A stretch of DNA of 64,000 nucleotides, from the IMG/VR virus record IMGVR_UViG_3300042516_001356. One strand, written 5' to 3'. This DNA comes from an uncultured virus (IMG/VR IMGVR_UViG_3300042516_001356) (taxonomy: Duplodnaviria > Heunggongvirae > Uroviricota > Caudoviricetes). Both the position numbers and the translations under genes were made by a program. Below the pieces are notes generated by a model, which had not been told where the DNA came from, ran no database searches, and saw only the letters and a program-made list of their open reading frames with translations. This document shows positions 1 to 64,000 of this stretch, one piece after another. How positions within the stretch are numbered: position 1 is the stretch's first letter; every line of letters begins with the position of its first letter.

Positions 1-1
1 G

Positions 2-1618
2 CATAATGTTAGTCAGGAATACCCAAACTATGTTCATCAAGAAACAATTACTGCACCAACAGGAAAAACTATTGCAACAATAAATATTCCTGCCAACTGG
101 GATTATTATGGAGTAGACAATGTATCTGCTACGAGCCAGGTTACTTCAACAACAACAGTGGCAGAAGATTTCCAGGTTAAGTGGGAAGGTATTTGGACAC
201 CACAAACAACAGGAACACAGTACATAACTGCACCAGCAGATGATGGAGTTCGCCTCTATCTTGATAATGAATTAGTTATTGATGACTGGTTTGATAAGGG
301 TGGTGGAGGATCTACCGCTGATGTTATGACTACCGCTGGAGTAGCAAAGCAATTCCAAATGTGGTATTACGAAAATGGTGGAGGAGCCAATGTGTCATTA
401 CTAAGATACACAGGATCTGGATGGGAAGTAATTCCTGCATCAGAATTTAGTACAACAAATGCAAGTCCACAACAACTTCAAGCACTTGCAACTGCAAGAA
501 ATAATCTTAACATTGCACAAGGGGCACTAGATATTCTTGAGGGCGACTTGACTAGTGCAGAGGAAGATTTAATTGAGGCAGAAGAAAATTTACAGGATGC
601 TCAGGATGAACTAGACTCTTTAATACTTCAGGTTGGAACCGCTGTAAGCATTATGAACAACAAAGTTGCATATGCTAATAATACAGTTAGTCAAACACTT
701 GCCAACGAGGAAGCAGAAAGACAAGCAGCAGAGCAAGCAAGACTTGCTGCAATAGCAGCAGAGAATGCAAGAGTCGCAGCACAGCAGGCGTATGAAGCAG
801 AGCAGTCTAGAATTGCTGCAGAAGCAGCAGCACAAGCAGCCCAAGCAGCAGCAGAAAAAGCAGAGGCTGATAGAGTAGCAGCAGAAGAGGCTGCAGCGCA
901 GGCAGAGGCTGAAGCACAACAAGCAGAACAAGATAGAATTGCTGCAGAAGAAGCAGCAGCCCAGGCTGAAGAAGAGGCTAGAGCAGCAGAAGAAGCAGAG
1001 GCTGAGGCTGCCAGACAAGCAGAAGAGGATGCTAAGGCAGAGGCTGAAGCAAAAGAAAAAGAATTAGAAGAAGCAAAGGCTGAAGAAGAAGAAGCACAAG
1101 AAAAAGAAGAAGAATTAAAAGAAATACTTGAAGAAGCAAAAGACGGAAAAGAATTAACTGAAGAACAAAAAGAAGTTCTTGTTGAGGCACTGCTAGAAGA
1201 TCTTAAGCCTGGCGAATCAATCTCAGCAGCAGAAGTAAAAGCATCTGGTGTTTCATTTGCAGACCTACCACCAACGACTCCAGTAGAACTTCGCACAGAT
1301 GAGAATGGAAATGCCCTTGTCATTACTGCAGAGGTTGCTGCAAGTGTTGAATTAGTTACAGATCCAGGGGCTTTGCTTGCAGCCGCTTTTACAGATCCAG
1401 GAGCAGCCCTAGCAGCACTTGGAAGTGTTGGTGCAGATATGACTGAGGAAGAAAGAGAAGAAGCAACGGATATGGTTGTAGCAACAGTAGTAGCAACAGG
1501 TGCAGCAATTAACGCAGCAGCGGTGGCAGCAGGTAGTGGAGCACCTTCAGGAGGTTCTTCTGGAAGTTCATCAAGTGGAGCAAATTCAGGCGCATCAAGA
1601 AGGAGCGGAAAATGGTAA
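2..1618 (+). CDS. PA14-domain protein with long Ala/Glu coiled coil and hydrophobic C-terminus (5' truncated by window)
   Basis: Frame is open from position 2. PA14-like motifs (W-G...ADDGVRLYLD...WYYENGGGA), AEEAAAQAE heptad repeats. Confidence 0.75.
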   Translation, partial: HNVSQEYPNYVHQETITAPTGKTIATINIPANWDYYGVDNVSATSQVTSTTTVAEDFQVKWEGIWTPQTTGTQYITAPADDGVRLYLDNELVIDDWFDKGGGGSTADVMTTAGVAKQFQMWYYENGGGANVSLLRYTGSGWEVIPASEFSTTNASPQQLQALATARNNLNIAQGALDILEGDLTSAEEDLIEAEENLQDAQDELDSLILQVGTAVSIMNNKVAYANNTVSQTLANEEAERQAAEQARLAAIAAENARVAAQQAYEAEQSRIAAEAAAQAAQAAAEKAEADRVAAEEAAAQAEAEAQQAEQDRIAAEEAAAQAEEEARAAEEAEAEAARQAEEDAKAEAEAKEKELEEAKAEEEEAQEKEEELKEILEEAKDGKELTEEQKEVLVEALLEDLKPGESISAAEVKASGVSFADLPPTTPVELRTDENGNALVITAEVAASVELVTDPGALLAAAFTDPGAALAALGSVGADMTEEEREEATDMVVATVVATGAAINAAAVAAGSGAPSGGSSGSSSSGANSGASRRSGKW

Positions 1619-1797
1619 AAATAATAAAAAATGTGATTACTGATTTAATTGATCAAGCATGGACACTACTAGGTATGTACATAGCCTGGGTTGTTTTAGA
1701 CGGTAGCGCAAAAACAGTAGTTGGATACGGTATCATTGCAACTACGGCTCTTTGGATATTAACTAGTCCAATTAGACATAAAAATGATGAAGAATAA
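1612..1797 (+). CDS. Small two-TM membrane protein
   Basis: Two hydrophobic segments; overlaps upstream stop. Confidence 0.65.
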   Translation: MVKIIKNVITDLIDQAWTLLGMYIAWVVLDGSAKTVVGYGIIATTALWILTSPIRHKNDEE

Positions 1798-1817
1798 AAT
1801 GAGGGTATAATCAAATT

Positions 1818-2015
1818 ATGAAAAAACCACTAACATTTTTCTTATACGGTATACTAGTATTAGGACTAACATCCTGCGGATACGATGGTCACTATCGCTA
1901 TCCATGTCAGGATCCATCAAACTGGGAAAGTGCAGAATGCAAACCACCAATTTGTACGGCTAACGGAGCATGTCCAGAAGATTTAGCAAGCATGGAGGAA
2001 AACGAAAATGGCTAA
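1818..2015 (+). CDS. Small Cys-rich lipoprotein
   Basis: Signal peptide with lipobox LTSC; TATAAT 6 nt before ATG. Confidence 0.7.
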   Translation: MKKPLTFFLYGILVLGLTSCGYDGHYRYPCQDPSNWESAECKPPICTANGACPEDLASMEENENG

Positions 2016-2415
2016 AGAAAGATTGTCCCCACAAGATTTAGATGCAAGATTAAAATTTATTCTAGGAATTACACTAGGTTCAATTTTATTTATAACTGCA
2101 ACAGGAATTATGTATGCGCTAATTTTTGTTACACAGCCAGTTACAGGACAATCAGAAAACGATAAAATGTTTTTTAACGTTCTTGGAAGCGTTGCAACAT
2201 TTATTACAGGCACACTTGCTGGTCTACTTATTGGTTCATCTGGGGCCAAAGATGTTATGGCTGCACAAATTGCAAACAAAGAAGTAGATGCAAAAAATAC
2301 TTTAGCAGATAAAAAATTAGAAGCAGAAATTGATGAGGCAGCAGCAAGAAGACTTGCTAAGCCAGATGGAGCGATGCCAGAAGAACAACCTGTTGATACA
2401 GATTGGGATAAGTAA
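2008..2415 (+). CDS. Two-TM membrane protein, possible holin
   Basis: Two TM helices, directly upstream of the endolysin. Confidence 0.55.
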   Translation: MAKERLSPQDLDARLKFILGITLGSILFITATGIMYALIFVTQPVTGQSENDKMFFNVLGSVATFITGTLAGLLIGSSGAKDVMAAQIANKEVDAKNTLADKKLEAEIDEAAARRLAKPDGAMPEEQPVDTDWDK

Positions 2416-2999
2416 TGTCACAAGGTACAGCAGAACGTCTTATTGAAGTTGCTATAGCAGAAATTGGAACCGTAGAGGGTCCCAAAGATAACGAAACCAA
2501 ATATGGTAAGTTTATGAAAGCAGACTTACAGCCATGGTGCGGCTCTTTCGTAAATTGGTGTGCTAATGAAGCAGGAGTAAAAATTCCAAATACTGTATTT
2601 ACTCCAGGTGGCGCAGCAGCATTTAAAAAAGCAGGTAGTTGGACTGATGCAAAAGTAGCAGATCCAGAACCAGGAGACATTGCATACTTTGATTTCCCTT
2701 CAGATGGTGTTGATAGAATTTCTCACGTAGCAATTGTTGTTAAAGACAATGGAGATGGAACTGTTTGGTGTGTTGAAGGTAATACATCTGGAGATCCAAA
2801 AGGTAGCCAACGTAATGGTGGAGAGGTTTGTAAAAAACTTCGTGCTTATAAGAAAAATCCAAAAAATGTTATGATATCTATAGTAGGATTTGGTAGACCT
2901 AAATTCGGTGCATCTGGATCAACAACTCCAGCAGCCCCTGCAAAAAAGGGTACTGCTAAACCAAAAACATGTTCATCATGTGGACAAACTGTTAAATAA
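2415..2999 (+). CDS. CHAP-domain endolysin/amidase
   Basis: PWCGSFVNW, PGDIAYF, HVAIV and EGNTS CHAP motifs. Confidence 0.9.
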   Translation: MSQGTAERLIEVAIAEIGTVEGPKDNETKYGKFMKADLQPWCGSFVNWCANEAGVKIPNTVFTPGGAAAFKKAGSWTDAKVADPEPGDIAYFDFPSDGVDRISHVAIVVKDNGDGTVWCVEGNTSGDPKGSQRNGGEVCKKLRAYKKNPKNVMISIVGFGRPKFGASGSTTPAAPAKKGTAKPKTCSSCGQTVK

Positions 3000-3060
3000 A
3001 AGTATTTGACTAATTAACAACTTTTTGATATAATTTAAATATATTCTGAGGGGGAATGTT

Positions 3061-3591
3061 GTGACAGTGCTTGCAGTTGTACGTGATCTAGAAACAAATA
3101 AAGTTTATATGGCTGGTGATCGTGGTGCCTCAGATGATAATACTATTCTTTCTTTAACAGCACCAAAAGTTTGGAAACTTGGTCCATACTTAATAGGATA
3201 TGCTGGTGCACTAGATGGTGAACGTATTAGGTATAATTTTAATCCATACATACCAGACATTAAAGACATAGACAAATTTATGCAAACTAAATTTATTAAG
3301 CAACTTAAAAATTTTTACAATGACTGGTGGGTTGACACTGGCAAAGAGGCTGACCTTGGTTTAATTATTTGTGTTAAGGGACAAATATATGAGCACAATG
3401 CAGTTGACATGTCTTTGTCTAAATACAATTTAGATTACTTAGCAATGGGATCTGGCGCAGAGTATGCCTATGGATTTTTAAATGCTACAGAAAAATCTAA
3501 AGATCCTCGTAAAAGAGTGGTTGGTGCAGTAAATTCTGCTATTAAATTTAGCCCATCCTGTATGGGGCCTATTGATGTAGTAAGTATTTAA
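3061..3591 (+). CDS. HslV/20S proteasome beta-like Ntn threonine peptidase
   Basis: Thr right after the initiator Met, AGD, PKV and AMGSG motifs. Confidence 0.8.
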   Translation: MTVLAVVRDLETNKVYMAGDRGASDDNTILSLTAPKVWKLGPYLIGYAGALDGERIRYNFNPYIPDIKDIDKFMQTKFIKQLKNFYNDWWVDTGKEADLGLIICVKGQIYEHNAVDMSLSKYNLDYLAMGSGAEYAYGFLNATEKSKDPRKRVVGAVNSAIKFSPSCMGPIDVVSI

Positions 3592-3600
3592 GAGATCTTA

Positions 3601-4386
3601 ATGATAATTAATCAAGACAAAGATTTAGTAGTGCCAGATAACACCATAGCAATTTTTCCATTAATCCCAAATGATGGCGTTGAAGAGTTTGATATGGATT
3701 TTAATTCTTTTTTAAAACCATTAAACCTAGATCATAAAAGAGATTGGTTTTCCTCACACTTTTATCATTGCTTGCCATTATCAATAGGAAATATGCAAGG
3801 ATTTGTTTTTAGTGTTCCATTTGGATTTGATGTTTTGTGGAATGGTGGAGACTCTACCAATGACATTAAAATAGATTTACATTCAGACGCAAGTTTGTAT
3901 AAAAATAAAAACCAGGTCAATTTAAAATCTGAATTTGGAAGTGGCATCCTTACGATTCATTTTCCAGTAACGTTAAAAACACCACCAGGTATTAACTTGA
4001 TGACTATTGCTCCACCAAACTATCCGATTCCTGGAATGAGCCCAATGACGGGTGTCGTTGAGTCAGACAACTTAAGATTTACTTTTACAATGAATCTTAA
4101 AATGGATTTACCAAATATTATTATTCGTGTATTTGCTAATACTCCGTTAATGGGTTTAATTCCAATACCTAGAAATTTTTGTGATTCATTTGAATTAAAA
4201 AATGCATACGATATTTTTGATAAAGATATTGTAGAAGAAGAAAGAAATGTAGTCAAAAAACATACGGAGCGTAGAGAGATGTCAAATTACAATAAATCTC
4301 TTCCAGATAGGCTTTATTATCGTGGAATGGACGTAAACAATAATAAATTTATTAATCACCAACTTCCTAAAAAAACAACAAACTAG
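3601..4386 (+). CDS. DUF6065-like / dUTPase-fold paralog 1
   Basis: HCLPLSIGN, LKTPPG, GVVESD, TPLMGLIPIPR; shares motifs with four other ORFs in the window. Confidence 0.6.
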   Translation: MIINQDKDLVVPDNTIAIFPLIPNDGVEEFDMDFNSFLKPLNLDHKRDWFSSHFYHCLPLSIGNMQGFVFSVPFGFDVLWNGGDSTNDIKIDLHSDASLYKNKNQVNLKSEFGSGILTIHFPVTLKTPPGINLMTIAPPNYPIPGMSPMTGVVESDNLRFTFTMNLKMDLPNIIIRVFANTPLMGLIPIPRNFCDSFELKNAYDIFDKDIVEEERNVVKKHTERREMSNYNKSLPDRLYYRGMDVNNNKFINHQLPKKTTN

Positions 4387-4423
4387 ATTTGACTTTAAGT
4401 TAGTAGATAGGTATAATTAATAT

Positions 4424-4645
4424 ATGGATGAAAATTTTGAAGAAGTTTTAAAAAAAATACAAGATTTAGATTCAAACGATAAAGAATTTGAAATTTGGCT
4501 AGAAAATGGAATTGAGAGGGGCTGGATAACAGAGCCTTTCTGCAATACACATGAAGGGGATCCTTTCATGGAAGAAGAAGAACAAGAAGAGTGGGAAGCA
4601 GGAGGCGACCCATGTCAAGTAGTAGTTAAAATAAAAAATAACTAA
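4424..4645 (+). CDS. Hypothetical acidic protein
   Basis: ORF with TTGACT-N17-TATAAT promoter and leaderless start. Confidence 0.7.
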   Translation: MDENFEEVLKKIQDLDSNDKEFEIWLENGIERGWITEPFCNTHEGDPFMEEEEQEEWEAGGDPCQVVVKIKNN

Positions 4646-4657
4646 TAAAGGGGAAAA

Positions 4658-5290
4658 ATGAGAAACAAATTATTAATTTTAGTTTTTGCATTAATTGCAA
4701 GTACTATGTCTGTATTTATTCCATCACAAGCAAATGCTAGTGAGTGTACTGCAGAAAATCCTTGTGGAACATGGGCAATGCTAGATAATGATGGTCGTGT
4801 TACAAATATTATTGTTTGCCAACCGTCAGTGTGTGGCTCAGGAACATTTGCTGGAGTAAGAGTAGTGCTGCAGGTTCCAGCCAACCCAACAACCCATACC
4901 TCACAAGGTGGTTACTACAATCCAGATCCTGAAAAAGCAGTTACATATAATGAACAAAGCAATACTTTTAGTTCAGGGTCAACAAGTTTTCCACAACCAG
5001 TTACAAGAAGTGAGATTGTAGAAACTACTACTATAACTGCAACGATTCATTCAGATGCAGTTACTTTTGGTCCTAACAATTTTATTGACGGTCAAATGGA
5101 ATTTACTCCTGTTGTAACTTCAACGACAGGTGCAACTATTTCTGCAACTCAGGGTGAGTTAATTGAAACAAAATCTTTTGATGAACCAAAAACCAAAGAA
5201 CAGTTTGAAGAATCTATTCAAGAAAGCACTATTCTTAAAGAAAATTTAAGTAAGTTCTTTCAATTGCTTCGTGGTTGGATAAAAAATTAA
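4658..5290 (+). CDS. Secreted hypothetical protein
   Basis: Signal peptide ending ANA; RBS GGGG. Confidence 0.65.
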   Translation: MRNKLLILVFALIASTMSVFIPSQANASECTAENPCGTWAMLDNDGRVTNIIVCQPSVCGSGTFAGVRVVLQVPANPTTHTSQGGYYNPDPEKAVTYNEQSNTFSSGSTSFPQPVTRSEIVETTTITATIHSDAVTFGPNNFIDGQMEFTPVVTSTTGATISATQGELIETKSFDEPKTKEQFEESIQESTILKENLSKFFQLLRGWIKN

Positions 5291-5309
5291 ATAATACTAA
5301 AATATAGTT

Positions 5310-5380
5310 GCGGATATTGCATAGTGGTAGTGCGTAACCTTGCCAAGGTTAATGTGCGGGTCCGATTCCCGCTATCCGCT
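5310..5380 (+). tRNA. tRNA-Gly (GCC)
   Basis: Acceptor GCGGATA/TATCCGC, anticodon arm TAACC-TTGCCAA-GGTTA, T-arm GCGGG-TCCGATT-CCCGC. Confidence 0.92.
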
Positions 5381-5385
5381 CAAAG

Positions 5386-5458
5386 GTCCCCATCGTCTAG
5401 TGGCCTAGGACGTCGCCCTTTCACGGCGTTAACACGGGTTCAAATCCCGTTGGGGACA
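5386..5458 (+). tRNA. tRNA-Glu (TTC)
   Basis: Acceptor GTCCCCA/TGGGGAC, anticodon loop CTTTCAC, T-loop TTCAAAT. Confidence 0.95.
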
Positions 5459-5465
5459 CAATCAG

Positions 5466-5539
5466 GGAGTGGTAGCCAAGTTGGTTAAGGCCCCGAACTC
5501 ATAATTCGGTTATCGTAGGTTCAAGTCCTACCCACTCTA
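5466..5539 (+). tRNA. tRNA with CAT anticodon (Met or Ile2)
   Basis: Acceptor GGAGTGG/CCACTCT, CCGAA-CTCATAA-TTCGG, T-loop TTCAAGT. Confidence 0.92.
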
Positions 5540-5621
5540 CTTCATTTTATCTTCATGATATAATTGTTATGCTTGCCCAAATGGGGAGCAAATTAACTTA
5601 TTCGCTTGAAAGGGGAATAAA

Positions 5622-6038
5622 ATGGTAACACAGTTTGCAATGGATCTATTCAATGATCCTTTTTTTATTGGCTTTAACAGAGAGTTAGGCCGTTTAAATA
5701 CAGCACATAAAGTAAATTCACAATCATATCCTCCATACGATCTTCTTAAATTAGATGAAGATACATATAGGCTATCTCTTGCTATTGCGGGATTTACAAA
5801 AGAAGATATTGATGTATCAGTAGATAATGGAACCTTGGTAATTAAAGGTGAAATTGTAGAGGTTACAGATGCTGAAGTTGTTCACAAAGGAATTGCTGGT
5901 CGTAAGTTTGTACGATCTTTTGCTTTAGGTGAATACATGGAAGTATCTAGTGCTGAACTAAAAGATGGACTGCTAACAATTAATGTTGTTCGTGTAATTC
6001 CTGAAGATAAAAAACCTAAAGTAATTAAAATAAAATAA
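5622..6038 (+). CDS. hsp20: Small heat-shock protein Hsp20 (IbpA-like)
   Basis: SYPPYD, LAIAGF, HKGIAGRKFVRSF, LKDGLLTI alpha-crystallin motifs. Confidence 0.95.
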   Translation: MVTQFAMDLFNDPFFIGFNRELGRLNTAHKVNSQSYPPYDLLKLDEDTYRLSLAIAGFTKEDIDVSVDNGTLVIKGEIVEVTDAEVVHKGIAGRKFVRSFALGEYMEVSSAELKDGLLTINVVRVIPEDKKPKVIKIK

Positions 6039-6043
6039 AAATA

Positions 6044-6071
6044 ACAACCTTGGCATGTTGTAAAACTGCCT
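6044..6071 (+). ncRNA. 3' H-type pseudoknot element, copy 1
   Basis: ACAAC-CT-TGGCA-T-GTTGT-AAAAC-TGCCT, starting 6 nt after the hsp20 stop. Confidence 0.65.
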
Positions 6072-6109
6072 ATTTTTTGATATACTTAGATATAACTATA
6101 GGAGAGTTT

Positions 6110-6283
6110 ATGCCAAGATATGACTACAAATGCTCTATTTGTTCTTCACAGATTGAATTTGAAAAAAAGTTTGATGAAGAAATATTTCCAGTATGCTGTA
6201 ATCAATCTATGCAAAGGCTTTGGAGTGCCACTACTGCAATTTTCAACGGTAGTGGATTTTATTCAACCGACAACAGAAAGTAG
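6110..6283 (+). CDS. FmdB-family zinc-ribbon protein
   Basis: MPRYDYKC-x2-C...CC...FNGSGFYSTD; RBS AGGAG. Confidence 0.85.
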   Translation: MPRYDYKCSICSSQIEFEKKFDEEIFPVCCNQSMQRLWSATTAIFNGSGFYSTDNRK

Positions 6284-6298
6284 ATGTATAATAATACT

Positions 6299-6550
6299 AT
6301 GAATAGTGCAATTAAAGATCATCCAAGTGTAAAACCCAAAGAATGGCTTTTAAGTGCAAAAGATCGCTGTGATTCATGTGCAGCAGAAGCCCTTGTCAAA
6401 GTAACTGGATTAACTGGAGACCTAATGTTTTGTGGTCATCATTATAATAAAATTATGGATACTAAAGATGGGTATGCAAAAATGATGTCTTTTATGCTCA
6501 CAGTTATTGATGAGCGTGAAAAGTTAATTAAAGAACAAATAGGGGGTTAA
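6299..6550 (+). CDS. Hypothetical Zn-binding protein
   Basis: DRCDSC...LMFCGHH; TATAAT 6 nt upstream of ATG 6299. Confidence 0.7.
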   Translation: MNSAIKDHPSVKPKEWLLSAKDRCDSCAAEALVKVTGLTGDLMFCGHHYNKIMDTKDGYAKMMSFMLTVIDEREKLIKEQIGG

Positions 6551-6556
6551 CAAATA

Positions 6557-6964
6557 ATGTATGAGTATTTTGTAAAAGAAGTAAAAAATGTTGTTGATGG
6601 AGATACCATTGATGTAATTATTGATTTAGGGTTTGATATTTTATTTTCATCCCGTGTTCGCTTAGCAGGTATTGATACACCAGAATCACGTACAACAGAT
6701 AAGATTGAAAAGACTCTTGGTCTTGAATCTAAAGAATATTTAAAAAAACAACTTAAAGATGCAAAGTCTGTGGTTATTCGTACAGAAAAAATGAACTCAT
6801 CTGAAAAATATGGACGCATTCTCGGCTGGATATATATTAACGGAGAGTCTGAATCAATTAATAATAAGATGATTAACGATGGATATGCTTGGGGATATCT
6901 TGGTGAAACTAAGATTAAAGATTTTGAAGTTCTTAAAAAGGCTAGATCAAAGTCTGGCAAATGA
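6557..6964 (+). CDS. Thermonuclease (SNase-like)
   Basis: VVDGDTIDV, RVRLAGIDTPE, KYGRILG. Confidence 0.92.
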   Translation: MYEYFVKEVKNVVDGDTIDVIIDLGFDILFSSRVRLAGIDTPESRTTDKIEKTLGLESKEYLKKQLKDAKSVVIRTEKMNSSEKYGRILGWIYINGESESINNKMINDGYAWGYLGETKIKDFEVLKKARSKSGK

Positions 6965-7233
6965 AAAACGTTTTTTACTTTACAGCAGACTGGTGCAACC
7001 CTTGTAAAAAAACAAGACCAGTCGTTGAGGAATTAAAAAAAGAAGGATTTCAGTTTCAAATTATAGATGTTGATTATGAACAACTTTTGGCTAAACAATT
7101 TCAAGTTAAATCAATTCCTACATTTATTTTATTAGAAGACGGCAAAGAACTTGATCGTGTAACTGGGGCACAAACAAGGGAAAAGTTAAATGAGTTTATT
7201 AACTATGAAAAAAATATTCAAGAGAATATTTAA
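6961..7233 (+). CDS. Thioredoxin
   Basis: FTADWCNPCK, SIPTF. Confidence 0.92.
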   Translation: MKNVFYFTADWCNPCKKTRPVVEELKKEGFQFQIIDVDYEQLLAKQFQVKSIPTFILLEDGKELDRVTGAQTREKLNEFINYEKNIQENI

Positions 7234-7249
7234 TCCAGATAGGAAAAGT

Positions 7250-7582
7250 ATGATTTCAGATGAAAACGAAATGATTGAAAAATTAATTCTTGAAGGAGCA
7301 CTTGAGGTTGCGGGTATTGACTCTGAAGATGGTTCGTTGTTATATTCATTTACTTCCAAAATTCAACAGGTAATGCCAGAACTTTATAACGACCATCTCA
7401 ATAGAGTTAATGCTGAAATACTTTCATTATGGGAAAAAGGCTATGTAGACATAGACTTCTTGGCAAAAGAGCCAATAGTAACAGTCACAAATAAATCTTT
7501 TGATCCCGTAGAAATGTCAAAACTACGCAAGCAAGATGTTTGGGCTATAGAAGAACTTAAACGCCTAACTCGTAAAGAATAA
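7250..7582 (+). CDS. Hypothetical protein
   Basis: ORF with RBS AGGA in operon context. Confidence 0.65.
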   Translation: MISDENEMIEKLILEGALEVAGIDSEDGSLLYSFTSKIQQVMPELYNDHLNRVNAEILSLWEKGYVDIDFLAKEPIVTVTNKSFDPVEMSKLRKQDVWAIEELKRLTRKE

Positions 7583-7600
7583 CTCTGATATAATACTAAG

Positions 7601-8398
7601 ATGCCATATCGTATAGGTGCTAAGGGTTCATTTGGTTGTTCAGGCTATCCCGCTTTAAAAGAGGGGACAAATGAAGTTATGGGTTGTCACAAAACTCGTA
7701 GTGAAGCAGCAGCACAAATTTATGCAATTAATCGTTCCGAAGGGAATATAGGGAAAAGTATGAATGAAATTAAAGAAGGCGACTTTGTAACATATGTAGG
7801 CGAAGATGATGAAATTATGATTGGTCGTGTTGAATACGTAATGACTAATCCAGGATTACTTGGGTTACCAGGATCAGAATACTCTATGGAATACATGGAA
7901 AATGATAAGCCAGTTATTGTTCGTGAATATGAAGAAAAAGATGGCGCATGGGAAGAAAAATCTTATGTTTCTTATCATCGCATGTCTAAAGTTATTAAAA
8001 TTGAATCACTATCTGTATCAGTAGATCTTGTAGTTGAAATGGGCTCTAACGGATCTGGAATTCCATCAACAGCAGATTCTAAAACTATGATGGAAATGTA
8101 TGATACTCAAATTGGTAAATCAGAAGATATGGATGATGAAATGGAAAAAGCAAAAGAACCAAACTACGGAGATTTTATTCAACCTCGTAGGGGTGGATCA
8201 ACACCATCAAATCCAAAGTTATACGCAACAGTAGTGCAAGCAGCAAAAGATAAATTTGATGTTTATCCATCTGCAGTTGCTAATTCTTGGGTAGTTCAAG
8301 AATATAAGCGTCGTGGTGGTACATACAAGTCAGAGTCACAACCTACAACAAAAAGTATTTGGGATGGATCATTTAACCCTTTAAGGTTTAAAAAATAA
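7601..8398 (+). CDS. Multi-module hypothetical protein (C-terminal DUF5872-like)
   Basis: C-terminal NPKLY...FDVYPSA.ANSWVVQEYKRRGG; leaderless promoter. Confidence 0.6.
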   Translation: MPYRIGAKGSFGCSGYPALKEGTNEVMGCHKTRSEAAAQIYAINRSEGNIGKSMNEIKEGDFVTYVGEDDEIMIGRVEYVMTNPGLLGLPGSEYSMEYMENDKPVIVREYEEKDGAWEEKSYVSYHRMSKVIKIESLSVSVDLVVEMGSNGSGIPSTADSKTMMEMYDTQIGKSEDMDDEMEKAKEPNYGDFIQPRRGGSTPSNPKLYATVVQAAKDKFDVYPSAVANSWVVQEYKRRGGTYKSESQPTTKSIWDGSFNPLRFKK

Positions 8399-8544
8399 TG
8401 GCTAACAGATCTTCAGGTTCTTATTTTAAGAATAGTCCATTTAATTCTATTCAAATTAAAGATGGAAAAATTGTTCGTTTAAGAAAAGATGGCACAATTA
8501 AAGCAGAACTAGGTCCATACATAAAGAATCAAGGGAAAAAATAA
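8398..8544 (+). CDS. Small basic hypothetical protein (48 aa, not in ORF track)
   Basis: TAATG coupling; MANRSSGSYFKN...KDGKIVRLRKDG. Confidence 0.6.
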   Translation: MANRSSGSYFKNSPFNSIQIKDGKIVRLRKDGTIKAELGPYIKNQGKK

Positions 8545-8547
8545 ACA

Positions 8548-8916
8548 ATGGCTGATACATATACACCTAACGCTGGTATGAAGGCTGCTGCCCGTCGTGC
8601 ATTAAAATGGAAAGCAGACGGTAAAGCAACTGGCGCAGGAACTCCTGTAGGTTGGGGTCGTGCAACAGATATCGTAAATGGATCTGTTATGTCTCTTAGT
8701 ACTGTTAAAAGAATGTTTTCTTTTTTTTCTCGCCACGAAGTAGATAAAAAAGGTAAAGGATTTTTTGATGGCCCAGACTTTCCTTCCAATGGAAGAATTA
8801 TGTGGGATGCGTGGGGCGGTGACGCAGGATTTGCCTGGAGTCGTGCAATTGTAGAAAGAGAAAAGAAAAAAGTAGAAAAAATTTGGCAGGGAACTGCATT
8901 TGATCTAAAAAAATAG
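8548..8916 (+). CDS. Hypothetical phage protein
   Basis: GTPVGWGRA, TVKRMFSFFSRHE, WDAWGGDAG; recalled as a module of phage head-associated proteins. Confidence 0.65.
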   Translation: MADTYTPNAGMKAAARRALKWKADGKATGAGTPVGWGRATDIVNGSVMSLSTVKRMFSFFSRHEVDKKGKGFFDGPDFPSNGRIMWDAWGGDAGFAWSRAIVEREKKKVEKIWQGTAFDLKK

Positions 8917-8926
8917 GGGGCGATCT

Positions 8927-9088
8927 ATGGATAATTTAGAAAAAAATGAATTAATTCAGTTAATATCATTTTATAAACAAAAACTATCTGATATAGAGTT
9001 AGAGTCATTAAAGTTACAACTTGAAGTTAATAAACTTAATTCTATGGTTTTAAATTTAAGCAAAACGCCAGAGAAAAAAATTAAATAA
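8927..9088 (+). CDS. Small coiled-coil protein (not in ORF track)
   Basis: RBS AGGGGG; MDNLEKNELIQ...; fills the gap between genes. Confidence 0.6.
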   Translation: MDNLEKNELIQLISFYKQKLSDIELESLKLQLEVNKLNSMVLNLSKTPEKKIK

Positions 9089-9089
9089 G

Positions 9090-9518
9090 ATGGAATATTT
9101 ATTAATTATAGGCTTGACATTGCTGTCTTCTTGGTCTATAATTAAAATATCAAACAAAAAAAGAATGATATTTTTAGGCAAACATAAATATAGACAAAGT
9201 TCTATTTATGAAATGGTTAAAGATGTTATTCCAAAACAAAAGTTTGATAAACCTAAAGTTATAACGCAGTCTGAAAAACATATTCAAAAGAATATGCTTA
9301 AGGTAGTCATAACTGAAGGAAAGGCATATTGGATATTAGATAATGTTTTTTATACTGCAAATGCTATAAATGGCAGAGTAGATGAAGAAACAATAAAACC
9401 ATTAAATGCCGAAGGCATGCCAGCAAAAGAATTAGAAAAGATGTTATCAATACTTGATGACTTAAAACAAGGGGTAGGACCAAATGATAGTGGCAGTGCA
9501 GGGAACAAAAGAGTTTAA
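9090..9518 (+). CDS. Membrane-anchored hypothetical protein
   Basis: N-terminal TM segment. Confidence 0.65.
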   Translation: MEYLLIIGLTLLSSWSIIKISNKKRMIFLGKHKYRQSSIYEMVKDVIPKQKFDKPKVITQSEKHIQKNMLKVVITEGKAYWILDNVFYTANAINGRVDEETIKPLNAEGMPAKELEKMLSILDDLKQGVGPNDSGSAGNKRV

Positions 9519-9834
9519 TGACTATGGTGTATTTTTACGTGCTATGAGCGTTGCTCTTTCCGATATGGGAAAAGAAGACAAAGAGTTTGTTGTTTATTCT
9601 GCTGGTCCATTAAAAATTAATAATTTTGTTTCAGAGTTTTGCAATTTATCAGAGCGTGGGATGAAAGCAAGAGGCAAAAAAGTTAAATTCTATAACGTTG
9701 CTCCAGCATGGTTAAGTGAAAACATAGATAAAATTAACTACTTTGTTTTTTTAAGTCTTCCAAAAGAACCAAAATCAAAATTGGTTTTAACTGCAGAAGC
9801 AAATAATATTAATGTTGGTCTTTTTAGATATTAG
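9484..9834 (+). CDS. Hypothetical protein, SLOG/DUF2493-like N-terminus
   Basis: MIVAVQGTKEFNDY resembles the SLOG I-x-G-S-R-x-F-x-D-Y motif. Confidence 0.5.
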   Translation: MIVAVQGTKEFNDYGVFLRAMSVALSDMGKEDKEFVVYSAGPLKINNFVSEFCNLSERGMKARGKKVKFYNVAPAWLSENIDKINYFVFLSLPKEPKSKLVLTAEANNINVGLFRY

Positions 9835-9841
9835 GAGAAAA

Positions 9842-10051
9842 ATGATAATTAAAAGTTTAAACACAATGGAAAAAATTGTAAACAAAAATAAAAATTTAAT
9901 TTGGCATGGCTGGGACATTGTTGATTTAAAAGAATCAGAAGTAGCAAAAACTTCCCCAATGGGTATTAGAATAAAAGATAAATGGTATTTACATAGAATT
10001 TATAAGCCTACTCGCATTGGCTGGGACATACCAAATAAGTACAAGGATTAA
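9842..10051 (+). CDS. Hypothetical protein
   Basis: RBS AGGAG; ORF in operon. Confidence 0.65.
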   Translation: MIIKSLNTMEKIVNKNKNLIWHGWDIVDLKESEVAKTSPMGIRIKDKWYLHRIYKPTRIGWDIPNKYKD

Positions 10052-10053
10052 TT

Positions 10054-10335
10054 TTGAAACAGCATTTATGGAAAGATCAAGCCTTATGCTTGGGAATGGA
10101 CAACAATGCATTCTTTGATAAATACGAAGATTATGAAGAATCTAGAAAAGATATTGATGCACTTTGCAAACAATGCCCAGTAAAAAAAATATGTTTTGCC
10201 AACGGGGTCTCTGGAAAAGAATGGGGAGTCTGGGGTGGTGTTTATTTAGAGGGTGGAGAAGTTTCAAGAGAATTTAATAAGCATAAAACTAAAAAAGACT
10301 GGTATGAAACTTGGCAGTCTTTAACTATGGAATAA
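10054..10335 (+). CDS. whiB: WhiB-family Fe-S transcription factor
   Basis: W-x3-ALC...FF...C-x2-CPV-x3-C...GVWGG. Confidence 0.92.
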   Translation: MKQHLWKDQALCLGMDNNAFFDKYEDYEESRKDIDALCKQCPVKKICFANGVSGKEWGVWGGVYLEGGEVSREFNKHKTKKDWYETWQSLTME

Positions 10336-10336
10336 A

Positions 10337-10567
10337 ATGTATACAGACTCTATGCGTAAGGCTGTACATTCAATTATTCCTCCAAAAGGATTTGGGGTAG
10401 AAATTATTGACAATGATCACTTTCTTACTGTAAAATTAGATGAAAAAAAGTTTTTACGTATGGCACATGATGATAAAATATCGGCACTTCAATATGTTGT
10501 AAAACTTAAAAAAGCATTAGAGCATTGTGGAGCAATTGTTTTAATAACCAGGGAGGCACTTAAATAA
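10337..10567 (+). CDS. Hypothetical protein
   Basis: ORF immediately after whiB. Confidence 0.65.
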   Translation: MYTDSMRKAVHSIIPPKGFGVEIIDNDHFLTVKLDEKKFLRMAHDDKISALQYVVKLKKALEHCGAIVLITREALK

Positions 10568-10816
10568 TTAAAGAATTGTTTAAAATTATTTTTTGTAAAA
10601 TTAAAGGTCATATCCTAGTTACTGCTGGAGCATGTCCATTTACTGGAAAAAATTATAACGCCTGTACAAGATGTGGAGCAATGATAGCAATATGAAAAAA
10701 AAGACAAAAATATTAATACTGATAACATTATCTTTCTTGACTGCCGTAACACTTTGGGCAGCATCTAATTTAAAAAAAATATCTGAATTAGATATTTTTG
10801 ATGTAGAAAAAGACTA

Positions 10817-11305
10817 ATGCAAACCTTTCTACCTTACAAAGATTATAATCAGTGTGCGGAAATACTAGACAATAAACGATTAAATAAACAGATACTTGAA
10901 ACCTATCAGATACTCAAGGTTTTATCTGGCAGATCTACTTCAGGGGCATGGCGAAATCACCCAGCAGTCTTGATGTGGAAAGGTGCTGAGCACTCACTAA
11001 GAGCATACGTAAAGGCCATGATTACAGAGGCTACCTTGAGGGGTATTAAGACAGACAAGAACCAGGCCAATATAGAGGCTCTAGAAGCCCTTTCTGGCCC
11101 TATCTGGGGTACTGCTAAGCCTCTATGGAATAGTGCATCTCACGTAAATCGTGTTAATATCACTCATAGGACTAATCTATATCGTAAAGATCCTACATAC
11201 TATGCTGAGTTTTATATTGATACAAAAAGTGAATATAACAAGCCTTGTTGTGATAAGTGTTTATATTATTGGGTAACTCATGCCATTAGGGATAGAGTAC
11301 AATAG
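10817..11305 (+). CDS. Pyrimidine-dimer DNA glycosylase-like (MSMEG_6728 family)
   Basis: MQTFLPY...LDNKRLNKQILE..Q, WRNHPAVLMWKG, HRTNLYRKDP. Confidence 0.85.
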   Translation: MQTFLPYKDYNQCAEILDNKRLNKQILETYQILKVLSGRSTSGAWRNHPAVLMWKGAEHSLRAYVKAMITEATLRGIKTDKNQANIEALEALSGPIWGTAKPLWNSASHVNRVNITHRTNLYRKDPTYYAEFYIDTKSEYNKPCCDKCLYYWVTHAIRDRVQ

Positions 11306-11310
11306 TTATT

Positions 11311-11673
11311 ATGGAAATGATGTTTGTTATATTTTTTGCCACCCTGTCTTTTTCCTTTGGCATAGCCTATTGGTCTACTTTTGATAAACTAAAAAAATCT
11401 AATCTTTTAATGGCTGAACTTTTTATAAAAAACAAAGCGCTTGAAGAATTAGCCTTCCAGGTAAAAAGCGGTATAGGTACATCCGATGATCTAATTCATA
11501 AAGAAAACTTTATTAAATTCCTTTCTGATTCTAGGGATTGGGCTTTTGAGTATATTGAGCAGTCACAAAAAACAATTAAAGAGGTTTCAGAAGAACTTAA
11601 AAATAAAGGTTTGGACAACTATTCTGAAAAACTTTTAGAACTTTTACCAAAAATGGGTCAAGAAAAAGAATAA
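11311..11673 (+). CDS. Membrane-anchored hypothetical protein
   Basis: N-terminal TM segment then coiled coil. Confidence 0.65.
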   Translation: MEMMFVIFFATLSFSFGIAYWSTFDKLKKSNLLMAELFIKNKALEELAFQVKSGIGTSDDLIHKENFIKFLSDSRDWAFEYIEQSQKTIKEVSEELKNKGLDNYSEKLLELLPKMGQEKE

Positions 11674-11674
11674 C

Positions 11675-11833
11675 ATGAGAGATATTTTGCTATCAGTCAT
11701 TACAGGTTTTGGATGCGGTGTCGTGTTCGCAGCATTCAAATTGCCAGTACCAGCACCACCAGTTTTTGCGGGAGTCGCAGGAATTATTGGTTTGTGGATT
11801 GGCTATAAAACACTAACACAAATTATATCCTAG
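11675..11833 (+). CDS. XapX/DUF1427 small membrane protein (not in ORF track)
   Basis: MRDILLSVITGFGCGVVFAAFKLPVPAPPVFAGVAGIIGLWIG with the PxPAPP motif. Confidence 0.8.
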   Translation: MRDILLSVITGFGCGVVFAAFKLPVPAPPVFAGVAGIIGLWIGYKTLTQIIS

Positions 11834-11841
11834 GAGGAATA

Positions 11842-12123
11842 ATGAATAACTTACTAAACGATAATACAAAGGCAATGCTTGCATCATACGGACGATCTGT
11901 TCTTGGTGCTGTAATTGCACTTTACATGGCTGGCGTAACAGATCCAAAAGATCTATGGGCTGCATTAATTGCTGCTTTAGCGCCCGTTGCATTGAGAGCG
12001 TTGAATCCAAATGACAAGGCGTTTGGCATACTGCCAGATACTGGTGCTATTTCGGATGCACTTAGCAAGATCGCACCTGCTAAGAAGGCTCCAGCAAAAA
12101 AGAAGGCTGCTAAGAAAAAGTAG
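11842..12123 (+). CDS. Holin-like membrane protein with Lys/Ala-rich tail
   Basis: Two TM segments, LNPNDKAFG, PAKKAPAKKKAAKKK; RBS AGGAGG. Confidence 0.6.
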   Translation: MNNLLNDNTKAMLASYGRSVLGAVIALYMAGVTDPKDLWAALIAALAPVALRALNPNDKAFGILPDTGAISDALSKIAPAKKAPAKKKAAKKK

Positions 12124-12132
12124 TTTGTTTCT

Positions 12133-12176
12133 AATAAAGGGGGCAAACTTAAAACCTTGCCCTCTTTATTTTTTTA
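12133..12176 (+). terminator. Intrinsic terminator
   Basis: AATAAAGGGGGCAA...TTGCCCTCTTTATT followed by a T tract. Confidence 0.75.
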
Positions 12177-12189
12177 TATCAGGAGAATT

Positions 12190-12882
12190 ATGGACTTTGT
12201 GTATATATGTAAAGAAGGCATTAACGAAGAGTTAAAATATTCTATTAGATCTGTTGTTGAAAGTTTTCCAGACTCAAACATATGGGTAGTTGGTGGTAAG
12301 CCTGATTGGTATGTGGGTAATTACATAAAAGTAGAACAAAAAGAATCAAAATATAAAAATGCTGTAGAAAACTTAAAAATAATTTCTACCTCAGATCAGA
12401 TATCAAAATCATTTGTTTTAATGAATGATGACTTTTATATTATTAAAAAAATAGACAAAATAGAAAATTTTCATGGGGGTTATTTATTAAATAAAATAAA
12501 TTTATATCAAAAATTAAATGGCAACTCTCAATACACCAGAAAACTTTCAGGCACATATAAAAAACTTAAAGCCTTGGGATTTGAAAACCCTTTAGACTAT
12601 GAACTTCACGTTCCCATGATTATGGAAAAAGAAAAACTAAAGTTAGTATTAGAACTTTTAGATCAATTTTTATGGAGATCTATTTACGGAAATAAGTTTG
12701 ATGTCGGTGGCACACAAATGGAGGACGTCAAGGTTTACAACTCTGGACCATTAGTTCTTAAGTCTTATAATTTAAATATAGATGATCATACTTATTTATC
12801 TAGTGCAGATAGTTCATTTAATAATATATTTAATAAAATACTTAAAGATAAATTTGACAAAAAAACTAAATTTGAGAAATGA
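12190..12882 (+). CDS. Stealth/GT-A-like sugar(-phosphate) transferase
   Basis: MDFVY...EELKYSIRS, GGKPDW, FVLMNDDF, YELHVPM. Confidence 0.65.
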   Translation: MDFVYICKEGINEELKYSIRSVVESFPDSNIWVVGGKPDWYVGNYIKVEQKESKYKNAVENLKIISTSDQISKSFVLMNDDFYIIKKIDKIENFHGGYLLNKINLYQKLNGNSQYTRKLSGTYKKLKALGFENPLDYELHVPMIMEKEKLKLVLELLDQFLWRSIYGNKFDVGGTQMEDVKVYNSGPLVLKSYNLNIDDHTYLSSADSSFNNIFNKILKDKFDKKTKFEK

Positions 12883-13903
12883 GTTCTAAGTATTTATTTT
12901 TTAATATTGCTGGCGTAAAATGGTTAAATCCTAAATCATAGGCTTGTTGTTTATAACTAGTTTTATCAATAATAGACATATACTTATCAATTGTTTGTGC
13001 TAACAAAACATTATTTGCTTCAAACAAATTGATTCTAACTTTTGTTCTAATTGTTCCTATAGAATCTGATTCAACTAACCAATCTTGTGGCAAGATCTGA
13101 TTATTGGGTGAAACATTTGTCATAAAAACGGGGAGACCAGAAAGCAAAGCCTCATTCATTGGCAAACATAGTCCTGCATATCTTCTTGGTAATACCATAG
13201 CGTCAAAGCCATTATACAGATCTTCCCTGTTTTCTGGATTGCCAATCTCAATCTTTAGTCTTGAGTCTGTTACATTAGTTACTATTTCACTTTGACTTCT
13301 AATAACTAATTCATAATCAGACTTAGAGTGTTTTAACATATTTATTACAGTCTCAGTACCATTTCTATCTTTGGCTGCTTTTTTACCAGCAATGTGTAAT
13401 AGCCTGTTGTGTGATTTAGAAATGTTATTATTTTTTACAGTTGTAAATAACTCAGGAGTAGTGGGTGGCGGAAGATGAACTACCTTTGTTCTATCTCCAA
13501 ACATACTTTGAATTGTTTCAATTTGCCATAAACTGGGAGATAGCAAAACAGTCGGTAGTGGAAGTTCTGGGTTTGATAAGTGACCAAACAATTCATAGTT
13601 ATATTGAAGAATGGTTTTTACACCACGTTTATTTGCAAACCTTACAAAATTTTGATCATAAAAAGTTTCACAACTTAATACAACATCCACATCTCCTAAA
13701 AACATTTTTATCTGTTGAACAGATGGAAAACCTTGTGTTTTAATACAACTGTATTGGTCATACCAGTGTGGATGTTGCTTGTTATTATTAAACGGGGTAG
13801 AGTCAATTAAAAGAATCTTATCAGGGTTGAGCATATTAACTAACTCTTTAGTCTGATTACCAAGACCAGTATTGTCTGATCTTGCTATGATGCCTAGTCT
13901 CAT
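12866..13903 (-). CDS. GT4-type (GT-B) glycosyltransferase
   Basis: DAMVLPRRYAGLCLPMNEALLSGLPV. Confidence 0.85.
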   Translation of the reverse strand: MRLGIIARSDNTGLGNQTKELVNMLNPDKILLIDSTPFNNNKQHPHWYDQYSCIKTQGFPSVQQIKMFLGDVDVVLSCETFYDQNFVRFANKRGVKTILQYNYELFGHLSNPELPLPTVLLSPSLWQIETIQSMFGDRTKVVHLPPPTTPELFTTVKNNNISKSHNRLLHIAGKKAAKDRNGTETVINMLKHSKSDYELVIRSQSEIVTNVTDSRLKIEIGNPENREDLYNGFDAMVLPRRYAGLCLPMNEALLSGLPVFMTNVSPNNQILPQDWLVESDSIGTIRTKVRINLFEANNVLLAQTIDKYMSIIDKTSYKQQAYDLGFNHFTPAILKNKYLELISQI

Positions 13904-14661
13904 TCTTTATACCCCCAAGTTTCATCGTCTACCGTAAATTTTCGGGTACCTTGACGACCATCTAAGTGATAAGAACGTTTAATACTACCTTCAGGGTGAT
14001 ATATCCAAAGTTTATGCATCTCCCAACCTTCTTGATTAAACACTTCATACGGAGATATATCGTCTTGAATTGCTCCATGAAATGTATCTTCTATAAAAAA
14101 TTTATCTTTACATCTTGGAAGCACTATATCTTTATAATATTTTTTTCTACTTAGATGTGGTCGTTGACTCCACTGTATTGTTTTCATAAACCCATCTTCT
14201 AAACCAAACATTAGGTGTTCGTGATCTTTCGGTATGGATGATTCAAAATGAAAACGAATGGTGTTTGCTTTATTATACTCAAACATGTCTAAGCATTTAT
14301 CCCAGTCTATTGCTACATCTGGAGTTAATGGGGCATCTCCTTCAATGTAAAGCAATAGCGGTGTTTTAATTTCATTGATTGTTTGACGCATCATGTTAGT
14401 TTGATGGCTATGCTCTTTAAATACAAAAGGCAATATGTTTTTATCCTCATGCAAGCATTTCCATAAAATACGATTTTTATATTCATCGTAATCTTTTTTA
14501 CGGTTTTGTTGTTCTTCTCTAAGACCATCTATTTGCATAATAATTTCGTTGTCTGGAAAGTGAACACGAATATCACTAATTGTTTGCTCTATCATATTTG
14601 TACTTGGGTGATCTGGAATTACAGAGGTAGCCATGACAATTGTTATATCTCTTTTATGCAT
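13900..14661 (-). CDS. GT-A-like glycosyltransferase
   Basis: HPSTNMIEQTI, IMQIDG, LLYIEGD, HLDGR; operon context. Confidence 0.6.
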   Translation of the reverse strand: MHKRDITIVMATSVIPDHPSTNMIEQTISDIRVHFPDNEIIMQIDGLREEQQNRKKDYDEYKNRILWKCLHEDKNILPFVFKEHSHQTNMMRQTINEIKTPLLLYIEGDAPLTPDVAIDWDKCLDMFEYNKANTIRFHFESSIPKDHEHLMFGLEDGFMKTIQWSQRPHLSRKKYYKDIVLPRCKDKFFIEDTFHGAIQDDISPYEVFNQEGWEMHKLWIYHPEGSIKRSYHLDGRQGTRKFTVDDETWGYKE

Positions 14662-15508
14662 TTACTTGCCTCATTAACTCAATAAAAAGATCCCTTTTAT
14701 ATTTAATCCACCAACAAACAACTTGATGCATATCCGATGTGTAATTGTTTAATAATTCAGGTAGCAATTCAGGAAAGAGTTGCCAATTTTCAAAAGTTTT
14801 TATTTTGTGATTACCCTCAAATAAAAAATTAAAAAAGTCTGTGTTTCGCATTCTTGGGTCTAACCTATCCCCTATGGGTAAGCAAAGCATTTCAATTGCT
14901 TCATAGAATCTAAATGAATCAACAACCATTGCTCCGCTAGGGCAAGGAACAATCTTTGATAAAAACATTTTATCGTAATATGATTTCGGACTTAAGCCTT
15001 CTGCAAAACCAGTAGTTGGATTATAAAAAGAGTTTGGTATCTCAGGCATAACGGTTGCAAGTTCTTGCCTTCTTTGATGAGTTATCTGTCCTGAAAAAAA
15101 TACATCATACGATTTATCTTGATACTCTGGTAAATTATTTGATAAATGTTGAGGAACACCTAACGCTAATTTATTATATTGTGAATGTTTTCTGTGCGGG
15201 TATTGAATCCAAATCTCAATATTATTATGCTCTATCTTATCAACCTTAAAAGTGGCGCTTTCATCTCCAGTAATAAGTAAGACCACCCTATCTATTTTAT
15301 TTAACTCTTCAGATATTTGATTTTCATAGTCTACATTTTGAGGTCCAGGAATTACAACAAAGGCTCTGTCTGCTTTAGTCAAAGTTGTTACCCTGTCTGG
15401 TTTGATATTATTTTTATTAAAAAATTGTTTTAATAGACCGTAATCCCATTTATCAGCAGCACAATCTTCTTGTTTAACTGAATAAAGATATGCTTTAAGA
15501 TCGTTCAT
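14654..15508 (-). CDS. Exostosin/GT47-like glycosyltransferase
   Basis: FFSGQ, SKIVPCPSG...DSFRFYEAIEMLCLPI. Confidence 0.7.
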   Translation of the reverse strand: MNDLKAYLYSVKQEDCAADKWDYGLLKQFFNKNNIKPDRVTTLTKADRAFVVIPGPQNVDYENQISEELNKIDRVVLLITGDESATFKVDKIEHNNIEIWIQYPHRKHSQYNKLALGVPQHLSNNLPEYQDKSYDVFFSGQITHQRRQELATVMPEIPNSFYNPTTGFAEGLSPKSYYDKMFLSKIVPCPSGAMVVDSFRFYEAIEMLCLPIGDRLDPRMRNTDFFNFLFEGNHKIKTFENWQLFPELLPELLNNYTSDMHQVVCWWIKYKRDLFIELMRQVNA

Positions 15509-16208
15509 AAAATAAGTGTACCTCATGCTGATAGTCAAGCAAGGTTTCTTTGTAGCCAATACCCTTAATAAATTGTCTTAAATCATACAGATATTCTTTC
15601 CAATACATCATCATAAATTCTGGGTGTCCAGATAGCCAAATCTTGGGTCTATGCTCTTTAAGGACCCTCTCAGCCCCTCCTAGGACCCTCCATTCACTAC
15701 CCTCAACATCAAGGGATATTGCTGTTGGTGGCTTCATTCCTTTTTCATAAACAAGAGTATCAATCTTTGTTTGACCATATTTATCTGCTTCATATTGTAG
15801 TTCTTTAAATCCATGTGAAGCCTCAATAGGAGCATCAGCCTCTGGAGGCCATGCATCATAATATATACGTGCAAGTTTATTATCTACATCAGATGCAAAA
15901 CCAGGAATAGAAGCCAGTGGCATCTCTAAGTTATTTGCACTCCAAAGCAATGGAAAGTGTGACCAAACCTTTGGATTAGGTTCAAATAAAACAACTTCTG
16001 ATCCCCACATTTGACACAAAGCAGGCATCTCTCCTTCTTCTGCACCAACATAATACATAACATCTCCAGATGAAATGTTTTCTGACATATGTTTTAGCCT
16101 TGGCTTTTCCCAACCATGGGGTTGATACCAATCAGGACGTGCTGCACGATGTTCTGGCAATGTAATTTCAAAGTCACCATTTATCGTTACTTTTTTCATT
16201 TCGGTCAT
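15495..16208 (-). CDS. FkbM-family SAM methyltransferase
   Basis: YVGAEEG, FEPNP, ISLDVEGSEWRVLGGA...L..HRP. Confidence 0.85.
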   Translation of the reverse strand: MTEMKKVTINGDFEITLPEHRAARPDWYQPHGWEKPRLKHMSENISSGDVMYYVGAEEGEMPALCQMWGSEVVLFEPNPKVWSHFPLLWSANNLEMPLASIPGFASDVDNKLARIYYDAWPPEADAPIEASHGFKELQYEADKYGQTKIDTLVYEKGMKPPTAISLDVEGSEWRVLGGAERVLKEHRPKIWLSGHPEFMMMYWKEYLYDLRQFIKGIGYKETLLDYQHEVHLFYERS

Positions 16209-17089
16209 TTCTGTAACCATTCTATTAGTGATACCTTTGGCATCCATCCAGTTAAATCTTTAAACTTTGCGTTAGACGCAAGGGTTTCTTGCACTTCACC
16301 AATTCTTGGCGGGATAAATTTAATATCATTTGAAATCATATTAGCAATATCAAGTATAGAGTAGTTACTTCCATACCCAATGTTATATACTTCCCCAAAT
16401 CCATTTTCAACTTCAGATGCAAGAATGTTTGCCTGTATTACGTCTGATATGTGAGTAAAATCTCTACGCTGAGATCCATCTCCAACTACTGTCAATGGTT
16501 TTGACTCATGATATTGTTTTAAGAATAGTCCTATTACTGGTGCGTACTGACCTTTTAATGGCTGTCTATCTCCATAAACATTAAAGTATCTAAGTGATAT
16601 TGTTTTTAGTCCATAAAGATTATAGTAAACTCTTGCAAGGTTTTCACCAAAAACTTTAGCAGCAGAGTATGGCGTTAATGGATCAGGTGACTGTGTTTCT
16701 TGGTTTGGAAGCAAGGCTTTTTTGCCATAAGAAGATGATGTGCTTGAATAAATTAATCTATCTACATTATTAACCCTACAAAGTTCAAGAACATTGGCTG
16801 TTCCTACTGCGTTTGACTGAATAGATTTTTTAGGGTTTAGTATTGCTGGCTGTATTCTTGCATCAGATGCAACGTGAAACACGCAGTCAATATCTTTAAA
16901 TAATGGTGCAACCAGATCATAATCGCAGATATCATACTTATAGTTTTGTGCTTTATCATTCCAATAGAATTGTTCATGGCACTCTGCAGACTCATTATCA
17001 ATACAAATAACATCGTGACCAAGACTAATTAACTTATCAACAAGGTTTGACCCAATAAAACCAGCACCACCAGTAACTAAATATTTCAT
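16205..17089 (-). CDS. NAD-dependent nucleotide-sugar epimerase/dehydratase (extended SDR)
   Basis: LVTGGAGFIGS, YSAAK, LRYFNVYG, GDGSQRRDF. Confidence 0.93.
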   Translation of the reverse strand: MKYLVTGGAGFIGSNLVDKLISLGHDVICIDNESAECHEQFYWNDKAQNYKYDICDYDLVAPLFKDIDCVFHVASDARIQPAILNPKKSIQSNAVGTANVLELCRVNNVDRLIYSSTSSSYGKKALLPNQETQSPDPLTPYSAAKVFGENLARVYYNLYGLKTISLRYFNVYGDRQPLKGQYAPVIGLFLKQYHESKPLTVVGDGSQRRDFTHISDVIQANILASEVENGFGEVYNIGYGSNYSILDIANMISNDIKFIPPRIGEVQETLASNAKFKDLTGWMPKVSLIEWLQK

Positions 17090-18045
17090 TTTATGTTTAG
17101 AGTTTCTAGTATTACAGACCATCTATGAACGTAAGTATGTTCTTTTTTTGTTCTTTCATGCCCATTAAGTCTGATTGCTTCTCTTGATATACCGTCTAAT
17201 AAATACTTATCTATCTTATTTTTTAGATCTTCAAGGTTGCCGTGTTCATAAAATACAATCTCATTTTCATCCTTGAAGTATTCCTCAAGACCTTTAATGC
17301 GAGGGTAGATAGTAAAACCACCACGACCAGTACTCTCAAACAATCTATCACTAGTGTAGTAAGGATAATTAAAATTAATATTTAAACTATCACCTATTGC
17401 TATTTTGCTTTTTGCGTAGATACGGTTTAATGCATCTCCACGAACAGTTCCAGTGTCACCATCTCCACCAACATGTAAAAATCTTTTACCATATGTGTTT
17501 CTCAAAAAATCTATTAATTCTGGTCGGTATTTATGTTCATGATGATAACCCTTACTACCAACAAATATAATATCATTTTCAAAGTTATGTGGATCATAAT
17601 CTTCATGGATATAACATTCTTTATCATACACACCAGCAGGTAAAAAGTGTCCTTCTACCTGTGTGTTTTCATTAAACCAATCACACATTAACTTATCTGT
17701 AGCAAAAAAGTGACCTATGTTTGTATAGAAATCATCATTTTTTAAATCTTTTTCACGCTCAATACCAAACCACAAATCTAAATGATAGGTCATGGTTGGT
17801 ATGCCAGCAGCCTTTAATTGTTTTAATACATCTGTCATAGATCTAGATCCTGGAGTTTGCCATCTATGTGTATGCACCCAGATGAATAAATTAGACTTTA
17901 GTGCTGCATTTAATATTTCAGCACTACCCGCTTTCTTCTCTTGCAATTTTTGCACCGTATGCCCAAGAGATTCCAAAGATTTAGCATGATGATTCTCACT
18001 ACTATAAGGCACTTCAAAGTTACCAAGAAATACTATATTAGCCAT
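17086..18045 (-). CDS. CgeB-like glycosyltransferase (Glyco_trans_1_2)
   Basis: DIIFVGS, YAKSKIAI, SDRLFESTGRGGF, HTYVHR. Confidence 0.85.
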   Translation of the reverse strand: MANIVFLGNFEVPYSSENHHAKSLESLGHTVQKLQEKKAGSAEILNAALKSNLFIWVHTHRWQTPGSRSMTDVLKQLKAAGIPTMTYHLDLWFGIEREKDLKNDDFYTNIGHFFATDKLMCDWFNENTQVEGHFLPAGVYDKECYIHEDYDPHNFENDIIFVGSKGYHHEHKYRPELIDFLRNTYGKRFLHVGGDGDTGTVRGDALNRIYAKSKIAIGDSLNINFNYPYYTSDRLFESTGRGGFTIYPRIKGLEEYFKDENEIVFYEHGNLEDLKNKIDKYLLDGISREAIRLNGHERTKKEHTYVHRWSVILETLNIK

Positions 18046-18047
18046 AT

Positions 18048-18749
18048 TTATCCTTTTATTAAGTTATTTTTAATTTCTTTTATTATATTTTTTTTATGCT
18101 TAAGCATTGAATAATAACTTTGCAATTGTCTAGTTTTATTTACTCTATAATCTTTTGCTTTTGTAACGTCTCCTGCATATTTCATAATTTTTTCGCTAGC
18201 ATAAAATTGTTTAAAAATAATTTTTTCTTCCGTATAGAATTTAATATACTGAAAAATATCTTCTTCTTTAATTTCAAATCTATTGTAATTATTTTTTAAA
18301 TAAAAAGCAAACTCAGTTGGACGAAACCACTTTCCAATATCAAAAATTCCAGGAATTGGTATGCATCTTTTAGTTATTTCATTATCTTCTAAAAATGGCA
18401 GCATCCCTGCAGACATTTTTAAAGAATTTTTCTCAGTAAAAAAAATAAACTGTTGAAAAAATGAAAAAAGTTTTTCTTTTTCTGAACGAACCATTACATG
18501 TTTATTGAAAAAGTCTTGATCGTATAAATTAGTAAATGTACCTGTTTGATTATCTTTTATTTCAAAATTATAATCATATATGGATTCTATTGAAAAAACA
18601 TTTTTCATGTATTCTTTTACTGATGGGCAAAAATTTACTACTGTATTTTTATCTTTTATATTTTTTAAAAATTGTTTATATATTGGCTCAGGCTCTTTAG
18701 CCCTTAGCCATTCTTCTTCAATACAGGCCCAATAAACAGTAATTGACAT
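18048..18749 (-). CDS. DUF6065-like / dUTPase-fold paralog 2 (divergent)
   Basis: EPEP, FCPSVKE, IPGIFDIGKWFRP, IKEEDIFQYIKF. Confidence 0.5.
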   Translation of the reverse strand: MSITVYWACIEEEWLRAKEPEPIYKQFLKNIKDKNTVVNFCPSVKEYMKNVFSIESIYDYNFEIKDNQTGTFTNLYDQDFFNKHVMVRSEKEKLFSFFQQFIFFTEKNSLKMSAGMLPFLEDNEITKRCIPIPGIFDIGKWFRPTEFAFYLKNNYNRFEIKEEDIFQYIKFYTEEKIIFKQFYASEKIMKYAGDVTKAKDYRVNKTRQLQSYYSMLKHKKNIIKEIKNNLIKG

Positions 18750-18976
18750 TATATTTTTTCGTTTTCTCCTCTAGCAATTGCAGCAGATGCTTCAAATGCT
18801 TTTTGTGTTCTACGGGATTTCAATAATCCTTTTTCTTTCCAAAGCGGAATAGTTGCTTCAATGTCTTTAGCAATTTGTTCTCTTATTTCTTTGACAGTAA
18901 AAACAATGAAATTCCACACATCCTGTTTTTGTTTATCTGTAAGTTCTTCGGTCCAGTTAGTCATCTTCTTCTTCAA
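18749..18976 (-). CDS. Hypothetical protein
   Basis: ORF with EIREQIAKDIEA; coupled to the downstream gene. Confidence 0.6.
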   Translation of the reverse strand: MKKKMTNWTEELTDKQKQDVWNFIVFTVKEIREQIAKDIEATIPLWKEKGLLKSRRTQKAFEASAAIARGENEKI

Positions 18977-19163
18977 ACCCCTTTAAAGCATTAGAATTTT
19001 TAAAACAATTATAACAATCTCCATTAACCAGTCTACCGCCACAGGATTCGCAATACATAATTCTATGATACCAGATCATAGACTGGGTAGGTATCAAACT
19101 TGTAATAACGGAATTATTAGTTTAAAACCTTAAAAAACTTGATTGCCAGTGTTTAACAAAATT

Positions 19164-19562
19164 TTAAGCCTTTATAGACCTACATAATTTGTCAAACTTT
19201 TCAACAGAGGAAATCTTTAACTCTACTGATTTTATAACTGCATCTAAATTTTTACTTTGTAATGCTATTTTAGTATTTTGTTCTGAAACAATCCAAGTTT
19301 TTACAACATTTTTAATTGCTCCACTTGTAAGTTTTTCTCTTTTAGATAGCATTGCTATGTTTTGAGTAGTTTCTTTTAGCATATCTTCGTCAGTTGCGAT
19401 GCCAGTAGCCCAATTAAGCATAACTTCAGATTGATATTTTGTTTTAATAAATTTACAAGAATTTTTATTATTCTTAGTATTTAAAGATTTTGTTGTAGCC
19501 TCCGCTGAAGATACAGGAATCAATAATGTTAAAAGTACTGCTACTATAGTTATTTTTTTCAT
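19164..19562 (-). CDS. Secreted hypothetical protein
   Basis: Signal peptide MKKITIVAV...AEA; TATACT 6 nt upstream. Confidence 0.65.
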   Translation of the reverse strand: MKKITIVAVLLTLLIPVSSAEATTKSLNTKNNKNSCKFIKTKYQSEVMLNWATGIATDEDMLKETTQNIAMLSKREKLTSGAIKNVVKTWIVSEQNTKIALQSKNLDAVIKSVELKISSVEKFDKLCRSIKA

Positions 19563-19924
19563 ATTACTAGTATACCCCACCTATCTTGTTTTGTAAAGTT
19601 TTTATTTATTTTTTAAAACTGGATCAAGCCTATCCCAATATCCACTATTATTACCTTGGTATATTTCTCCAGTTTCTTTATCTATAAGCATCCACTTTTC
19701 AGGACATCTTGTGTGAACTACTAAATCTATTGGCCTGGTAAGTTCCTTTATTTTTTTTTGTTTTCTCATTTATGTGTTTTCATATGATTATAAATAGTTT
19801 GATGTGCCATTGTTGACCTCACCTGTATTTCCTTACTACATGTTTCACAAATAACAAATTTATTGGCTGACATACAATTCAGTATATCAAATTTATAACG
19901 GTATGTCAATACGTAATATAAAAT

Positions 19925-20647
19925 TTAATCGTATTGTTTTTTTGTCCAAAATGTTTTTTTATACCATCCTTTAAAAACACTACTAGCAGAATCACTATGA
20001 CTCTTTCCAATTTCTACCAGACCTTTTGTTTTTTCTGAGTTCCAGTCTTCTTGGCGAAACGGTATTAGTTGTGCTATTGGCGTTCCTTGCTCAATGAGTC
20101 CTGTAAATCCCTCTTTAAGGTAAAATGGAACATTTCCATCTTCGCTTAATACCAATCCTCCATCAAGCACTGCACTTAAAGTTGTAAATGGAAGATCGTG
20201 TCTATTTAGTGGATGAGTAAATAAAATACTATATCCTTTTGGAACGCCATAGGAAACTCCTGGGTGCCAAACAAATTCTGTAGGATAATGACCAATTGGA
20301 ACAAGTTTTTCACTTGCTACATTATTTCTGACATTTGGTGTGCCTTTTGCACCTTTTGGCCATAAAATAAATGGAACCCCGTCTCTTATTTCAACATATA
20401 GATCAAAAGGAAGGGTCATTACGTAGCCAATAGTTAATGAATCTAAAAATGGTACACATAATTTAACTGTTGACCTAATATTAAAATCATCACTAAACAT
20501 TACATCATCATAATATTGTGGTATTTTTTTATACCAATCTGGTACAACTTTTTTTGTTGGAACTATTGAGTTTGGATAAGTTGGAACGGCAGACTCATAT
20601 CTTAAAATTGGTTTTTGTTTTTTATTAAAAATACTTTTTTTAAACAT
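19925..20647 (-). CDS. DUF6065-like / dUTPase-fold paralog 3
   Basis: PDWYK, TVKLCVPFLDSL..GY, PKGYS, HPLNRHDLPF, GTPIAQLIPF. Confidence 0.65.
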   Translation of the reverse strand: MFKKSIFNKKQKPILRYESAVPTYPNSIVPTKKVVPDWYKKIPQYYDDVMFSDDFNIRSTVKLCVPFLDSLTIGYVMTLPFDLYVEIRDGVPFILWPKGAKGTPNVRNNVASEKLVPIGHYPTEFVWHPGVSYGVPKGYSILFTHPLNRHDLPFTTLSAVLDGGLVLSEDGNVPFYLKEGFTGLIEQGTPIAQLIPFRQEDWNSEKTKGLVEIGKSHSDSASSVFKGWYKKTFWTKKQYD

Positions 20648-20711
20648 GTCTTCTCCATTTTATCATATATGTTTGTATATTAATCTTACCATTTTTTTGC
20701 GATATAAGCAA

Positions 20712-20812
20712 ATGAGCAGTTTTTTACAGTCGTGCTCAGGACTATCCCAGTTATTTAATGTCGCTGTCTCCCCCGACATATCTGCGACTCCACGGTGAGG
20801 TGGTGCAGAAGA
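20712..20812 (-). ncRNA. Candidate ~100-nt structured ncRNA ending in pseudoknot copy 2
   Basis: -10-like TATGAT at 20820-20825; stems TCTGC/GCAGA, CCAC/GTGG, ATGTCG/CGACAT; pseudoknot at 20714-20743. Confidence 0.55.
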
Positions 20813-20845
20813 CAATGTTATCATAATTTTAAAAAACAAAAGTTT

Positions 20846-20906
20846 GGCGCAAAATAGAAGTAAAAACCTTATTGTGCTCTACGAAAGCACTATTGGTTAA
20901 TATCCT
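20846..20906 (-). repeat. Rod-hairpin element copy A
   Basis: About 61-bp imperfect repeat of 21549-21610. Confidence 0.65.
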
Positions 20907-21015
20907 CTACCTTTTTCATTATACGTTTAACCATATCCTCTCTTTCTTGAAGTGATAAGTTAACACCTGTATCTATTTCTGTCATTGAGATGGCTAAATC
21001 AACTAAATCTTTCAT
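20890..21015 (-). CDS. Small hypothetical protein
   Basis: RBS AAGGAG before MKDLVDL. Confidence 0.5.
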   Translation of the reverse strand: MKDLVDLAISMTEIDTGVNLSLQEREDMVKRIMKKVEDINQ

Positions 21016-21104
21016 TGTTCTCCTTACAGTCAGGGCATTGCTTAGTAGGCCTATCTGTCCTATCTGGCACGGTAAAAATAGATCCACAATCAAAACAAAG
21101 AACT

Positions 21105-21299
21105 TTAGTCATCTGACTCCTTTTTCCACTGTTCTTCCCATAACCCCATAAGAGACTTATTGCCTACATCATTAAAATAATAAAGGTTTTTCTTTGCATT
21201 ATATGTCCATCCATACCAAAGATCATTTTCAATCCAAGTAAGGTTTGTAGGTCTTTCATTTCTGGCTTCTATAATCATTTGATCAAAGTGGTATTTCAT
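21105..21299 (-). CDS. Hypothetical Trp-rich protein
   Basis: ORF overlapping the upstream gene end. Confidence 0.55.
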   Translation of the reverse strand: MKYHFDQMIIEARNERPTNLTWIENDLWYGWTYNAKKNLYYFNDVGNKSLMGLWEEQWKKESDD

Positions 21300-21513
21300 T
21301 TACAGGTTCCTTTGACCAGTGGATATATGACCTAATGTAAACTACTGCATAGGCAAGGGCGGAAAATATAAAACCATATTGGTTTGTTATTATTGCATAG
21401 GCTATCCATAAGCATTCATTAAATAATAAAACAAACCATCCCCATTTATCTTTTCGGCCGACAAAATATATGCCTGCAACACCGATAACCGCTAATACCC
21501 ATGACCACCACAT
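21283..21513 (-). CDS. Small three-TM membrane protein (PnuC/PQ-loop-like half transporter)
   Basis: WSWVLAVIGVAG...KWGW...NECLWIAY...YIHW; leaderless promoter. Confidence 0.6.
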   Translation of the reverse strand: MWWSWVLAVIGVAGIYFVGRKDKWGWFVLLFNECLWIAYAIITNQYGFIFSALAYAVVYIRSYIHWSKEPVNEIPL

Positions 21514-21548
21514 ATACTTATTGTATCAAAGTTTGGCGGTAAAGGCAA

Positions 21549-21610
21549 GGCGCAAAATAGAACTATCAAACCTTATCCTGCCCAACATGGGCACTATCGG
21601 TTAGTATCCT
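21549..21610 (-). repeat. Rod-hairpin element copy B
   Basis: GGCGCAAAATAGAA...AAACCTTAT..TGC..GCACTAT.GGTTA.TATCCT shared with copy A. Confidence 0.65.
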
Positions 21611-21777
21611 AAAATCGGCGGGTATACAAAGAATGTCGTAATACCCCTAGTGTAATAACAAACCATGTATTCCAGATATCCCCCATATCCCAGATACAAA
21701 GGTTTGACCAATGTGTCCAATAACACTGGTTTGATATGGACAATATGGAGCCAGAGAGATGGTTTGATACCCTGCGA

Positions 21778-22500
21778 TTATTTAAATTTTTTCTTAGAGT
21801 GATGGTTTTTTAAGTAATGACCTACCATTGTGCTATTAAAGTTTTTTTCTTGAATTACATTATTGTATTCACCATCTTCATAATAGTCAAAAGTAGAATC
21901 CCAATCATCTCGCTTAAAAGGAATAATTTGTACCATTGGAGTGCCCTTTTCAACGATGCCTTCAAAACCAGTTTTAACCCACATTGGAAAGACCAACTCA
22001 AGAGTTGAACTATCTGTATCTACAACTGCTGTAATTGCTTTAAATGCAAGATCGTTGTATCCAAATGGAGAAGTTATTAAACATGAATAGCCTTTGGGGG
22101 TTTGTGGTATCCAACAATTAAGATATTTATATACTACCTGATCATATCCTATTGGTGCTGGAATCTCCCTTGATGACTGACCATGTAATGTAAAAACATC
22201 CTGTAAAGTCTTCCAATATATATCAGGATACCCATTACCTTGTTCAACCATAACATCTGTCCATAAAGGGATAATGTATCCAGAACTTATGCTATCTAAT
22301 AATGGAACACATTTTTTGTATGTTGCGTTGGCAGTTCTGTTTCTAAAATGAAGTTTCCCATCTTGTGGATACCCAGGCAAATTTGCATAAGGTTCAGAAT
22401 TAGTAAACCACTTAGGAAGTTGTTTTACTGCAGGATATGGCTTAAGTTGTACGTCAAACTCAGTCTTACTTCTAGCCCTAAAGTTTATATTTTTTGACAT
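21778..22500 (-). CDS. DUF6065-like / dUTPase-fold paralog 4
   Basis: PKWF, TYKKCVPLLDSISSGY, TPKGYS, AVVDTD, GTPMVQIIPFKR. Confidence 0.65.
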   Translation of the reverse strand: MSKNINFRARSKTEFDVQLKPYPAVKQLPKWFTNSEPYANLPGYPQDGKLHFRNRTANATYKKCVPLLDSISSGYIIPLWTDVMVEQGNGYPDIYWKTLQDVFTLHGQSSREIPAPIGYDQVVYKYLNCWIPQTPKGYSCLITSPFGYNDLAFKAITAVVDTDSSTLELVFPMWVKTGFEGIVEKGTPMVQIIPFKRDDWDSTFDYYEDGEYNNVIQEKNFNSTMVGHYLKNHHSKKKFK

Positions 22501-22509
22501 TTACCCACC

Positions 22510-23240
22510 TAACTATACAAGTATAGCATTCGTTAATTCCTTAGTCAATACAAAATAAATCTTACTGATATTTTTTAGATGTGGTCTTGGTGGAGCAAAG
22601 TGGAGCATAGTGGGTGATTGAGCGCTTTTATAGGGGGCTTCGTAATCCCCTGGCGGCCAAACCTCCCTATCCCAAACCTCCCAAACCTTTCTATCCCGCA
22701 TATCTGGTATGCATTATATACCCAAAACCATGGTTTGTCAAACCTTTATAGCCTAAAAACCCCCCATAAAAATGCCCAGAAAATATAACAAAAAGTTATA
22801 AAACACCAGGAAAAAATCTAGAAAGGTTTGATAACTATGGTAAAAGTTTGTATTATTCTTTAATTTATTTCCCCGCCCCATAATGTTTAATAATACTGTA
22901 ATTCAGCGGCAAGGCGGGGCTGCAAAAAGGCGGGGATAAAAAGATATACAACATATCACTAGTATAAGAGACAAGAGATTCCTGATAGGAAGGTTTGTTA
23001 GATATAAAGGTTTGTTATGAATCTGGAAAAAATTTCAAACCTTCGTAATAGGTTTTTAGGATATAAAGGTTTGGAGGTTTGTCAAACTTTCTGGGATTTT
23101 TTGAATTGGGTTCTTAATGTTTTTTTCGTAAATGAGGTTTGGTAGTCGGGCTATGGATCTGGGAAAAAAAATGATCTATCGTAATAAGATTTTAAGGTTT
23201 GGGATGTCCACTTTGTCCTAATATTACCCGACCCGCCAGC
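22510..23240. repeat. Non-coding tract rich in short repeats (AGGTTTG/CAAACC, TCGTAA, GGCGGG)
   Basis: More than 10 GGTTTG/CAAACC copies in about 730 bp; no credible ORF. Confidence 0.7.
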
Positions 23241-23241
23241 G

Positions 23242-23505
23242 CTACATTTCTGCGCTACCTAGCAATTCATCAAGGCTTTCAAACCCTGTATCTTTAACAG
23301 TAAGAGCAGCCAATAATAAATCAAAGGTTTCATTTATATACATCTCTGACTGATCGCTTGGCAAAACAATCTCATTCATTAAAAGATAAGCCATTGGCAA
23401 ACCTAGATCGTTGTACTCTATAAAATCATCTAGATGATCATCATCACGATAGTTCATCCATAGTTCTGCTAAGATACTTATCTTATTTGAAAAATCTGTC
23501 GTCAT
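23242..23505 (-). CDS. Hypothetical early protein
   Basis: RBS AGGGGCGG; FIEYNDLGLP. Confidence 0.7.
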   Translation of the reverse strand: MTTDFSNKISILAELWMNYRDDDHLDDFIEYNDLGLPMAYLLMNEIVLPSDQSEMYINETFDLLLAALTVKDTGFESLDELLGSAEM

Positions 23506-23719
23506 ATGTACCGCCCCTAACTTCATCTACTATTGGTTTTTGGAACTGTGCGCTTTCTAATACTTCTATGGCACGACTAAAAATAACATAAGGAGTATCA
23601 CGAGCAATATAATATCCAACTTTTTCTAAGTCAAGATGAAAGTCAGATAGTAAAACAGTAATGCGCTCTGCTACCTTTTCCTCTTTAGTCTTTAACTTAG
23701 TGCGGTTAATTTTATACAC
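23483..23719 (-). CDS. Hypothetical early protein
   Basis: ORF overlapping the next gene; TGATATAAT promoter upstream. Confidence 0.65.
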   Translation of the reverse strand: MYKINRTKLKTKEEKVAERITVLLSDFHLDLEKVGYYIARDTPYVIFSRAIEVLESAQFQKPIVDEVRGGTYDDRFFK

Positions 23720-23753
23720 GATACCCCCAAAGTCATTATATCAAAAAAAGAAA

Positions 23754-23787
23754 GAGGGCGCAACCCCACCACAAAGTTACGCCCTCC
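23754..23787 (-). terminator. Hairpin terminator
   Basis: GAGGGCGCAAC/GTTACGCCCTC stem; T tract on the minus strand. Confidence 0.7.
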
Positions 23788-23795
23788 TTATTGTA

Positions 23796-24170
23796 TCAGC
23801 GAGAGGTGACCCCTACCCCCGCTATCGCAGCAACAGGCATGTAAGCCTGAATAAATTTATCCCAGTCTACAGATACATTATCAGTAACAGTCTTGGTAGT
23901 GAAGTCAACAAGGACGGTAAACTCACCTAGGTCATATCCGTCATTAGTAATTGCATAGATGCCAAACCCTGTCTCTTCTAGAATGCTATCTTGTATAAGA
24001 TAACTAATAATCATCCGTGTTCCATATGAGCCGTCACTTAATCTAGGCTTTGCATGCTGCAGGGCCATTGCTAGGTCCCGCTGCCATTCAGTCTGTCCCC
24101 AGTGGCTGTATAGGACAACCATAGGACCTGACTCGCTGTCTTTGAATACGTAGTTAATCCGTGCTCCCAT
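23796..24170 (-). CDS. Hypothetical early protein
   Basis: MGAR...LYSHWG. Confidence 0.7.
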   Translation of the reverse strand: MGARINYVFKDSESGPMVVLYSHWGQTEWQRDLAMALQHAKPRLSDGSYGTRMIISYLIQDSILEETGFGIYAITNDGYDLGEFTVLVDFTTKTVTDNVSVDWDKFIQAYMPVAAIAGVGVTSR

Positions 24171-24325
24171 TATTCTGGATCCTTTTCTGTTAGTACTGGT
24201 ACGATTGATAGTTGGTTTTCTATCTCACGATAGATATCTTGTTCGTCTTGATTGTCAGTCTCATACACAAAATTCATGTAATCACCTGTTGGCTCAAAGA
24301 TTATTTCAACATCCCATGTAGCCAT
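24170..24325 (-). CDS. Small acidic protein (not in ORF track)
   Basis: TAATG coupling at both ends; MATWDVEIIFEP. Confidence 0.6.
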   Translation of the reverse strand: MATWDVEIIFEPTGDYMNFVYETDNQDEQDIYREIENQLSIVPVLTEKDPE

Positions 24326-24663
24326 TAGTCATTCTCCTCATCTAGGTCGCCTTCAAAGTCAATGATTACTTTAGATACCCTGTCATCACCGTTAAGGACT
24401 ACATATACAGGATATAAACCATCGCCATATCCTGTGCTAAATACTACAGAATTGGCATTGCCTAACTCGCCATAATTGCTAGCAATAGTAGTTGCACTTG
24501 CTCCATGATAAGAGTATTGATTTTGTTTGCCATCAAGGTTCCAATCTTCATTTTTATTAGTATCCCAGTCATCAAGATAGCATGGGTCGCCTACCATAGC
24601 CTGACCGCTATCTACTGAAAAGCGACCTGCTAATATTAGGCTATCTTTATTTATTTGGGTCAT
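24325..24663 (-). CDS. DUF4241-like protein
   Basis: FSVDSGQAMVGDPCY, FSTGYGDGLYPVY. Confidence 0.7.
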   Translation of the reverse strand: MTQINKDSLILAGRFSVDSGQAMVGDPCYLDDWDTNKNEDWNLDGKQNQYSYHGASATTIASNYGELGNANSVVFSTGYGDGLYPVYVVLNGDDRVSKVIIDFEGDLDEEND

Positions 24664-24672
24664 ACTGTCTCC

Positions 24673-25131
24673 TTAGTTGAGTGTGTGGTTTTCTATTTCT
24701 TCTAACTCTTTGATTTCTTCTATTGTAGCGCAACCAGCGCATTTTTCCAAATCCTCAAATTTGTCATAGTGTAGAGAGGCCATCTCATCTTCCCAGATCT
24801 CACCACAGTTAGAGCATTCGTAAACATCTTCGCTACTGATTTGTATCTGATAGTCCTTGCTACCATTAAAGGGCACGGTAGTTACGAAGTACCCAATCCT
24901 ATTAACTATACGCATACCCTGAAATATATAGGTGCCGCCATTGTCTCCGTCACAATAAGTCCATATCCTGTTAGGATCTTGGGCTTTGACAAAGTCTAAC
25001 TCTTTACCATATGTCTCAAACATATAGCCTTGCTCCCCATCGTTAAACGAGGCATTAGGGTCTATAAGGTTTGGGAGTGGCTTAAAGGTGTTAAACCACT
25101 CTTCCTCTGTAAGTTCTATAAGTTCGTTCAT
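24673..25131 (-). CDS. Hypothetical protein with C-terminal Zn ribbon
   Basis: MFETYG, RIWTY, VNRIGYFVT, two CxxC. Confidence 0.7.
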   Translation of the reverse strand: MNELIELTEEEWFNTFKPLPNLIDPNASFNDGEQGYMFETYGKELDFVKAQDPNRIWTYCDGDNGGTYIFQGMRIVNRIGYFVTTVPFNGSKDYQIQISSEDVYECSNCGEIWEDEMASLHYDKFEDLEKCAGCATIEEIKELEEIENHTLN

Positions 25132-25139
25132 GGGTCTCC

Positions 25140-25661
25140 TTAGAAGTGGAAGTCAATAGGTACTAAGAATAACATGGCAGGGTTCTTATTGTCAATAGCG
25201 CTTTGGATATACTCCATGCTAGCGGTATACTCAATAAGATCGTAAAAGTAACTGTTAGGAGTATAGTGTTCATCCATTAGGTTACTTGCTGACTTAATAT
25301 AGTATGAGTTCATGTCAAACCTTAATTCCCCTAATGAGGCATTGTTTGATATATAGTCAACCATATTACTAATAAATTTATCAGTGTCTATCTTAGACAT
25401 ACAGTCTTGCATTTCTTTTATCCTTGCTTTTTTACAATCTTCAACTATACTATCAAACAAGGCAGGCTTCTCAGTATATGAGACAATCATGTCAGATGAA
25501 TCATTGTATTGGCTATCGCTCCAACGACCACCACCAACAACATGCCAGTCTGACCATTCAACAAACCTTTGTCCGTCATCATTAATTAATCTATCAGTGA
25601 CATTGGCTCTTGCGTTTTCTTTATCCTCTGCTTCTACTAGCCAGTAGTGTAGCGTATGCAT
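25140..25661 (-). CDS. Hypothetical early protein
   Basis: WSDWHVVGGGRWS...IDFHF. Confidence 0.7.
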   Translation of the reverse strand: MHTLHYWLVEAEDKENARANVTDRLINDDGQRFVEWSDWHVVGGGRWSDSQYNDSSDMIVSYTEKPALFDSIVEDCKKARIKEMQDCMSKIDTDKFISNMVDYISNNASLGELRFDMNSYYIKSASNLMDEHYTPNSYFYDLIEYTASMEYIQSAIDNKNPAMLFLVPIDFHF

Positions 25662-25684
25662 TCAGGGTCTCTTTCTGTAGGTTC

Positions 25685-25924
25685 TTAATATAAAGTATAA
25701 GGGTTTGTGTCTATCTTTACAACTTCTGGCTTTGTGACTTTGGTCACCTTATTGAGTTTCTTTGCCTTGACCCAACTTCCTGGTTTATGGGCTGGAGTAT
25801 TTCCAATATTAATAACAGCACTATTGCCACAGATACAGTCAGCATCCAGGGCAGGCTTAACTTTGGCGGTAACCTCAATTAAAGCATCACAGTTAGTACA
25901 TAAGTAATCATATCTATTCCACAT
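25685..25924 (-). CDS. Small Zn-ribbon protein
   Basis: YDYLCTNC...CICG. Confidence 0.6.
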   Translation of the reverse strand: MWNRYDYLCTNCDALIEVTAKVKPALDADCICGNSAVINIGNTPAHKPGSWVKAKKLNKVTKVTKPEVVKIDTNPYTLY

Positions 25925-26069
25925 ACATCTCCCAAGGTTTTACATCGTAGTTGCCACAGATCTCTTGAATGTTATCCTCTAATGAGTTAATAAATAAACT
26001 AAGTTCATTCATGTCTAGATGTTTTATCATATTATCAGTGATAGTAAATTGCCATACTTGTTTTGACAT
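25914..26069 (-). CDS. Small hypothetical protein (not in ORF track)
   Basis: 51 aa MSKQVWQF...; coupled to the upstream gene. Confidence 0.55.
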   Translation of the reverse strand: MSKQVWQFTITDNMIKHLDMNELSLFINSLEDNIQEICGNYDVKPWEMYVE

Positions 26070-26230
26070 TACTCACCCCAATATTTGACAATTGTATTTA
26101 ATGTGGTATGTAAGTTGCAATCGCAGTCCCCTGCGTTCATTGCCTCCATAAATTCAAAGTGCGATAGGTTATCTTCATAGATAGTAGTTACGAGTTCATC
26201 TATTGTGTATGGTTTGTATGTAGTGGTCAT
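26069..26230 (-). CDS. Small hypothetical protein (not in ORF track)
   Basis: 53 aa MTTTYKPY...; TTGTAT-N17-TACAAT promoter 6 nt upstream. Confidence 0.6.
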   Translation of the reverse strand: MTTTYKPYTIDELVTTIYEDNLSHFEFMEAMNAGDCDCNLHTTLNTIVKYWGE

Positions 26231-26321
26231 AAATTAATTGTAGCAAAAAATGGGGAAAAATACAAGTATTCTTAATAGAAAAAATAAATAACATTTTTGT
26301 TATAAAACCCGACCCCGCTTG

Positions 26322-26395
26322 CGATCTGGACGGGACTTGAACCCGCAACCTTTACCGTGACAGGGTAACGATCTAACCAATTGATCTACCAGACC
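26322..26395 (-). tRNA. tRNA-Asp (GTC)
   Basis: Reverse complement: GGTCTGG acceptor, TTACC-CTGTCAC-GGTAA, T-loop TTCAAGT. Confidence 0.93.
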
Positions 26396-26403
26396 TTGAA
26401 GGT

Positions 26404-26430
26404 GAGCAGTTTAAAATCATGCTCAGGATT
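26404..26430 (-). ncRNA. 3' pseudoknot element, copy 3
   Basis: AATC-CT-GAGCA-T-GATT-TTAAAC-TGCTC between the DUF932 stop and tRNA-Asp. Confidence 0.7.
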
Positions 26431-26435
26431 TTTTG

Positions 26436-27458
26436 TTATGCTAGTTGCATAACATTTTGTACAACTTTTAGCAGACGATTTTTTTCTGCATTGATTGATG
26501 GATCAAAACCACTTGCTGATGCTAATAAACTTTCGTTATTACCACCACGAGCAGAACGGTACCAATCAAGACGCTCAGTTAATGCATTGAACGCACCCCA
26601 CGCACTACCAGCAATCATGCCATTAAATTCGCCAGTGTAGATGTCATTAATGGTATCAACTTTATTTTCCCATTTTTTAACAGCACCCTTAGCATCTTTT
26701 TCTGGCTTAGGATAAGCAGCAAGAATAATGTCGTTAAACATTTTAGCATCAACAGTCTTTTCAATCATTGCCTTAGCCATGATATCAAATTCATCCATGT
26801 ACGCATTAGCAAGACCTAAAGTCTCACGAGCAACTTGCACCTTACCATTGGCAGTTTGCGTGTGGCGAATCTTGAAAGATTGCTTGATACCCTTATTCTT
26901 TTTGCGACCTACGCCACCAAGAGCAAGGTTAAGAGTATTAGCACACACAACACGAACAGGTGTTATGCTTGCTTGAATAGCGATTGAGCCATCGTGTGAT
27001 GTGTTAATAAGCAAATAAGTCTTTACCTTATCTGCAACACCATTAGGGTCAAGAATTGTTTCACGCTCTAATGCTAGTGAGCCAAATACTACACGACCAC
27101 CACGAATTGAGCCAGCAGTCTCCCAACGTCCACCGCCATCAAGAATGTTATCACCAAATGAGAATAGTTCCTCATTTTGCAATGGCACATAACGCTCACC
27201 AACAATTCCCAAAACATCAGTTTGAGATTTATCAGTAGGGTTTGTACGCACTACATATTGGTAATTCTTATCAGATGTTAGCGCAGATGGAATTTCTAAT
27301 TCCTCTAAACGAACATTCCAATTATTAAGGTTAGCAGTCTCTAGCATTTCGCTAGTTGTTTTTTCATCTGTAAACACAGTACCTAAACCATGCCAAGCAG
27401 GTTCACGGAATGATGCAAAACTTGCTACACCATTTTGTGATTCTAAATCATGAGCCAT
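26436..27458 (-). CDS. DUF932/DUF945 (phage/plasmid LGT family) protein
   Basis: PAWHGLG, WETAGSIRGG, NTSHDGS, TPVRVVCANTL, IRHT; RBS GAAAGGA. Confidence 0.88.
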   Translation of the reverse strand: MAHDLESQNGVASFASFREPAWHGLGTVFTDEKTTSEMLETANLNNWNVRLEELEIPSALTSDKNYQYVVRTNPTDKSQTDVLGIVGERYVPLQNEELFSFGDNILDGGGRWETAGSIRGGRVVFGSLALERETILDPNGVADKVKTYLLINTSHDGSIAIQASITPVRVVCANTLNLALGGVGRKKNKGIKQSFKIRHTQTANGKVQVARETLGLANAYMDEFDIMAKAMIEKTVDAKMFNDIILAAYPKPEKDAKGAVKKWENKVDTINDIYTGEFNGMIAGSAWGAFNALTERLDWYRSARGGNNESLLASASGFDPSINAEKNRLLKVVQNVMQLA

Positions 27459-27484
27459 TTTTATCCTTTCGGTTGTTTTAATTA

Positions 27485-27513
27485 ATTTTAGCACTCATGG
27501 CTGACAATGTCAA
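27485..27513 (-). promoter_or_regulatory. Promoter with PafBC/RecA-NDp element
   Basis: TTGACA-T-TGTCAG-N10-TAAAAT. Confidence 0.75.
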
Positions 27514-27602
27514 TCAGGACTGGGGAAAATAGTTTAATCTTCTTAAATGGTATAAATCGGACATTTGGGATATTCCCCGAGGATTTTTGCTGGGGATTTG
27601 TG

Positions 27603-27629
27603 AGGCAGTTTAAAGACGTGCCCAGGTCC
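27603..27629 (-). ncRNA. 3' pseudoknot element, copy 4
   Basis: GGAC-CT-GGGCA-C-GTCT-TTAAAC-TGCCT. Confidence 0.7.
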
Positions 27630-27644
27630 TTTAGTAGCCCCCTA

Positions 27645-28055
27645 CTAAAACTCCACTCCACTAAGAGAACTAGAAACATAAGTTATCTTGTCAGTGTCAT
27701 ATGAGATTGCGTCAAAATCAATATCATGAATGATATCTTCTACATCTTCACCTGCAGGTACATTAATGGTCATTGAATATTCTACGGTTACCATGACCTC
27801 AACTTCATTAGTTAATTCAAATCCACAGATTTCAGCAATTGCTTCTGCCTGCTCTTTTGTGATATCTTGATTTTCTAATTCAGTCGTGGTCCACGTATGC
27901 ATTTGATCACGCATTGCTGTTAGGTTAGCAGCGCCTGTGTAGTCACGTTGTGTTACTCTTTGGATGTGTTGCTCCAGTGTTAGAATGCGTTCATTTTTTT
28001 CTGCAATCTGAGATCTAAGATAATCTTCAGTTGCATGTATTGTTGTTTGCTCCAT
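27645..28055 (-). CDS. Hypothetical early protein
   Basis: RBS GAAAGTAGG; coiled-coil N-terminus. Confidence 0.7.
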   Translation of the reverse strand: MEQTTIHATEDYLRSQIAEKNERILTLEQHIQRVTQRDYTGAANLTAMRDQMHTWTTTELENQDITKEQAEAIAEICGFELTNEVEVMVTVEYSMTINVPAGEDVEDIIHDIDFDAISYDTDKITYVSSSLSGVEF

Positions 28056-28077
28056 AAGGGGCCTACTTTCTTAGTTA

Positions 28078-28110
28078 GAGGGGGGCAGGTTGTCTACCCC
28101 CCCTGTTTAT
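28078..28110. terminator. Hairpin terminator
   Basis: GGGGGGCAG...CTACCCCCC stem between genes. Confidence 0.55.
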
Positions 28111-28281
28111 TTATTTAGTTGTTGATACCATTGCTAAACGACGAGAGCCGTTTGCTAACTGTAGCGATACTCTAGTTAGTTTAGAGTTGATAGGTGAGAA
28201 TTTTACAATTCTACCTGTAACGCCAGTTTTGCTTGTGGTGAATAGATCACCTAGTTGATATGTGTATCCGCCTAGTGTCAT
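28111..28281 (-). CDS. Small SH3-like beta protein (paralog of 28905-29072; not in ORF track)
   Basis: MTLGGYTYQLGDLFTTSKTGVTGRIVK; RBS AAAAGGA. Confidence 0.7.
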   Translation of the reverse strand: MTLGGYTYQLGDLFTTSKTGVTGRIVKFSPINSKLTRVSLQLANGSRRLAMVSTTK

Positions 28282-28372
28282 GATTTTCCTTTTCTGTTTA
28301 TGGTGGTTTGTATTATTTAATTTTACTAGATTTTGACGGGGGAGTCAAATACCCTCCCCCATCTCTATCTAA

Positions 28373-28795
28373 TTAGAGATAACGAGCAACTGCGTTGTAT
28401 GTAGAAGTATTAACTACTTCCTCATCTGTCATCTTGAGGATACGAATAGCGTTAGACATTTCCTCTTTCTGCTCATTGTAAGTATGAGAGTGGATAACCT
28501 CAAAATCCTTTTCAGGCTCTTTAGGAAATTCTCCATCTTTGAGAATTAAATCAAAATCAACATTTAGTGTTGAGTTCCAAGAACGATAATTGGTTCTGAT
28601 GTTCTCAGCCTTAGCAATTTTACCTACTGCGAACTCAGCAAGTTCTTTTTGCCAAGCCTTGTAAGCCTTTTGATACTTTGCTTCGTTTTCACCTTGTGTA
28701 GCATAGTCTTTTTCTAGTTGTGCTAGTTTAGTTTCTAGTGCTTTGATTACTCTAGCAGTAGGGATTTTTACTGAGATTGCTTTTCCTCTTGACAT
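28373..28795 (-). CDS. Hypothetical early protein
   Basis: RBS AAAGGA; own promoter. Confidence 0.75.
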   Translation of the reverse strand: MSRGKAISVKIPTARVIKALETKLAQLEKDYATQGENEAKYQKAYKAWQKELAEFAVGKIAKAENIRTNYRSWNSTLNVDFDLILKDGEFPKEPEKDFEVIHSHTYNEQKEEMSNAIRILKMTDEEVVNTSTYNAVARYL

Positions 28796-28827
28796 GGTGT
28801 TCCTTTTCTTTAGTGGGTTATATTTCT

Positions 28828-28849
28828 AGTATAGGGGGTTGGTCTGACA
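28828..28849 (-). promoter_or_regulatory. Promoter with PafBC/RecA-NDp element
   Basis: TGTCAG-ACCAACCCCC-TATACT; no -35 match. Confidence 0.75.
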
Positions 28850-28856
28850 TTGTGGT

Positions 28857-28885
28857 GAGCAGTTTTAGTAGTCATGCTCAGGACT
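28857..28885 (-). ncRNA. 3' pseudoknot element, copy 5
   Basis: AGTC-CT-GAGCA-T-GACT-ACTAAAAC-TGCTC. Confidence 0.7.
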
Positions 28886-28904
28886 TTTAGCGTTTGCTAA
28901 AGTG

Positions 28905-29072
28905 TTATGACTTTGCTGTCCAAGTTGTCCAGCGAGTTGCGCCAGCAACATCTAACTTAACACGAACATTACCATTTGCCTGTGGCACGATTTCTTTGAT
29001 AACGCCTGTGGCTTTGGACTTTTGGCTTGTGTAGGTATCCCCTACTTTGTAAGTTGCGTTTGATACGGACAT
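28905..29072 (-). CDS. Small SH3-like beta protein
   Basis: MSVSNATYKVGDTYTSQKSKATGVIKEI; RBS AGGAG. Confidence 0.7.
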   Translation of the reverse strand: MSVSNATYKVGDTYTSQKSKATGVIKEIVPQANGNVRVKLDVAGATRWTTWTAKS

Positions 29073-29258
29073 GGTTCTCCTTTTTGTTGGTTTTTGCTTA
29101 CTATACAAGTCTAACATTTTTATCCCAAAAATACAAGTTATATCACAATAATCTCATATTTTGAGATGTGATTTAGACCACACTTAATGACCCATACCTG
29201 CGAACAATAGGCAGCAGAATATGATTGATAGTATTATTAACATTTCCAAGCGATACTC

Positions 29259-29987
29259 CTATTTTTTAGATGACGAGAATACGATGTCGCTCTTTGAGTA
29301 TACACACAATCCGCATGATACGCAAGCACTTCCACTATTTGAGATAAGGGGGATAGACTTTAGATTCTCAGGACACTTAGCGCCAGGACGGTTGAATAAC
29401 TCTTTCATGTCTGCTTGACCAATAGCAAAATTCTTTGCAAGGTATGCAAGACGCACTCCGTGATCTTTCTTTAAACTAACACCAATATCTTTATTCTCGC
29501 TATCTGTTGAATAGTATAAAGATAGATTAGGGATGTCCTTGAGCATTACCGCTGCAGAATGTACTCTAGTGTATACCCAAAACTTTACGTCACTATGATA
29601 CTCTATAACTTCTTTCCATGCTTTTGTGTAAGTGTCATTAAAGAAATCTCCGTCCCAGTGGATACGGAATAGTTTTTGTGCATTCTTCTTATCACAATCT
29701 TTTTTAAAATCAGCAATCATTACATATAGCAATGCCGTCATAGTTTCATGATCAGCGTTTTTCAATAACTCCCAATTGTGCAGGAGATTAGTTTTTACTC
29801 CTTTGAATAACTTTTCAAGTTTTCCTGCGTAGCAGACACTTTCGCAGACACTAGTAGCCCCAGGACATGAGAATTCTTTTCCAGCAGGTAATCCAAAAGT
29901 ATTGGCAATAGCGGACTGTTTTCCATTTTTTGTGACAAGGTTAGTCACCTTTCTATCATGTGATCTTTTTAACTGTGGTGTGTTCAT
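29259..29987 (-). CDS. GP88-family Cys-cluster protein
   Basis: FGLPAG..SCPGATSVCESVCYA, FRIHWDGDFF, FWVYTR, ACVSCGLC. Confidence 0.8.
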   Translation of the reverse strand: MNTPQLKRSHDRKVTNLVTKNGKQSAIANTFGLPAGKEFSCPGATSVCESVCYAGKLEKLFKGVKTNLLHNWELLKNADHETMTALLYVMIADFKKDCDKKNAQKLFRIHWDGDFFNDTYTKAWKEVIEYHSDVKFWVYTRVHSAAVMLKDIPNLSLYYSTDSENKDIGVSLKKDHGVRLAYLAKNFAIGQADMKELFNRPGAKCPENLKSIPLISNSGSACVSCGLCVYSKSDIVFSSSKK

Positions 29988-30069
29988 ATAAAAATTTTAG
30001 CATAATTTGGAGAAAATATCAAGCCTTCTTAATTGATACAAATCGGACAAATCGCTACTCGGGCGGCCT

Positions 30070-30321
30070 TTACTGTAACATCATTAAATCAAATTGGTCG
30101 TATTCGCCAACTTCAATTATTTCTCTTTCACCAAAATCATTTACAATTTCTAAAGTATATCCATCAGGTAGTGATACTATATCTACAATAGACACAACTT
30201 CATCGCCAATTAGAATACAATCTTCAATCTCTAATTGACCTGAAGTTAATATATCAACTTTTACATAGTCCACAATCTGAATGGTATCATCATTTTCTAG
30301 ATCAATCATCTTAGTCCTCAT
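30070..30321 (-). CDS. Hypothetical acidic protein
   Basis: ORF in operon. Confidence 0.6.
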   Translation of the reverse strand: MRTKMIDLENDDTIQIVDYVKVDILTSGQLEIEDCILIGDEVVSIVDIVSLPDGYTLEIVNDFGEREIIEVGEYDQFDLMMLQ

Positions 30322-30598
30322 TTACTGGGTCAATAAACCACTCTAGGTGGTGCTGGCTTACTATTGCGCTAGCAGGTGCGTGTGTCATTCCACGATATAA
30401 AATTTGAAAGTCGCCAACCATAGGCATCTCAATCATGCGTTGATAGTCCTCATCATAGAATGCGTCAATCGCTTCAATACAAGGCTTAACCATCTCTGCT
30501 GGTACTGGTGGATAGTGATTACCCTTTAAGTGATAAAGTAATTGAGTTTCTAAGTCTAAGACTTCATCTTTAATTCCTAGTGCTGTTATTGATCCCAT
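30311..30598 (-). CDS. Hypothetical protein
   Basis: HLKGNHYPPVP; translationally coupled. Confidence 0.7.
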   Translation of the reverse strand: MGSITALGIKDEVLDLETQLLYHLKGNHYPPVPAEMVKPCIEAIDAFYDEDYQRMIEMPMVGDFQILYRGMTHAPASAIVSQHHLEWFIDPVNED

Positions 30599-30807
30599 TA
30601 TTTAATTACCACATTTCCGTTAGTGTAGAAGGTCTTTGTATACATTTTACCTGTTGGGTCAGATAAATTATAGGTTGCGTATTCTTTAGCATCGCCAAAG
30701 TCTACACATTTAGTCCAAGCGTTTACTGCCTCTAGCATGTCGCTAACTCGCAGGGTATGAACTAACTCTCCGTCATACGAAGTAGTAAGTGAATAATTAT
30801 ATTCCAT
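30598..30807 (-). CDS. Hypothetical protein
   Basis: TAATG-coupled ORF. Confidence 0.65.
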   Translation of the reverse strand: MEYNYSLTTSYDGELVHTLRVSDMLEAVNAWTKCVDFGDAKEYATYNLSDPTGKMYTKTFYTNGNVVIK

Positions 30808-30992
30808 TATGCGTTCTCCTTAGTTTTAAATAATTGGTGGTAGTCCTGTATTTCATCAGCAGGGATATTGTAAGGATTACACTCACACGCCCATACATCA
30901 TAGTCTATAGCATTTCCTACGAATTGCCAACCTGCGCCATAGCAATCGCTATGAGCAAGAATATCCATTAGTGCATTTTTAACTTTACCCAT
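30807..30992 (-). CDS. Small Cys-containing protein
   Basis: CYGAGW...CECNPY; coupled. Confidence 0.65.
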   Translation of the reverse strand: MGKVKNALMDILAHSDCYGAGWQFVGNAIDYDVWACECNPYNIPADEIQDYHQLFKTKENA

Positions 30993-31137
30993 TAGTTATA
31001 TCCCTTCGCACAATACGAGCATAGCATCATAGTTTTACAATAGCAATCAGACACGCTAACACGCTCAACGTTAGAATAGTAGTCATCATAGAATTCATCA
31101 AAGTAATCTTTCATAGTTTTCCTTTCGTTATATCTTT

Positions 31138-31275
31138 ATCCTAGCAGACTGGACTGACGTTTTCAAACGACACGCCGTAAAGATCTGGGGAATCTGGGGT
31201 GTGTTTTTAATCACACGTAAAGGCCTGTGGACAAACCTGTGGAAAACGCCTCGGGGATTTTTAGAACAAACGTTC
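31138..31275 (-). promoter_or_regulatory. Regulatory block: RecA-NDp-type promoter, GACAC motif, CRP-like box, two DnaA-like boxes, LexA-like box
   Basis: CGTCAG-N10-TAGGAT (31138-31159); CGACACGCCG (~31168); TGTGT-N6-TCACA (31200-31215); TGTGGACAA (31226); TGTGGAAAA (31238); GAAC-N4-GTTC (31264-31275). Confidence 0.7.
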
Positions 31276-31458
31276 GGACAGTTTTATATCATGTCCAGGA
31301 TTTCATTTTATACTTTAAGAAGTTTACGCAATTCATTACGCAATCTACGAATTTCTTTTTGTTGTGCAATATTTTGTTTCCAAAATAAAAACATAACAGT
31401 TAAGCAACCAGTTAGCGCAATTATTATTGCAATTAAATCTAAATCAGTTAACATTTAT

Positions 31459-31671
31459 TTACCCCTTCCACATTTCAGATCCAACAGGAACTAAACCAAT
31501 TTCATCAATTCCACAAGCCTTCTCAAATCTTGCGAAATCAAAGTTTTCATTATCAGATTTGAACCACTCAGCAAACTCATTTACTAAATCCTCATAAGTA
31601 ATTTGTGGAATTTCATCAACAAATCCTTTTAGAATATTTGCGGTTTTAATATAGTCTTTTCTAGTCATCAT
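31459..31671 (-). CDS. Hypothetical protein
   Basis: MTRKDY...DNENFDFARFEKAC. Confidence 0.7.
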   Translation of the reverse strand: MMTRKDYIKTANILKGFVDEIPQITYEDLVNEFAEWFKSDNENFDFARFEKACGIDEIGLVPVGSEMWKG

Positions 31672-31816
31672 TAGTCGTTCTCCTTAGTGGTAAATAAAGT
31701 GCCTAGTGCAAAATTTTCACATTCGCACTTTTCTACATCATAGTCAAGATCATTACCCCAAAAAATAAGACCTTGCCCATTACACTCATCACAATCAAAA
31801 GCCATTACAGAGTTTA

Positions 31817-31999
31817 TCATTTAGCCAACCCCCTCAATGTTCCACGAACGCCAAGAGCGTCGCAAGACATTTTTACAGAGATACCAACAGGCAAAGCCTT
31901 TGGGTATTCGTTGATGAATTGAGATACAGCACCCTTTGAAGGAACGCTGATTTTTTTTACAGAACCATTAAAGGTTTCTAGTGTTATAGTGTAAGTCAT
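31817..31999 (-). CDS. Small protein (paralog of 35042-35227)
   Basis: RBS GAAAGGTGG; NGSVK...F...Y..ALPVG. Confidence 0.7.
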   Translation of the reverse strand: MTYTITLETFNGSVKKISVPSKGAVSQFINEYPKALPVGISVKMSCDALGVRGTLRGLAK

Positions 32000-32033
32000 T
32001 TCTGACCACCTTTCTTTATTGTTTGATAGGACT

Positions 32034-32099
32034 ATCCTACCAAAAATCCCTGACATTTTCAACCTGCTAGGGGTGTGTTGCCTTGTGATTTATCTCACA
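32034..32099 (-). promoter_or_regulatory. RecA-NDp-type promoter plus perfect CRP box
   Basis: TTGAAA-A-TGTCAG-N10-TAGGAT; TGTGA-TTTATC-TCACA at 32084-32099. Confidence 0.75.
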
Positions 32100-32219
32100 A
32101 AGCCCCTTCCTGAAATAAGCCTATTTCTAGGTCAAGCAATTCCTGCGGGGTAGCCTCAGATAAATCTACCCAGCCAGCACCATTTTCATCTAATCTAAAA
32201 ATTTCAATGTATCCCATTA

Positions 32220-32420
32220 TTATTCACCAACCTTCACCGCTATTGTGCGGAATTTATTTCTGAAAGTTCCAGAGTTAATTTCCACCAAATAGGCTTCGGT
32301 ATTTTCTCCATACCAAATTGCTTTAGGGTGTTTTTCTGCTGAGATAATTTCTCCACGCAAAGTTTTTGAGTTATAAGTCTTGCCAATTAGCAAGTTTTCT
32401 ATTGTGTATAAGTTAGCCAT
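32220..32420 (-). CDS. Hypothetical protein
   Basis: RBS GAAAGGAAG. Confidence 0.7.
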   Translation of the reverse strand: MANLYTIENLLIGKTYNSKTLRGEIISAEKHPKAIWYGENTEAYLVEINSGTFRNKFRTIAVKVGE

Positions 32421-32457
32421 TGTTAGCCACTTCCTTTCGTTATTTTCTTACTATGTA

Positions 32458-32644
32458 AGTCTATCAAAATTAGCAGACATTTACAACTTACTAGCCAGTA
32501 ATTCCAAATAATGAGACGCTCAGAGGTGTGATATGCCCCACAAAATTTCTGTGATCTTAAACACATCTCGTAAGTTATCCACAGGCTGTGGACGACACGC
32601 CAGGGGAGTCGGGTTTTTTATGCAGTGATCTGAATAATTATTCT
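32458..32644 (-). promoter_or_regulatory. Regulatory block: RecA-NDp-type promoter, TACT-N4-AGTA palindrome, two CRP-like boxes, DnaA box, GACAC, ARG-like box
   Basis: TGTCTG-N10-TAGACT (32458-32479); 32488-32501; 32527-32542; 32550-32565; TTATCCACA 32575-32583; TGAATAATTATTCT 32631-32644. Confidence 0.7.
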
Positions 32645-32911
32645 TTTACGAATAAATAAAATGCATAAGATAAACAGATCATTGAAAACCAAAACAATGC
32701 GTTACCACTTACAAAAAAGGTTTGATAAAAGTTATTCATTTATTTTTTTCCTGTTCTAATAAATCGTTATTAAATAGTTTTGCAATTCTAATTTGTTCTT
32801 TCTTTGGAGTGTTAGCCCAAAGATAACCAAGTAAATAGTGTGCGCCTGAGTCTCTATCGTTTCCACGAATTTGACGGCAGACATTTAGTACATCTTGAAG
32901 TTCAATACTCA

Positions 32912-33094
32912 TTAGTTAGACACTTTCCAATCTGTCCACATAGGCAGACGCTCTGGGTCAGTATCGTTATACCAACGCTCAATATTTTGTTCACAACTTT
33001 CGCAGAATGTGAATTGGTCATCTCCTACCATAGAGATAGCAGATTTATTTGGTGTATGCTCTTTGCATACTATTGTTTTTTCTAGTGTTATCAT
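32912..33094 (-). CDS. Small Zn-binding protein (paralog of 33921-34094)
   Basis: CKEHTPNKSAIS...FTFCESCEQNI. Confidence 0.7.
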   Translation of the reverse strand: MITLEKTIVCKEHTPNKSAISMVGDDQFTFCESCEQNIERWYNDTDPERLPMWTDWKVSN

Positions 33095-33315
33095 TTTAGA
33101 CAACCTTTCTTTTTTGTTAGTTAATTTTATTTTATTAAGTTATTATTTACACATTACGCATATTGGTTGGGCTATCCAACCGCCACCGCATTTTTCACAT
33201 TTATTGTAGCCCATAAGTTGAGCCATAGTATCTGTTATATCTTTTTCAAATATTCTGTTTGTCATTTTGACCTTTCTTGTTAAATAACCTTTATTTAACT
33301 TTCTTTATACTAGTA

Positions 33316-33493
33316 AGTATAACAGGGGGGTCTGACATCTACTAGCCAGTAAGTAGGGCAAAACGGACATTTTGATTTGTGATGTACGCCACATTTCTAT
33401 AGGTATGCCAATTAAGGCTCTGAGCAGGGCTTTTATAGAGGGGGGTAAATGTGATACGTATCATGTGGATAAACCTGTGGATAACTCCTCGGG
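33316..33493 (-). promoter_or_regulatory. Regulatory block: RecA-NDp promoter, TACT-N4-AGTA, CRP-like boxes, tandem DnaA boxes
   Basis: TGTCAG-N10-TATACT (33316-33337); 33339-33352; TGTGA-N6-CCACA 33378-33393; TGTGGATAA at 33464 and 33476. Confidence 0.72.
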
Positions 33494-33625
33494 TTTTTTA
33501 TTGCAATTTATTTTTATGTTTTATTTTTCTAGAATATTTTTTCTTATTTGGAATTGCAGTAGCCGCATTACTGCGGCGCAATTCTTGAATACGAATTATT
33601 TTATTTTTTATTTCTTTTAACATTT

Positions 33626-33817
33626 TTATTCTCCTCTACTTTCTGCGTCTGCTTCCCAATCAGATAACCAGACACGATAAGCAATTGGATCGCAATCTTT
33701 TACAATTTGAGAAGGGTAAAAAGTTATGCCACCAATTTCCACAGTGGGATAACATTCATCAAGCATTTCATTAAATTCATTTTCTAAATCTTGCTGAATT
33801 TCAAAATCAGTTTTCAT
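33626..33817 (-). CDS. Hypothetical acidic protein
   Basis: FNEMLDECYP...DPIAYR. Confidence 0.7.
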   Translation of the reverse strand: MKTDFEIQQDLENEFNEMLDECYPTVEIGGITFYPSQIVKDCDPIAYRVWLSDWEADAESRGE

Positions 33818-33920
33818 TTATTTACTCCCAACAATTAGAGCAAGTAATTATATCTTGCTCATCAAAGAATTCACTAGAAATTTTATTATCGCACAAGCGA
33901 CATGCTAAGGTTGTTATCAT

Positions 33921-34094
33921 TTACTTACCAACCTTCCATGAAGTCCAGTATGACATGAAGTCATTATCCTCACGAAGGTGAGAAGTTATATTCTGCTCAC
34001 AATCCTCGCAGAAAGTAAATCGCTCATCATGAACGATAGAGATAGCATTTTTATTAGGTGTATGCTTACACACTTTTTCTTTTAGTGAATTCAT
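33921..34094 (-). CDS. Small Zn-binding protein (not in ORF track)
   Basis: MNSLKEKVCKHTPNKNAISIVHDERFTFCEDCEQNI; RBS GAAAGGA. Confidence 0.75.
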   Translation of the reverse strand: MNSLKEKVCKHTPNKNAISIVHDERFTFCEDCEQNITSHLREDNDFMSYWTSWKVGK

Positions 34095-34143
34095 TTTGAA
34101 TTCCTTTCTTTAGTGAGAGTTTCTCACTTTCTTTATACTGGTA

Positions 34144-34559
34144 AGTCTAACATAGACCACTGACATTTTCGCTATTACTGACCAGTATATGAGACAATTT
34201 TTATGTGATCCGCAACACATTAGCCTGTGGATAACTCAGCAGTATACTCACCAGTATAAAAGTGTCTGTGGATAACCCCTGTGGATAACTCTAAAAAACC
34301 CGAGTCCAATGTCCGATTTGTACTATTTGTCGTGTGGTGTATATCACTAATTACAGGCATGTAATTCACGGCGTGTCGTCTTGACTTTTCAGGTATTGTG
34401 TGATAGTATTCTACTATAAATAAATAAAGAAAGATAGTCTCAATGAGCCTACCAAATAAGGCGAACAAGTGTTCGCATGAGCGTAGCAAGTAAGTGAGGC
34501 AAATCACACAAAAAAAGACAGCGTGTCGCCTTGACTTTTCAAGGTTTATATGATAGTCT
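34144..34559. promoter_or_regulatory. Divergent control centre: leftward RecA-NDp promoter, two tandem rightward sigma-A promoters, three DnaA boxes, CRP-like and LexA boxes
   Basis: TGTCAG-N10-TAGACT (-, 34144-34165); TTGACT-N17-TAGTAT (34381-34409) and TTGACT-N17-TAGTCT (34531-34559), both with extended TG; TGTGGATAA at 34226, 34267, 34280; CGAAC-N4-GTTCG 34462-34475. Confidence 0.8.
34437..34500 (+). ncRNA. Structured leader RNA 1 (two UGAGC/CAARUAA internal loops)
   Basis: Nested stems GTCTCA/TGAGGC, CTAC/GTAG, GCGAAC/GTTCGC. Confidence 0.55.
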
Positions 34560-34584
34560 TACGACATACAATTAAATAAGAAAT

Positions 34585-34617
34585 CCTAGTGAGCCTCGCA
34601 AGAGCAAATAACCTAGG
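34585..34617 (+). ncRNA. Structured leader RNA 2 (one UGAGC/CAAAUAA loop, GNRA cap)
   Basis: CCTAG-TGAGC-CTC-GCAA-GAG-CAAATAA-C-CTAGG. Confidence 0.55.
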
Positions 34618-34666
34618 TCAGCAAAAGGTTAAAAGGTTTAACCGCATTAAAAGAAAGGTTCATTAA

Positions 34667-34825
34667 ATGAACACTATATATAACGAAATCGCTGATGAGT
34701 TTGGCTCATCTGCTCTATCTATCAATCATCCTCAACCTGAGATTAGCATTCGCCGTGCTGCTCAACTCATTGACGAAATGGGTTTTGATGTTGCTATGGA
34801 ATATGTTAAGGCAGGTGGTCGCTAA
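34667..34825 (+). CDS. Small early protein (not in ORF track)
   Basis: RBS GAAAGG; MNTIYNEIADEFG. Confidence 0.65.
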   Translation: MNTIYNEIADEFGSSALSINHPQPEISIRRAAQLIDEMGFDVAMEYVKAGGR

Positions 34826-34929
34826 TGACTATCGCTAACATGGATAAGATTAACGAAGCCATAGAGGCTTTACAAGAAGCAAACAAAGTGTTTGTGGAAA
34901 TGTTTGGAATTGACGAGGAGAATAACTAA
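34825..34929 (+). CDS. Small acidic peptide (not in ORF track)
   Basis: TAATG coupling; RBS AGGTGG. Confidence 0.5.
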   Translation: MTIANMDKINEAIEALQEANKVFVEMFGIDEENN

Positions 34930-35041
34930 TTATGGAAACAGAAGGAATTGGTAGCGTGATATTTTTTGTAGTATTTATGTCCACCATGCTATTTTTTATA
35001 GCAGCAGATAGACAAGGTTGGTTTAACTAGTGAAGGAACAA

Positions 35042-35227
35042 ATGATACCAGTTCAATTAACATCAGTAAATGGCGCAGTCAAAGACATGCCGTTTGATAG
35101 CAAAGAAAAAGTGTTAGAGTTTATTGACAAATACGCTGACGCATTACCATTGGGCACAGCCGTCAACATTGACGCACCGCTCATTGGTATTCACTCAGGT
35201 TGGATACAAGGACGCAAGAGTGTCTGA
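35042..35227 (+). CDS. Small protein (paralog of 31817-31999)
   Basis: RBS GAAGGA; NGAVK...F..KY..ALPLG. Confidence 0.7.
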   Translation: MIPVQLTSVNGAVKDMPFDSKEKVLEFIDKYADALPLGTAVNIDAPLIGIHSGWIQGRKSV

Positions 35228-35499
35228 GTATTCTGCTGAACAGTTAAGACGCAAAGCCCACCTAGAAAATGGTGGGACACTTGCTAACTATGATAGGACA
35301 CACTACACAGAGTCAGAGTAGTGTGCTCACTATTTTTTTTCATTTTTATTTTTAAAATTACATATCATACATCTAAGAAAAATATTCAGATTTTCTCAAA
35401 ATGAAAATTTTTTCAGATTTGGCAGGGTATAGGGTATAATTATTATATGAAACAACGAATACTAGTCTCTATCATAATAATTGGTTTGGCAGCATTGAT

Positions 35500-35652
35500 A
35501 TGGCTATTTTAGACAATCTTGAAGCATCTTTGCCAGATGACTATGGTATTCCAAAGAAAACAGTTAACGATGTAATTAAAGAAATGCTTGAAGATCCAGA
35601 ACACCATAAGTTAATGGAACGTCTAAAATACATGGAGGATCATGGAATCTAA
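35500..35652 (+). CDS. Small hypothetical protein (not in ORF track)
   Basis: MAILDNLEASLPDD..., 50 aa. Confidence 0.45.
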   Translation: MAILDNLEASLPDDYGIPKKTVNDVIKEMLEDPEHHKLMERLKYMEDHGI

Positions 35653-35865
35653 CATAGACAAACCAAAAGATATTCCTATTATAAACAAACCTTGTGATTG
35701 TAATTGTCAAACCACAGTAAATGACTTACTACAATCCCAAACCTCATTTGAGGAATAATGAATTATTTAGTTCACACAGATCCATATGATCATTCGGATA
35801 GAGGTTTGTTAATTTTTGCAATTTTGTCGGGGGTAGCAATAATATTTTGGTACTTTAAAAAGTAA

Positions 35866-36462
35866 CTACAATATCTCCAATTTTATCGGGGCACCAATAA
35901 GACTCTCACTAACACTGGTCCACAACTGTGAGGACATACTAGTATTAATTTTAGCAGACATACCTATAGACTCCATAACGTAGTTATATCCTCCAGACTT
36001 GGTTTGAACTTTGTTCCAAACCCCACTATCATATATCAAGGTTTGGGAATCAAATACAAAAAGATAATAAACCTTTTTCTCATTTTCGGCGGGGACAGAA
36101 GACCAATCCTGGTCTGACTTAGCAAGACACACATAATACTTAGCACTATTATCCACTACGCTAGATATCATGGCATCTAAGGTTTGATATTTACCTAGCC
36201 TGGATCCAGAGAAGGTTAGTGTGTTATTTGCGTATACACCCGATTTAACAGAGAAACTTTCGCCTGACTCTAAAGACATGTCTACGCTGACGGAATGGCT
36301 TCTATTAGGCTGCCAGTCGTTTATCAGGCCATGTTCTGTAAAGGTGTTAGCAATAAGTTCTTCCAAGAACTCACTTGTACAAGGAAGCCTATAAACTGAA
36401 TGATGTGTTTTTAGTTTGCTTGTCAAACCTTCAATAAGGATTTGCTTAATCATATCTAGCAC
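35866..36462 (-). CDS. PD-(D/E)xK restriction-endonuclease-like protein
   Basis: EFLEELIA helix, HSVSVDM, FSVKSG, SQLW; lone antisense gene with its own -10. Confidence 0.55.
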   Translation of the reverse strand: MLDMIKQILIEGLTSKLKTHHSVYRLPCTSEFLEELIANTFTEHGLINDWQPNRSHSVSVDMSLESGESFSVKSGVYANNTLTFSGSRLGKYQTLDAMISSVVDNSAKYYVCLAKSDQDWSSVPAENEKKVYYLFVFDSQTLIYDSGVWNKVQTKSGGYNYVMESIGMSAKINTSMSSQLWTSVSESLIGAPIKLEIL

Positions 36463-36500
36463 ATCTAAGTATAACCCATATCGGGATATTAAGCAAACAT

Positions 36501-36583
36501 AGATACTACATCCGATTAGACATTTGTGGACTGCGTAGCAGTCGTATTATGTCTTATGATGGTTTGATATCTCTATTTTCGGC
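36501..36583 (+). repeat. Rod-hairpin element copy C
   Basis: AGATA/TATCT, CATC/GATG, AGACAT/ATGTCT, GACTGC/GCAGTC; flanks match copies A and B. Confidence 0.55.
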
Positions 36584-36624
36584 TTAACTTATATCCCGCC
36601 TAAATAAATAGATATAATTGCTAT

Positions 36625-36903
36625 ATGGCAACAGCGCATTCATTAGTCACACTTAGCGATTCTTCTGCTACTCGCTTGACGCCATTAGGCGCACACGGCG
36701 GAATGGATATTACCCTACAAAATGTTAACGCAACTGGATATATTTATATTGGTGGCGAAGGAGTATCATCTTCTAACTACGGGTTTAGAATTATGCCAAA
36801 CCATTCAATCTCTTTTGAACTTGTATCCAATGATGCGCTATATGCAACTTCATCCGTAAACTCTATGAACGTTGCTATGATTCAAATCGGCTTGGAGCCT
36901 TAA
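36625..36903 (+). CDS. Hypothetical virion-associated protein
   Basis: ITLQN...IYIGGEGVSSSNYGFRI; leaderless promoter. Confidence 0.65.
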   Translation: MATAHSLVTLSDSSATRLTPLGAHGGMDITLQNVNATGYIYIGGEGVSSSNYGFRIMPNHSISFELVSNDALYATSSVNSMNVAMIQIGLEP

Positions 36904-37350
36904 GTGGCAAGATTTACGCATCCCGCTTTTGGAGATGTCGGCGGACTCACAACCGAAATAAAATCTTATTTTCCAGTATGGTCTGGAACTGGATTAGTCT
37001 TTACTGGAACTCCTGCAACAGGAACATATATAAAAATAGGAAATTTTATCCAAGTTCAAATTAGCGTTGACTTTGATAATGTAAGTAATTTCGGAACTGG
37101 ACAATATTTCTTAACACTTCCGTTTCCATCAAAATACCATACGGATGTTTATGGTGGCTCCGTTCATGATATTGTAAATCAAGGTGTGGATCACTATAGT
37201 CTTAAAGGACATTTAGATGATGGCAGTTCTACTTTTACAATTTGGAATATTAAATCTTCGGCAGCAGATGAACCATTTGACCACAACAGTCCAATTGGTT
37301 TAACAACAAATGATTTATTTCATATGTCTTTTTCATACATTTGTGAATAA
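36904..37350 (+). CDS. Tail-fibre-tip-like beta protein
   Basis: GTYIKIGN...GTGQYFLTLPF...FSY. Confidence 0.6.
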   Translation: MARFTHPAFGDVGGLTTEIKSYFPVWSGTGLVFTGTPATGTYIKIGNFIQVQISVDFDNVSNFGTGQYFLTLPFPSKYHTDVYGGSVHDIVNQGVDHYSLKGHLDDGSSTFTIWNIKSSAADEPFDHNSPIGLTTNDLFHMSFSYICE

Positions 37351-37379
37351 CAGTCTCAAATAATGATATAATAAACCTT

Positions 37380-37595
37380 ATGTCACCTCAAGATTGGGCA
37401 GCATTAACCTTAACTCTTCTTACCATTGTAACTATTGTTGCTGGTGGAATTCGTTGGCTTGTAAAGCATTATTTAAACGAACTTAAGCCAAATTCTGGAT
37501 CCAGTCTAAAAGACTCCGTTAATCGCCTAGAGGAAAAAACTGACAAACTATTTGATCTTTTACTTGAACACTTTAAAGATCATTCTAAAAAATAA
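37380..37595 (+). CDS. Single-TM membrane protein
   Basis: TM segment then ELKPNSGSSLKD..NRLE. Confidence 0.7.
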   Translation: MSPQDWAALTLTLLTIVTIVAGGIRWLVKHYLNELKPNSGSSLKDSVNRLEEKTDKLFDLLLEHFKDHSKK

Positions 37596-37811
37596 TTTTC
37601 TTTATATATAATATATAAGATACTTTAAAAACCTTACTTGCTAGTTATTCTTTTTCTTTATATATTTTAAGTATACACTTTTATACCCTGGTTTTTTACA
37701 CTTTATGCGGAAATGATTATAACGATTCTATAACAATTCTTTTAATGTCTGGTTTATAACGTTTTGTTATAATATGTCCGTTTTAGAATAATACAATGTT
37801 ATAATTTTTAT

Positions 37812-37868
37812 GCTGGCACCTAGATACTACCCCCCCACCCCACTGCGTCTAGGTGTCCAGTTTTATTT
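37812..37868 (+). ncRNA. Candidate small RNA hairpin with C-rich loop
   Basis: TGTTATAAT at 37797-37805; CTGG-CACCTAGA/TCTAGGTG-T-CCAG stem; T tract. Confidence 0.5.
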
Positions 37869-37887
37869 AATGGTATAATCAATTATT

Positions 37888-38289
37888 ATGTGTGCTCCTA
37901 CAATAGAAAAATATGGCGCTTCGCCAGCAAACATTCAATGGACCGTAGTCCGTGGAAACAATGCGACCCTAAAAGTAGAATTTTTTGAAGATGACGAAAC
38001 AACTGTTTACGACACAGATGGCTGGACATACCTATCTACAGCCTATGATCCTACAGGAGAAGTTCTTGATGAACTTACAGTAACAGAAGATGATGGGTAT
38101 GCAATTATTTCTATACCTGCAGATATTGCTACTAACTGGGGGACTCAGTATAGGTCCGTGGTTTCAGAATTACAATTTGACCTTCAGGTTACAATTCCTG
38201 GTGGTAGTGGAGAAGCAGACACAATTTGGACTCCAGTAATTGGAACAATTTGTGTGCTTGGAAATGTCACCCCTGGAGGAAGTTTATAA
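37888..38289 (+). CDS. BppU-like/Ig-like tail-baseplate protein
   Basis: IQWTVVRG...FDLQV...GTI; paralogous to 39135 and 44946. Confidence 0.6.
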   Translation: MCAPTIEKYGASPANIQWTVVRGNNATLKVEFFEDDETTVYDTDGWTYLSTAYDPTGEVLDELTVTEDDGYAIISIPADIATNWGTQYRSVVSELQFDLQVTIPGGSGEADTIWTPVIGTICVLGNVTPGGSL

Positions 38290-38390
38290 TGCCAGTTGTA
38301 AAGGTTTCTACTCCAAATACAAATATTCCACCAATTGTTAAAATTGGCAAAAAGGTCTTTAAGACAAAAATAAAGTAAGGTTTGGAAAAC

Positions 38391-39110
38391 ATGACAAAGA
38401 GCATGGATTTTCCAATCAAAAAGAAAAAATACACTGAGACTGTAGAACAAACAAAATCTATTGAGTATATTGCCGTTCCTGGAATCCAAGGGGAAAAAGG
38501 TGAAGTGGGGCCAATTGGTCCTCAAGGCCCTCAAGGTATAAAAGGTGATAGAGGCGAAAAGGGTGCACAAGGACTACAAGGACCAAAAGGAGAAAAAGGT
38601 GATACGGGTAAAGGTGCAGAAGGATACGATAGCCCCTCTGGTCAGTACCCTGGGTGGGCACACTATGTTGGAAAAAATACAAAGACTTATAAAGTCGGTC
38701 CAGAAAGAGGAGAAGATGGATGGGTTTCTTTTTTCTTAGATATAGATGAATCCCAAACCAATGAAGCATATCTTCCAAACAAATCAGTTTCTTTATTAAA
38801 TCAAATAGCAAAGACTATCAACCTAAAAACACTTAAAGTAGGGGCAAAGGTAGAGGTTAGGTATGATTTTTCTTTAGAAACATATTCAAACAATACAGAA
38901 GTTTGGATTAGAACCTTTTTACGAAACGAAGAATTATCACCTATAGGATATGTTGGGTTATTAAAATATCAATATCAATATGACCTGTCTTACTCTCAAA
39001 CCATTTTTATAAATAGCGACAAGATAAAAAATTATGGAGGCATCCCTCAAATCAGAACAGACAATGAAGGATCTTTTATATTAAAAGGCATATATATAGC
39101 AGTATCATAA
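38391..39110 (+). CDS. Collagen-like (Gly-X-Y) fibre protein
   Basis: About 16 GXY triplets followed by a globular domain. Confidence 0.85.
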   Translation: MTKSMDFPIKKKKYTETVEQTKSIEYIAVPGIQGEKGEVGPIGPQGPQGIKGDRGEKGAQGLQGPKGEKGDTGKGAEGYDSPSGQYPGWAHYVGKNTKTYKVGPERGEDGWVSFFLDIDESQTNEAYLPNKSVSLLNQIAKTINLKTLKVGAKVEVRYDFSLETYSNNTEVWIRTFLRNEELSPIGYVGLLKYQYQYDLSYSQTIFINSDKIKNYGGIPQIRTDNEGSFILKGIYIAVS

Positions 39111-39134
39111 TGGTATAATGTTATAGGAGGAATA

Positions 39135-39485
39135 ATGGCATTTCCAGGCACATATAATTTTAATTACTACCGTGGTGATAGGTACGAATTTGTAATCCGT
39201 CCTAAAAACGCAAACGGCGACGCATTTGACTTAACAGGATATAGTGCAGGCTTTTTCATTGCAAATCAAAGAGGTGAAAATAAAACTCAATATGAAATGC
39301 AAGCAGTTGTTGATGGCTCTACAGATGTAGTAACTTGCACAATTTTACCAGGTGCTGGAGAAGAACTTGCTGCTGGAACATATGTTTACGATGTTCAAAT
39401 AGATTCTGGAGCAACACTAATTTACACACTTTTGACTGGATCAATAACAGTAACAGATGATATTACTGGAGCAGATGATTCATAA
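39135..39485 (+). CDS. BppU-like tail protein
   Basis: YRGD...DLTGYS...GTYVYDVQI...LLTGSITV..DIT. Confidence 0.65.
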   Translation: MAFPGTYNFNYYRGDRYEFVIRPKNANGDAFDLTGYSAGFFIANQRGENKTQYEMQAVVDGSTDVVTCTILPGAGEELAAGTYVYDVQIDSGATLIYTLLTGSITVTDDITGADDS

Positions 39486-40060
39486 TGGTTGACGTACTAC
39501 TTAATACCGATGATGTTGTTGTTATAGGACCGCCAGAGTCAATTGATCTATTAGTTGACATTGGACCACAGGGAACTCGTGGTAGTAAGTTTATTGTTGG
39601 TTCTGGAGAACCTAATGCATTAACAGCAAGTGGTGTTTTATTTGGAAACACCTTAATTTTAAATGATATGTATATTAATACCGCCCCAGGAGAAAACTAT
39701 GGATATATGTATCAATATATTTCTCAGGCTGGTGCAAATACTTGGGTTCAAGTTTTAAAAGTAAGTCCAGCAATTTACTCCTCTGTAGAAACAATTGCCT
39801 TTACGTCTGGCGCAGGATCAATAACTATTCCAATATCAAACATAGTAACAGTTAGTGGTTCACCACTTACCGCTTCAAACTTCAATGTTCAGTTTCAAAT
39901 TGAAGGAGCAAATCCAATTGCTTCATCAATGGAGATACCTGCTTTAGCAGGGGCTGGAACAAACTTAGTAATAAACTTTGACGCAGTTCAATATAGCGGT
40001 GGTAGTTGGTCAGCGCTTACTGGAAATAAAACTGTACACCTTTTTATATCTATAGTTTAA
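39485..40060 (+). CDS. Minor tail/structural protein
   Basis: GPQGTRGSKF..G.G.P...DMYIN. Confidence 0.65.
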   Translation: MVDVLLNTDDVVVIGPPESIDLLVDIGPQGTRGSKFIVGSGEPNALTASGVLFGNTLILNDMYINTAPGENYGYMYQYISQAGANTWVQVLKVSPAIYSSVETIAFTSGAGSITIPISNIVTVSGSPLTASNFNVQFQIEGANPIASSMEIPALAGAGTNLVINFDAVQYSGGSWSALTGNKTVHLFISIV

Positions 40061-40095
40061 TATAAAAATGGTATAATCTTTAAAGAGGTGATCCG

Positions 40096-40575
40096 ATGGC
40101 TGTAGAAAATATAGGAAATTTAGTACCAACAAAAATTCCAGCATTAATTGATGATGCTAATATTCAAGATGCTTTAAAGGCATACCACTACGGCTCGTAT
40201 GATTTTGATACTGCAGAAACAGATCCAGCAGAACTTTTAAATCCATCAATTGCTTATACAATTAACAGTTTACAGAGTCAAATCACTACAAAGGCTGCGC
40301 TAGAGGTTTCAGCAAGAAACATATCTTCAGCACAAAACTCTGCACCCGTTGCAGCAAACTTCACAACATTTTCTGCAACAATACCAGATGGATATATTTG
40401 GGTGGACAAAGATGCAGCAGCCCCAGTAGGGTATATATCGGCAACATCTATTTATACTGCAACACAGCCATCAACTGGATTAGCCAATGGAGTTATTTGG
40501 ATTAAAAAAGGATCAAGCCCACTAGAGATGTATGTTTATAATGGGGACACTAGCACTTTTGATCAGGTGGTTTAA
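40096..40575 (+). CDS. Minor tail/structural protein
   Basis: GYIWVD and GVIWIK fibre-type motifs. Confidence 0.65.
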   Translation: MAVENIGNLVPTKIPALIDDANIQDALKAYHYGSYDFDTAETDPAELLNPSIAYTINSLQSQITTKAALEVSARNISSAQNSAPVAANFTTFSATIPDGYIWVDKDAAAPVGYISATSIYTATQPSTGLANGVIWIKKGSSPLEMYVYNGDTSTFDQVV

Positions 40576-40955
40576 TGCCAACATTATTTAATTACGACGG
40601 AAAACCAGGATATATTTATAATGTAGCAGACGATACCTGGTATGAGTTATCTGGTAAAACAGATACATCTGGAACTTATGAGTGGGCGGGGTTGCAAACC
40701 TATTTATCTAATGTAACAATGGTTGAGGCGTTAGTTGCAAAAAGGGGTATAAATAATTATCTTAATCCAGCAGCAAGAGATGCATCAATTACATCTCCAG
40801 TCGCTGGATCAATATGTGTAATAAGACAAGATTCATCTGGAAATATAATTAATACCCTTCAAATTTATGATGGATCTAACTGGTTACCAATTGCAAAACA
40901 ATCTATCGTTGAAGAGTTAGAAATTAAAACAATTATGGGAGTTTATACCTTATAA
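40575..40955 (+). CDS. Minor tail/structural protein
   Basis: AARDASITSP.AG...LQIYDGSNW. Confidence 0.65.
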   Translation: MPTLFNYDGKPGYIYNVADDTWYELSGKTDTSGTYEWAGLQTYLSNVTMVEALVAKRGINNYLNPAARDASITSPVAGSICVIRQDSSGNIINTLQIYDGSNWLPIAKQSIVEELEIKTIMGVYTL

Positions 40956-40998
40956 AAAGGTGCTATAATAATCTCATACCACAGAAAGGTAGTAACTA

Positions 40999-41301
40999 AT
41001 GGCTACAACTTCAAAGGTGCTTTTTAGAGGAGCAGCATCAACCTCAAGCGCAACCCTATACACAACCCCTTCGTCAACCACAACGGTAGTAACAAATATT
41101 TCTGTTGCTAATACTGCAGCATCTGCAGCAACATTCACTATTTTGTTAGATGATATTGAATTACAGAAAGACTCAACAGTCGCTGCCAATACAACAGCAT
41201 ACATTGACCTTAAGCAGGTCTTAGAGGCTACAGATACAATTAAAGGTTTAGCATCTGCTACAACAGTAGACTTTCACATTAGCGGAGTGGAGATAGCGTA
41301 A
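40999..41301 (+). CDS. Minor tail protein
   Basis: ATLYTTPS.TTTVV...HISGVEI. Confidence 0.7.
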   Translation: MATTSKVLFRGAASTSSATLYTTPSSTTTVVTNISVANTAASAATFTILLDDIELQKDSTVAANTTAYIDLKQVLEATDTIKGLASATTVDFHISGVEIA

Positions 41302-42212
41302 TGGGAATAAGTGTATTTCCCCCAGCATCAGCAGCGTCTGTATTAGAAACTAAAGCGGTATCGGTACCAGCAGCATCTGTTGGCTACAGACTATCTACAA
41401 GTTTTCCCGCATCTACCTACACAATCACCTGCCCAGCAACTGTTGTTGCTACAGTAACTTTTGAAGACTCTGCTGGCGCAATTGGAAGAACTTCTACATC
41501 AAGTGGTTCAGTTCAACTCAGTTTGTCTAGAGATGCAGATAAAGCACTTATCTATACTAATGCTGGAACTAGCGTAATTGTTACGATTACCCCTAGCGGT
41601 AGATCCCTTAGCCCAGTAGCAACTGGTGCGGCTACTGAATATAATACAACTACAACTCTTAGTACAACTGGTGCTGCATATAGCATAATTGTTGGTGGCG
41701 GAGGTGGCGGATCAGGTGCTGGATCATACCCAGGCGGTGCTGGTGGCGCTGGCGGTATTTCTGCTGGCTATACTCCAATATCATCAAACGCTTCTATAGT
41801 AATTGGCGGTGGCGCAGGTGGCGCAGGACCCAGCGCAGGATTTGGCGGAGGAAATGCTTCAGGTGGTGGCACATCAACAATTTCTGGTACTGGAATTACA
41901 ACATTAACTGCAAACGGCGGTGGTGGCGGACATTACTCACTACACAATGGCGCACAAGGTGGCGGAGGCGGAACTGGAAATGCCGTAAATGGTGGTTCTG
42001 GAGGACCCCATGGATATGGTACTGGTGGTGGCACCTCTTACAACTCGGGTGAATTTATTTTCGTAAAAAGTGGAACTATATCAACTGGCGGTGCTTGGGG
42101 TACTAATGCTGGTGCAGGTCTTAAAGGTGGTGGTGGCGCAGCAGGTGGTAATGGCCCTACTGGCAATGGTGGCGATGGTGGAGCAGGCGTTGCTTACGTC
42201 CTTGAGGTTTAG
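41301..42212 (+). CDS. Glycine-rich tail fibre/receptor-binding protein
   Basis: IVGGGGGGSG...GGAGG polyglycine domain. Confidence 0.75.
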   Translation: MGISVFPPASAASVLETKAVSVPAASVGYRLSTSFPASTYTITCPATVVATVTFEDSAGAIGRTSTSSGSVQLSLSRDADKALIYTNAGTSVIVTITPSGRSLSPVATGAATEYNTTTTLSTTGAAYSIIVGGGGGGSGAGSYPGGAGGAGGISAGYTPISSNASIVIGGGAGGAGPSAGFGGGNASGGGTSTISGTGITTLTANGGGGGHYSLHNGAQGGGGGTGNAVNGGSGGPHGYGTGGGTSYNSGEFIFVKSGTISTGGAWGTNAGAGLKGGGGAAGGNGPTGNGGDGGAGVAYVLEV

Positions 42213-42224
42213 AGAGGAACTATC

Positions 42225-42503
42225 ATGAGTAAATTTGCATTTATTGATGGGGATGAAGTAGTAAATATTATTATTGCTGATTCACTAGAAATTGCACAGT
42301 CGGTGACAGAGTTTGCCTGTGTTGAGTGTACAGATGAAGATAATGCTCAAGTAGGTGGCTCATATATTAACGGAAACTTTATACCAGTTAAACCTTTTCC
42401 AAGTTGGGTCTACTCAAATGGTAGTTGGAATGCACCAGTAGAGTGTCCAGATGCAACTATGGTTTGGGATGAAGAAAATCTTTCTTGGATTACAAATAAT
42501 TAA
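42225..42503 (+). CDS. Tail-fibre partner/assembly protein
   Basis: VVNIIIAD...KPFPSWV...W.APV...WDE...W, directly after the Gly-rich fibre. Confidence 0.65.
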   Translation: MSKFAFIDGDEVVNIIIADSLEIAQSVTEFACVECTDEDNAQVGGSYINGNFIPVKPFPSWVYSNGSWNAPVECPDATMVWDEENLSWITNN

Positions 42504-42567
42504 CTAGTTTTAAAGGCTTGCTTGTAATTGCTGTATAGTGGGTTTAATAATATAAACGGGGGGGCAG

Positions 42568-43254
42568 ATGAATATTACTTTTACCAACACTATTCCTTTT
42601 GAAATAGATCCCCCACAACCCGCATCTAAGTTTATACCTGAATGGTACACAAACACAGACTCATACATTGGTAAAAATAAAAAACCAGATGGTAACGGTG
42701 GTACAACGGGAACGATAAAACGTTGCATGCCAGTGTTTGATGCTATAACTGCAGGATATATAATCTCGTCACCCGCTGATGTCTACGTTAGCCTTGTAGA
42801 TGGTTATCATTACTTTGAATGGGCTTCTTTTAATTTAATTAGTCTGCATTCTCTAGAACAAGCCATTGAGCATCCAGCCCGAAATAGACAAGATGTACCT
42901 GTACCCAAGTGGGAGAATCCTTGGTCTATTAAAACACCTAAAGGATATTCAACCTTATTTGTTCAACCGTTTCATAGAGAATCGGTTTTTACCATTCTTC
43001 CAGGAATTGTGGATACCGACACTTACACGGCGCCAATTAATTTCCCTATGATTATGAATGATCCTGACTTTGAGGGGTTAATTCCAAAAGGAACACCTAT
43101 TGCACAGGTTATTCCCTTCAGGCGTGATACTTGGCATATGAGTTTAGGATCTGACAAAGAACTTAAAGAACAACATAGTATTAGGTCAAAACTAAACAGC
43201 AAATTTTTTGATAGATATAAAACTATGTTTTGGAATAAAAAGGAGTATAGGTAA
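42568..43254 (+). CDS. DUF6065-like / dUTPase-fold paralog 5
   Basis: PEWY, TIKRCMPVFDAITAGY, TPKGYS, LPGIVDTDTY, KGTPIAQVIPF. Confidence 0.65.
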   Translation: MNITFTNTIPFEIDPPQPASKFIPEWYTNTDSYIGKNKKPDGNGGTTGTIKRCMPVFDAITAGYIISSPADVYVSLVDGYHYFEWASFNLISLHSLEQAIEHPARNRQDVPVPKWENPWSIKTPKGYSTLFVQPFHRESVFTILPGIVDTDTYTAPINFPMIMNDPDFEGLIPKGTPIAQVIPFRRDTWHMSLGSDKELKEQHSIRSKLNSKFFDRYKTMFWNKKEYR

Positions 43255-43445
43255 TGTGTCCAAACTGCGGTGCAGACTTAGCGCCAATTATTTACGGTAA
43301 TTGGTCTCAAGAAATGATTCCCTTATTTAAACAAAATAAGGTAATCCTTGCATCTGATAAAAGCCAATACTTTTATGCGCCAGGTTCTCATTGCTTTAAC
43401 TGCGGACTGTCTTCTGATATAGTTGTACCTATCCCAAACTTATAA
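43254..43445 (+). CDS. Small Zn-ribbon protein
   Basis: CPNCG...PIIYG...HCFNCG. Confidence 0.65.
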   Translation: MCPNCGADLAPIIYGNWSQEMIPLFKQNKVILASDKSQYFYAPGSHCFNCGLSSDIVVPIPNL

Positions 43446-43457
43446 AATAGGAGAATC

Positions 43458-44147
43458 GTGATAACTAAAAAAGAATCTGTTGCGCTTGGTTGGTGCGACA
43501 ATGGCAACACAGATGGTAAATTTGTAGAAGGATTAGTTTCAATTTTTACCCATGGCAAAAGTCTTGGTCTTAACATAGATTCTTTTGTGCGTGTAGAAGG
43601 AAATCAAATAGGAAGACAGAGGCAAGCACTTTTTGATTGTTGGGCAAATGATTCACAAGATGATTGGTTGTTATGGATTGACTCTGACATTCATATAACT
43701 GCAGAAACATTAAAGAAAATTTGGGATACGGCAGACAAAGAAAAAAGACCAGTTGTAAGTGGAACATATTTTATTTCTAAACAATTAGATGGCTCTCTTA
43801 TGGTACCTTTTCCCGCACTATTTAATGACCTGTCTGAGTTTGCTATTGAGTATGTACATCCTCTTCCAGTTGATGAGGTTGTAAGGTGTGATTCTGCTGG
43901 AATGGGGTTAGTAATTATGCACCGATCTATTATTTCTAAATTAAGAGAAAAATATCCAAATCAGTCTTTATTTGCAGAACAAGAGGGGATTGAAGACGAG
44001 TATATTGGTGAAGATGTTGTTTTCTTTAGAAAATTAAAAGCAGCAGGAATTCCATTACATGCACACACAGGCGCTATTGCTACGCACGTAAAAAGGTTTC
44101 AATTAAACGTTGACTACTACAACCTATACTGGACTAGCAAGGTTTAA
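43458..44147 (+). CDS. GT2-like glycosyltransferase
   Basis: WLLWIDSD, AGMGLVIMHR, GEDVVF, H.K; RBS AGGAG. Confidence 0.85.
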   Translation: MITKKESVALGWCDNGNTDGKFVEGLVSIFTHGKSLGLNIDSFVRVEGNQIGRQRQALFDCWANDSQDDWLLWIDSDIHITAETLKKIWDTADKEKRPVVSGTYFISKQLDGSLMVPFPALFNDLSEFAIEYVHPLPVDEVVRCDSAGMGLVIMHRSIISKLREKYPNQSLFAEQEGIEDEYIGEDVVFFRKLKAAGIPLHAHTGAIATHVKRFQLNVDYYNLYWTSKV

Positions 44148-44197
44148 TTTTATACTTTATTTCTAGCCTTTTATGTTAGTAAAATAGTTAACATTTA

Positions 44198-44240
44198 AAA
44201 TAAAACCCCCCAAGCCAAAAGCAAGGGGGGTATTTTATTT
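44198..44240. terminator. Bidirectional terminator
   Basis: AAAATAAAACCCCCC...GGGGGGTATTTTATT between convergent genes. Confidence 0.7.
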
Positions 44241-44244
44241 GATA

Positions 44245-44799
44245 TTATTTTTTGTCTTTTTTGCATGGATATTTGTTGTACCATTCCTGATACCGTGATC
44301 CATTCAGGGTAGTCCAGGAAGACCAGTCTTTACCACCTTTAGTCATATGATGTGCTATCTGTGCGTTTTTAACTGGGTTAAACAGTTCAGAGTTTGAACC
44401 TAATTCAAACTTCTCCCTGCGATCTGGCCCCAAGTCCCCTATCATGTTTATTTGAAACATTCCATAAGAACTATCTCCAGTTTTAGGATTACCATTAAAA
44501 GCATGTGGTCTAGCGTTGGTTTCGGCCATAGCAATTGCACAAGCAGTTCTTAAAGCATTTCCTTCAAACCCCACATGCTTTAACAAATCAACTAATTCTT
44601 CATTGGTTAATTTATCAGCATTTTCATATTTTTCTAACTTTTTATCTTTAGAAACCAAAAAAGCCACCTCTTGGGTGGCAGACTTAATGGACTCTTTAAT
44701 TAATAAGTTATTTTCGTTTGATGCTTTTGCTGTACCCACAAAAACGGTACTACAAATAACTAACGATAATACCCCTAGCCAAGCATTAGATTCTCTCAT
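44245..44799 (-). CDS. Secreted lytic transglycosylase (SLT/lysozyme-like)
   Basis: Signal peptide; AIAMAET, DSSYGMFQIN, LFNPVKNA, DWSSW; RBS AGGAGG. Confidence 0.85.
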   Translation of the reverse strand: MRESNAWLGVLSLVICSTVFVGTAKASNENNLLIKESIKSATQEVAFLVSKDKKLEKYENADKLTNEELVDLLKHVGFEGNALRTACAIAMAETNARPHAFNGNPKTGDSSYGMFQINMIGDLGPDRREKFELGSNSELFNPVKNAQIAHHMTKGGKDWSSWTTLNGSRYQEWYNKYPCKKDKK

Positions 44800-44945
44800 T
44801 GTAAAATACCTCCTAGAGAACAAATGCTACCAAGTAGGTAGCATGTATTAATTATACCACTATTTGACCTTTTGAGTCAAATACCCGCATAAAATAAAAA
44901 AATATTTATAATATTGTTATTAGTTAATGGTATAATGATAAGATT

Positions 44946-45359
44946 ATGGCTACATTTAGAAATCAATCACAAAGTTCATATTCCGTTGGATCTACCCCGC
45001 CAACCGTACAATGGACAGTTGTAAAAGGTGATACCGCTGCATTTAGGGTATACGTAACAGATGACGACAAAGATCCACTAGTTATTTCTGAGTGGACAGT
45101 TGAAATGGAAATTAAAAGACCAACAGTAGCGGGTAATCTTAATGATGCAAATCCAACAAGTGTATTAACGTTATATCCAGTAGCCACAGTAGAAGATGGA
45201 GATGGAGAGTTTACAGTATCTTTAACTTCGGCAGAATCAAGAAGTCTTAATACAGGTGATATTTTTGATATTGAACTAAGTGATGCAACTAGGGTTTGGA
45301 CAGTTGCTCGTGGCACCCTAACAATCATTGAGGATATTACAAACGGTCAAGAGTCATAA
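44946..45359 (+). CDS. BppU-like tail protein
   Basis: VQWTVVKGD...FDIEL...GTLTIIEDIT. Confidence 0.65.
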   Translation: MATFRNQSQSSYSVGSTPPTVQWTVVKGDTAAFRVYVTDDDKDPLVISEWTVEMEIKRPTVAGNLNDANPTSVLTLYPVATVEDGDGEFTVSLTSAESRSLNTGDIFDIELSDATRVWTVARGTLTIIEDITNGQES

Positions 45360-45580
45360 TGGCCTATGCTGTAATTGTTGATACAGATAGTCAAAAATTA
45401 AAAAGAATAAATTCTGTTGGCTACCCACTATCTGAAATAATTTACAAAGCAAATTCAGTAAAAATTAATGAAATTTTACCCTTTAGAATTAAATTTACCA
45501 CAATAGGAATTGCTCCAGCAAATGCAAATATCCCTGGAATTGGTCTTCAAGTTATTGGTGTAAATAACTATATACTTTAA
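45359..45580 (+). CDS. Hypothetical protein
   Basis: TAATG-coupled ORF. Confidence 0.6.
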   Translation: MAYAVIVDTDSQKLKRINSVGYPLSEIIYKANSVKINEILPFRIKFTTIGIAPANANIPGIGLQVIGVNNYIL

Positions 45581-45602
45581 CATATAATGATATAATTACA
45601 CT

Positions 45603-46049
45603 ATGGCAAAGATATCAACAGCAAACGTTAAGGCCCTGTTTGAAACAGGAGATAGACCAACACAGGCAAACTACGAAGATTTAATTGACAGCACTTCTGC
45701 TAGGTCTACAGATCTTGGTTCAGATGGCAATAACGAGTCAACAATTAATGGAATTGAAAACTCAACAGTGTTTGATAACTTTTTAGCAAGCGAGTTTAGA
45801 TCAATGAAGTATATGATCTCACTTAAATATGTAGCAGGTGGAGGAAACAAATACTCTGCTACTGAATTATCTATATTAGTTGACGGAACAGATGTATCCG
45901 TTAGTCAATATGGAATAGTTGAAAATGATGGGAATATTGGCACCATCTCTGTTTCACGGGCTGGAGATACAGTTTCATTAACTGTTGTTCCAGTTGGGGG
46001 AATTACACCTATAACTCTACGCTATATGCGTATGGGATTAAAGGCCTAA
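45603..46049 (+). CDS. Structural protein
   Basis: LFETGDRPTQANYEDLIDS; C-domain resembles the C-terminus of 46065-47825. Confidence 0.7.
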   Translation: MAKISTANVKALFETGDRPTQANYEDLIDSTSARSTDLGSDGNNESTINGIENSTVFDNFLASEFRSMKYMISLKYVAGGGNKYSATELSILVDGTDVSVSQYGIVENDGNIGTISVSRAGDTVSLTVVPVGGITPITLRYMRMGLKA

Positions 46050-46064
46050 CCAAGGAGATAAAAG

Positions 46065-47825
46065 ATGGCAACAGTAACAAAAGACTTTAGAGTAAAAGCG
46101 GGACTTGTAGTTGAGGGATCAACTGCTACCGTTAACTCTCACGATATATTAACAGAAGCATTAGTAGACGCCAAAGGTGATTTACTAGTAGCATCTGGTG
46201 CAGACGCAGTAACTCGTCTTGCCGTTGGAACAGATAATTATATTCTTACAGCAGACTCAAATGCAACAGATGGTATTGCTTGGAAGGCACCACAAGCAGT
46301 TGGTGTTTTTGAATCTTCAATTACATTTGAAGGTGCAACAGCAAACGATTTTGAAACAACTCTTTCAGTAACAGACCCAACTGGAGATCGCACAATCACA
46401 CTTCCAGATGCAACAGGAACTGTAGCACTTACTGCTGATATTACATCTGCAATAGATGCAATTTCAACAACAGTTATTGAGGAAGGTACAAACCTTTACT
46501 TCACTGATGAAAGAGCACAAGACGCAGTAGGTAATGCGGTCGGAACTGGTCTTACATACACAGACAGTACTGGAGCAATTTCTGTAACAGCAAATACTTT
46601 TGATGCATTTGGTGCAGCAGCATCAGCACAAACTGCAGCAGAATCAACTGCTTCAGGATATGTTTCAACTCACGCAGGACTTACATCAACTCACGGTGTA
46701 ACTGGTAATATCGTTGGAACAAGCGATGCACAGACTCTTACAAATAAAACACTTACATCACCAGCAGTAGACGGCAATGGAATTGTGTTTGAAGGTGCTA
46801 CAGCAAATGATTTTGAAACAACGCTTACAGTTACAGATCCAACCTCAGACAAGACTATCACTTTGCCAGATGCAACAGGTACTGTTGCTCTTACAAATAA
46901 CAAGTTAGATGTTTTTGCTGCAACAACTTCATCAGAACTTCGTACAGTAATCTCTGATGAGACTGGTACTGGAGCACTTGTTTTTGCTGATACCCCAACA
47001 CTTGTAACACCAAACATTGGTGCTGCAACTGGTACATCTTTGGTTCTTTCAGGGGACCTAACAGTTAACGGTACAACAACTACAATTAACTCAACAGAAA
47101 TCACAATTGATGATAAGAACCTTATTCTTGGTGCAGTAACATCTCCAACAGACGCAGGAGCAGACGGTGGTGGTCTTACTCTTAAGGGTGCTACAGACAA
47201 GACTTTTAACTGGGTAGATGCAACTGATTCATGGACATCTTCTGAGCACTTAGATCTTGCTTCTGGCAAGGTATTAAAAGTTGCTGGAACTCAAGTTCTA
47301 TCAGCAACAGAATACACAGGAAATGCTGCAACAGTAACAAATGGTGCATATACAACAAACAACTTAGGTGTATTCGCAGCAACAACTTCAGAACAACTTG
47401 CAGGAGTTATCTCTGATGAAACAGGAACTGGTGCTCTAGTATTTGCTAATACACCAACTCTTGTTACTCCAGTACTTGGTGCAGCAACTGCTACAAGCAT
47501 TGCTCTTCCAGATGCTCTTATGGGTTCTGCTCTTGCTACCGCTTCAGCCTCAGCAACAACAATTGACTCTTGGTCAGCAACAACATACTCAAGTGCTAAA
47601 TATATCGTGCAGATGAAAAAGGGTACAGATATTGAAGTAATTGAAGTTCTTGTAACAGTTGATGGATCAAACAACGTTTACTTAACAGAGTATGCAGATG
47701 TAATCAGTAACACTGAACTAGGAACAACTAACGCTGTTTACAGTGGTGGAAACGTTCTTCTTCAGGTAACTGGTGCATCAGCAGATACCGCTGTTAAAGT
47801 ACACAAAATTTATATTGAAGCATAA
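46065..47825 (+). CDS. Repeat-built tail fibre/structural protein
   Basis: AKGDLLVA; FEGATANDFETTL x2; VISDETGTGALVFA x2. Confidence 0.75.
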   Translation: MATVTKDFRVKAGLVVEGSTATVNSHDILTEALVDAKGDLLVASGADAVTRLAVGTDNYILTADSNATDGIAWKAPQAVGVFESSITFEGATANDFETTLSVTDPTGDRTITLPDATGTVALTADITSAIDAISTTVIEEGTNLYFTDERAQDAVGNAVGTGLTYTDSTGAISVTANTFDAFGAAASAQTAAESTASGYVSTHAGLTSTHGVTGNIVGTSDAQTLTNKTLTSPAVDGNGIVFEGATANDFETTLTVTDPTSDKTITLPDATGTVALTNNKLDVFAATTSSELRTVISDETGTGALVFADTPTLVTPNIGAATGTSLVLSGDLTVNGTTTTINSTEITIDDKNLILGAVTSPTDAGADGGGLTLKGATDKTFNWVDATDSWTSSEHLDLASGKVLKVAGTQVLSATEYTGNAATVTNGAYTTNNLGVFAATTSEQLAGVISDETGTGALVFANTPTLVTPVLGAATATSIALPDALMGSALATASASATTIDSWSATTYSSAKYIVQMKKGTDIEVIEVLVTVDGSNNVYLTEYADVISNTELGTTNAVYSGGNVLLQVTGASADTAVKVHKIYIEA

Positions 47826-47843
47826 CTAGAATAGAGGTCGGAA

Positions 47844-48302
47844 GTGGCAACTACTAATAGAGACTTTAGAGTAAAGCACGGCATTGCAGTAGCCGATGGC
47901 GGTACTTTTGGAGGAACTGTTACAGTTGCCACTCCTACTGAAAACGCACATGCAGCAACAAAACTTTATGTAGACAATGCAGTAAGTTCACCAACAATTC
48001 CAGTTAGTGAAACACAGCCAGTTTCTCCAGATAATGGAGATTTATGGTTTGACACAGTAACACAGCGTGTTCACGTTTATTATAGTAGTCAATGGATTGC
48101 TATTGCAACACTTGAAGATGCAGAAACGCTACAAGACCATATTCATGACACATCAATTGATGGAACTGGATTGGTTGTAAGTAGATTTATTGATGCTGGG
48201 TTTTATTATGAACCTGGAGTTCTTGTAAGTGCTGGACTTTATAACACTACAGAATTTGAAGCAACGTATGACGGCGGGATAGCAACAGATAATTTTAATT
48301 AA
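47844..48302 (+). CDS. Structural protein
   Basis: HAATKLYVD and GDLWFD fibre motifs. Confidence 0.7.
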   Translation: MATTNRDFRVKHGIAVADGGTFGGTVTVATPTENAHAATKLYVDNAVSSPTIPVSETQPVSPDNGDLWFDTVTQRVHVYYSSQWIAIATLEDAETLQDHIHDTSIDGTGLVVSRFIDAGFYYEPGVLVSAGLYNTTEFEATYDGGIATDNFN

Positions 48303-48338
48303 TTATCTGTTATAATATAACTAAGTATAGGGAGTAAC

Positions 48339-49628
48339 ATGGCAACCAGAATGCAACAGCGTAGAGGAACTGCAGCGCAGTGGATCTCTACAAACGGAGG
48401 AGCAGGACCAGTATTAAATGCTGGCGAAATGGGTTGGGAATCAGACACAAATAAATTTAAAATTGGTGATGGTGTAAATAACTGGACAAGCCTAGACTAC
48501 TTCTCTGATGTTAACTCTACCGTTAACCCTGCTTTTGGTTCAAGCATTACTTTTGAAGGCGCTACCGCAAATGATTTTGAGACAACTCTTGCAATAACAG
48601 ACCCAACTGCTGACCGTACAATTACTTTTCCAGATGCAACAGGCACAGTAGCCCTAACATCTGATATTTCAGAACTTTCACAAGATGCTATTGATTCTGC
48701 ACTAACTGCGGGTACAGGTATAACAAAGACTTATAACGATGGCGCAAACACACTAACTTTGGCAGTAGACACCACAACAATTCAGGCTCGTGTTACAGAT
48801 GTGTCTGATACCGAAATTGGATACCTTAATGGTGTTACTTCAGCAATTCAAACCCAACTAGACGATAAGTCAACTGCTTCAAAAACAGAAACACTTACAA
48901 ACAAAACTTTAACTTCTCCAGTAATCAATACACCTACTGGAATTACAAAAACAGACGTTGGTCTTGCAAATGTTGATAATACAACAGATGCAAATAAACC
49001 AGTCTCAACTGCAACTCAAACAGAACTTAATCTAAAAGCAAATCTTTCAGGAGCAACATTTACTGGGGCGGTATCTGGAACAGATTTAACTCTTTCTGGT
49101 AACTTAACAGTTAATGGAACAACAACAAATATTAATTCAACGAACCTTGTTGTTGAAGATAAAAACATTGTTCTTGGAGACACTACAGAACCAGCAGACG
49201 CAACTGCAGATGGTGGCGGTATAACATTAAAAGGAACAACTGATAAAACCTTTAACTGGGTAGACGCTACAGACGCTTGGACTTCATCAGAACATATTAA
49301 TCTTGCTTCAGGCAAGTCATATCATATGAATGGCACTTTGCTTAAAGATGTTTCAGAAACCCTTACTAATAAAACATTAGGAAGTGCGGTAGCAACAACA
49401 TCATTTACTCTTAATGCTACAGCAGAACTTAGACTTGCAGATACAGACTCAAGTCACTATGTTGGTTTTAAATCTCCAGAAACTGTTGCAGCAAATAAGG
49501 TATGGACACTTCCTTCAACAGATGGAACTGCTAATCAGGTTTTAACAACAGATGGCTCTGCAATTTTATCTTGGTCAACACCTGCAGCAGGAGTAGACGA
49601 AGCAATCATAATTATGGGTGCTTACTAA
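48339..49628 (+). CDS. Tail fibre with Mtd-N/hyaluronidase-like N-terminus
   Basis: RMQQRRGTAAQW...GEMGWESDTNKFKIGDG; VGLANVDNTTDANKPVS. Confidence 0.75.
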   Translation: MATRMQQRRGTAAQWISTNGGAGPVLNAGEMGWESDTNKFKIGDGVNNWTSLDYFSDVNSTVNPAFGSSITFEGATANDFETTLAITDPTADRTITFPDATGTVALTSDISELSQDAIDSALTAGTGITKTYNDGANTLTLAVDTTTIQARVTDVSDTEIGYLNGVTSAIQTQLDDKSTASKTETLTNKTLTSPVINTPTGITKTDVGLANVDNTTDANKPVSTATQTELNLKANLSGATFTGAVSGTDLTLSGNLTVNGTTTNINSTNLVVEDKNIVLGDTTEPADATADGGGITLKGTTDKTFNWVDATDAWTSSEHINLASGKSYHMNGTLLKDVSETLTNKTLGSAVATTSFTLNATAELRLADTDSSHYVGFKSPETVAANKVWTLPSTDGTANQVLTTDGSAILSWSTPAAGVDEAIIIMGAY

Positions 49629-49660
49629 AATACAAAGCACTAACCCTTAACTAAAGATTA

Positions 49661-49692
49661 ACACGCCTTAAACAAGCGTGTTTTTCTTTTTA
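49661..49692 (+). terminator. Intrinsic terminator
   Basis: ACACGC...GCGTGT plus T tract. Confidence 0.65.
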
Positions 49693-49767
49693 ATTCTATG
49701 ATATACTTAACACTACTTTGAATTTTACAAAGTACTTATAGTATTTTAATAGAAAGTTGGAACATAA

Positions 49768-51798
49768 ATGTCAGATATTTTTTCTTTTCGTTTGTCAGAT
49801 GAGTTTGTAAATAAATATATTGAGGCACCAGCCCCATTTGGCTTTTCAGATGCTGGGTCAAACTCTTTAGGAGAGATTACCTTTATACGTACATACTCTA
49901 GGATGAAAGATAATGGAACTAAAGAAAGATGGCATGAGGTTTGCAAGCGAGTAATTGAAGGAATGTACTCTGTACAAAAAAACCACGCTAAAGACAATAG
50001 ACTTCCATGGAATGATAATAAGGCTCAAAAGTCTGCTCAAGAAGCCTTTCAAAGAATGTTTGAATTAAAATGGACTCCGCCAGGTAGAGGACTTTGGGCA
50101 TTTGGAACTCCAATGACTATGGAAAAACGTAACTCTGCCTCTCTTCAGAATTGCGCTATGGTTTCTACTCGTGATATTGATCGTAATGATCCAGGAGCAC
50201 TATTTGCTTGGGTTATGGATGCTTTAATGTTGGGTATTGGAGTGGGGTTTGATACCCTTGGTCAAGACAAAGAAATGTCAATCTATTCTCCAACAGAACC
50301 AGAAAATGTATGGGATATTCCAGATACTCGTGAGGGTTGGGTTGACTCAGTAAGAATGCTTTTAAACTCATACCTGCGCCCCAATCAGGCTATACAGAAG
50401 TTTAATTATGACCTTATCCGTCCACTAGGTGCCCCTATAAAAGGCTTTGGAGGGGTTGCTAGCGGTCCAGAACCACTCATTGCACTACATAGTAAGATAG
50501 ACAGGGTAATTGGCGGTAGAGCAGGAGAAATACTTGATTCTCGTGCAATAGTAGACATTGTAAACCTTATTGGTACGTGTGTTGTTTCTGGAAATGTTCG
50601 TCGTTCTGCTACCTTGGCTTTAGGACTACCAGAAGATAAAGATTTTATTAATTTAAAAAATGCAGAGGCTTTTCCAGATAGAAACTCATTTGATTCAGAA
50701 AATCCAGGATGGGCTTGGATGTCTAATAATTCTATCGCTGCAGAGGTTGGAACAAAATATGAAGACTATGTTGACTTAATTGCAGATAATGGTGAGCCAG
50801 GATTTATTTGGTTAGACGTTGCTAGAGATTATGGAAGATTAGCGGATGCTCCAGACCATAAAGATTCTCGTGTTATGGGATTTAACCCTTGCGCCGAACA
50901 ACCCTTAGAAAGTTATGAACTATGTACACTGGTAGAGGTTCACTTAAACCGTCATGAAGATAAAGAAGATTTTCTTCGTACGTTAAAGTTTGCATATTTG
51001 TATGGAAAGACTGTTACATTAATGCCAACACATTGGCAAACCACAAATGGAATTATGCAACGTAACCGTCGTATTGGAACATCGCTAACTGGCATTGCGT
51101 CATTTGCAGATACAAAAGGCATGCCAATAATTCGTGAATGGATGGACGAAGGGTATAAAAAGATTCGTTCATACGATCACTCATACTCAGAATGGCTATG
51201 TGTACGTGAATCAATTCGTGTAACTACCGTCAAACCTTCTGGCTCTGTATCTTTGCTTTCTGGTGCAACTCCTGGAGTTCATTGGGGTCCTGGAGGAGCA
51301 TTCTATCTTCGTGCTATTAGGTTTGGAAATACAGATCCAATGCTTCATTTATTTAAAGCAGCAGGGTATAAAATTGAAGCAGACCTAGTATCTGCAAACA
51401 CATCAGTAGTATATTTTCCAGTAGCGTCTGGACATCCAAGATCTGAAAAAGATGTAAGTCTTTTTGAAAAAATTGGTTTGGCTGCTACTGCTCAAAAGTA
51501 TTGGTCTGATAATGGAGTATCGGTAACCTTATCATTTGACAAAGAGTCTGAGACCAAGCACATTGCCCCAGCATTACACATGCATGAAGGTCAACTAAAG
51601 GCAGTTTCATTTTTACCTATGGGTAACAAGACTTATCCACAACAGCCATACACAAACATCACAAGAGAAGAATATAACTCTTATGTTGGTAAAATTGGTA
51701 AAATTGATTGGTCTGCTATTTATGATGGTAAGGATAATCTTGATGCAGAGTCTGAAAGGTATTGTTCAACAGACGCTTGCGAAATTAAACTATATTAA
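49768..51798 (+). CDS. nrdJ: Class II (adenosylcobalamin-dependent) ribonucleotide reductase
   Basis: RTYSR, PPGRGLW, LQNC, GNVRRSA, NPCAEQ, TTVKPSG, C-terminal CSTDAC. Confidence 0.93.
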   Translation: MSDIFSFRLSDEFVNKYIEAPAPFGFSDAGSNSLGEITFIRTYSRMKDNGTKERWHEVCKRVIEGMYSVQKNHAKDNRLPWNDNKAQKSAQEAFQRMFELKWTPPGRGLWAFGTPMTMEKRNSASLQNCAMVSTRDIDRNDPGALFAWVMDALMLGIGVGFDTLGQDKEMSIYSPTEPENVWDIPDTREGWVDSVRMLLNSYLRPNQAIQKFNYDLIRPLGAPIKGFGGVASGPEPLIALHSKIDRVIGGRAGEILDSRAIVDIVNLIGTCVVSGNVRRSATLALGLPEDKDFINLKNAEAFPDRNSFDSENPGWAWMSNNSIAAEVGTKYEDYVDLIADNGEPGFIWLDVARDYGRLADAPDHKDSRVMGFNPCAEQPLESYELCTLVEVHLNRHEDKEDFLRTLKFAYLYGKTVTLMPTHWQTTNGIMQRNRRIGTSLTGIASFADTKGMPIIREWMDEGYKKIRSYDHSYSEWLCVRESIRVTTVKPSGSVSLLSGATPGVHWGPGGAFYLRAIRFGNTDPMLHLFKAAGYKIEADLVSANTSVVYFPVASGHPRSEKDVSLFEKIGLAATAQKYWSDNGVSVTLSFDKESETKHIAPALHMHEGQLKAVSFLPMGNKTYPQQPYTNITREEYNSYVGKIGKIDWSAIYDGKDNLDAESERYCSTDACEIKLY

Positions 51799-51833
51799 TT
51801 TTCGTCCTGCTATAATAAGGGGATAGGAGAAAT

Positions 51834-54800
51834 ATGTCTACCCCATCAAATTTATATGCAGAAAAAATATATTCTGAGCATCCAGTAGTCTTGTGGGCCT
51901 TAGACGACAAACTTGATTATAAGAGTTTAATATCTGAAGCCCAACGCAATCTTGCAACTTTCTGGACACCAACAAATGCTGCTCTTGCAGCCTCTGCTGC
52001 AGATATAAACAAACCTTTTGTAGATAGTCATTTATCAAGAATTAGGGTTGACGTACCTTTATCAGAAACGCTTGAAGCATCAGTTATTAGTCCAAACATA
52101 CTTAACCTTAATACTTTTGAAGATCTTGGAACTTTTACTGTCGGATCTTATTTTTATTCAAATAGTTTATTTTTACAAACAGTGTCAATAGGGTACGAGT
52201 ACACTGATCCAGACACGTCATTGATAGTTCAAAATTTAAAAACTTTTACAACAACTCTTTATCAAAAATGGGGATTTATTTCTGAAACTTTTGAAATACC
52301 AAATGTTTCTGCACAACTAAGGATTGTTTTTAAGATTAAAGTTTTTGAAGGATCAGTAACTTCTGAAGATAATGAATTTTATGTTAATGGTATTACCTTG
52401 GGGCAATGGAATGAAGAGTTTAACACTTATTCTTTAAACGGAATAACAGAAATTGAAGTTCCTTCAGATATAAGTATTTATGGCGGATACAATGCGGTAA
52501 AAGCAGAAGCATACGGAATAGCAGAAGATTCTGGATACTATATTACTGAGGGTGGGTTAAAATGTAAAAATACTGGCATTCCATTAGTTTATGGTGCCAG
52601 CGGAGTAACACGATTAGAACCAAACACTGATGCATCTTTGATTATTCCAGGAAAAGGATTTTTAAATAAAAAAGGACAATACAACGACTACACTATTGAA
52701 TTTTGGGCAAGAATAGCAGCAAATACATCTACACCATTTAAAGTATTTGGCCCAATATCCTCAGAGGATGGGTTATATGTTGAAGATGGATTTTTAACAT
52801 TAGTTGTTGGAGATCAATTTGCATCGCACTTTGTAGGCGAATGGTTTAGACCAATGCTTATTCATATTCGTTTAATTAAAAATTCTGCATCTTTGTTAGT
52901 TAATGGTGAAGAAGTTTTATCATTATCTTTAGATACCGCTAGTTTAATTTTTCCAGAAGAACTTGACAACAGCGGAAATAGTCAAGACTGGCTAGGCTTT
53001 TATGCAAGCAGCAACGTATATCCATTTGAACTTGATTGTGTTGCTATATATTCTTACCAAGTTCCAATTACAGTTGCAAAACGTAGATGGGTTTATGGTC
53101 AAGGGGTTATTTCTGCAGAAGGAATTAATTCGTCTTATGGCGGAACCACCGCTTTTATAGATTATTCATTTGCAGACTATACCGCTAATTACAATTATCC
53201 AGATTTTGCTGGCTGGGATCAAGGCAGTTTTGACAATTTAACAACTACTCAAACAAGTTTAAGAACTCCAGATTATAATTTGCCAGAAATATTTTTAGGC
53301 ACTAAAACATTACAAGATTTATACGACGACAACAAAGATGCACAAGATAATGAGTCTGGGCCTGTTATTAATAATAAGTTTTTATCATTTAGACCTAACA
53401 ACACTTGGAATTCTGTTGAGTCATACATAAATTTTTCAACATTTAACTTATTGCCAAGCGAAGTTGAAAGTTGCTATGGAGTGTTTAGTTCGCACAACTT
53501 AGCATCAGATGAAATATTATTTAAAATATACAACCCTTTAAATAATAACTACTTTACAATTTTTAAAGATGGAAATTTAATTAAATATTCTTTAACCTAT
53601 AATGGAGTTACCCAGTTACTTTTTACTTCTAGCGCCATTTCTGCCAACAGTCTTTTTTCAGTTGGATTTAATATAAAAAAAATGTCAGAAAAATTTGGCA
53701 GCAACGTAAATTCATTTTTTGGAAATCAAAGTTCGTTAAAAATGTATGTGTGTGGAGAAGATTCTGGAGAGTTTACATTTACTGGAAGGCTTTATTCTGT
53801 AGGATTATCTACAACATTAAATTCTACAAAAATAACAGATTATGTTGACATCAACGGATTTATTGAAATAGATAAGGGTCAAGAGTTGATCAACCATACT
53901 TCTAGTTACACTATACTTCCATCAGAGGCTTATGAAAAATATTTCTTAGACATAGGTGTTGCTGGATCCTGGCAAGACTACCTTCCACTTTCTTATTTTG
54001 CTCAGTTTGTAAAAAATAGTAACAATCAAGAGTTTTATGAAATAGATTTTTTACAGTTTAATTTAGGGTATCCAACAACAACTACTTTAGAACAAGAGTC
54101 TGGGGCATCTTCTTATTATTACAATACAGATGGTGCACAGATAAAAAGTTATGTAACATTTCAATATGTTGCCGATGGTGCAAATAACCCCAATCTTTTT
54201 GCTAATGAAGAAGCGCCAGATGAGCATAAAGTGCTTGACTTAAATAATTATGAAAATTGGGAAACAACTAGATTTGAAGTTTTGAATAATACATTAATTT
54301 ATCCAATTAAGTCGGTAGACTTTAATCAACTTGCAATTGTCTACAGCCTTGAGTTCAATAGTCGTGGAGTTTTAACTAAGCCGATTTTATTAAATAAGTT
54401 ACAGTTGGCATCTCAGGCATTTAATGATAACTCTTTTAATCCCATAGGAACCAGATTTGGAGTAGACCTGTTTCCATATAAAAAGAATGGTATTTATTTT
54501 GATTATAAGTCTAAAAATCCTTTTAGTATATATAAAGAAAGCACCCCATACCTACATTTAACGAAAACATCTGGAATTGAGGTTCGTGGTGAAATTAACA
54601 TTTTAGAAAATCGTGGAATAAATCTGCCGATTAACAGGGAGTTAGCAACAGAATATAAGGTAAGTGCTATGCAGTTGTGGTTAAAGTATGATCAAGACGC
54701 ATTTCCAGCAACAGCAACAGAGATTTTTGAAATTAATCATAAAGATGGAACTTTAAAATTTTACTTACAGGCAAACAGTGAAGACTTAAATAGAGGTAGG

Positions 54801-55298
54801 GTGTTTGTTTTAAATCAGAACGGTGTTCCATACAATGGTGTTGGATTTTATTTAAATGGAATTTTAGTAAAAGAACCAGTTTTATCTCTTAAAGCGTGGT
54901 CTTCAATAGGTATATCATTTTTAACTTCTCTTGTCTATAATTCATATCTTGGAAGCATAAATTTGACTGGTCCGATATTATTTAATAATATTGCATATTA
55001 TCAAGCAAACAGCCTACAGGAAGTTGAAAGTAGAACATTTAGGCCATGGTTTAAGGTATTAACAGACGGCATTACGACAAATGACTGGCAGTTCTGGTTC
55101 AATAACTTTACCTGGGACGGTATGTTAGTAATAGGATCATCAGAGTTCTATGGAATTAATCCATCAGATATTTATAAAACGTATACAGGCACAAATAAAA
55201 TAATTGTTGATGATGGAGAAGGCTTAGTCTATCAGCCTGAAAAATTAAATGTGTATGCAGAAGTAGATTGGTCAACTAACGTATCCACACCAGTATAA
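51834..55298 (+). CDS. Large virion protein with LamG/ConA-like domain
   Basis: HPVVLWALDD, YTIEFW, LLVNGE, DCVAIY. Confidence 0.65.
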   Translation: MSTPSNLYAEKIYSEHPVVLWALDDKLDYKSLISEAQRNLATFWTPTNAALAASAADINKPFVDSHLSRIRVDVPLSETLEASVISPNILNLNTFEDLGTFTVGSYFYSNSLFLQTVSIGYEYTDPDTSLIVQNLKTFTTTLYQKWGFISETFEIPNVSAQLRIVFKIKVFEGSVTSEDNEFYVNGITLGQWNEEFNTYSLNGITEIEVPSDISIYGGYNAVKAEAYGIAEDSGYYITEGGLKCKNTGIPLVYGASGVTRLEPNTDASLIIPGKGFLNKKGQYNDYTIEFWARIAANTSTPFKVFGPISSEDGLYVEDGFLTLVVGDQFASHFVGEWFRPMLIHIRLIKNSASLLVNGEEVLSLSLDTASLIFPEELDNSGNSQDWLGFYASSNVYPFELDCVAIYSYQVPITVAKRRWVYGQGVISAEGINSSYGGTTAFIDYSFADYTANYNYPDFAGWDQGSFDNLTTTQTSLRTPDYNLPEIFLGTKTLQDLYDDNKDAQDNESGPVINNKFLSFRPNNTWNSVESYINFSTFNLLPSEVESCYGVFSSHNLASDEILFKIYNPLNNNYFTIFKDGNLIKYSLTYNGVTQLLFTSSAISANSLFSVGFNIKKMSEKFGSNVNSFFGNQSSLKMYVCGEDSGEFTFTGRLYSVGLSTTLNSTKITDYVDINGFIEIDKGQELINHTSSYTILPSEAYEKYFLDIGVAGSWQDYLPLSYFAQFVKNSNNQEFYEIDFLQFNLGYPTTTTLEQESGASSYYYNTDGAQIKSYVTFQYVADGANNPNLFANEEAPDEHKVLDLNNYENWETTRFEVLNNTLIYPIKSVDFNQLAIVYSLEFNSRGVLTKPILLNKLQLASQAFNDNSFNPIGTRFGVDLFPYKKNGIYFDYKSKNPFSIYKESTPYLHLTKTSGIEVRGEINILENRGINLPINRELATEYKVSAMQLWLKYDQDAFPATATEIFEINHKDGTLKFYLQANSEDLNRGRVFVLNQNGVPYNGVGFYLNGILVKEPVLSLKAWSSIGISFLTSLVYNSYLGSINLTGPILFNNIAYYQANSLQEVESRTFRPWFKVLTDGITTNDWQFWFNNFTWDGMLVIGSSEFYGINPSDIYKTYTGTNKIIVDDGEGLVYQPEKLNVYAEVDWSTNVSTPV

Positions 55299-55316
55299 TC
55301 TGCTATACTTGTGGTT

Positions 55317-55712
55317 ATGGAATCTTTAATTAATCCAAAAACTGGTAAGCCTTATGTCAAAAATGTACGTCGTCAGGTAATAGATAAGCATTATGACTGG
55401 GGTCTTTACGTATATAAGACATCTGCTGGTAAATGGTTTACGGACGAAGAAGGCTCAGTTCTAAATATCCCGTCCGACCGTGGAGACATTGCAAAAATTG
55501 CAGAGTTAAAAAAGGTTGCAATGCATCACGGAGATGATGGACTTGGTAAAGCGGTATTTGTTCCAGGGCTAACTCAGGTTAGTGAAGAAGAATATTCTGA
55601 ACAAAAAGCAAGATTAAAAGAAGGATTAATTCCTTCAATGAATGACTTAGGTGCTTGGCATGCAGCACAACAAACATTAGAAAAACATGGAAGAGGAGCA
55701 ATGGATGAGTGA
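55317..55712 (+). CDS. Hypothetical protein upstream of portal
   Basis: TGCTATACT 7 nt before ATG; overlaps the portal start. Confidence 0.75.
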   Translation: MESLINPKTGKPYVKNVRRQVIDKHYDWGLYVYKTSAGKWFTDEEGSVLNIPSDRGDIAKIAELKKVAMHHGDDGLGKAVFVPGLTQVSEEEYSEQKARLKEGLIPSMNDLGAWHAAQQTLEKHGRGAMDE

Positions 55713-57309
55713 AGAACAGTATATCCGTGCAAGTCTTAATACAGAAGAAAAACAAGACAACATTTTTAAATCACATGACCCATTTAACAAAACTTGGGAT
55801 GTTTTAAAAGATTATGTTGGGCTTGACCAAAACTTTCGTCGTAGAACAACTCGCAATTTAACAAAATATGCTGCACCAGAATTTAATGAAGCATACTTAG
55901 ACGCAGCAAATGCAACCCCATCTGGAGTAAATGCGGGATCTAAGCAAATCAATCCAGGCACGGTATATAGAAATGGTTACGGACTATTTGACGTAATCAC
56001 TCCTCCATATAACATGTATGAGTTAGCCAACTTCTATGACACATCATTTGCTAACCATGCTGCTATTGACGCTAAAGTAGAAAACATTGTTGGTCTTGGA
56101 TATCGCTTTGATATTTCAGATAGAACTTTATTAAGGTTTGAAATGAATGACGATGCAGGTGCGGTAAGCCGTGCTCGTAGTCGTATTGAAAGAGCCAAGA
56201 TTCAAGTACGTGACTGGCTAGAAAATTTAAATGATGATGACAGTTTTACAAAAACAATGGAGAAGGTTTACACAGACCTTCAGGCAACAGGTAATGGTTT
56301 TATTGAAGTAGGTAGAACAACTGCTGGAGAAATTGGCTATGTTGGACATATTCCAGCAACAACTGTCCGCATACGACGCTTGCGTGATGGGTTTGTACAG
56401 ATTATTGGTCAAAAAGTAGTTTACTTTAGAAATTTTGGAGCAAAAAATGCAAACCCTTTGGGTACTGATCCACGCCCAAATGAGATTATCCATTTAAAAC
56501 AATACTCACCTTTAAATACATTTTATGGTGTTCCAGATATTATTGCAGCAATGCCATCTCTTATCGGAGATCAACTTGCCTCTCAATACAATATTGACTA
56601 CTTTGAAAACAAGGCTGTTCCGAGATATGTTGTAACCCTAAAGGGTGCAAAACTTTCAGGTGATGCTGAAGATAAAATGTTTAGATTTTTACAAACTGGG
56701 CTTAAGGCTCAGTCACATAGAACACTTTATATCCCGCTTCCTGGAGACACAGAGGGGAATAAAGTTGAATTTAAGATGGAACCAATTGAAAACGGTATTC
56801 AAGATGGCTCATTTAAAGAGTATCGCAAGCAAAACCGTGATGATATTTTAATTGCACATCAAGTTCCTATTTCAAAACTAGGTGGTGCAGACTCTGCAAG
56901 CATCGCAGCAGCACTTTCTCAAGATCGTACATTTAAAGAACAGGTTTCTCGTCCAGCACAAAGACATTTGGAAAAAGTTGTAAACAAGATTATACGAGAA
57001 AAAACCGACATCCTTGAACTTAAATTTAACGAACTAACCCTAACTGACGAAATTGCACAATCTCAAATTATTGAAAGATACGTAAAAACTCAAGTTATGA
57101 CTCCAAACGAGGCTCGTGAAAAATTAGACTTGCCATTGAGAGTAGACGGAGATGAACCATTTGTGATGTCACCAAGACAGGCAACTGATGCTAGAGCAAA
57201 TTTGGCAGGAAACCGTGAAAGAGATTCAGAAAGAACAAATAATAATTCTGACTCACCAACTACAATATCTGGACGAAATGCACAAGGTGAAGGTAGATCG
57301 TCTCAATAA
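55705..57309 (+). CDS. Portal protein
   Basis: TGNGFIE, NEIIHL...YGVP, YFENKAVP, ILIAHQVP, MTPNEARE. Confidence 0.92.
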   Translation: MSEEQYIRASLNTEEKQDNIFKSHDPFNKTWDVLKDYVGLDQNFRRRTTRNLTKYAAPEFNEAYLDAANATPSGVNAGSKQINPGTVYRNGYGLFDVITPPYNMYELANFYDTSFANHAAIDAKVENIVGLGYRFDISDRTLLRFEMNDDAGAVSRARSRIERAKIQVRDWLENLNDDDSFTKTMEKVYTDLQATGNGFIEVGRTTAGEIGYVGHIPATTVRIRRLRDGFVQIIGQKVVYFRNFGAKNANPLGTDPRPNEIIHLKQYSPLNTFYGVPDIIAAMPSLIGDQLASQYNIDYFENKAVPRYVVTLKGAKLSGDAEDKMFRFLQTGLKAQSHRTLYIPLPGDTEGNKVEFKMEPIENGIQDGSFKEYRKQNRDDILIAHQVPISKLGGADSASIAAALSQDRTFKEQVSRPAQRHLEKVVNKIIREKTDILELKFNELTLTDEIAQSQIIERYVKTQVMTPNEAREKLDLPLRVDGDEPFVMSPRQATDARANLAGNRERDSERTNNNSDSPTTISGRNAQGEGRSSQ

Positions 57310-57349
57310 TTGAGAAAAGTATATAAACCAGTGCTATAATTATAACGTT

Positions 57350-58684
57350 ATGTTAATAAATAAGGCTCATTGGGAAACTAAAGGTGACAATGTTCGCCTT
57401 TCAATGCCCATTGGAAAAATAGACGTTGAACGCCGTATGGTGTCTGGTTTTGCTACGCTTGACAATGTTGACCGTCAAGGTGACATCGTTACAACAGAAT
57501 CTAGTATAGAGGCTTTTAAGAATTTCCGTGGCAATCTTCGTGAAATGCATCAGCCAAGTGCTGTAGGAAAAATTGTTTCTTTTAAAGAAGATAAGTATTT
57601 TGATCCTAGTGACAAAAAATTTTACAGCGGAGTTTACGTATCTGCTTATGTTTCTAAGGGTGCACAAGATGCATGGGAAAAAGTTTTAGACGGAACATAT
57701 ACTGGTTTTTCAATTGGCGGAAACATTAAAACTTGGGACGATGCTTATGATGAAAAAATTGACAAAACAGTTCGTGTAATTAAAACTTATGAATTGCATG
57801 AACTTTCTCTTGTAGACAATCCAGCAAATCAGTTTGCAAACATTGTGTCTATTGAAAAAGTAAATGGACAAAACGTTGTTGAAGGTTATTTGTCAAAAAC
57901 AGAAATTGAAAACGTATTCTGGGATTCAGAAAACGGCATTGTTATGGTCTCAGACTCTGATTCAGTAACAAGTCCAGTAACTGGAAACAAAATGCAAAAT
58001 ATTGGCTTTATAGAAAAAAACGATAAAGATAACGTAGAAATGATAAAATTCTTAGTTGATAGTGCTAAAGGCATTAATACAATTAAGATTACTAAGGAGG
58101 TAAATCCAATGACAGAATCAACAGAAGCAGTTATAGAAACTGCAGTTGAAAATGCAGAGGTTGCTCCAGAGGCACAGCCAGCAGAGGTAACCTTAGAAGC
58201 AGCAACAGAAGTTGTTGCAGAAGCAAAAGAAACCCCTGCAATCGCTGAAGAAGCACCAGCAGTTGAAGAACTTGCAGTTGCTAAGTCAGATGATGCTAGT
58301 GCAGATTCTTCTGTTGCAAAAGCAGCAGTTGAAGTAGAGAATGCAGTGGAAAAATCTGTTGCAGATGTTAAAGAAGAAGTTGCTAAAGCAGTTTCAGAAA
58401 TTAATAGTTCTCTTACTAATGCCTTTGGCGATCTTGCTGAAACTATTAAATCTCTTAATGAGAAAGTAACAGCAGTAACAAAATCTCTTGAATCGGTAAC
58501 ATCTGATGTTAATGGAATCAAGAACAACTTTAACGAGTTTGGCAAGCGAGTAGATCTTGTAGAACAAGATACCGCTTTCCGCAAGTCTGGCGATCTAGGC
58601 GAGATCGTACAGGAATCACCACAAGTGATTCATAAAACCCTATGGGGCGGTCGTTTCCTCACAAATGCCGACCTATTTAACTAA
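57350..58684 (+). CDS. Prohead protease fused to scaffold
   Basis: DRQGDI, REMHQ, TGFSIGG, ELSLVDNPAN; Ala/Glu coiled-coil C-terminus. Confidence 0.9.
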   Translation: MLINKAHWETKGDNVRLSMPIGKIDVERRMVSGFATLDNVDRQGDIVTTESSIEAFKNFRGNLREMHQPSAVGKIVSFKEDKYFDPSDKKFYSGVYVSAYVSKGAQDAWEKVLDGTYTGFSIGGNIKTWDDAYDEKIDKTVRVIKTYELHELSLVDNPANQFANIVSIEKVNGQNVVEGYLSKTEIENVFWDSENGIVMVSDSDSVTSPVTGNKMQNIGFIEKNDKDNVEMIKFLVDSAKGINTIKITKEVNPMTESTEAVIETAVENAEVAPEAQPAEVTLEAATEVVAEAKETPAIAEEAPAVEELAVAKSDDASADSSVAKAAVEVENAVEKSVADVKEEVAKAVSEINSSLTNAFGDLAETIKSLNEKVTAVTKSLESVTSDVNGIKNNFNEFGKRVDLVEQDTAFRKSGDLGEIVQESPQVIHKTLWGGRFLTNADLFN

Positions 58685-58713
58685 GGTAAAAAATCACTAG
58701 GAGGTGAAAAATA

Positions 58714-59859
58714 ATGTCGGAACAAAACACAAAGATAGAAAAAAACTATCCAGGTTCAGGAGATGGCGCAGAGATTAACTCAGCGGGATCTTTAGTATCT
58801 GGTGGTGTTGGTAGTGCTACTGGTCTGGATGCTGCAGGATCATCTGTAGGTTCACAACTTGGTCACACTGCTACTGCAGGCTTCGGTTCAACAACTGGAG
58901 ATAACGCAGTAAACCCAACTGGTAACGCAGGAGGTATCCTACGTCCTGAACAAGCACAACGCTTTATTGATTATGTATGGGATGCAACTGTCCTTGCTAA
59001 AGATGGCCGTCGTGTCACCATGAGAGCAAACACCATGGAAATTGAAAAAGTCAACGTCGGAGAGCGTGTAATTCGTGCAGCATCACAAGGCTCACCAAAC
59101 TACACAAACACTGGCGCTAGATTTACAAAAGTTGAACTAACAACAAAAAAGATTCGTCTTGATTGGGAAGTAGCAACTGAAGCACTTGAAGACAATATTG
59201 AAGGCGGAGCATTGGAAGATCGTCTAGTACGATTAATGACCAACGCATTCGGTAACGATATTGAAGATCTTGCTATCAACGGTGATGGAGCAACAGGAGA
59301 TTTCTTGTCCATCATGCCTGGTTTCGTAAAGCAAACTCGTGGAACAGTAGGAAATGCTGCTCACGAATATGCTGCAACAGTATCAGACAACAACTTTACT
59401 ACATCAGTAATGCAAGGCTTGCTATTGGCAATGCCTCGTAAGTACCGTGCACTTAAGAGCAATCTTAAGTTCTACGCAGGTACTGATGCTTTTGCTGGTA
59501 TTGTTCGTAACAACGGTACATTAGCAGATGCTATCTCAGCAGCGTTCTCTGATCGCACTGGTAGCACACAGCAAAACCGTCAAGATTACATGGATGGTGC
59601 TGCACAGACATTTGGTAATGCACGTACAACTCGTGTACTAGGTGTAGATGTACTAGAAGTTCCTTACTACCCAGCAGGTTATGTTGATTTAACATTCCCT
59701 TCTAACCGTGTATGGGGCTTCCAGAGAGACATCACTGTAAACCGTGAATACAAACCAAAGAAAGACACAATTGAATACACAGTATTCGTACGATTTGGTC
59801 TTGCTTGGGAAGAACTAGATGCAGTCGCTTATGTTGACTCAGATAGTGCTGATTCCTAA
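58714..59859 (+). CDS. Major capsid protein (HK97 fold)
   Basis: GGILRPEQA, EALEDNIEG, DIEDLAINGD; position after the protease. Confidence 0.92.
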   Translation: MSEQNTKIEKNYPGSGDGAEINSAGSLVSGGVGSATGLDAAGSSVGSQLGHTATAGFGSTTGDNAVNPTGNAGGILRPEQAQRFIDYVWDATVLAKDGRRVTMRANTMEIEKVNVGERVIRAASQGSPNYTNTGARFTKVELTTKKIRLDWEVATEALEDNIEGGALEDRLVRLMTNAFGNDIEDLAINGDGATGDFLSIMPGFVKQTRGTVGNAAHEYAATVSDNNFTTSVMQGLLLAMPRKYRALKSNLKFYAGTDAFAGIVRNNGTLADAISAAFSDRTGSTQQNRQDYMDGAAQTFGNARTTRVLGVDVLEVPYYPAGYVDLTFPSNRVWGFQRDITVNREYKPKKDTIEYTVFVRFGLAWEELDAVAYVDSDSADS

Positions 59860-59878
59860 AATATAATCATCACGTACT

Positions 59879-59912
59879 AGGGAGGACGGCATAATAACCG
59901 TCCTCCTTATTG
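59879..59912 (+). terminator. Terminator after capsid gene
   Basis: AGGGAGGACGG/CCGTCCTCCTT stem. Confidence 0.7.
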
Positions 59913-59953
59913 TCATTATAATGGTATAATTACAAATGGACAATGGAGAAAAT

Positions 59954-60310
59954 ATGAATTTAACAATGGATCAACTAAAAGATAAAACAGTAATGGCATT
60001 AAAGGCATATGCAAAGAAAAACAACATAGAATTATTTGAATCAAACACAAAACTTGAAATTTTAGAAATTTTGGCTAGTTGGATTCCGCCAGAAAAAACA
60101 GAAGAAACTGCAGAAAAAGCAGGTAAAGATAAAAACTTAACAAACAAAGTAGCACTATATTCAGGTAGAAATATTCACATGGATAGCCTGGGCGCATTAA
60201 GCGTGGGGTATAACATAGTCTCAAAGGAGGCATCGGAAAAGTGGCTTACTCACAGGTTAGTACGTATAGCACAACCTGAAGAAGTAGCATCTTATTACGC
60301 TAAAGCATAA
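59954..60310 (+). CDS. Rho-N/HeH-like small protein
   Basis: KTVMALKAYAKKNNI...KLEIL. Confidence 0.6.
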   Translation: MNLTMDQLKDKTVMALKAYAKKNNIELFESNTKLEILEILASWIPPEKTEETAEKAGKDKNLTNKVALYSGRNIHMDSLGALSVGYNIVSKEASEKWLTHRLVRIAQPEEVASYYAKA

Positions 60311-61311
60311 TGTCAACAATTCTTCGTCTACCACCATATCCTTTAACTGTTAAGTATACAGTTCCAGACGCTAACGCTAAGTATGTTATAGTCATTGAAG
60401 ATGTCGCAGAGCAATCAGAAATTGCCTCTTACAGAACATCCGACGCCAGCAAACAGGTTAGTTATGTATTAGATGATGATTTTATTAAATATGATAAATC
60501 ATATGCTTTGACAATTTATGAAGATTTAGAAGAAAGTGGCATGGTTGTAGCAGATCGTGGAGATATAGTTGTTGAAGATAACCTAGAGGTAAAGCGTCCA
60601 TATGTAGACCCTACACTTTTAGCAGCAGCAAACAATCAAACATCTGCAACAGAAATTGCCAAATATGTAGAGTATGAAAATTTAGCAAGAACAATTATTG
60701 ATTCAATAACTGGTGGCTTTTATTATGAACGTGAATTTTTAGAGATTGTTGGACAAGAAGTAGACTATATTCCACTTTGGAAAAAAGTACACAAAATATT
60801 AAGAGTATACGAAAATACAGAACTAGTTTATGACATATACAACCCTGATGGCCCAACTGTAGGAGACTACACATACGTAATTACTAAAGATAAGACTGCA
60901 CTTACAAAAGATCCAACTGCGTCAGAGGGTGCAATAAATAGAGCAGAGCGCCGACCATCAAGAATTCCAATTGGTACGTCAGATTCTTTTTCACTTTTTG
61001 ATACAGAGGACAGCGGAAACACTATGACCGTAACCCCTGGAGTAGCATTTCCAACAGGAATAGATCTTATATTATTGTTAGAAACTGGATACAAGGTAGT
61101 TCCTATTGATATTCAAGATGCTACAAAGTTATTGGTTGAAGATATTAGGTGTGGAAAATTAGATTATTACAAGAGATATATCAAGAACTACAGCACTGAT
61201 CAATTTAAAATTGAATATGACAAAAGAATGATTGAGGGTACTGGAAATATTATTGTAGACAAGATTTTGTCTAAATATGTTAATAATATTGTTCGTCCTG
61301 GAGTGTTGTAA
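60310..61311 (+). CDS. Head-tail adaptor
   Basis: ARTIIDSITG..F, GY..VP.DIQDA; synteny. Confidence 0.7.
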   Translation: MSTILRLPPYPLTVKYTVPDANAKYVIVIEDVAEQSEIASYRTSDASKQVSYVLDDDFIKYDKSYALTIYEDLEESGMVVADRGDIVVEDNLEVKRPYVDPTLLAAANNQTSATEIAKYVEYENLARTIIDSITGGFYYEREFLEIVGQEVDYIPLWKKVHKILRVYENTELVYDIYNPDGPTVGDYTYVITKDKTALTKDPTASEGAINRAERRPSRIPIGTSDSFSLFDTEDSGNTMTVTPGVAFPTGIDLILLLETGYKVVPIDIQDATKLLVEDIRCGKLDYYKRYIKNYSTDQFKIEYDKRMIEGTGNIIVDKILSKYVNNIVRPGVL

Positions 61312-61760
61312 TGGATGCATGCGAAGTCACAGACTTTATGTTTCCAATGAAGGCTGATATTTACTTCCCTATTCTTGCACAAGGTGGTTATGGACAACCT
61401 ACAAAAAACTGGGTATACGATAGAACAATTACTTGTAATGCTACATCTGTAGGTGGGCTAGGATCAGAAGACGTTAAACCAGATAATTTTTTAAAGTATG
61501 AAAATAAACTTATTGCAAGAACAAAAGAAGACCCAAGACTTTCTTCAAACAACGCAAACAATGCAACAACAAATATACTTATAACAAATATTAGAGATGC
61601 ATCTGACAACATTATTTATAAAGAAACAGCAGGAGCAAGATCAGGCAGAGGAACAATATACGAAGTGGCAACAGTTGAGCCATTTACTGGGCCATTTGGA
61701 CATACAGAATATTATAAAATGTTGTGGCGCAGGGCTGAAAATCAAACTGTAGGTGATTAA
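61311..61760 (+). CDS. Head-tail stopper
   Basis: Synteny; GGYGQ...W motif. Confidence 0.6.
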   Translation: MDACEVTDFMFPMKADIYFPILAQGGYGQPTKNWVYDRTITCNATSVGGLGSEDVKPDNFLKYENKLIARTKEDPRLSSNNANNATTNILITNIRDASDNIIYKETAGARSGRGTIYEVATVEPFTGPFGHTEYYKMLWRRAENQTVGD

Positions 61761-62437
61761 TGATAATTTCAATGAATACAAAATTGTTTGATAAGCAAAT
61801 GAAAAACATTGTTGATTATTCTGTTGGATTTTTAGATGGTATACATAAAGGTAAAAAAATATTTTTAGATAAGTTAGGACTTGGAGTAATCAGTGCTCTT
61901 GCACAATATGTTGATATTGAAGCAAGATCAAACCCAAAAGCATTACATCATATTTACGAATGGAATCAAACTGGCAGTCCAAATGCAAGACTATTTGATT
62001 TAAGATATACTGTTAGCAACCTGGGACTATCTATTAACTCTTCATTTAGACAATCAAGGACAGTATCAGAAAATATGACAATTCCATTTTACAATAAAGC
62101 AAAAATTATGGAAGATGGTGTTCCAGTTACAATTGCACCAACTAAGGCCAAAGTCTTAAAGTTTAATGGACCAAGTGGTGAAGTATTTACAAGTAAGACA
62201 ATTACTGTGGATAACCCTGGTGGAGATATGGTTTATGGCAGTTTTGAAAAAACGGTAGACGAGTTTGTATTAAAATATTTTAAACAATCATTTCTAAAGG
62301 CTTCTGGTATTTATGACTATATCAAAAAGCCACAACTATATAAAAAAAATATAAAGACTGGATCAAGAATGGGCAAAATTAAGGGTATTGATACAGGATT
62401 TAAATGGATTGCTAATGCAACAATTGGGGTAGAATAA
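61760..62437 (+). CDS. Neck/tail completion protein
   Basis: Synteny; I.P.KAKVLKF. Confidence 0.55.
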   Translation: MIISMNTKLFDKQMKNIVDYSVGFLDGIHKGKKIFLDKLGLGVISALAQYVDIEARSNPKALHHIYEWNQTGSPNARLFDLRYTVSNLGLSINSSFRQSRTVSENMTIPFYNKAKIMEDGVPVTIAPTKAKVLKFNGPSGEVFTSKTITVDNPGGDMVYGSFEKTVDEFVLKYFKQSFLKASGIYDYIKKPQLYKKNIKTGSRMGKIKGIDTGFKWIANATIGVE

Positions 62438-62441
62438 GACC

Positions 62442-63014
62442 ATGACTATATTAACTGACACTGGATTTCCACCAACCTTTTTAAATAGATATGTTTTGTC
62501 TGAGTTGGCTCATTATGAACTTGTAGCAGACTCAGATTTAGTAACGCCAAGCCCAATGATTCCAGCACAGTTTCCAACCAATATTGAAGATTTATATAAT
62601 GACAGTATTCAAATTAGACAGACAGAAAGCCCTATCTTAATTGTTTATGATAGATTAATGAGATTTAGGCCTACCCCGTTTTATCTACATAAAAGAGAGC
62701 AGTTAATATATTTTATTTATTCTACAGACGTTGGTAAGTTAATAGACTCCGTTCGTGTTATATCTAACGCTCTTGATCGTGAAGACTCATCCGCAGAAGA
62801 CGTAAACAGATATAATATTAATAACCCTATACTGGATGCTAATGCAGATATTTCTACTCCGTTTAATCTTATGTTCCACAGTACAAGGGTATACCAGGCA
62901 GACGAAAGCAGAGACATAGCAGAACTAGCCTCAGCAAGGACCCTGTTTGTAAACAAGTTAATTGTTGAATATGACTATCATGTTGCAGTTGACTCAGACT
63001 CTAGATATACATAA
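62442..63014 (+). CDS. Tail terminator-like protein
   Basis: Synteny, directly upstream of the major tail gene. Confidence 0.55.
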   Translation: MTILTDTGFPPTFLNRYVLSELAHYELVADSDLVTPSPMIPAQFPTNIEDLYNDSIQIRQTESPILIVYDRLMRFRPTPFYLHKREQLIYFIYSTDVGKLIDSVRVISNALDREDSSAEDVNRYNINNPILDANADISTPFNLMFHSTRVYQADESRDIAELASARTLFVNKLIVEYDYHVAVDSDSRYT

Positions 63015-63088
63015 AAAGCGGTATAATTGGTTTTAGAGGAAACACGCCAAACAACTTAATAAATACTTTATGAAAGAGGTGAAATAAT

Positions 63089-63730
63089 ATGCCATATAGC
63101 CGTGGTACGTCAAATAACATTATCGTGGGTGCAGCAGCATTCTTCATTAATGATACAACTTTGACTCCAGCAACTTTAGCGTCATCAGCAGTGATTGATT
63201 CAAGTGAGTCTTACAAGGAAACACTTACATCAGCCGCTACTTATACCAACGTGGGTTACACCATGAATGGTTTAGAATTACAATTCCAACCAGACTTCGG
63301 TGAAGTTCAGGTAGATCAAATTCTTGACGTTGCAAGACTATACAAGCAAGGTATGCAAGTAAATCTTGCTACCGCTTTTGCTGAAGCAACCCTAGAAAAC
63401 TTGCTTGTAGCACTAGCATACTCTGATGATAAAATAACAGGAAATAAAAACGCATCAACAGGTCAAACACTTAACTTAAGTGCAGGAGATATCGGAGATG
63501 TTCCAGTAGAACGAGGAATCGTTGCTGTTGGTCCAGGATCTGGTGACCCAGCCACTTTTGCGGACAAAGAACGCATCTATGCAGCATATCGTGCTCTATC
63601 AATTGAGAACGTAACTGTGTCAGCAAAGCGTGATGAGCCGTCAATGTTTGAAGTTTCATTCCGTCTTCTTCCTGAAGATACATCAGGTTCTTACGGTAAG
63701 ATCATTGATCGTACCTATGGACAATCATAA
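63089..63730 (+). CDS. Major tail (tube) protein
   Basis: NIIVGAA, VGYTMNG, VDQ, EATLENL; strong RBS and terminator. Confidence 0.85.
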   Translation: MPYSRGTSNNIIVGAAAFFINDTTLTPATLASSAVIDSSESYKETLTSAATYTNVGYTMNGLELQFQPDFGEVQVDQILDVARLYKQGMQVNLATAFAEATLENLLVALAYSDDKITGNKNASTGQTLNLSAGDIGDVPVERGIVAVGPGSGDPATFADKERIYAAYRALSIENVTVSAKRDEPSMFEVSFRLLPEDTSGSYGKIIDRTYGQS

Positions 63731-63750
63731 TCTAAACTTAGATTAAACAA

Positions 63751-63785
63751 AAGCCCACCTTTAATTAGGTGGGTTTTTTGTTTTG
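63751..63785 (+). terminator. Intrinsic terminator
   Basis: AAGCCCACCT/AGGTGGGTTT plus T tract. Confidence 0.8.
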
Positions 63786-63805
63786 CCTATGATAGAATAG
63801 AAATT

Positions 63806-64000
63806 ATGGCAACAACCGTTTATCAAAATAAAGTAATAAAACTTATTGATGGCACAGAGTTAGAAATAAATCCATTAAAAATAAAACATTTACGTGAGTT
63901 TATGGAAGCATTTGAGTATGTCAAAAAAGCCAAAAATGATGACGAAGCCATAGAATGTATAACAGAGTGCATTAGAATTTGTATGAAACAATATTATCCA
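63806..64000 (+). CDS. Tail assembly chaperone (3' truncated)
   Basis: MATTVYQ...LIDG...PLKIKHLREFM; follows the major tail gene. Confidence 0.65.
   Translation, partial: MATTVYQNKVIKLIDGTELEINPLKIKHLREFMEAFEYVKKAKNDDEAIECITECIRICMKQYYP

What the first reader, a model, noticed from the sequence alone, without database searches (positions are those of the whole stretch)
6044..28885. Five-copy covarying H-type pseudoknot at transcript 3' ends
Seen: pattern S1-CT-S2-Y-S1'-(n)AAAC-S2' at 6044-6071 (+), and at 20714-20743, 26404-26430, 27603-27629 and 28857-28885 (-). S1 covaries (CAAC/GTTG, AGTC/GACT, AATC/GATT, GGAC/GTCT) and S2 covaries (GAGCA/TGCTC, GGGCA/TGCCT, GGCA/TGCC), while the linkers CT and AAAC are fixed. 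Four copies lie 5-20 nt after a stop codon on the sense strand; one of these is 8 nt before tRNA-Asp. Inference: an exonuclease block, processing or termination signal, or protein-binding scaffold. From memory it resembles the core of RAGATH-18-type RNAs (unverified); no TnpB-like nuclease was recognised in the window.
Basis: partly seen in the sequence, partly recalled or inferred. Interest (0 to 1): 0.8.

Follow-up and report, generated by a model that had tools for sequence, protein, structure and literature searches.

The report
Widespread small phage RNA pseudoknot
A 27-base knotted RNA fold sits just after the stop codons of six genes in this lake phage and recurs in very different phages, apparently uncatalogued, probably marking and protecting the ends of message segments.

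Summary
All five copies are at the stated places. A covariance model found a sixth at 31276-31302 (-).

The motif is NNNC-CU-GRGCA-Y-GNNN-(N)nAAAC-UGCYC. In 116 distinct copies both stems covary:
- the two middle pairs of S1 pair in 116/116, with 4-5 pair types;
- one S2 pair is A-U in 95 and G-C in 21, never broken.

It occurs in cultured phages of Actinobacteria, Firmicutes, Cyanobacteria and Proteobacteria, in a Microviridae record and in some bacterial MAGs. Rfam 15 has no match, and the RAGATH-18 resemblance fails.

Context:
- it is co-oriented with genes and anchored to the upstream stop codon, with a sharp minimum spacing of 5 nt;
- a G-poor, U-rich tract of about 10 nt follows;
- in 14/135 copies a tRNA gene starts 3-14 nt downstream.

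Best reading (about 0.35): a boundary element of the upstream cistron that stays folded beside the terminating ribosome and caps RNA 3' ends made just downstream. No RNA end was observed, so function is inferred.

Earlier notes of this scan describe similar phage pseudoknots on other DNA. I could not check whether they are the same motif.

The parts
6045..6071 (+). Pseudoknot copy 1 (S1 CAAC/GUUG, S2 GGCA/UGCC). It lies 6 nt after the Hsp20 gene stop and is followed by AUUUUUU.
   Evidence: 39.5 bits
20714..20743 (-). Pseudoknot copy 2 (AGUC/GACU, GAGCA/UGCUC, longer third loop). No ORF ends close upstream. The next gene starts 66 nt downstream.
   Evidence: (39.5 bits)
26404..26430 (-). Pseudoknot copy 3 (AAUC/GAUU). 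It lies 5 nt after the DUF932 gene stop and 8 nt before tRNA-Asp.
   Evidence: 51.4 bits
27603..27629 (-). Pseudoknot copy 4 (GGAC/GUCU, GGGCA/UGCCU). It lies 15 nt after the stop of a 136-aa ORF. A strong sigma-70-like promoter lies about 90 nt downstream.
   Evidence: (38.8 bits)
28857..28885 (-). Pseudoknot copy 5 (AGUC/GACU, third loop ACUAAAAC). It lies 19 nt after the stop of a 70-aa ORF.
   Evidence: 46.5 bits
31276..31302 (-). Pseudoknot copy 6, new here (AAUC/GAUA, S2 GGACA/UGUCC with two compensated pairs). It lies 5 nt after the stop of a 48-aa ORF.
   Evidence: (16.1 bits, E 0.0077)
26321..26395 (-). tRNA-Asp(GUC), starting 8 nt after copy 3. The same arrangement recurs in relatives.
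28887..28900 (-). Extra 5-bp hairpin (UUAGC...GCUAA) between the stop codon and copy 5. Relatives carry UUCCU...AGGAA or UUCCC...GGGAA at the same place.
5622..6038 (+). Hsp20 gene whose stop precedes copy 1. Hsp20 genes precede the motif in 5 of the 46 other upstream ORFs scanned.
26436..27494 (-). DUF932 gene whose stop precedes copy 3. DUF932 genes precede the motif in 5 of the 46 other upstream ORFs scanned.
27645..28055 (-). 136-aa ORF whose stop precedes copy 4.
28905..29117 (-). 70-aa ORF (C-terminus ...RWTTWTAKS) whose stop precedes the hairpin and copy 5. Homologous small ORFs precede the same motif variant in other contigs.
31308..31454 (-). 48-aa hydrophobic ORF whose stop precedes copy 6.

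Best explanation
The element is a self-contained RNA of about 27 nt that folds into a compact H-type pseudoknot. S1 has 3-4 bp of free sequence and closes with an almost invariant C-G pair. Loop 1 is C-U. S2 has 5-6 bp with consensus GRGCA/UGCYC. A single non-G nucleotide sits at the junction. The third loop ends in AAAC and can lie in the groove of S1.

It belongs to the 3' untranslated end of the upstream cistron. It sits as close to the stop codon as it can while staying outside the mRNA channel of the terminating ribosome, so it remains folded while that gene is translated.

I propose that it marks a segment boundary in polycistronic phage RNA. RNA 3' ends would be created a few nucleotides downstream in three ways:
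- RNase P cutting at the 5' end of an adjoining tRNA;
- leaky termination or pausing of RNA polymerase in the U-rich, G-poor tract;
- endonuclease cuts in that single-stranded tract.

The knot, alone or held by a conserved host factor, would then cap the upstream message against 3'-to-5' degradation without being an efficient terminator, so downstream genes and tRNAs are still made.

Shown: the fold, its conservation, its orientation, its spacing and its neighbours. Inferred: every step that involves RNA ends, nucleases or the polymerase.
For: Fold.
- In 116 distinct copies, 95.9% of cells pair against 80.0% in shuffles (0 of 500 reach it) and 25-40% when partners are slid.
- S1 pairs 8-21 and 9-20 pair in 116/116, with 5 and 4 pair types. 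S2 pair 14-39 is A-U in 95 and G-C in 21, with none unpaired.
- Copies outside the search pattern add compensations at S2 positions 1, 3 and 4, and one flip of the closing C-G pair of S1.

RNA-level element.
- All 42 tRNA genes in the 124 loci lie on the motif's strand.
- The longest open frame is on the motif's strand in 61/71 cases upstream and 58/71 downstream.
- Window copies follow the strand of their gene blocks.

Anchored to the upstream gene.
- Of 135 viral copies, 65 have an ORF of at least 40 aa running to the last stop before the motif, and 55 of these end within 30 nt.
- The gaps are 5 nt in 16, 6 in 5, 7 in 5, 8 in 4 and 9 in 5. Only one gap is below 5. The upstream proteins in the 5-nt group are mostly unrelated.
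- The knot is nearer the upstream stop than the downstream start in 48/72.
- Eight pairs share the upstream family but differ downstream, against 2 pairs of the reverse kind (weak).

3' ends are plausibly made just behind it.
- A tRNA gene starts 3-14 nt downstream on the same strand in 14/135 copies, where about 0.14 is expected. None lies closer than 54 nt upstream.
- The same arrangement is seen in the window (8 nt) and in Arthrobacter phage Molivia after its SSB gene (3 nt).
- The 10 nt behind the knot hold 3-12% G and are U-rich. At least 6 of 10 are T in 26/133 copies, against 5/133 and 6/133 in control windows (Wilcoxon p 2e-6).
- No ordinary hairpin terminator lies within 120 nt downstream in 0/81.

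No phage-specific partner is needed. The motif occurs in a 5-kb Microviridae record, in its intergenic gap between the vP5 and capsid genes, and in phages of very different hosts.

From established knowledge (recalled, not tested here):
- the ribosome's helicase site lies about 11 nt 3' of the first P-site base, which fits a 5-nt minimum after the stop codon;
- RNase III sites of T7 and the leaky terminators of phiX174 are precedents for intercistronic structures that stabilise upstream phage mRNA;
- the MALAT1 triple helix upstream of an RNase P site is a precedent for a triplex cap beside a tRNA-like cut.
Against: - No RNA 3' end was observed. The three metatranscriptome runs were available only as contigs.
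- Nearest-neighbour energies are small. S1 alone gives +0.7 to -2.5 kcal/mol and S2 alone -3.3 to -4.2 kcal/mol in the six window copies. That is far below ordinary protective hairpins, so a passive block needs strong tertiary contacts or a bound factor.
- About 14 conserved nucleotides across phages of unrelated hosts is more than a simple roadblock should need. It points to specific recognition or intrinsic activity.
- In Staphylococcus Phietavirus phages and in the Microviridae record, the knot sits just before the scaffold or capsid genes. There the downstream genes need the boost, not the upstream ones.
- Only about 20% of copies have a clear U tract and 10% an adjoining tRNA. For the rest, the source of a nearby 3' end is assumed.
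- In bacterial MAGs the stop codon of a mini-ORF lies inside the knot, which breaks the 5-nt rule seen in phages.
Confidence: 0.35

Rival explanations
1. It is a cut site in its own right. Either it is a very small self-cleaving ribozyme, or it mimics a tRNA acceptor arm and is cut by RNase P, which exists in every host. Either way it would punctuate polycistronic phage RNA into gene-sized pieces.
For: - Junction and loop nucleotides are strongly conserved across hosts. This is typical of catalytic or specifically recognised RNAs.
- It sits in the intergenic slots of phage operons and next to tRNAs, where known small ribozymes of phages also occur (recalled).
- It occurs in a Microviridae record with no RNA-processing genes.
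- U precedes the first G of S2, and A follows S2' in 72% of copies, then C in 43% and C in 35%. This recalls the -1 U, G1-C72, A73 and CC of a tRNA end.
- Pseudoknotted tRNA-like ends of plant viruses are RNase P substrates in vitro (recalled).
Against: - At 27 nt it is far smaller than any known natural self-cleaving ribozyme (recalled).
- No ribozyme family in Rfam matches it.
- The CC after the knot is only weakly conserved.
- Where a real tRNA follows within 3-14 nt, a second RNase P site would be redundant.
- The junction nucleotide varies among U, C and A.
Confidence: 0.2
2. It is a binding site for a conserved host factor or a small ligand, and it regulates the neighbouring genes. It could be a translational operator or enhancer for the downstream gene, an element that docks on the terminating ribosome, or a riboswitch-like aptamer.
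For: - Its size and architecture resemble the smallest riboswitch aptamers (recalled).
- The downstream start codon lies 20-33 nt behind the knot in about half of the 112 copies with a called downstream ORF. An RBS plus start lies within 40 nt in 50/134.
- It sits before the scaffold or capsid genes in Staphylococcus phages and in a Microviridae record.
- In Omnitrophota and Desulfobacterota MAGs it is conserved at the end of a Cys-rich mini-ORF. In the two Omnitrophota loci with enough flank (L138, L144) an Rrf2 regulator gene and a ferredoxin-like gene follow, and the gene further upstream differs.
- The sharp 5-nt spacing to the stop codon matches the spacing of ribosome-stalling pseudoknots (recalled).
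Against: - The neighbouring genes have no common function. They include Hsp20, DUF932, SSB-like, RNR, tail chaperone, lysin and methylase genes, and many unknowns.
- tRNA genes follow directly in 10% of copies, which translation control cannot explain.
- The strand S2' does not overlap ribosome-binding sites.
- The junction base that would face a ligand is not fixed.
- Several copies with different junction bases occur in one genome.
Confidence: 0.17
3. It acts on RNA polymerase as it is made, as a pseudoknot-type pause or weak intrinsic terminator. S2 closes directly before a weak, U-rich, G-poor RNA-DNA hybrid.
For: - The G-poor, U-rich tract spans about 10 nt, the length of the transcription hybrid. 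At least 6 of 10 are T in 26/133 copies against 5/133 in the control window.
- Runs of 5-8 U start 1-2 nt after S2' in window copy 1, in the Staphylococcus phages and in several contigs.
- Ordinary terminators are absent nearby (0/81) and scarce in the window's early region: one strong terminator on the - strand between 19.5 and 32.5 kb.
- The 5-nt rule would also keep a closely following ribosome from blocking the fold.
Against: - About 80% of copies have no U run, and the first base after S2' is usually A.
- tRNA genes 3-14 nt downstream must be transcribed through the element.
- The helices are short and weak.
Confidence: 0.12
4. It is a recoding signal that stimulates read-through or frameshifting at the upstream stop codon.
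For: - The architecture and the 5-9 nt spacing are those of viral frameshift and read-through pseudoknots (recalled).
- One copy follows a tail assembly chaperone gene.
Against: - No slippery sequence appears before the stops. The C-terminal peptides and codons are unrelated.
- UAA is the stop in 40 of the 56 cases counted in the first tally of stop codons.
- The flanks carry no conserved extension frame.
- tRNA genes follow some copies.
Confidence: 0.03
5. It works as DNA, as a protein-binding site, a recombination hotspot or a mobile-element end. The apparent stems would then be inverted repeats for a dimeric protein.
For: - Assembly graphs of lake metagenomes break at or next to the edges of copy 5: loose ends at 28856 and 28891, and joints at 28856 and at 26429 inside copy 3. 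Any repeat would do the same.
- The motif sits between cassettes of small accessory genes.
Against: - Orientation is strict relative to genes and tRNAs.
- The two helices interleave.
- G-U pairs are tolerated: 16 G-U in pair 13-40, and G-U or U-G in S1.
- The insert in the third loop varies from 0 to 9 nt.
- No transposase or nuclease gene accompanies it.
Confidence: 0.03

Closest known systems
Luteovirus-type -1 frameshift pseudoknots (beet western yellows virus class)
   Same: Both are very compact H-type knots. Both have a 2-nt first loop starting with C, a single wedge nucleotide at the junction and an A-rich last loop facing S1. Both lie 5-9 nt behind the codon on which the ribosome sits. 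The comparison with that class is from recall.
   Different: The present motif follows ordinary stop codons with no slippery site. Its S2 is longer (5-6 bp). It occurs in DNA phages in up to 6-7 copies per genome, and it also precedes tRNA genes.
preQ1-I riboswitch aptamer (Rfam RF00522)
   Same: Both are H-type pseudoknots of about 30 nt whose A-rich tail ends in AAC just before the second helix (recalled).
   Different: Rfam gives no hit at E<=10. The second loop is one variable base, not 4-6 nt with a fixed ligand-pairing C. There is no link to queuosine genes. The 3' strand of S2 does not cover a ribosome-binding site.
Intercistronic stabilising structures of phage mRNAs (T7 RNase III sites, phiX174 leaky terminators, T4-type promoter-early stem-loops)
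   Same: All are repeated structured elements between phage genes that define and protect mRNA ends, or delimit gene cassettes, without fully stopping transcription (recalled).
   Different: Those are plain hairpins specific to one phage group. This is a pseudoknot with a conserved core shared across unrelated phages and hosts.
MALAT1/MEN-beta 3' triple helix upstream of the RNase P-cut tRNA-like mascRNA
   Same: In both, a triplex-type element lies a few nucleotides upstream of an RNase P cleavage site, so that the cut leaves it at the 3' end. Here, 14/135 copies lie 3-14 nt before a tRNA.
   Different: That case is eukaryotic and has a different fold (a U-rich hairpin clamping an A tract). 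Only 10% of the present copies adjoin a tRNA. Cleavage and protection were not tested.
RAGATH-18 / IS607 TnpB guide RNA
   Same: Nothing beyond being a structured RNA found near mobile or phage DNA.
   Different: There is no covariance-model match and no TnpB or transposase nearby. RAGATH-18-derived RNAs accompany IS607 TnpB genes (PMC11061315, abstract in the listing).
Pistol ribozyme, 5' domain (Rfam RF02679), and pseudoknotted tRNA-like acceptor arms (TYMV type)
   Same: All have a short hairpin whose loop pairs with a downstream strand after an A-rich linker. The strand order matches that of pseudoknot acceptor arms that RNase P can cut (recalled).
   Different: There are no P2 or P3 helices and no cleavage dinucleotide. 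There is no conserved CCA. Rfam gives no hit.

Membership tests
RAGATH-18 (Rfam) / IS607 TnpB reRNA | Match to the family covariance model | tested here: not met
   cmscan found no hit at gathering score on the window. It found none at E<=10 on 14 viral loci or on a 76-nt piece around copy 5.
RAGATH-18 (Rfam) / IS607 TnpB reRNA | Adjacent TnpB or IS607 transposase gene | tested here: not met
   No transposase or TnpB appeared among 57 window ORFs (PHROGs) or among 50 upstream ORFs (Pfam).
preQ1-I riboswitch | Match to RF00522, and a fixed ligand-pairing C in a 4-6 nt second loop | tested here: not met
   Rfam gives no hit. The second loop is a single base: U in 111 and C in 23 of 134 copies, and A in further copies.
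Known self-cleaving ribozymes (hammerhead, twister, pistol, hatchet, HDV-like) | Match to the family models | tested here: not met
   Rfam gives no hit at E<=10.
Known self-cleaving ribozymes (hammerhead, twister, pistol, hatchet, HDV-like) | Site-specific self-cleavage | not testable with these tools
   This needs an in-vitro transcript and a cleavage assay.
H-type RNA pseudoknot (structural class) | Two interleaved helices, each supported by compensatory changes | tested here: met
   Three S1 pairs and one S2 pair change on both sides. In all, 179 cells are doubly changed against 50.5 in shuffles. Further S2 compensations appear.
Intrinsic (Rho-independent) terminator | Stable G+C-rich hairpin directly followed by a U tract | tested here: inconclusive
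   A U-rich tract (at least 6 T in 10) follows 26/133 copies against 5/133 in the control window. The helices are only -3 to -4 kcal/mol each, and most copies lack a U run.
Programmed frameshift or read-through stimulator | Slippery heptamer or leaky stop, plus an extended reading frame | tested here: not met
   The sequences before the stops are unrelated. UAA predominates, 40 of 56. The flanks are not conserved.
Exoribonuclease-resistant or 3'-end-protecting RNA | RNA ends accumulate at the element, and nucleases stall in vitro | not testable with these tools
   Only contig-level metatranscriptome data were available.

The most novel reading that the evidence does not exclude
The motif is a new class of universal 'punctuation' RNA of bacterial viruses. 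It would be a 27-nt pseudoknot that either cleaves itself, which would make it the smallest natural ribozyme, or is read directly by machinery shared by all bacteria (RNase P, the terminating ribosome or RNA polymerase). That would explain why the same core works unchanged in tailed phages of at least four bacterial phyla, in a 5-kb single-stranded-DNA phage and in some bacteria.
Probability: 0.2. Interest if true: 0.9.

Novelty: new variant of a known kind. Interest (0 to 1): 0.78.

Why it matters
Small conserved RNA folds with this much covariation are rare, and most abundant ones were thought to be catalogued. This one is missing from Rfam 15. It occurs in phages of Actinobacteria, Firmicutes, Cyanobacteria and Proteobacteria, in T4-like cyanophages, crAss-like phages and a Microviridae record, and in some bacterial MAGs.

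If it sets or protects RNA ends, it would explain how phages with few ordinary terminators tune the amounts of neighbouring gene products, and how tRNA genes are embedded in messages. It would also give a 27-nt portable part for stabilising or insulating synthetic transcripts.

If it is catalytic, or read by the ribosome, RNase P or polymerase, it would be a new basic mechanism. Cultured, harmless carriers exist (Arthrobacter phage Molivia, M. smegmatis phage Labelle, Paracoccus phage ParMal1), so the question can be tested directly.

Tried and rejected
- **Rfam.** Three scans gave only tRNAs and chance hits: gathering score on the window, E<=10 on 14 loci, and E<=10 on 76 nt.
- **Near-identical phage records.** Megablast of 10 kb of the window against GenBank phages found none. 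The window's own assembly is not held; the nearest record, G001, carries three of the copies.
- **RNA evidence.** 24 runs hold parts of the stretch, and three are metatranscriptomes with 5-7% of the words. Laid, they gave only short contigs, so nothing can be said about ends, strand or level. Breaks at the motif edges are what any repeat causes.
- **Literature.**
  - String searches for the core 8-9-mers returned 3,444 papers; the 30 listed are primer or virus sequences.
  - Word searches on phage pseudoknots, RNase P, exonucleases and xrRNA found no description.
  - The 2023 catalogue of 10,006 viral candidate RNAs (PMC10690425) may contain the motif. I read passages, and a search of its supplements for the core strings found nothing. 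Files 1, 2 and 4, probably the alignments, could not be searched.
  - The 2026 Minerva preprint does not mention it in the passages seen.
- **The motif's own UGA as a stop codon.** Eleven candidate frames were found, but at most 3 of 135 are credible ORFs.
- **Selenocysteine reading of the in-knot UGA in bacterial mini-ORFs.** Rejected, because the same position is CGA or UGG in relatives.
- **The mini-ORF itself.** It has no Pfam or NCBIfam family.
- **E. coli genomes.** No blast hit for one common variant. The search is weak for a 34-nt query.
- **Earlier notes of this scan.** Searches by sequence and by place returned nothing.

Full report
**The observation**

Reading the five sites shows the same layout each time:
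- a 4-nt strand (S1) ending in C;
- CU;
- a 5-nt strand (S2; GAGCA, GGGCA or UGGCA);
- one pyrimidine;
- the complement of S1, starting with G;
- 5-9 nt ending in AAAC;
- the complement of S2.

The strict pattern CCTGRGCAYG-N3-14-AAACTGCY matches four times in the window and never in 100 shuffles. The + strand copy differs at one base. A purely structural pattern is not specific: 8 hits against 0-6 in 30 shuffles. What makes the case is the fixed core combined with free but complementary S1 strands.

Copy 2 has no credible ORF ending nearby.

**The window**

It is part of a large freshwater phage with 36% G+C. It holds portal, protease, tail-fibre, ribonucleotide reductase, Hsp20 and glycosyltransferase genes and four tRNAs. 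Runs labelled lake-water and freshwater metagenomes hold most of the stretch. No close GenBank phage was found.

The copies follow the strand of their gene blocks. Copy 1 lies in the + block. The others lie in the - strand block of small, early-type genes.

**A large family**

It gave 137 matches, 134 of them distinct.
- The two middle S1 pairs form in 134/134 and 133/134.
- The outer S1 pair forms in 111/134.
- The variable S2 pair is A-U in 113 and G-C in 20, with one exception that is a chance hit: its S1 does not pair either.

The pattern left these positions free, so this is an unbiased test.

On an alignment of 116 distinct copies, the named pseudoknot pairs in 95.9% of cells. Shuffles give 80.0% (0 of 500 reach the observed value), and sliding the partners gives 25-40%. 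There are 179 doubly changed cells against 50.5 expected. The U of loop 1 can pair with the A that follows S2' in 91/116.

A covariance model built on this alignment (R1) recovered the five window copies at 38.8-51.4 bits. It also found a sixth at 31276-31302 (-), 5 nt after the stop of a 48-aa ORF, whose S2 is GGACA/UGUCC.

Copies found by the model outside the strict pattern show more variation:
- compensations at S2 positions 1 (A-U), 3 (A-U) and 4 (U-G or U-A);
- one flip of the closing C-G pair of S1 to G-C;
- A at the junction;
- CC in loop 1;
- AAAG or AAAA in place of AAAC.

The fold is as well supported as comparative analysis allows. The flanks are not conserved, so the element is self-contained.

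**Where it occurs**

| Host or group | Records |
|---|---|
| Mycobacterium | phage Labelle |
| Arthrobacter | phage Molivia |
| Paracoccus | ParMal1 (CM, 43.0 bits) and ParKuw1 (BLAST only), T7-like |
| Bacillus | jumbo phages Edson (CM, 40.1 bits) and WH1 (BLAST only) |
| Synechococcus | phage S-EIVl (six full copies and a partial one) |
| Synechococcus | T4-like cyanophages S-H35 and S-RIM4 (about 38 bits) |
| Staphylococcus | 83 phage records by BLAST; phiETA and B166 confirmed by the model (38-40 bits) |
| Gut | crAss-like phage cr7_1 (28 bits) |
| Unknown | a 5-kb Microviridae record (30 bits) |
| Microcystis, Nostoc, Lactobacillus, Moorella, Geobacillus, gut Clostridia | BLAST-level hits in phage records, not confirmed by the model |

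In bacterial and archaeal genome contigs the strict pattern gives mostly chance hits, as expected from the size of that collection. Still, 39 of 122 matches have both stems paired.

Several of these lie in Omnitrophota and Desulfobacterota MAGs, where the knot overlaps the last codons of a conserved Cys-rich mini-ORF. In the two Omnitrophota loci with enough flank (L138, L144) an Rrf2 regulator gene and a ferredoxin-like gene follow.

One common variant gave no hit in 5,426 E. coli genomes.

**What is known**

Rfam 15 has no match at any threshold tried. RAGATH-18-derived RNAs are guide RNAs of IS607 TnpB nucleases (PMC11061315, abstract seen in the listing). Nothing here fits that: there is no model match and no transposase.

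Literature searches by core strings and by topic found no description. The 2023 catalogue of viral candidate RNAs (PMC10690425) could hold the motif unnamed. Part of its supplements could not be searched.

Earlier notes of this scan describe small intergenic phage pseudoknots on other DNA: e1-5771013, behind an SSB gene; e1-5960828; and e1-5840385. I could not compare sequences, so identity is open. In Molivia the present motif does follow the SSB gene.

**Anatomy of the context**

1. *Orientation.* All 42 tRNA genes in the 124 loci lie on the motif's strand. The longest open frames upstream and downstream are on its strand in 61/71 and 58/71 cases. In all five cultured phages first inspected, it lies between co-directional genes.
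2. *Anchoring to the upstream stop codon.*
   - Of 135 distinct viral copies, 65 have an ORF of at least 40 aa running to the last stop before the motif, and 55 of these end within 30 nt.
   - The gaps are 5 nt (16), 6 (5), 7 (5), 8 (4) and 9 (5). Only one gap is below 5.
   - The sixteen 5-nt cases follow mostly unrelated proteins, so the edge is not an effect of common descent.
   - S1 is free in sequence and could hold a stop codon, yet gaps of 0-4 are almost unused.
   - Using only ORFs of at least 60 aa on both sides, the knot is nearer the upstream stop in 48/72. In spacers of 150-300 nt the median distances are 19 nt upstream and 155 nt downstream.
   - The motif's own UGA serves as a stop for at most 3 credible ORFs of 135.
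3. *What follows.*
   - The next 10 nt are G-poor (3-12% G) and U-rich. At least 6 of 10 are T in 26/133, against 5/133 and 6/133 in control windows.
   - Some copies have runs of 5-8 U starting 1-2 nt after S2'.
   - No ordinary hairpin terminator lies within 120 nt in 0/81.
4. *tRNA genes.* A tRNA gene starts 3-14 nt behind the knot in 14/135 copies, where about 0.14 is expected by chance. The tRNAs are Asp, Arg, Ala, Leu, Gln, Ser, Asn and Trp. None lies directly upstream. The window (8 nt) and Molivia (3 nt) add two more cases.
5. *Upstream genes are diverse.* Among the 46 non-window upstream ORFs scanned, Hsp20 and DUF932 each occur five times, plus once each in the window. SSB-like proteins, ribonucleotide reductase, a tail chaperone, a lysin and a methylase also appear, and most ORFs have no family.
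6. *Before capsid genes.* In Staphylococcus Phietavirus phages and in the Microviridae record, the knot lies just before the scaffold or capsid genes.
7. *Energies.* S1 alone scores +0.7 to -2.5 kcal/mol and S2 alone -3.3 to -4.2 kcal/mol.

**Interpretation**

The strict orientation, tolerated G-U pairs, interleaved helices and variable third loop make this an RNA element, not a DNA site.

The anchoring to the stop codon makes it part of the upstream cistron's 3' end. The minimum of 5 nt fits the distance at which a structure stays outside the mRNA channel of a ribosome that has the stop codon in its A site. That distance is recalled from work on the ribosomal helicase and on frameshift spacers; it was not tested here. 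So the element seems selected to stay folded while the upstream gene is translated, and to sit as near to it as that allows.

Three things happen just behind it in different copies: a tRNA 5' end (an RNase P site), a U run, or a G-poor single-stranded tract. Each is a way of making an RNA 3' end a few nucleotides downstream.

The reading that ties these together is a non-terminating boundary element that ends up at the 3' terminus of the upstream message and protects it. I give this about 0.35.

The main doubts are these:
- no RNA end has been seen;
- the helices are weak;
- the core is conserved far beyond what a passive block needs;
- in two phage groups the position favours the downstream capsid genes.

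For these reasons the rivals keep real weight:
- a self-cutting or RNase P-cut punctuation mark (0.2);
- a site for a conserved host factor or ligand that controls neighbouring genes (0.17);
- a pause or weak-terminator signal for RNA polymerase (0.12).

Recoding and DNA-level roles are unlikely (0.03 each).

The presence of the motif in a Microviridae genome with no RNA-processing genes argues that any partner is a host component shared by all bacteria, or that there is none.

**Comparison and novelty**

In shape it is closest to the luteovirus class of frameshift pseudoknots and to the smallest riboswitch aptamers (recalled). In role it is closest to the intercistronic stabilising structures of T7, phiX174 and T4-type phages, and to the triple helix upstream of an RNase P site in MALAT1 (recalled).

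It is a member of none of these, and every family test run here failed. It is a new, abundant RNA motif of a known general kind (a cis-acting H-type pseudoknot) with an unusual and sharply defined placement.

**Limits**

- The primary sample was drawn with a strict pattern, which hides variation in the core. The model-based hits partly correct this.
- ORF calls are heuristic.
- All statements about mechanism are inference.

Noticed in passing
L138, L144, L230, L237 (Omnitrophota MAGs); L193, L175 (Desulfobacterota MAGs): A conserved mini-ORF of 24-29 aa, counted from its RBS-proximal start, with a strong RBS (...RP/T-V/A-AHC-K/S-E/D-GC...SWA). It ends inside the pseudoknot, at the knot's UGA or at the UAA of the third loop. 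In L138 and L144 an Rrf2 regulator gene and a ferredoxin-like gene follow. It matches no Pfam or NCBIfam family.
   Followed up: partly
window 28887-28900 (-); L271, L289, L304, L312, L365: One subfamily of the motif (third loop ACUAAAAC, behind small ORFs ending ...TTWTAK) carries an extra 5-bp hairpin directly after the stop codon. The hairpin covaries: UUAGC/GCUAA, UUCCU/AGGAA and UUCCC/GGGAA.
   Followed up: partly
L407 474-837 (crAss-like phage cr7_1): ARAGORN and the record annotate a permuted tmRNA that contains a copy of the pseudoknot (603-629) between a tRNA-like 3' half and the predicted tag frame. A tRNA-Cys call overlaps its end. The tmRNA call may be an artefact.
   Followed up: no
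L406 2599-2625 (Microviridae sp. MW202581): The motif occupies the intergenic gap between the vP5 gene and a small ORF plus the major capsid gene. This is the only sizeable gap among the features listed for this 5-kb single-stranded-DNA phage.
   Followed up: partly
window 3601-4386 (+), 19925-20647 (-), 21778-22500 (-), 42568-43254 (+): Four paralogous genes of PHROG 7084 (unknown function) are scattered over both gene blocks.
   Followed up: no
window 19500-32500 (-): There are several near-consensus sigma-70-type promoters (for example 22741-22713 with 12/12, and 27513-27485 and 19909-19881 with 11/12). Only one strong hairpin terminator is present (23789-23751). The promoter count does not exceed that in shuffles.
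   Followed up: no
window 26200-29200 in run X1 and the RNA runs: Metagenome contigs break or join at or next to the motif edges: loose ends at 28856 and 28891, and joints 28751-28856 and 26429-28392. A dispersed repeat in a population of related phages would do this.
   Followed up: no
window 5310-5540 (+): A cluster of tRNA-Gly, tRNA-Glu and tRNA-Met lies 80 nt upstream of the Hsp20 gene that precedes copy 1. No pseudoknot adjoins this cluster.
   Followed up: no

Follow-up and report, generated by a model that had tools for sequence, protein, structure and literature searches.

Lake-phage promoters built like the PafBC-dependent DNA-damage promoters of Actinobacteria

An uncultured lake phage carries seven promoter-like sites on one strand, and the question is which factor reads them. 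The window, which is the whole 64,000-nucleotide stretch of phage DNA analysed here, has a GC content of 35%. The initial annotation had assigned the seven sites to the PafBC (RecA-NDp) class of host DNA-damage promoters. According to the sections of PMC8635444 on this class, its consensus is tGTCgg(N10)tA(N3)T, the GTC is read by PafB between -23 and -28, and a -35 element is missing. PafBC-dependent promoters of this type in Mycobacterium, Streptomyces and other Actinobacteria are described there and in two further papers under the term 'sigma adaptation' (PMC8635444, PMC11804915, PMC6789036).

All seven sites were found where the annotation had placed them, on the minus strand and with exact N10 spacing (Table 1). 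The strict pattern TGTCRG-N10-TAnnnT occurs six times in the window, always on the minus strand, versus 1.12 ± 1.10 matches expected from 100 shuffles, none of which gave six. Five of these matches are sites of the original list (27485, 28828, 32034, 33316 and 34144), and the other two listed sites carry the variant boxes CGTCAG (31138) and TGTCTG (32458). The sixth match is probably a chance occurrence or a minor antisense promoter. The seven sites share the register hexamer + 1 nt + (T/C)GTC(A/T)G + N10 + TAnnnT, with GTC in place at 7/7 as in a PafBC-class box, so any -35 would stand at the normal 17-nt spacing. Read in this register, the hexamers at the -35 position are fair to good at four sites (TTGACA, TTGAAA, TTGAAA and TTGTAA) and poor at 28828 (ACCACA), 33316 (TAGTAG) and 34144 (GCGAAA), which confirmed the earlier observation that the last three have no good -35. 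The N10 spacers are wholly different from site to site, so the shared word is not a simple duplication. All seven sites are intergenic, each about 23-50 nt upstream of a Shine-Dalgarno sequence and start codon; six of the gaps measure 95-315 nt, and for the seventh, at 34144, the ORF list holds no upstream gene. By their elements, the seven sites are probably real promoters of the RecA-NDp/PafBC class, made of a -10 (TAnnnT, often with an extended TG) and a -26 TGTCAG box that either replaces the -35 or accompanies it.

Table 1. Predicted promoters and associated features of the window
Feature	Coordinates	Strand	Elements	Genes and remarks
Predicted promoter 1	34144..34172	-	GCGAAA-a-TGTCAGTGG..N10..TAGACT; canonical TGG sub-word, no -35	Opens the leftward block; heads genes 34094-33498
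Predicted promoter 2	33316..33344	-	TAGTAG-a-TGTCAGACCCCCCTGT-TATACT; canonical ACC, extended -10 TG, no -35	Heads genes 33265 to ~32640; close cellular look-alikes found
Predicted promoter 3	32458..32486	-	TTGTAA-a-TGTCTG-N10-TAGACT; hybrid with -35, variant box	Heads genes 32420-32095
Predicted promoter 4	32034..32062	-	TTGAAA-a-TGTCAG-N10-TAGGAT; hybrid with -35	Heads genes 31999-31308
Predicted promoter 5	31138..31166	-	TTGAAA-a-CGTCAG-N10-TAGGAT; hybrid with -35, variant first base	Heads genes 31114-30070
Predicted promoter 6	28828..28856	-	ACCACA-a-TGTCAGACC..N10..TATACT; canonical ACC, no -35	Heads gene 28795-28373
Predicted promoter 7	27485..27513	-	TTGACA-t-TGTCAG-N10-TAAAAT; perfect -35, extended -10	Heads DUF932 gene, ATG 27458, stop 26436
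Sixth exact match	56989-57010	-	TGTCGG-N10-TATAAT	Antisense within portal gene; not listed by the initial annotation
Small-gene block	30070..34094	-		~20 small genes encoding 32-95 aa, with Cys-rich motifs of zinc-ribbon-like type in several
Upstream modules of promoters 1, 2, 3 and 5	31226..34288	-	Paired TTATCCACAGG-type boxes with ATCACA, TGTCCG and GCGTGTCG words	
WhiB-family gene	10054..10335	+		Marker for an actinobacterial host

By its layout, the small-gene block is driven by predicted promoters 1-5, and gene size and layout suggest that its genes are probably early. It contains a pair of paralogues (33921-34094 and 32912-33085), and the word TAC(C/T)AGTATAAAGAAAG lies downstream of both promoter 1 and promoter 2. 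The paired TTATCCACAGG-type boxes of the upstream modules are presumably DnaA-box-like. Further conserved words near the promoters are CCACA boxes, GCGTGTCG and ATGTCCGA, and conventional promoters without the box are found within the same block (30022, 28348 and 29128).

The motif search in related phages that the annotation had suggested covered 160 loci (2.66 Mb), and the box with its N10-spaced -10 proved to be kept family-wide. On the early-gene strand, TAnnnT stands exactly at N10 after 1060 of 1547 TGTCRG words, versus 9 words with N9 and 10 with N11. The opposite strand gave 104 matches, and controls with the reversed pattern gave 6 and 14. At least one site is present in each of the 160 loci (median 6), site counts across relatives not being independent events. 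In 229 non-redundant sites, the free positions favour T before GTC (0.90) and A after it (0.81), the extended -10 reaches 0.61 for T and 0.68 for G, and the -35 zone holds at most 0.3 bit. In 201 phage sites, the R of TGTCRG is A in 186, and the favoured sub-words after TGTCRG are TGG (53/201, 15 times the background) and ACC(C) (37/201 with ACC, 16 times the background). A -35 with at least 4/6 matches is present in 5 of the 90 canonical TGG/ACC sites, compared with 4.6% of random hexamers, whereas 26 of the 111 other sites have one (Mann-Whitney p = 3.5e-5, an approximate value because the sites across relatives are not independent). Among cultured relatives the promoter class is absent, with 0 sites in Birchlyn, 0 in DSL-LC01 and 3 scattered ones in Gaia.

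The motif was also searched in bacterial chromosomes. In 151 sampled Actinomycetota genomes, TGTCRGTGG-N7-TAnnnT gave 235 matches versus 17 for controls and TGTCRGACC-N7-TAnnnT gave 108 versus 27, these totals being hand sums of per-genome tables. A RecA-NDp promoter given in the primer text of PMC5087735 has the sequence TGTCAGTGG-N7-TACGGT. The 28 ORFs scanned downstream of cellular ACC sites include recA (2), ftsK, sbcD, an AlkZ-like glycosylase gene, a PD-(D/E)XK nuclease gene, HNH/DUF222, thyX and an EVE-domain gene. In one genome (G305), 13 motif sites versus 0 controls were found, standing before ssb, rpsF, dnaN, a comM-like gene, UPF0102 and recA. Some cellular copies also have the extended -10 TG, and conservation of this class extends across the Actinobacteria. 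No excess over controls was observed in four low- or mid-GC genomes (G026 18/10, G243 8/17, G180 13/12 and G005 19/17, where 4 of the 19 matches lie on a phage-like contig), nor in the 27 sampled genomes of at most 1.8 Mb (TGG 2 versus 2 controls, ACC 3 versus 8). The recA promoters of G180 and G011 carry a LexA-type box in place of the motif, that of G243 has neither, and that of G026 has only a near-match, TGTCGC-N10-TATTAT. Geometry, the GTC core, the TGG/ACC sub-words and the -35 loss in canonical sites uphold and strengthen the PafBC signature as a sequence class; the proposed activation of these genes by PafBC upon DNA entry or stress is weakened by the usable -35 at four of the seven sites and by the lack of motif excess in the tested low-GC pafBC genomes.

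By its gene content, the phage is an actinophage despite its 35% GC. The WhiB-family gene is also encoded by 3/3 complete relatives, the portal protein is 46% identical to those of Streptomyces phages, and the RNR is ~60% identical to those of Mycobacterium phage Gaia and DSL-LC01. A Firmicutes phage, first suggested by the GC content, was ruled out by portal, RNR and WhiB. DNA comparison with the deposited phage collection found no close relative. In the genome collection, the phage WhiB matched 5 loci only, on short phage-like contigs binned into MAGs, the best three of the 5 being 65-67% identical to it, and cellular WhiBs in 301 Actinomycetota genomes were at most 40% identical. A protein-atlas search with the epimerase resolved the host to phylum level only. 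Bins of one MAG (G005) contain contigs of the same phage family, and this co-binning was left out as host evidence because the G005 chromosome shows no motif excess. Isolated 'Ca. Planktophila' phages were rejected as a host clue; as described in part of PMC10202952, they form a different group (39 kb, 44.8% GC).

Genes for WYL proteins were found in 255 of the 301 sampled Actinomycetota genomes, a figure for the sample and not for the phage's own host; in the other 46, mostly small genomes, no WYL gene was found. A PafB/PafC pair (WYL+WCX / HTH_PafC+WYL+WCX) is present in G026 and in G243, at loci with a GC content of 36-38%. The PafB of G243 keeps both GTC-reading arginines, and that of G026 has Q at the R46 position. 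Among the window ORFs, WhiB is the sole DNA-binding family found, and a 1154-aa ORF beside the portal gene, a candidate phage RNA polymerase, matched nothing by sequence in Pfam, PHROG or PDB.

The best reading, which we hold with modest confidence, is that the phage co-opts host PafBC for these promoters. We infer the binding of PafBC, the timing and the trigger as follows. Host sigma-A RNA polymerase would read the phage promoters with the aid of the host PafBC heterodimer, and ssDNA-loaded PafBC, inserted between the DNA and sigma region 4, would read GTC, as in sigma adaptation. The canonical sites 34144, 33316 and 28828 would be PafBC-dependent. The four hybrid sites carry a usable -35 and so may work without an activator, with a basal activity that PafBC would raise. 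The first genes of the phage would thereby be tied to the ssDNA alarm of the cell, set off by the DNA as it enters or by UV and similar damage. More tentatively, and with slightly less than even confidence, we propose that a very abundant lake-phage family of ~100-120 kb gates its first genes on this alarm, the pure '-26 box + -10' promoters being silent to sigma-A alone and firing only with ssDNA-loaded PafBC (incoming genome or UV). The hybrid promoters would then be a graded back-up beside the pure ones, and this would be the first virus known to have its entry switch in a WYL activator or in sigma adaptation.

A phage-encoded or virion-delivered activator could also read the TGTCAG box in the fashion of T4 MotA/AsiA, and the likeness to PafBC promoters would then be a convergent geometry, in which a -10 is joined by a box at about -26 to -30. 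We consider this unlikely. The promoter that opens the block (34144) is itself canonical, so a phage factor would require delivery in the virion or synthesis elsewhere. Neither G001 nor three complete relatives (G001-G004 in all) encode WYL, HTH_PafC or Sigma70_r2 domains, and convergence would not predict the TGG and ACC(C) sub-words of cellular damage promoters. Such an activator would fit the confinement of the promoter class to this phage family and the lack of visible motif use in those low-GC genomes tested that are host-like. In the block as in the whole genome, most ORFs belong to no known family, and with dozens of such ORFs an unrecognised dedicated activator is possible. T4 sigma appropriation offers a precedent, and is cited as the nearest phage one in the relevant section of PMC8635444.

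It is likewise improbable that host sigma-A reads ordinary extended -10 or -35/-10 promoters in which TGTCAG is a spacer word with another job, which may be that of a phage-repressor operator shutting the block off or of a titration site for a host protein. The extended -10 TG in 61-68% of sites, the fair -35 at 4/7 window sites and the box-less promoters in the same block are consistent with such reading by sigma-A, and the CCACA boxes, GCGTGTCG and ATGTCCGA that crowd the same regions suggest dense regulation. However, an operator accounts neither for a -10 at exactly N10 from the box, nor for the -35 being lost in just those sites that have canonical sub-words, nor for the identity with cellular damage-gene promoters. 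Chance, or recent duplication of one promoter cassette, has a negligible probability and is effectively refuted, since the paralogous cassettes and the word shared after promoters 1 and 2 would suit a duplication but the site count was never reached in the shuffles, the spacers in the N10 register are unrelated among sites, and the box and its register persist in 201-229 non-redundant family sites with diverging flanks.

PafBC-type promoters have so far been described for cellular DNA-damage genes only, and our literature search found no paper placing them before phage genes. The nearest item is a 2025 paper that, going by its reference, reportedly concerns pafBC and mycobacteriophage resistance. 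If the phage does co-opt PafBC, this would be a new way for a virus to take over transcription: it would supply no factor itself and would rely on an ssDNA-sensing activator. Infection success would then be linked to stress from UV or damage in surface waters, a habitat in which both these phages and their hosts reach very high abundance.

The phage sites resemble cellular PafBC promoters in having tGTC(A/G)G between -28 and -23, with an invariant GTC and a TAnnnT spaced from it by exactly 10 nt, in lacking a -35 at canonical sites (3/7 in the window), and in the longer sub-words TGTCRGTGG and TGTCRGACCC common to phage and cells. They differ in preceding tiny genes without annotated function, whereas the cellular ones precede repair genes, in being clustered at 7-14 per 5-10 kb block on one strand, and in the -35 added in about a quarter of non-canonical phage sites and in 4/7 window sites. 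The middle promoters of T4 combine a MotA box with a -10 and are read through AsiA/MotA. They are likewise a phage class that retains the host -10 and has, instead of the -35, a box near -30; T4, in contrast, uses its own factors on middle genes, whereas here no such factor was found and the box matches the site of a host activator. Phage and prophage promoters with an SOS box are controlled by release of the LexA repressor, mostly for prophage induction. They too couple phage genes to the host DNA-damage signal, but here the design would be activator-dependent and would serve the first genes of a seemingly lytic phage.

The pattern TGTCRG-N10-TAnnnT was found six times exactly in the 64-kb window, all on the minus strand, compared with 1.12 matches in shuffled versions, and none of 100 shuffles reached six. 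The sites are confirmed, at a frequency far beyond chance. Five of the six exact matches are sites listed in the initial annotation, and its two variants, CGTCAG (31138) and TGTCTG (32458), were also found where it had placed them; the remaining exact copy was absent from its list. The seven listed sites (promoters 1–7: 34144, 33316, 32458, 32034, 31138, 28828 and 27485) share one register: a hexamer and a single A or T precede the TGTCRG-type box, which is separated by ten bases from a TAnnnT -10 element, so any -35 element would have the normal 17-nt distance. Four sites carry fair to perfect -35 hexamers (TTGACA, TTGTAA and twice TTGAAA) together with other triplets after the box or a variant box. 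The three sites that had been described as lacking a good -35 do lack one (ACCACA, TAGTAG and GCGAAA), and they carry ACC, ACC and TGG behind the box. All seven sites are intergenic, with gaps of 95–315 nt for six of them (34144 has no upstream gene in the gene list, hence no gap size), and each lies ~23–50 nt from a downstream Shine-Dalgarno sequence and start codon.

Related sequences comprise a near-identical IMG/VR fragment of 42 kb and several hundred further contigs. The initial annotation had proposed a motif scan of related phages, and in the family sample (160 loci, 2.66 Mb, 76–92% protein identity, contigs up to 119 kb, 33–41% GC) the box and its N10 register were kept throughout. 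On the presumed early-gene strand, 1060 of 1547 TGTCRG words have TAnnnT after a spacer of exactly ten bases, compared with 9 at nine and 10 at eleven bases; the opposite strand has 104 sites and the reversed-pattern controls gave 6 and 14. No locus is without a site, and 115 of 160 have five or more (median six). In three complete genomes the sites cluster in one ~5–10 kb block on one strand. At the search-free positions of the profile of 229 non-redundant sites, T precedes GTC at 0.90 and A follows it at 0.81, and an extended -10 TG is seen (T 0.61, G 0.68). The cultured relatives lack this promoter class (Birchlyn and DSL-LC01 0 sites, Gaia 3 scattered).

The bases after TGTCRG fall into recurrent sub-words. 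Among 201 non-redundant phage sites, TGG occurs 53 times and ACC 37 times (32 of these as ACCC), and TGG and ACC are 15-fold and 16-fold above background. The canonical TGG or ACC sites have a -35 with at least 4/6 matches in only 5 of 90 cases, which is the random level (4.6%), versus 26 of 111 for sites with other triplets (Mann-Whitney p = 3.5e-5, approximate because the sites are related to one another).

The GC content of the window (~35%) first suggested a Firmicutes phage, which was overturned by its gene content. The portal is 46% identical to portals of ~130-kb Streptomyces phages (Stanwilliamsviridae), the class II ribonucleotide reductase (RNR) shares ~60% identity with its counterparts in Mycobacterium phage Gaia and Actinomycetia phage DSL-LC01, one gene falls into the mycobacteriophage GP88 family, and WhiB is encoded in the window and in all three complete relatives. 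Therefore, the host is an actinobacterium.

The cellular comparison used sampled Actinomycetota. WYL genes occur in 255 of the 301 genomes, usually two each, and the 46 genomes without a match are mostly small (1.3–1.8 Mb). In 151 sampled genomes the TGG word stands in register 235 times (17 in controls; 45 genomes) and the ACC word 108 times (27 in controls; 47 genomes); these totals are hand sums of result tables, two matches in each are from a phage-like contig (G005:C102), and the pooled WYL, TGG and ACC tallies include genomes flagged as unpublished (G007, G024, G054, G088, G094, G126, G153, G179, G230, G242 and G267), without which TGG falls to 226 and ACC to 106; no individual finding depends on these genomes. 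Nine of 28 ORFs past ACC sites act on DNA (recA twice, ftsK, sbcD, an AlkZ-like glycosylase, a PD-(D/E)XK nuclease, HNH/DUF222, thyX and an EVE-domain protein), and many begin 5–10 nt beyond the -10, like leaderless genes. G305, whose GC content is high and whose WYL genes lie in tandem, has 13 sites versus 0 controls, reading TGTCGGTGG or TGTCAGACCC, ahead of ssb, rpsF, dnaN, a comM-like gene, UPF0102 and recA. Near-equal copies occur in cell and phage (TGTCAGACCCCCCTGCTAGCGT in G149, TGTCAGACCCCCCTGTTATACT in the window).

Two small genomes, G026 and G243, have a proper PafB/PafC pair (WYL+WCX, then HTH_PafC+WYL+WCX) at loci of 37.7% and 35.9% GC. Both GTC-reading arginines are kept in G243 PafB, as read by eye off the alignment, and R50 only in G026 PafB. 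The neighbours in these loci (L252 and L253) are RNase_H_2, HD_5 and DUF5317 genes; in contrast to the classical Pup-proteasome context of pafBC, the stretch examined contained neither a Pup ligase nor a tat gene. No motif excess was seen in the low- and mid-GC genomes tested (sites/controls: G026 18/10, G243 8/17, G180 13/12, G005 19/17) or in 27 genomes of at most 1.8 Mb (TGG 2 versus 2 controls, ACC 3 versus 8). The recA promoters lacked the motif, with a LexA-type box in G180 and G011, nothing in G243 and only a near-match in G026. Frequent TAnnnT in AT-rich DNA could mask a small regulon. G005 is a MAG labelled Acidimicrobiaceae with its own pafBC locus at 70–72% GC; its contigs C69, C75 and C102 (38% GC for C102; loci L175, L176, L222 and L268–L270) belong to this phage family and are bin contamination, so its motif counts are inflated. 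Judged from sequence, cellular use of the motif is apparent in high-GC lineages only.

Other elements accompany the promoter block (table). The TTATCCACAGG-type boxes, which we take to be DnaA-box-like, form an inverted pair at promoter 32458; of the eight exact TTATCCACA copies in the window, six fall between 32.5 and 34.3 kb. Of 203 non-redundant promoter contexts in the family, 39 have a TTATCCACAGG-type box upstream; TCCACAGG shows 9.5-fold enrichment. Upstream of family promoters, GCGTGTCG is enriched 9-fold (37/203); ATGTCCGA (29/203) and AAGATCAC are enriched too, and these words could be additional regulator sites. The direct repeat belongs to the divergent control region (34.2–36.6 kb), ahead of the first promoter. 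The inverted pair flanking promoters 1 and 2, with TACTGGCTAGTA upstream of promoter 3, looks like an operator. Each ~57-aa paralogue is first or early in a promoter unit, and both are candidate takeover proteins, small and perhaps binding DNA or RNAP. Pfam, PHROG and PDB sequence searches gave no match for the 1154-aa ORF.

Features in and around the promoter block and elsewhere in the window
Feature	Position	Strand	Remark
Hsp20	5622-6038	+	
Thioredoxin	6961-7233	+	
WhiB	10054-10335	+	
Pyrimidine-dimer DNA glycosylase (Pyr_excise)	10817-11305	+	fits life in UV-exposed surface water
Paired TTATCCACAGG-type boxes	31226-34288	minus	precede promoters 34144, 33316, 32458 and 31138 by 70-130 nt
Word GCGTGTCG	31168, 32593, 34371, 34521		4 copies vs 0.16 expected; all inside promoter block
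AAAAACCCGAG-like words	33500, 32620, 31250; 34300	minus; 34300 inverted	directly past each unit's last gene
Paralogous pair, ~57 aa each	33921-34094, 32912-33085	minus	CxH..CxxC zinc-ribbon-like pattern
Inverted pair, promoters 1 and 2	34144-34125, 33316-33297	minus	TACTGG(T/C)(C/T)AGTA upstream, TAC(C/T)AGTATAAAGAAAG downstream
Direct repeat TGAAAAGTCAAG(A/G)CGACACGC	34380-34560	minus	two copies ~150 nt apart
1154-aa ORF	51834-55298	+	between RNR and portal genes
Exact TGTCRG-N10-TAnnnT copy	56989-57010	minus	antisense within portal gene

Domain searches of the near-identical fragment and the three complete relatives found no WYL domain, PafC-type HTH or sigma-70 region 2. Therefore, unless an unrecognised phage protein does so, these promoters would be read by the sigma-A polymerase of the host, with or without help from another host factor. 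Host PafBC as the switch for these genes is the best explanation and somewhat favoured overall. The wide occurrence of WYL genes and the PafB/PafC pairs of G026 and G243 speak for it; the mostly small genomes lacking WYL genes, the missing motif excess and the recA promoters of the low- and mid-GC genomes tested, and the cultured relatives speak against it. According to PMC11804915, ssDNA activates PafBC first, and only then does it join RNAP-sigma-A at its promoter. Such ssDNA, during DNA entry or following UV damage, is therefore a plausible trigger, upon which host PafBC would turn these genes on. That the activator is a phage protein not recognised as such is unlikely; WhiB is the only DNA-binding family found among the window ORFs. 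Equally doubtful is that sigma-A reads the promoters alone, the -35 hexamers at four sites notwithstanding, and that the box has another role. Chance or duplication is hardly credible, chance being opposed by the shuffles.

The assignment to the PafBC/RecA-NDp class is well supported at the level of sequence by the sub-words, the -35 trade-off and the family register, which are more features than the initial annotation had used for its PafBC reading. No report of PafBC-type promoters upstream of phage genes was found in the literature searched. In PMC8635444, PafBC promoters are given as tGTCgg(N10)tA(N3)T; they have no -35, and PafB reads the GTC triplet in the -23 to -28 region. The phage profile has the same architecture, a box with GTC, N10 and a -10, with at most 0.3 bit in the -35 zone. 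The RecA-NDp promoter of S. coelicolor SCO6735, as given in the primer text of PMC5087735, reads TGTCAGTGG-N7-TACGGT, and its 9-mer is identical to that of phage site 34144.

Follow-up and report, generated by a model that had tools for sequence, protein, structure and literature searches.

Repeated promoter cassettes with putative host-regulator sites in the small-gene region of an uncultured actinophage

Do the motif-laden spacers between the small genes of a phage control those genes, or do they soak up regulators of the host? The question is raised by the window, a stretch of 64,000 nucleotides from an uncultured, lake-water actinophage of about 110 kb, probably lytic, in which the spacers between 28.8 and 34.7 kb are crowded with motifs recalling operators of host master regulators. 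The original prediction had considered a sensor panel and a DNA sponge, and preferred the sponge. Here, we favour the sensor panel: with a probability of roughly 55%, the spacers are repeated promoter–operator–terminator cassettes, one per short operon, that would depend on host factors and form a promoter-integrated panel. Since the gaps consist of repeated cassettes matching several host-regulator sites, expression of the first phage genes is probably coupled to host state, and a mere soaking up of regulators is unlikely. The guess of an actinobacterial host is supported by a WhiB gene, present in the window and in all five near-complete relatives, and by portal and gp88-like proteins whose nearest matches are in Streptomyces and Mycobacterium phages.

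Motif clustering in the small-gene region

The small-gene module (Table 1) appears to be of the host-takeover type and would be expressed early; among the sequencing runs found to contain the region, none was of RNA. Several of its proteins are zinc-ribbon-like (CxxC...CxxC). With a cut-off of E ≤ 1, no Pfam DNA-binding family was detected among its approximately 22 small proteins, and the 29 small proteins of the window yielded none of the HTH, sigma or WYL families. HTH, sigma and WYL families were also absent from the 137 ORFs of at least 60 residues in the relative G003, a circularly closed assembly, and HTH_Crp_2, cNMP_binding and DnaA_C from all five near-complete relatives.

Each non-coding spacer of the 28.8–34.7 kb region bears motifs that are nearly absent elsewhere in the window: the region holds six of the eight perfect DnaA boxes, all seven TGTG-N8-CACA palindromes and all three copies of GACACGCC. 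For six motif types, the 28 matches between 28790 and 34700 all fall inside non-coding blocks. The 1675 nt of small-gene spacers were compared with 1000 dinucleotide shuffles of the same spacers, none of which reached the counts for TGTG-N8-CACA (6), TGTGGATAA (6), TACT-N4-AGTA (5), GACACGCC (3) or AAWCGGACA (3), and one of which reached that for GAAC-N4-GTTC (2). The remaining intergenic DNA of the window (3683 nt) contains none of the tested motifs, bar two AAWCGGACA. The motifs are retained across 44 related contigs, and in a complete relative of 109,757 bp, the 84.3–88.8 kb region holds four of four TGTGA-N6-TCACA, three of three GGCGTGTC and three of four TGTGGATAA. The clustering originally described is therefore real, and the named motifs all lie where they had been placed. 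The ARG-like box (TGAATAATTATTCT, 32631–32644, one mismatch) is at chance level (1.29 expected, count reached in 78 of 100 shuffles), and the LexA-like boxes are only weakly enriched and ambiguous; they could represent hairpins in RNA or the tails of terminators.

Table 1. Positions of the features discussed in the text
Region	Feature	Position	Strand	Remark
Other	WhiB homologue	10021..10332	+	72% identical to WhiB of G003
Other	DUF932 gene promoter	27485..27513	-	TTGACA overlapping TGTCAG-N10-TAAAAT; -35 and PafBC-type element both present
Module	small-gene module	28905..34094	-	~22 genes, 32–95 aa, plus 242-aa gp88-like protein; ~7 short operons
Spacer	left of the range first described	28796..28904	-	terminator-family hairpin and promoter
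Spacer	PafBC-type promoter	28828-28849
Spacer	hairpin TGAGCA/TGCTCA	28856-28880		terminator family; A-run one side, T-run other
G	block	29073..29258	-	ATG at 29072
G	extended -10 TGTTAGACT	29108-29116
G	ATCTCA-N5-TGAGAT	29151-29167
G	CRP-like palindrome	29167-29182		abuts preceding
F	block	29988..30069	-	small-gene spacer before gp88-like gene
F	sigma-70-type promoter TTGATA-N17-TAAAAT	30022 to 29994		ends 6 nt before ATG (29987)
F	AATCGGACA	30041-30049
E	cassette	31115..31307	-	ATG at 31114
E	promoter CGTCAG-N10-TAGGAT	31138-31159
E	GGCGTGTC	31169-31176		abuts TTGAAA; GACACGCC copy at 31169
E	CCCAGAT, twice	31183-31198
E	CRP-like palindrome	31200-31215
E	degenerate DnaA-box pair	31226-31246		boxes at 31226, 31238; 3-bp gap
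E	CCCGAG	31250-31255
E	GAAC-N4-GTTC	31264-31275
E	terminator hairpin GGACA/TGTCC	31276-31296
D	cassette	32000..32100	-	ATG at 31999
D	PafBC-type promoter	32034-32055
D	CRP-consensus palindrome TGTGATTTATCTCACA	32084-32099		26 nt before AATGTCAG
C	cassette	32421..32735	-	ATG at 32420
C	PafBC-type promoter (TGTCTG)	32458-32479
C	TACT-N4-AGTA	32489-32500
C	CRP-like palindromes	32550-32565, 32527-32542
C	inverted DnaA-box pair	32575-32583, 32587-32595		perfect, degenerate
C	GGCGTGTC	32594-32601		GACACGCC copy at 32594
C	A-run with CCCGAC	32608-32620
B	cassette	33266..33497	-	ribosome site, ATG at 33265
B	TACTAGTAAGTA	33308-33319
B	PafBC-type promoter	33316-33337
B	TACT-N4-AGTA	33340-33351
B	AAACGGACA	33361-33369
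B	CRP-like palindrome	33378-33393
B	TGTGATACGTATCA palindrome	33450-33463
B	DnaA-box pair	33464-33484		perfect boxes at 33464, 33476; 3-bp gap
B	A-run with CCCGAG	33488-33497
A	divergent control region	34095..34666		small-gene spacer; leftward and rightward promoters
A	leftward PafBC-type promoter	34144-34165
A	TACT-N4-AGTA	34176-34187, 34245-34256
A	CRP-like palindrome	34204-34219
A	perfect DnaA boxes	34226, 34267, 34280		last two a pair, 4-bp gap
A	CCCGAG with A-run	34292-34304
A	AATCGGACA	34310-34318
A	near-CRP palindrome	34333-34348
A	AATTACA-N4-TGTAATT	34349-34366
A	rightward promoter: GGCGTGTCG then TTGACT-N17-TAGTAT	34370-34409		GACACGCC copy at 34370
A	GCGAAC-N4-GTTCGC	34461-34476		between TGAGCnTAnCAA repeats
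A	second rightward promoter	34520-34559		copy of first

Order and spacing within the cassettes

From its upstream edge, a cassette runs from a terminator or A/T-run with CCCGAG, through a DnaA-box pair, the CRP/GlxR-type palindrome or palindromes and a TACT-N4-AGTA or GACAC element, to the promoter and a ribosome site. The succession of CCCGAG, DnaA pair, CRP-like palindrome and promoter recurs in all four window blocks with DnaA boxes, and in the family (the window piece and 44 related loci or contigs, whose counts are not independent events because the loci are related) 68 of the 85 promoters bearing both kinds of site have their DnaA boxes upstream of the proximal CRP-like one, contradicting the 'shuffled order' originally reported. 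In 32 distinct orthologous spacers of the block D type, conservation is limited to the palindrome, AATGTCAG (the TGTCAG element), a TGnTA -10 and the ribosome site, and the sequence between them is replaced, so that motifs are indeed retained in relatives despite sequence turnover.

The core promoter is TGTCAG-N10-TAnnnT, with the family consensus aAAATGTCAGtc.....Tg.TA.aaT and no conserved -35. TGTCWG-N10-TAnnnT occurs in 318 family copies, against 2–50 at other spacings from N6 to N15; among the 311 distinct N10 promoters, 281 lie on the small-gene strand and 265 have a ribosome site and a start at most 78 nt downstream. Of note, the original prediction had not recognised that the recurrent ATGTCAG element is itself the core promoter, of the PafBC type. 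The published PafBC motif, tGTCgg(N10)tA(N3)T, lacks a -35; its 5' part spans -28 to -23 and its GTC is invariant (PMC8635444). PafBC is switched on by single-stranded DNA (PMC11804915). Host PafBC, activated in this way, would adapt RNA polymerase–SigA to the phage promoter.

With regard to the palindromes, the family contains 315 copies of TGTG-N8-CACA, against 2–33 for other spacings, and their consensus, TGTGAt.TA.aTCACA, is the same as the GlxR consensus TGTGANNTANNTCACA (PMC4254451). The distance from palindrome start to the TGTC of the promoter peaks at 44 (42 cases), 54 (16) and 63–64 nt (17), and is within 1 nt of 44, 54, 64 or 84 in 94 of the 117 proximal cases; since 44, 54 and 64 nt differ by whole turns, helical phase is kept. 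The palindrome is separated from AATGTCAG by 26 nt in three unrelated spacer sequences and by 36 nt in three relatives, an insertion of 10 nt that still preserves the phase. This fixed spacing favours the sensor-panel alternative over the sponge originally preferred. On the published PafBC numbering, should it hold here, the centres of the palindromes would lie near -64.5, -74.5 and -84.5, and not at the class I CRP positions of E. coli, -61.5 and -71.5. One or two upstream palindromes at whole-turn distances would present an activator facing the polymerase.

The DnaA boxes of the window are mostly paired with a 2–4 bp gap. Among 192 perfect boxes of the family, 96 have a partner, with one mismatch or none, no more than 40 bp away, and same-orientation start-to-start distances are 12 (44), 11 (16) or 13 bp (8). 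The segments formed by DnaA pair and T-run show no RNA structure (z -1.4 to +1.3), which argues that they act as DNA. Located just past the previous operon, the pair may serve as a roadblock or insulator, as a regulator, or as an anchor for incoming DNA.

In a second promoter class, a GACAC (WhiA-type) element abuts the -35, and the phage WhiB is a possible partner that could co-activate such promoters. GACACGCC often abuts a -35 hexamer, a feature also overlooked in the original prediction; of 197 distinct instances of GGCGTGTCG, only 60 adjoin a promoter, and the 11-mer ACGGCGTGTCG abuts a -35/-10 pair in only 51 of 197. The known WhiA motif is only 5 nt long (PMC3781837). TACT-N4-AGTA, ATCTCA-N5-TGAGAT, TGAGCCTAnCAAATAAG and CCCGAG match no host site that we could name. 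The block F promoter ends so close to the ATG that the gp88-like mRNA is probably leaderless. Binding of these sites by host PafBC, CRP, DnaA and WhiA is predicted from sequence.

Weighing other readings of the arrays

The motifs might instead be operators for phage-encoded proteins, such as the tiny zinc-ribbon-like ones, that would have evolved or copied the specificity of CRP, DnaA and PafBC, host regulators having no part; we hold this to be possible, if rather unlikely. The cassettes of the cultured Streptomyces phage Karimac, which are placed alike but built from motifs of their own lineage and free of CRP and DnaA boxes, fit it equally well, and at least one motif follows phage lineage and not host, because AAAWCGGACAT is common to Karimac and the source phage family. 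The motifs matching no nameable host site and the approximately 22 uncharacterised small proteins, several with CxxC pairs, that could bind DNA point the same way. However, each of three independent motifs agrees in sequence and spacing with a published host consensus, namely the DnaA box (a 9-mer), the GlxR 16-mer with its central TA and the PafBC motif with N10; no phage homologue of CRP or DnaA was found in the five near-complete relatives, and no WYL family in the ORFs of G003 or the small window proteins. The sponge reading, in which arrays titrate DnaA, CRP and other regulators or coat incoming DNA with host proteins, is very unlikely. Perfect boxes of the high-affinity type are concentrated here, the 11-mer CTGTGGATAAC occurring five times in the small-gene region of the window against zero to two times in sampled Actinomycetota genomes of 1.2–1.5 Mb; replication of the phage genome would multiply the sites, and a cellular example of DnaA titration is datA of E. 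coli. Yet the sites keep distance, helical phase and order relative to the promoters, which a sponge would not need; a genome holds only about nine DnaA boxes and seven to nine palindromes and is present as a single copy during early expression, and one of the 'operators', the TGTCAG element, is the core promoter itself. Titration may nonetheless arise as a by-product of many replicated genomes.

It is doubtful, too, that the DnaA pairs are a T5-like injection-stop signal, by which this region would enter first and be held by membrane-associated DnaA before the rest follows. The eight to nine boxes between 31.2 and 34.3 kb, next to the divergent region, resemble those of T5-like phages, in which about eight boxes, paired with 3-bp gaps, are distributed across some 3 kb of the terminal repeat that holds the pre-early genes (Davison, bioRxiv 10.1101/866236), and the syntenic gp88-like block of cluster-BE Streptomyces phages is part of their long terminal repeat (two places per record). 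The T5 model is itself a proposal, though, G003 is circularly closed, and the boxes sit inside promoter cassettes and not in one untranslated block. A replication origin has only a slight probability: a G+C cluster and A/T-rich DNA follow the pairs, cumulative GC skew is lowest at 33–34 kb, and relatives at greater divergence carry iteron-like repeats and three to five boxes in a stretch poor in ORFs, but the pairs belong to four distinct cassettes distributed across 3 kb, the helicase, polymerase and RecA-like genes of G003 lie about 45–50 kb away, no DnaA-trio-like repeats were seen by eye, and the skew is lowest where the direction of transcription changes. Slighter still is the probability that the cassettes mainly provide homology for modular gene shuffling, their resemblance to host sites being incidental. 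The block D cassette–gene junction has three different upstream neighbours among the 32 relatives, and many contigs end within the region; the PeSLs of T4-type phages are composite terminator/promoter repeats mediating such exchange (PMC4122927). Shuffling leaves the exact consensus matches, N10 spacing and helical phasing unexplained, but is compatible with host-factor-dependent promoters as a second role.

Comparison with known systems

The host-dependent promoter cassettes that we favour resemble PafBC-dependent promoters ('-26 element', RecA-NDp) of mycobacteria and other actinobacteria in TGTC(A/T)G, the 10-nt spacing, TAnnnT, the invariant GTC and the lack of a conserved -35. They differ in being phage-borne, seven in about 7 kb before small phage genes, in having A or T at position 5 in place of a weakly conserved g, and in usually carrying an extended -10 TG; their PafBC dependence is a prediction. 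The palindromes share with CRP/GlxR operators of class-I-type activation the 16-bp TGTGA-N2-TA-N2-TCACA, upstream at distances 10 bp apart, whereas here they are combined with a PafBC-type core promoter, their centres are those given above, and the right half-site in the window is often CCACA or ACACA; CRP is their predicted ligand. As in WhiA/WhiB-co-activated promoters of the sepX type, GACAC lies just upstream of the -35 hexamer, and WhiB would be available because the phage encodes one; the phage motif, however, is the 11-mer ACGGCGTGTCG, and its putative assignment to WhiA rests on 5 nt.

The T5 iss region is similar in that about 3 kb with the first-expressed small genes hold about eight boxes that match or nearly match the consensus, paired with 3-bp gaps. 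Its pairs lie within inverted repeats of an untranslated block, whereas each pair of the present phage borders a promoter cassette on the upstream side, and for the present region a location in the terminal repeat is suggested only by relatives. PeSLs (PMC4122927; see also PMC2839356) are likewise repeated terminator and early-promoter units beside small variable genes with differing neighbours, but the present cassettes are longer (100–300 bp) and bear several extra motifs resembling protein sites. Finally, the terminal-repeat cassettes of Karimac (Streptomyces cluster BE, NC_048724) contain no CRP, DnaA or PafBC-type element in 14 kb, and have G+C hairpin terminators, GCCGCCCCGG, CAAAAGATCTTG and a canonical -35 (TTGAC-N17-TAGACT); these elements match no host regulator that we could name. 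They nevertheless share with the source phage the gene order (DUF932/DUF945 protein, gp88-like protein, many small genes), the arrangement of one cassette per gene, with a -10 of TAGACT, and the AAAWCGGACAT motif.

Phage, host clues and gene layout

The window points to an uncultured freshwater actinophage, since its portal is 46% identical to portals of Streptomyces cluster-BE phages, its 242-aa protein encoded at 29259-29987 (gp88-like) belongs to Pfam GP88 and shares 41-55% identity with Mycobacterium and Streptomyces phage proteins, WhiB is encoded in all five near-complete relatives (104-115 kb) as well as in the window, and the stretch is present in 24 lake-water or freshwater metagenome runs, all as contigs and with no RNA run among those listed. 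The actinobacterial host guessed in the original prediction is reasonable in the light of WhiB and of the portal and GP88 similarities. Among freshwater actinobacteria, cultured isolates of 'Ca. Nanopelagicales' and phages infecting them are available (PMC10202952). The G+C content is ~36%, and the gene content includes a portal, a protease, tail fibres, a class II ribonucleotide reductase, glycosyltransferases and four tRNA genes (Gly-GCC, Glu-TTC, Met-CAT and Asp-GTC, at 5310-5540 and 26321-26395). A near-identity DNA search of the phage collection gave no match to the window, and an Rfam search over 27-37 kb gave nothing beyond one sub-threshold snoRNA match. The scan of viral contigs found 189 related stretches, from which 80 loci were retained.

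The genes are oriented leftward from 34094 to ~12.9 kb, and those from 34667 onward point rightward. The interval 28.9-34.1 kb holds ~22 genes coding for 32-95 aa together with the gp88-like gene, arranged in ~7 short operons. Among the tiny early proteins (of 32-61 aa, encoded within 30992-34094), many carry two CxxC pairs and are zinc-ribbon-like, and two of these genes (32912-33094 and 33921-34094) form a paralogue pair with a 79-nt repeat of 78% identity. The gp88-like gene is preceded by a near-consensus TTGATA-N17-TAAAAT (29988-30022), which ends 6 nt before the ATG. As the gene has no ribosome site, it probably gives a leaderless mRNA, a common type in actinobacteria. Farther left, the minus strand of 12866-18749 carries a glycosyltransferase cluster with a methyltransferase and an NAD-dependent sugar epimerase, 85% identical over 5 kb to G003, a complete circular relative of 109,757 bp. 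The best bacterial relatives of the epimerase are found in Saprospiraceae and Parcubacteria (47-54%) and others, not in Actinobacteria, and it therefore provides no host clue. Four paralogues of phrog_7084, a PHROG family with no annotated function, are located on both arms (3601-4386, 19925-20647, 21778-22500 and 42568-43254). In G003, six paralogues with fn3 and the glycine-rich domain PF21722 (67.5-74.8, 97.6-98.9 and 100.1-101.3 kb; loci L093, L094 and L095) are probably fibre or decoration proteins.

Operator-like motifs and their order in the early spacers

The non-coding early spacers (blocks A to G) had been described in the original prediction as shuffled mosaics of host-regulator operators, and each motif named there was found at its place. 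Six of the eight perfect TGTGGATAA copies of the window lie within 32575-34288, all seven perfect TGTGAT-N6-CACA copies within 29167-34219, and all three GACACGCC copies within 31169-34377, and the 28 matches of six motif types in 28790-34700 are all non-coding. When the 1675 nt of early spacers were submitted to 1000 dinucleotide shuffles, none reached the observed counts of TGTG-N8-CACA, TGTGGATAA, GACACGCC, TACT-N4-AGTA or AAWCGGACA, in agreement with the claimed enrichment, and in the rest of the window's intergenic sequence (3683 nt) these five motifs are absent apart from two AAWCGGACA. The ARG-like box occurs at chance level, and the enrichment of GAAC-N4-GTTC is weak (three copies per window vs 0.68 expected, reached by 4 of 100 shuffles). 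CTGTGGATAAC has at least one copy in 227 of 398 sampled Actinomycetota genomes (230 of 401 with the unpublished G156, G182 and G326, one match each), a tally that says little because the table carries neither taxonomy nor clustering.

The motifs are retained in relatives. The 84.3-88.8 kb region of G003, collinear with the early region of the window, holds 4/4 TGTGA-N6-TCACA, 3/3 GGCGTGTC and 3/4 TGTGGATAA. Among 32 distinct orthologous copies of block D, the conserved parts are limited to the CRP/GlxR-like palindrome, AATGTCAG, TGnTA and the ribosome site, and the 26 nt from palindrome to AATGTCAG exist in three unrelated versions, so that motifs persist despite sequence turnover. In three relatives this distance is 36 nt, a 10-nt insertion by which the phase is kept.

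The order of the motifs is not shuffled. Read in gene direction, blocks A, B, C and E contain an A/T-run with CCCGAG, a DnaA-box pair, one or more CRP-like palindromes and TACT-N4-AGTA or GGCGTGTC, followed by ATGTCAG, an extended -10 and a ribosome site, and blocks D and G contain a palindrome and then the promoter. A family-wide set was assembled from the reverse-complemented window piece 27001-37000 and 44 of the 80 loci, leaving out loci with more than half of their 15-mers common with an earlier locus and 12 without upstream flank. Of its 85 promoters with both a DnaA box and a palindrome within 260 nt, 68 have every box upstream of the proximal palindrome and 17 have every box downstream of it. 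Modules recombine to some extent in the family. The 16-bp GCGAAC-N4-GTTCGC at 34461-34476 sits between two TGAGCnTAnCAA repeats in the exact place of TGTGAC..ATCACA in relatives, which indicates a module swap, and could be a LexA-type site or a hairpin. Of 197 distinct instances of GGCGTGTCG (GCGTGTC), 51 adjoin a -35 (TTGMxx-N16-18-TAnnnT) and 9 a PafBC-type promoter, and the other 137 often directly adjoin a palindrome or a DnaA box. The motifs TACT-N4-AGTA, ATCTCA-N5-TGAGAT, AATTACA-N4-TGTAATT, TGAGCCTAnCAAATAAG and CCCGAG were matched to no regulator, and phage-derived motifs have extended flanks (CCTGTGGATAAC, AAATGTCAG).

The consensus of the actinobacterial and Gram-positive LexA box is (T)CGAAC-N4-GTTCG(A). 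In 650 kb, GAAC-N4-GTTC has 24 copies at N4 vs 1-14 at other spacings. The candidate LexA boxes of the original prediction are present and weakly enriched; they are placed after a terminator hairpin and in a transcribed leader, not over a promoter, and one such site of the window scores as a hairpin. A separate, terminator-like hairpin family comprises 58 distinct instances, with stems GAGCA/TGCTC (49), AAGCA/TGCTT (6) and GGACA/TGTCC (3) showing pairing-preserving changes, and a conserved 11-13-nt loop (GTTTTAnATCA). It is likely to represent a two-way terminator, because an A-run precedes it and a T-run follows. The observation is thus real and is conserved in relatives, with the exception of the claimed shuffling, the ARG box and the LexA boxes, which are uncertain, and we consider the spacers to be promoter cassettes by nature, with a probability of about 0.9.

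Candidate regulators of the promoter cassettes

The published PafBC motif is given in PMC8635444 as tGTCgg(N10)tA(N3)T, with its 5' part at -28 to -23, an invariant GTC and no -35, and PafBC is described as activated by ssDNA (PMC11804915). Six promoters of the window carry TGTC(A/T)G and one a CGTCAG variant. In the family-wide set, TGTCWG-N10-TAnnnT has 318 copies vs 2-50 across N6-N15, and the promoter consensus aAAATGTCAGtc.....Tg.TA.aaT has no conserved -35, the corresponding position being unconserved upstream of AAATGTCAG. The early-gene strand carries 281 of the 311 distinct PafBC-type promoters, and 265 of the 311 have a ribosome site and a start codon at most 78 nt downstream. G003 has seven, six of them within 85.9-88.9 kb.

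Coordinates of features in the window and in the relative G003
Feature	Position	Strand	Remark
Non-coding early spacers, blocks A to G in order	34095-34666; 33266-33497; 32421-32735; 32000-32100; 31115-31307; 29988-30069; 29073-29258
PafBC-type promoters	27485; 28828; 32034; 32458; 33316; 34144	-	All before genes
CGTCAG variant of PafBC-type promoter	31138
Terminator-like hairpins	28856-28880; 31276-31296
WhiB gene, own copy of the window	10021-10332
Replication genes of G003	32.7-39.8 kb		DnaB-like helicase, Pol III alpha, RecA-like

With regard to the palindrome, TGTG-N8-CACA has 315 copies in the family-wide set vs 2-33 at other spacings, and its consensus TGTGAt.TA.aTCACA equals the GlxR consensus given in PMC4254451 (TGTGANNTANNTCACA). 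The distance from the start of the proximal palindrome to TGTC peaks at 44 (n=42), 54 (n=16) and 63-64 (n=17), and 94 of 117 proximal palindromes, from related loci and thus not independent cases, are within 1 nt of 44, 54, 64 or 84. As for a second promoter class, GACAC is reported as the WhiA motif, with WhiB bridging WhiA to SigA just upstream of -35 (PMC3781837, PMC10243135), and the rightward promoters 34370-34409 and 34520-34559 have this layout, a thin match of 5 nt.

HTH_Crp_2, cNMP_binding and DnaA_C were not found in five near-complete relatives, although the same search gave matches in 14, 11 and 10, respectively, of 14 reference genomes. The 137 G003 ORFs of at least 60 aa gave no match to an HTH, sigma or WYL family, WhiA/WhiB aside, and WhiB is the only recognised transcription factor of this genome. 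Likewise, no DNA-binding family was detected at E <= 1 among 29 small window proteins, several of which have CxxC pairs. Because no phage CRP or DnaA homologue or DNA-binding family was found, host factors would be the simplest readers of sites equal to host consensus sequences; binding by yet-unrecognised phage proteins is a less likely alternative. From the mosaic of operators, the original prediction had preferred a sponge titrating host regulators over a sensor panel. The enrichment of the sites stands, but each kind counts fewer than 10 of them and they are constrained in position, order and phase, which sets the early region apart from a datA-like titration locus; moreover, the palindrome spacing is the pattern given by a face-of-helix activator, of which a sponge has no need. 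We regard the sponge reading as very improbable.

Host-factor-dependent promoter cassettes represent the best-supported mechanism on the sequence evidence, and we lean slightly towards a use of host PafBC, CRP and DnaA at them. Phage early promoters are usually seen as strong constitutive promoters of host type, or as sites for phage-made factors. In a more speculative reading, which is rather doubtful at present, this widespread family of lytic lake actinophages would wire its takeover genes to several inputs on the state of the host. Core promoters would fire only via host PafBC activated by ssDNA (sigma adaptation), the alarm of the cell at incoming DNA becoming the start signal of the phage, cAMP-CRP would tune the output from phased upstream sites, DnaA-box pairs would insulate operons or hold entering DNA in the manner suggested for T5, and host WhiA with the phage's own WhiB would serve the second promoter class.

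In this family of uncultured, abundant freshwater actinophages, the first promoters seem to be assembled from host global-regulator sites, namely, those of the DNA-damage activator PafBC, of CRP, of DnaA and perhaps of WhiA. If true, a virus would here be taking advantage of sigma adaptation in nature, and infection success would be linked to nutrient, replication and damage status of the host. The cassettes could also find use in low-G+C actinobacteria as regulated promoters that need no further design. A limited literature search found no paper on such phage cassettes and was silent on PafBC-type phage promoters; the one paper that mentions CRP sites, phages and early promoters together is a general review, and no paper brings together DnaA boxes, phage genomes and titration.

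Paired DnaA boxes and comparison with known phages

The extended DnaA-box consensus of the family is CcTGTGGATAACtt. Of 192 perfect boxes in the family-wide set, 96 have a partner (at most one mismatch) within 40 bp, with start-to-start distances in the same orientation of 12 (n=44), 11 (n=16) and 13 (n=8), that is, gaps of 2-4 bp. The early region of the window has six perfect and three degenerate boxes, with one inverted pair and three direct pairs whose gaps measure 3, 3 and 4 bp. The pairs directly follow the preceding operon; a scan for intrinsic terminators found none at the DnaA-pair or T-run sites, where RNA folds are unremarkable. In E. coli, DnaA is known to serve as a roadblock. An oriC-type origin was set aside, the boxes being distributed over four cassettes and the replication genes 45-50 kb off in G003, and no DnaA-trio repeats were seen by eye.

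In divergent relatives, an ORF-poor stretch of ~500 bp lies ~7.5 kb downstream of the gp88-like gene (15300-15800 in locus L067; also in L046, L047, L050, L052, L055, L056, L058, L061, L064, L069 and L076). It contains five to six copies of the iteron-like TGTTTGGATA and three of CTCCACT, then three to five perfect DnaA boxes that all point the same way and include a pair 3 bp apart. This stretch resembles a plasmid-type origin or the end region of a genome, and no counterpart was found in the window.

In the Streptomyces phage Karimac (cluster BE), cassettes occur in the same places as here, but they consist of a G+C hairpin, GCCGCCCCGG, CAAAAGATCTTG and TTGAC-N17-TAGACT and lack CRP, DnaA and PafBC-type elements. 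The cassette plan is thus old and the inserted sites are lineage-specific. AAAWCGGACAT is common to Karimac and this family, and hence follows the phage lineage. In the terminal repeat of Karimac (1113-10109 and 11582-11941 in locus L096), nearly every small gene has a cassette, and the 360-bp non-coding end of the block carries three CGGACA motifs and GGGGCATAT-like repeats. The promoters of the present family recall T4 MotA boxes by a conserved element ~11 nt before the -10.

The closest precedent for the paired DnaA boxes is that of T5-like phages, for which a preprint by Davison describes pairs of boxes separated by 3 bp, ~8 boxes in all, within the terminal repeat with the pre-early genes, and proposes that they halt DNA entry via membrane DnaA. 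The boxes of the window conform to this T5-type iss pattern (TT(A/T)TNCACA pairs ~3 bp apart, ~8 per region). The T5 array occupies an untranslated part of the long terminal repeat, whereas the boxes here occupy intergenic promoter spacers. The gp88-like block of cluster-BE phages is in the long terminal repeat (two places per record), and by analogy with them alone the early region of the window may have a similar location. If the first promoters are indeed built from host-regulator sites, these cassettes would add to T5 a second, independent case of DnaA boxes in pairs, the function of which would become testable by comparison.
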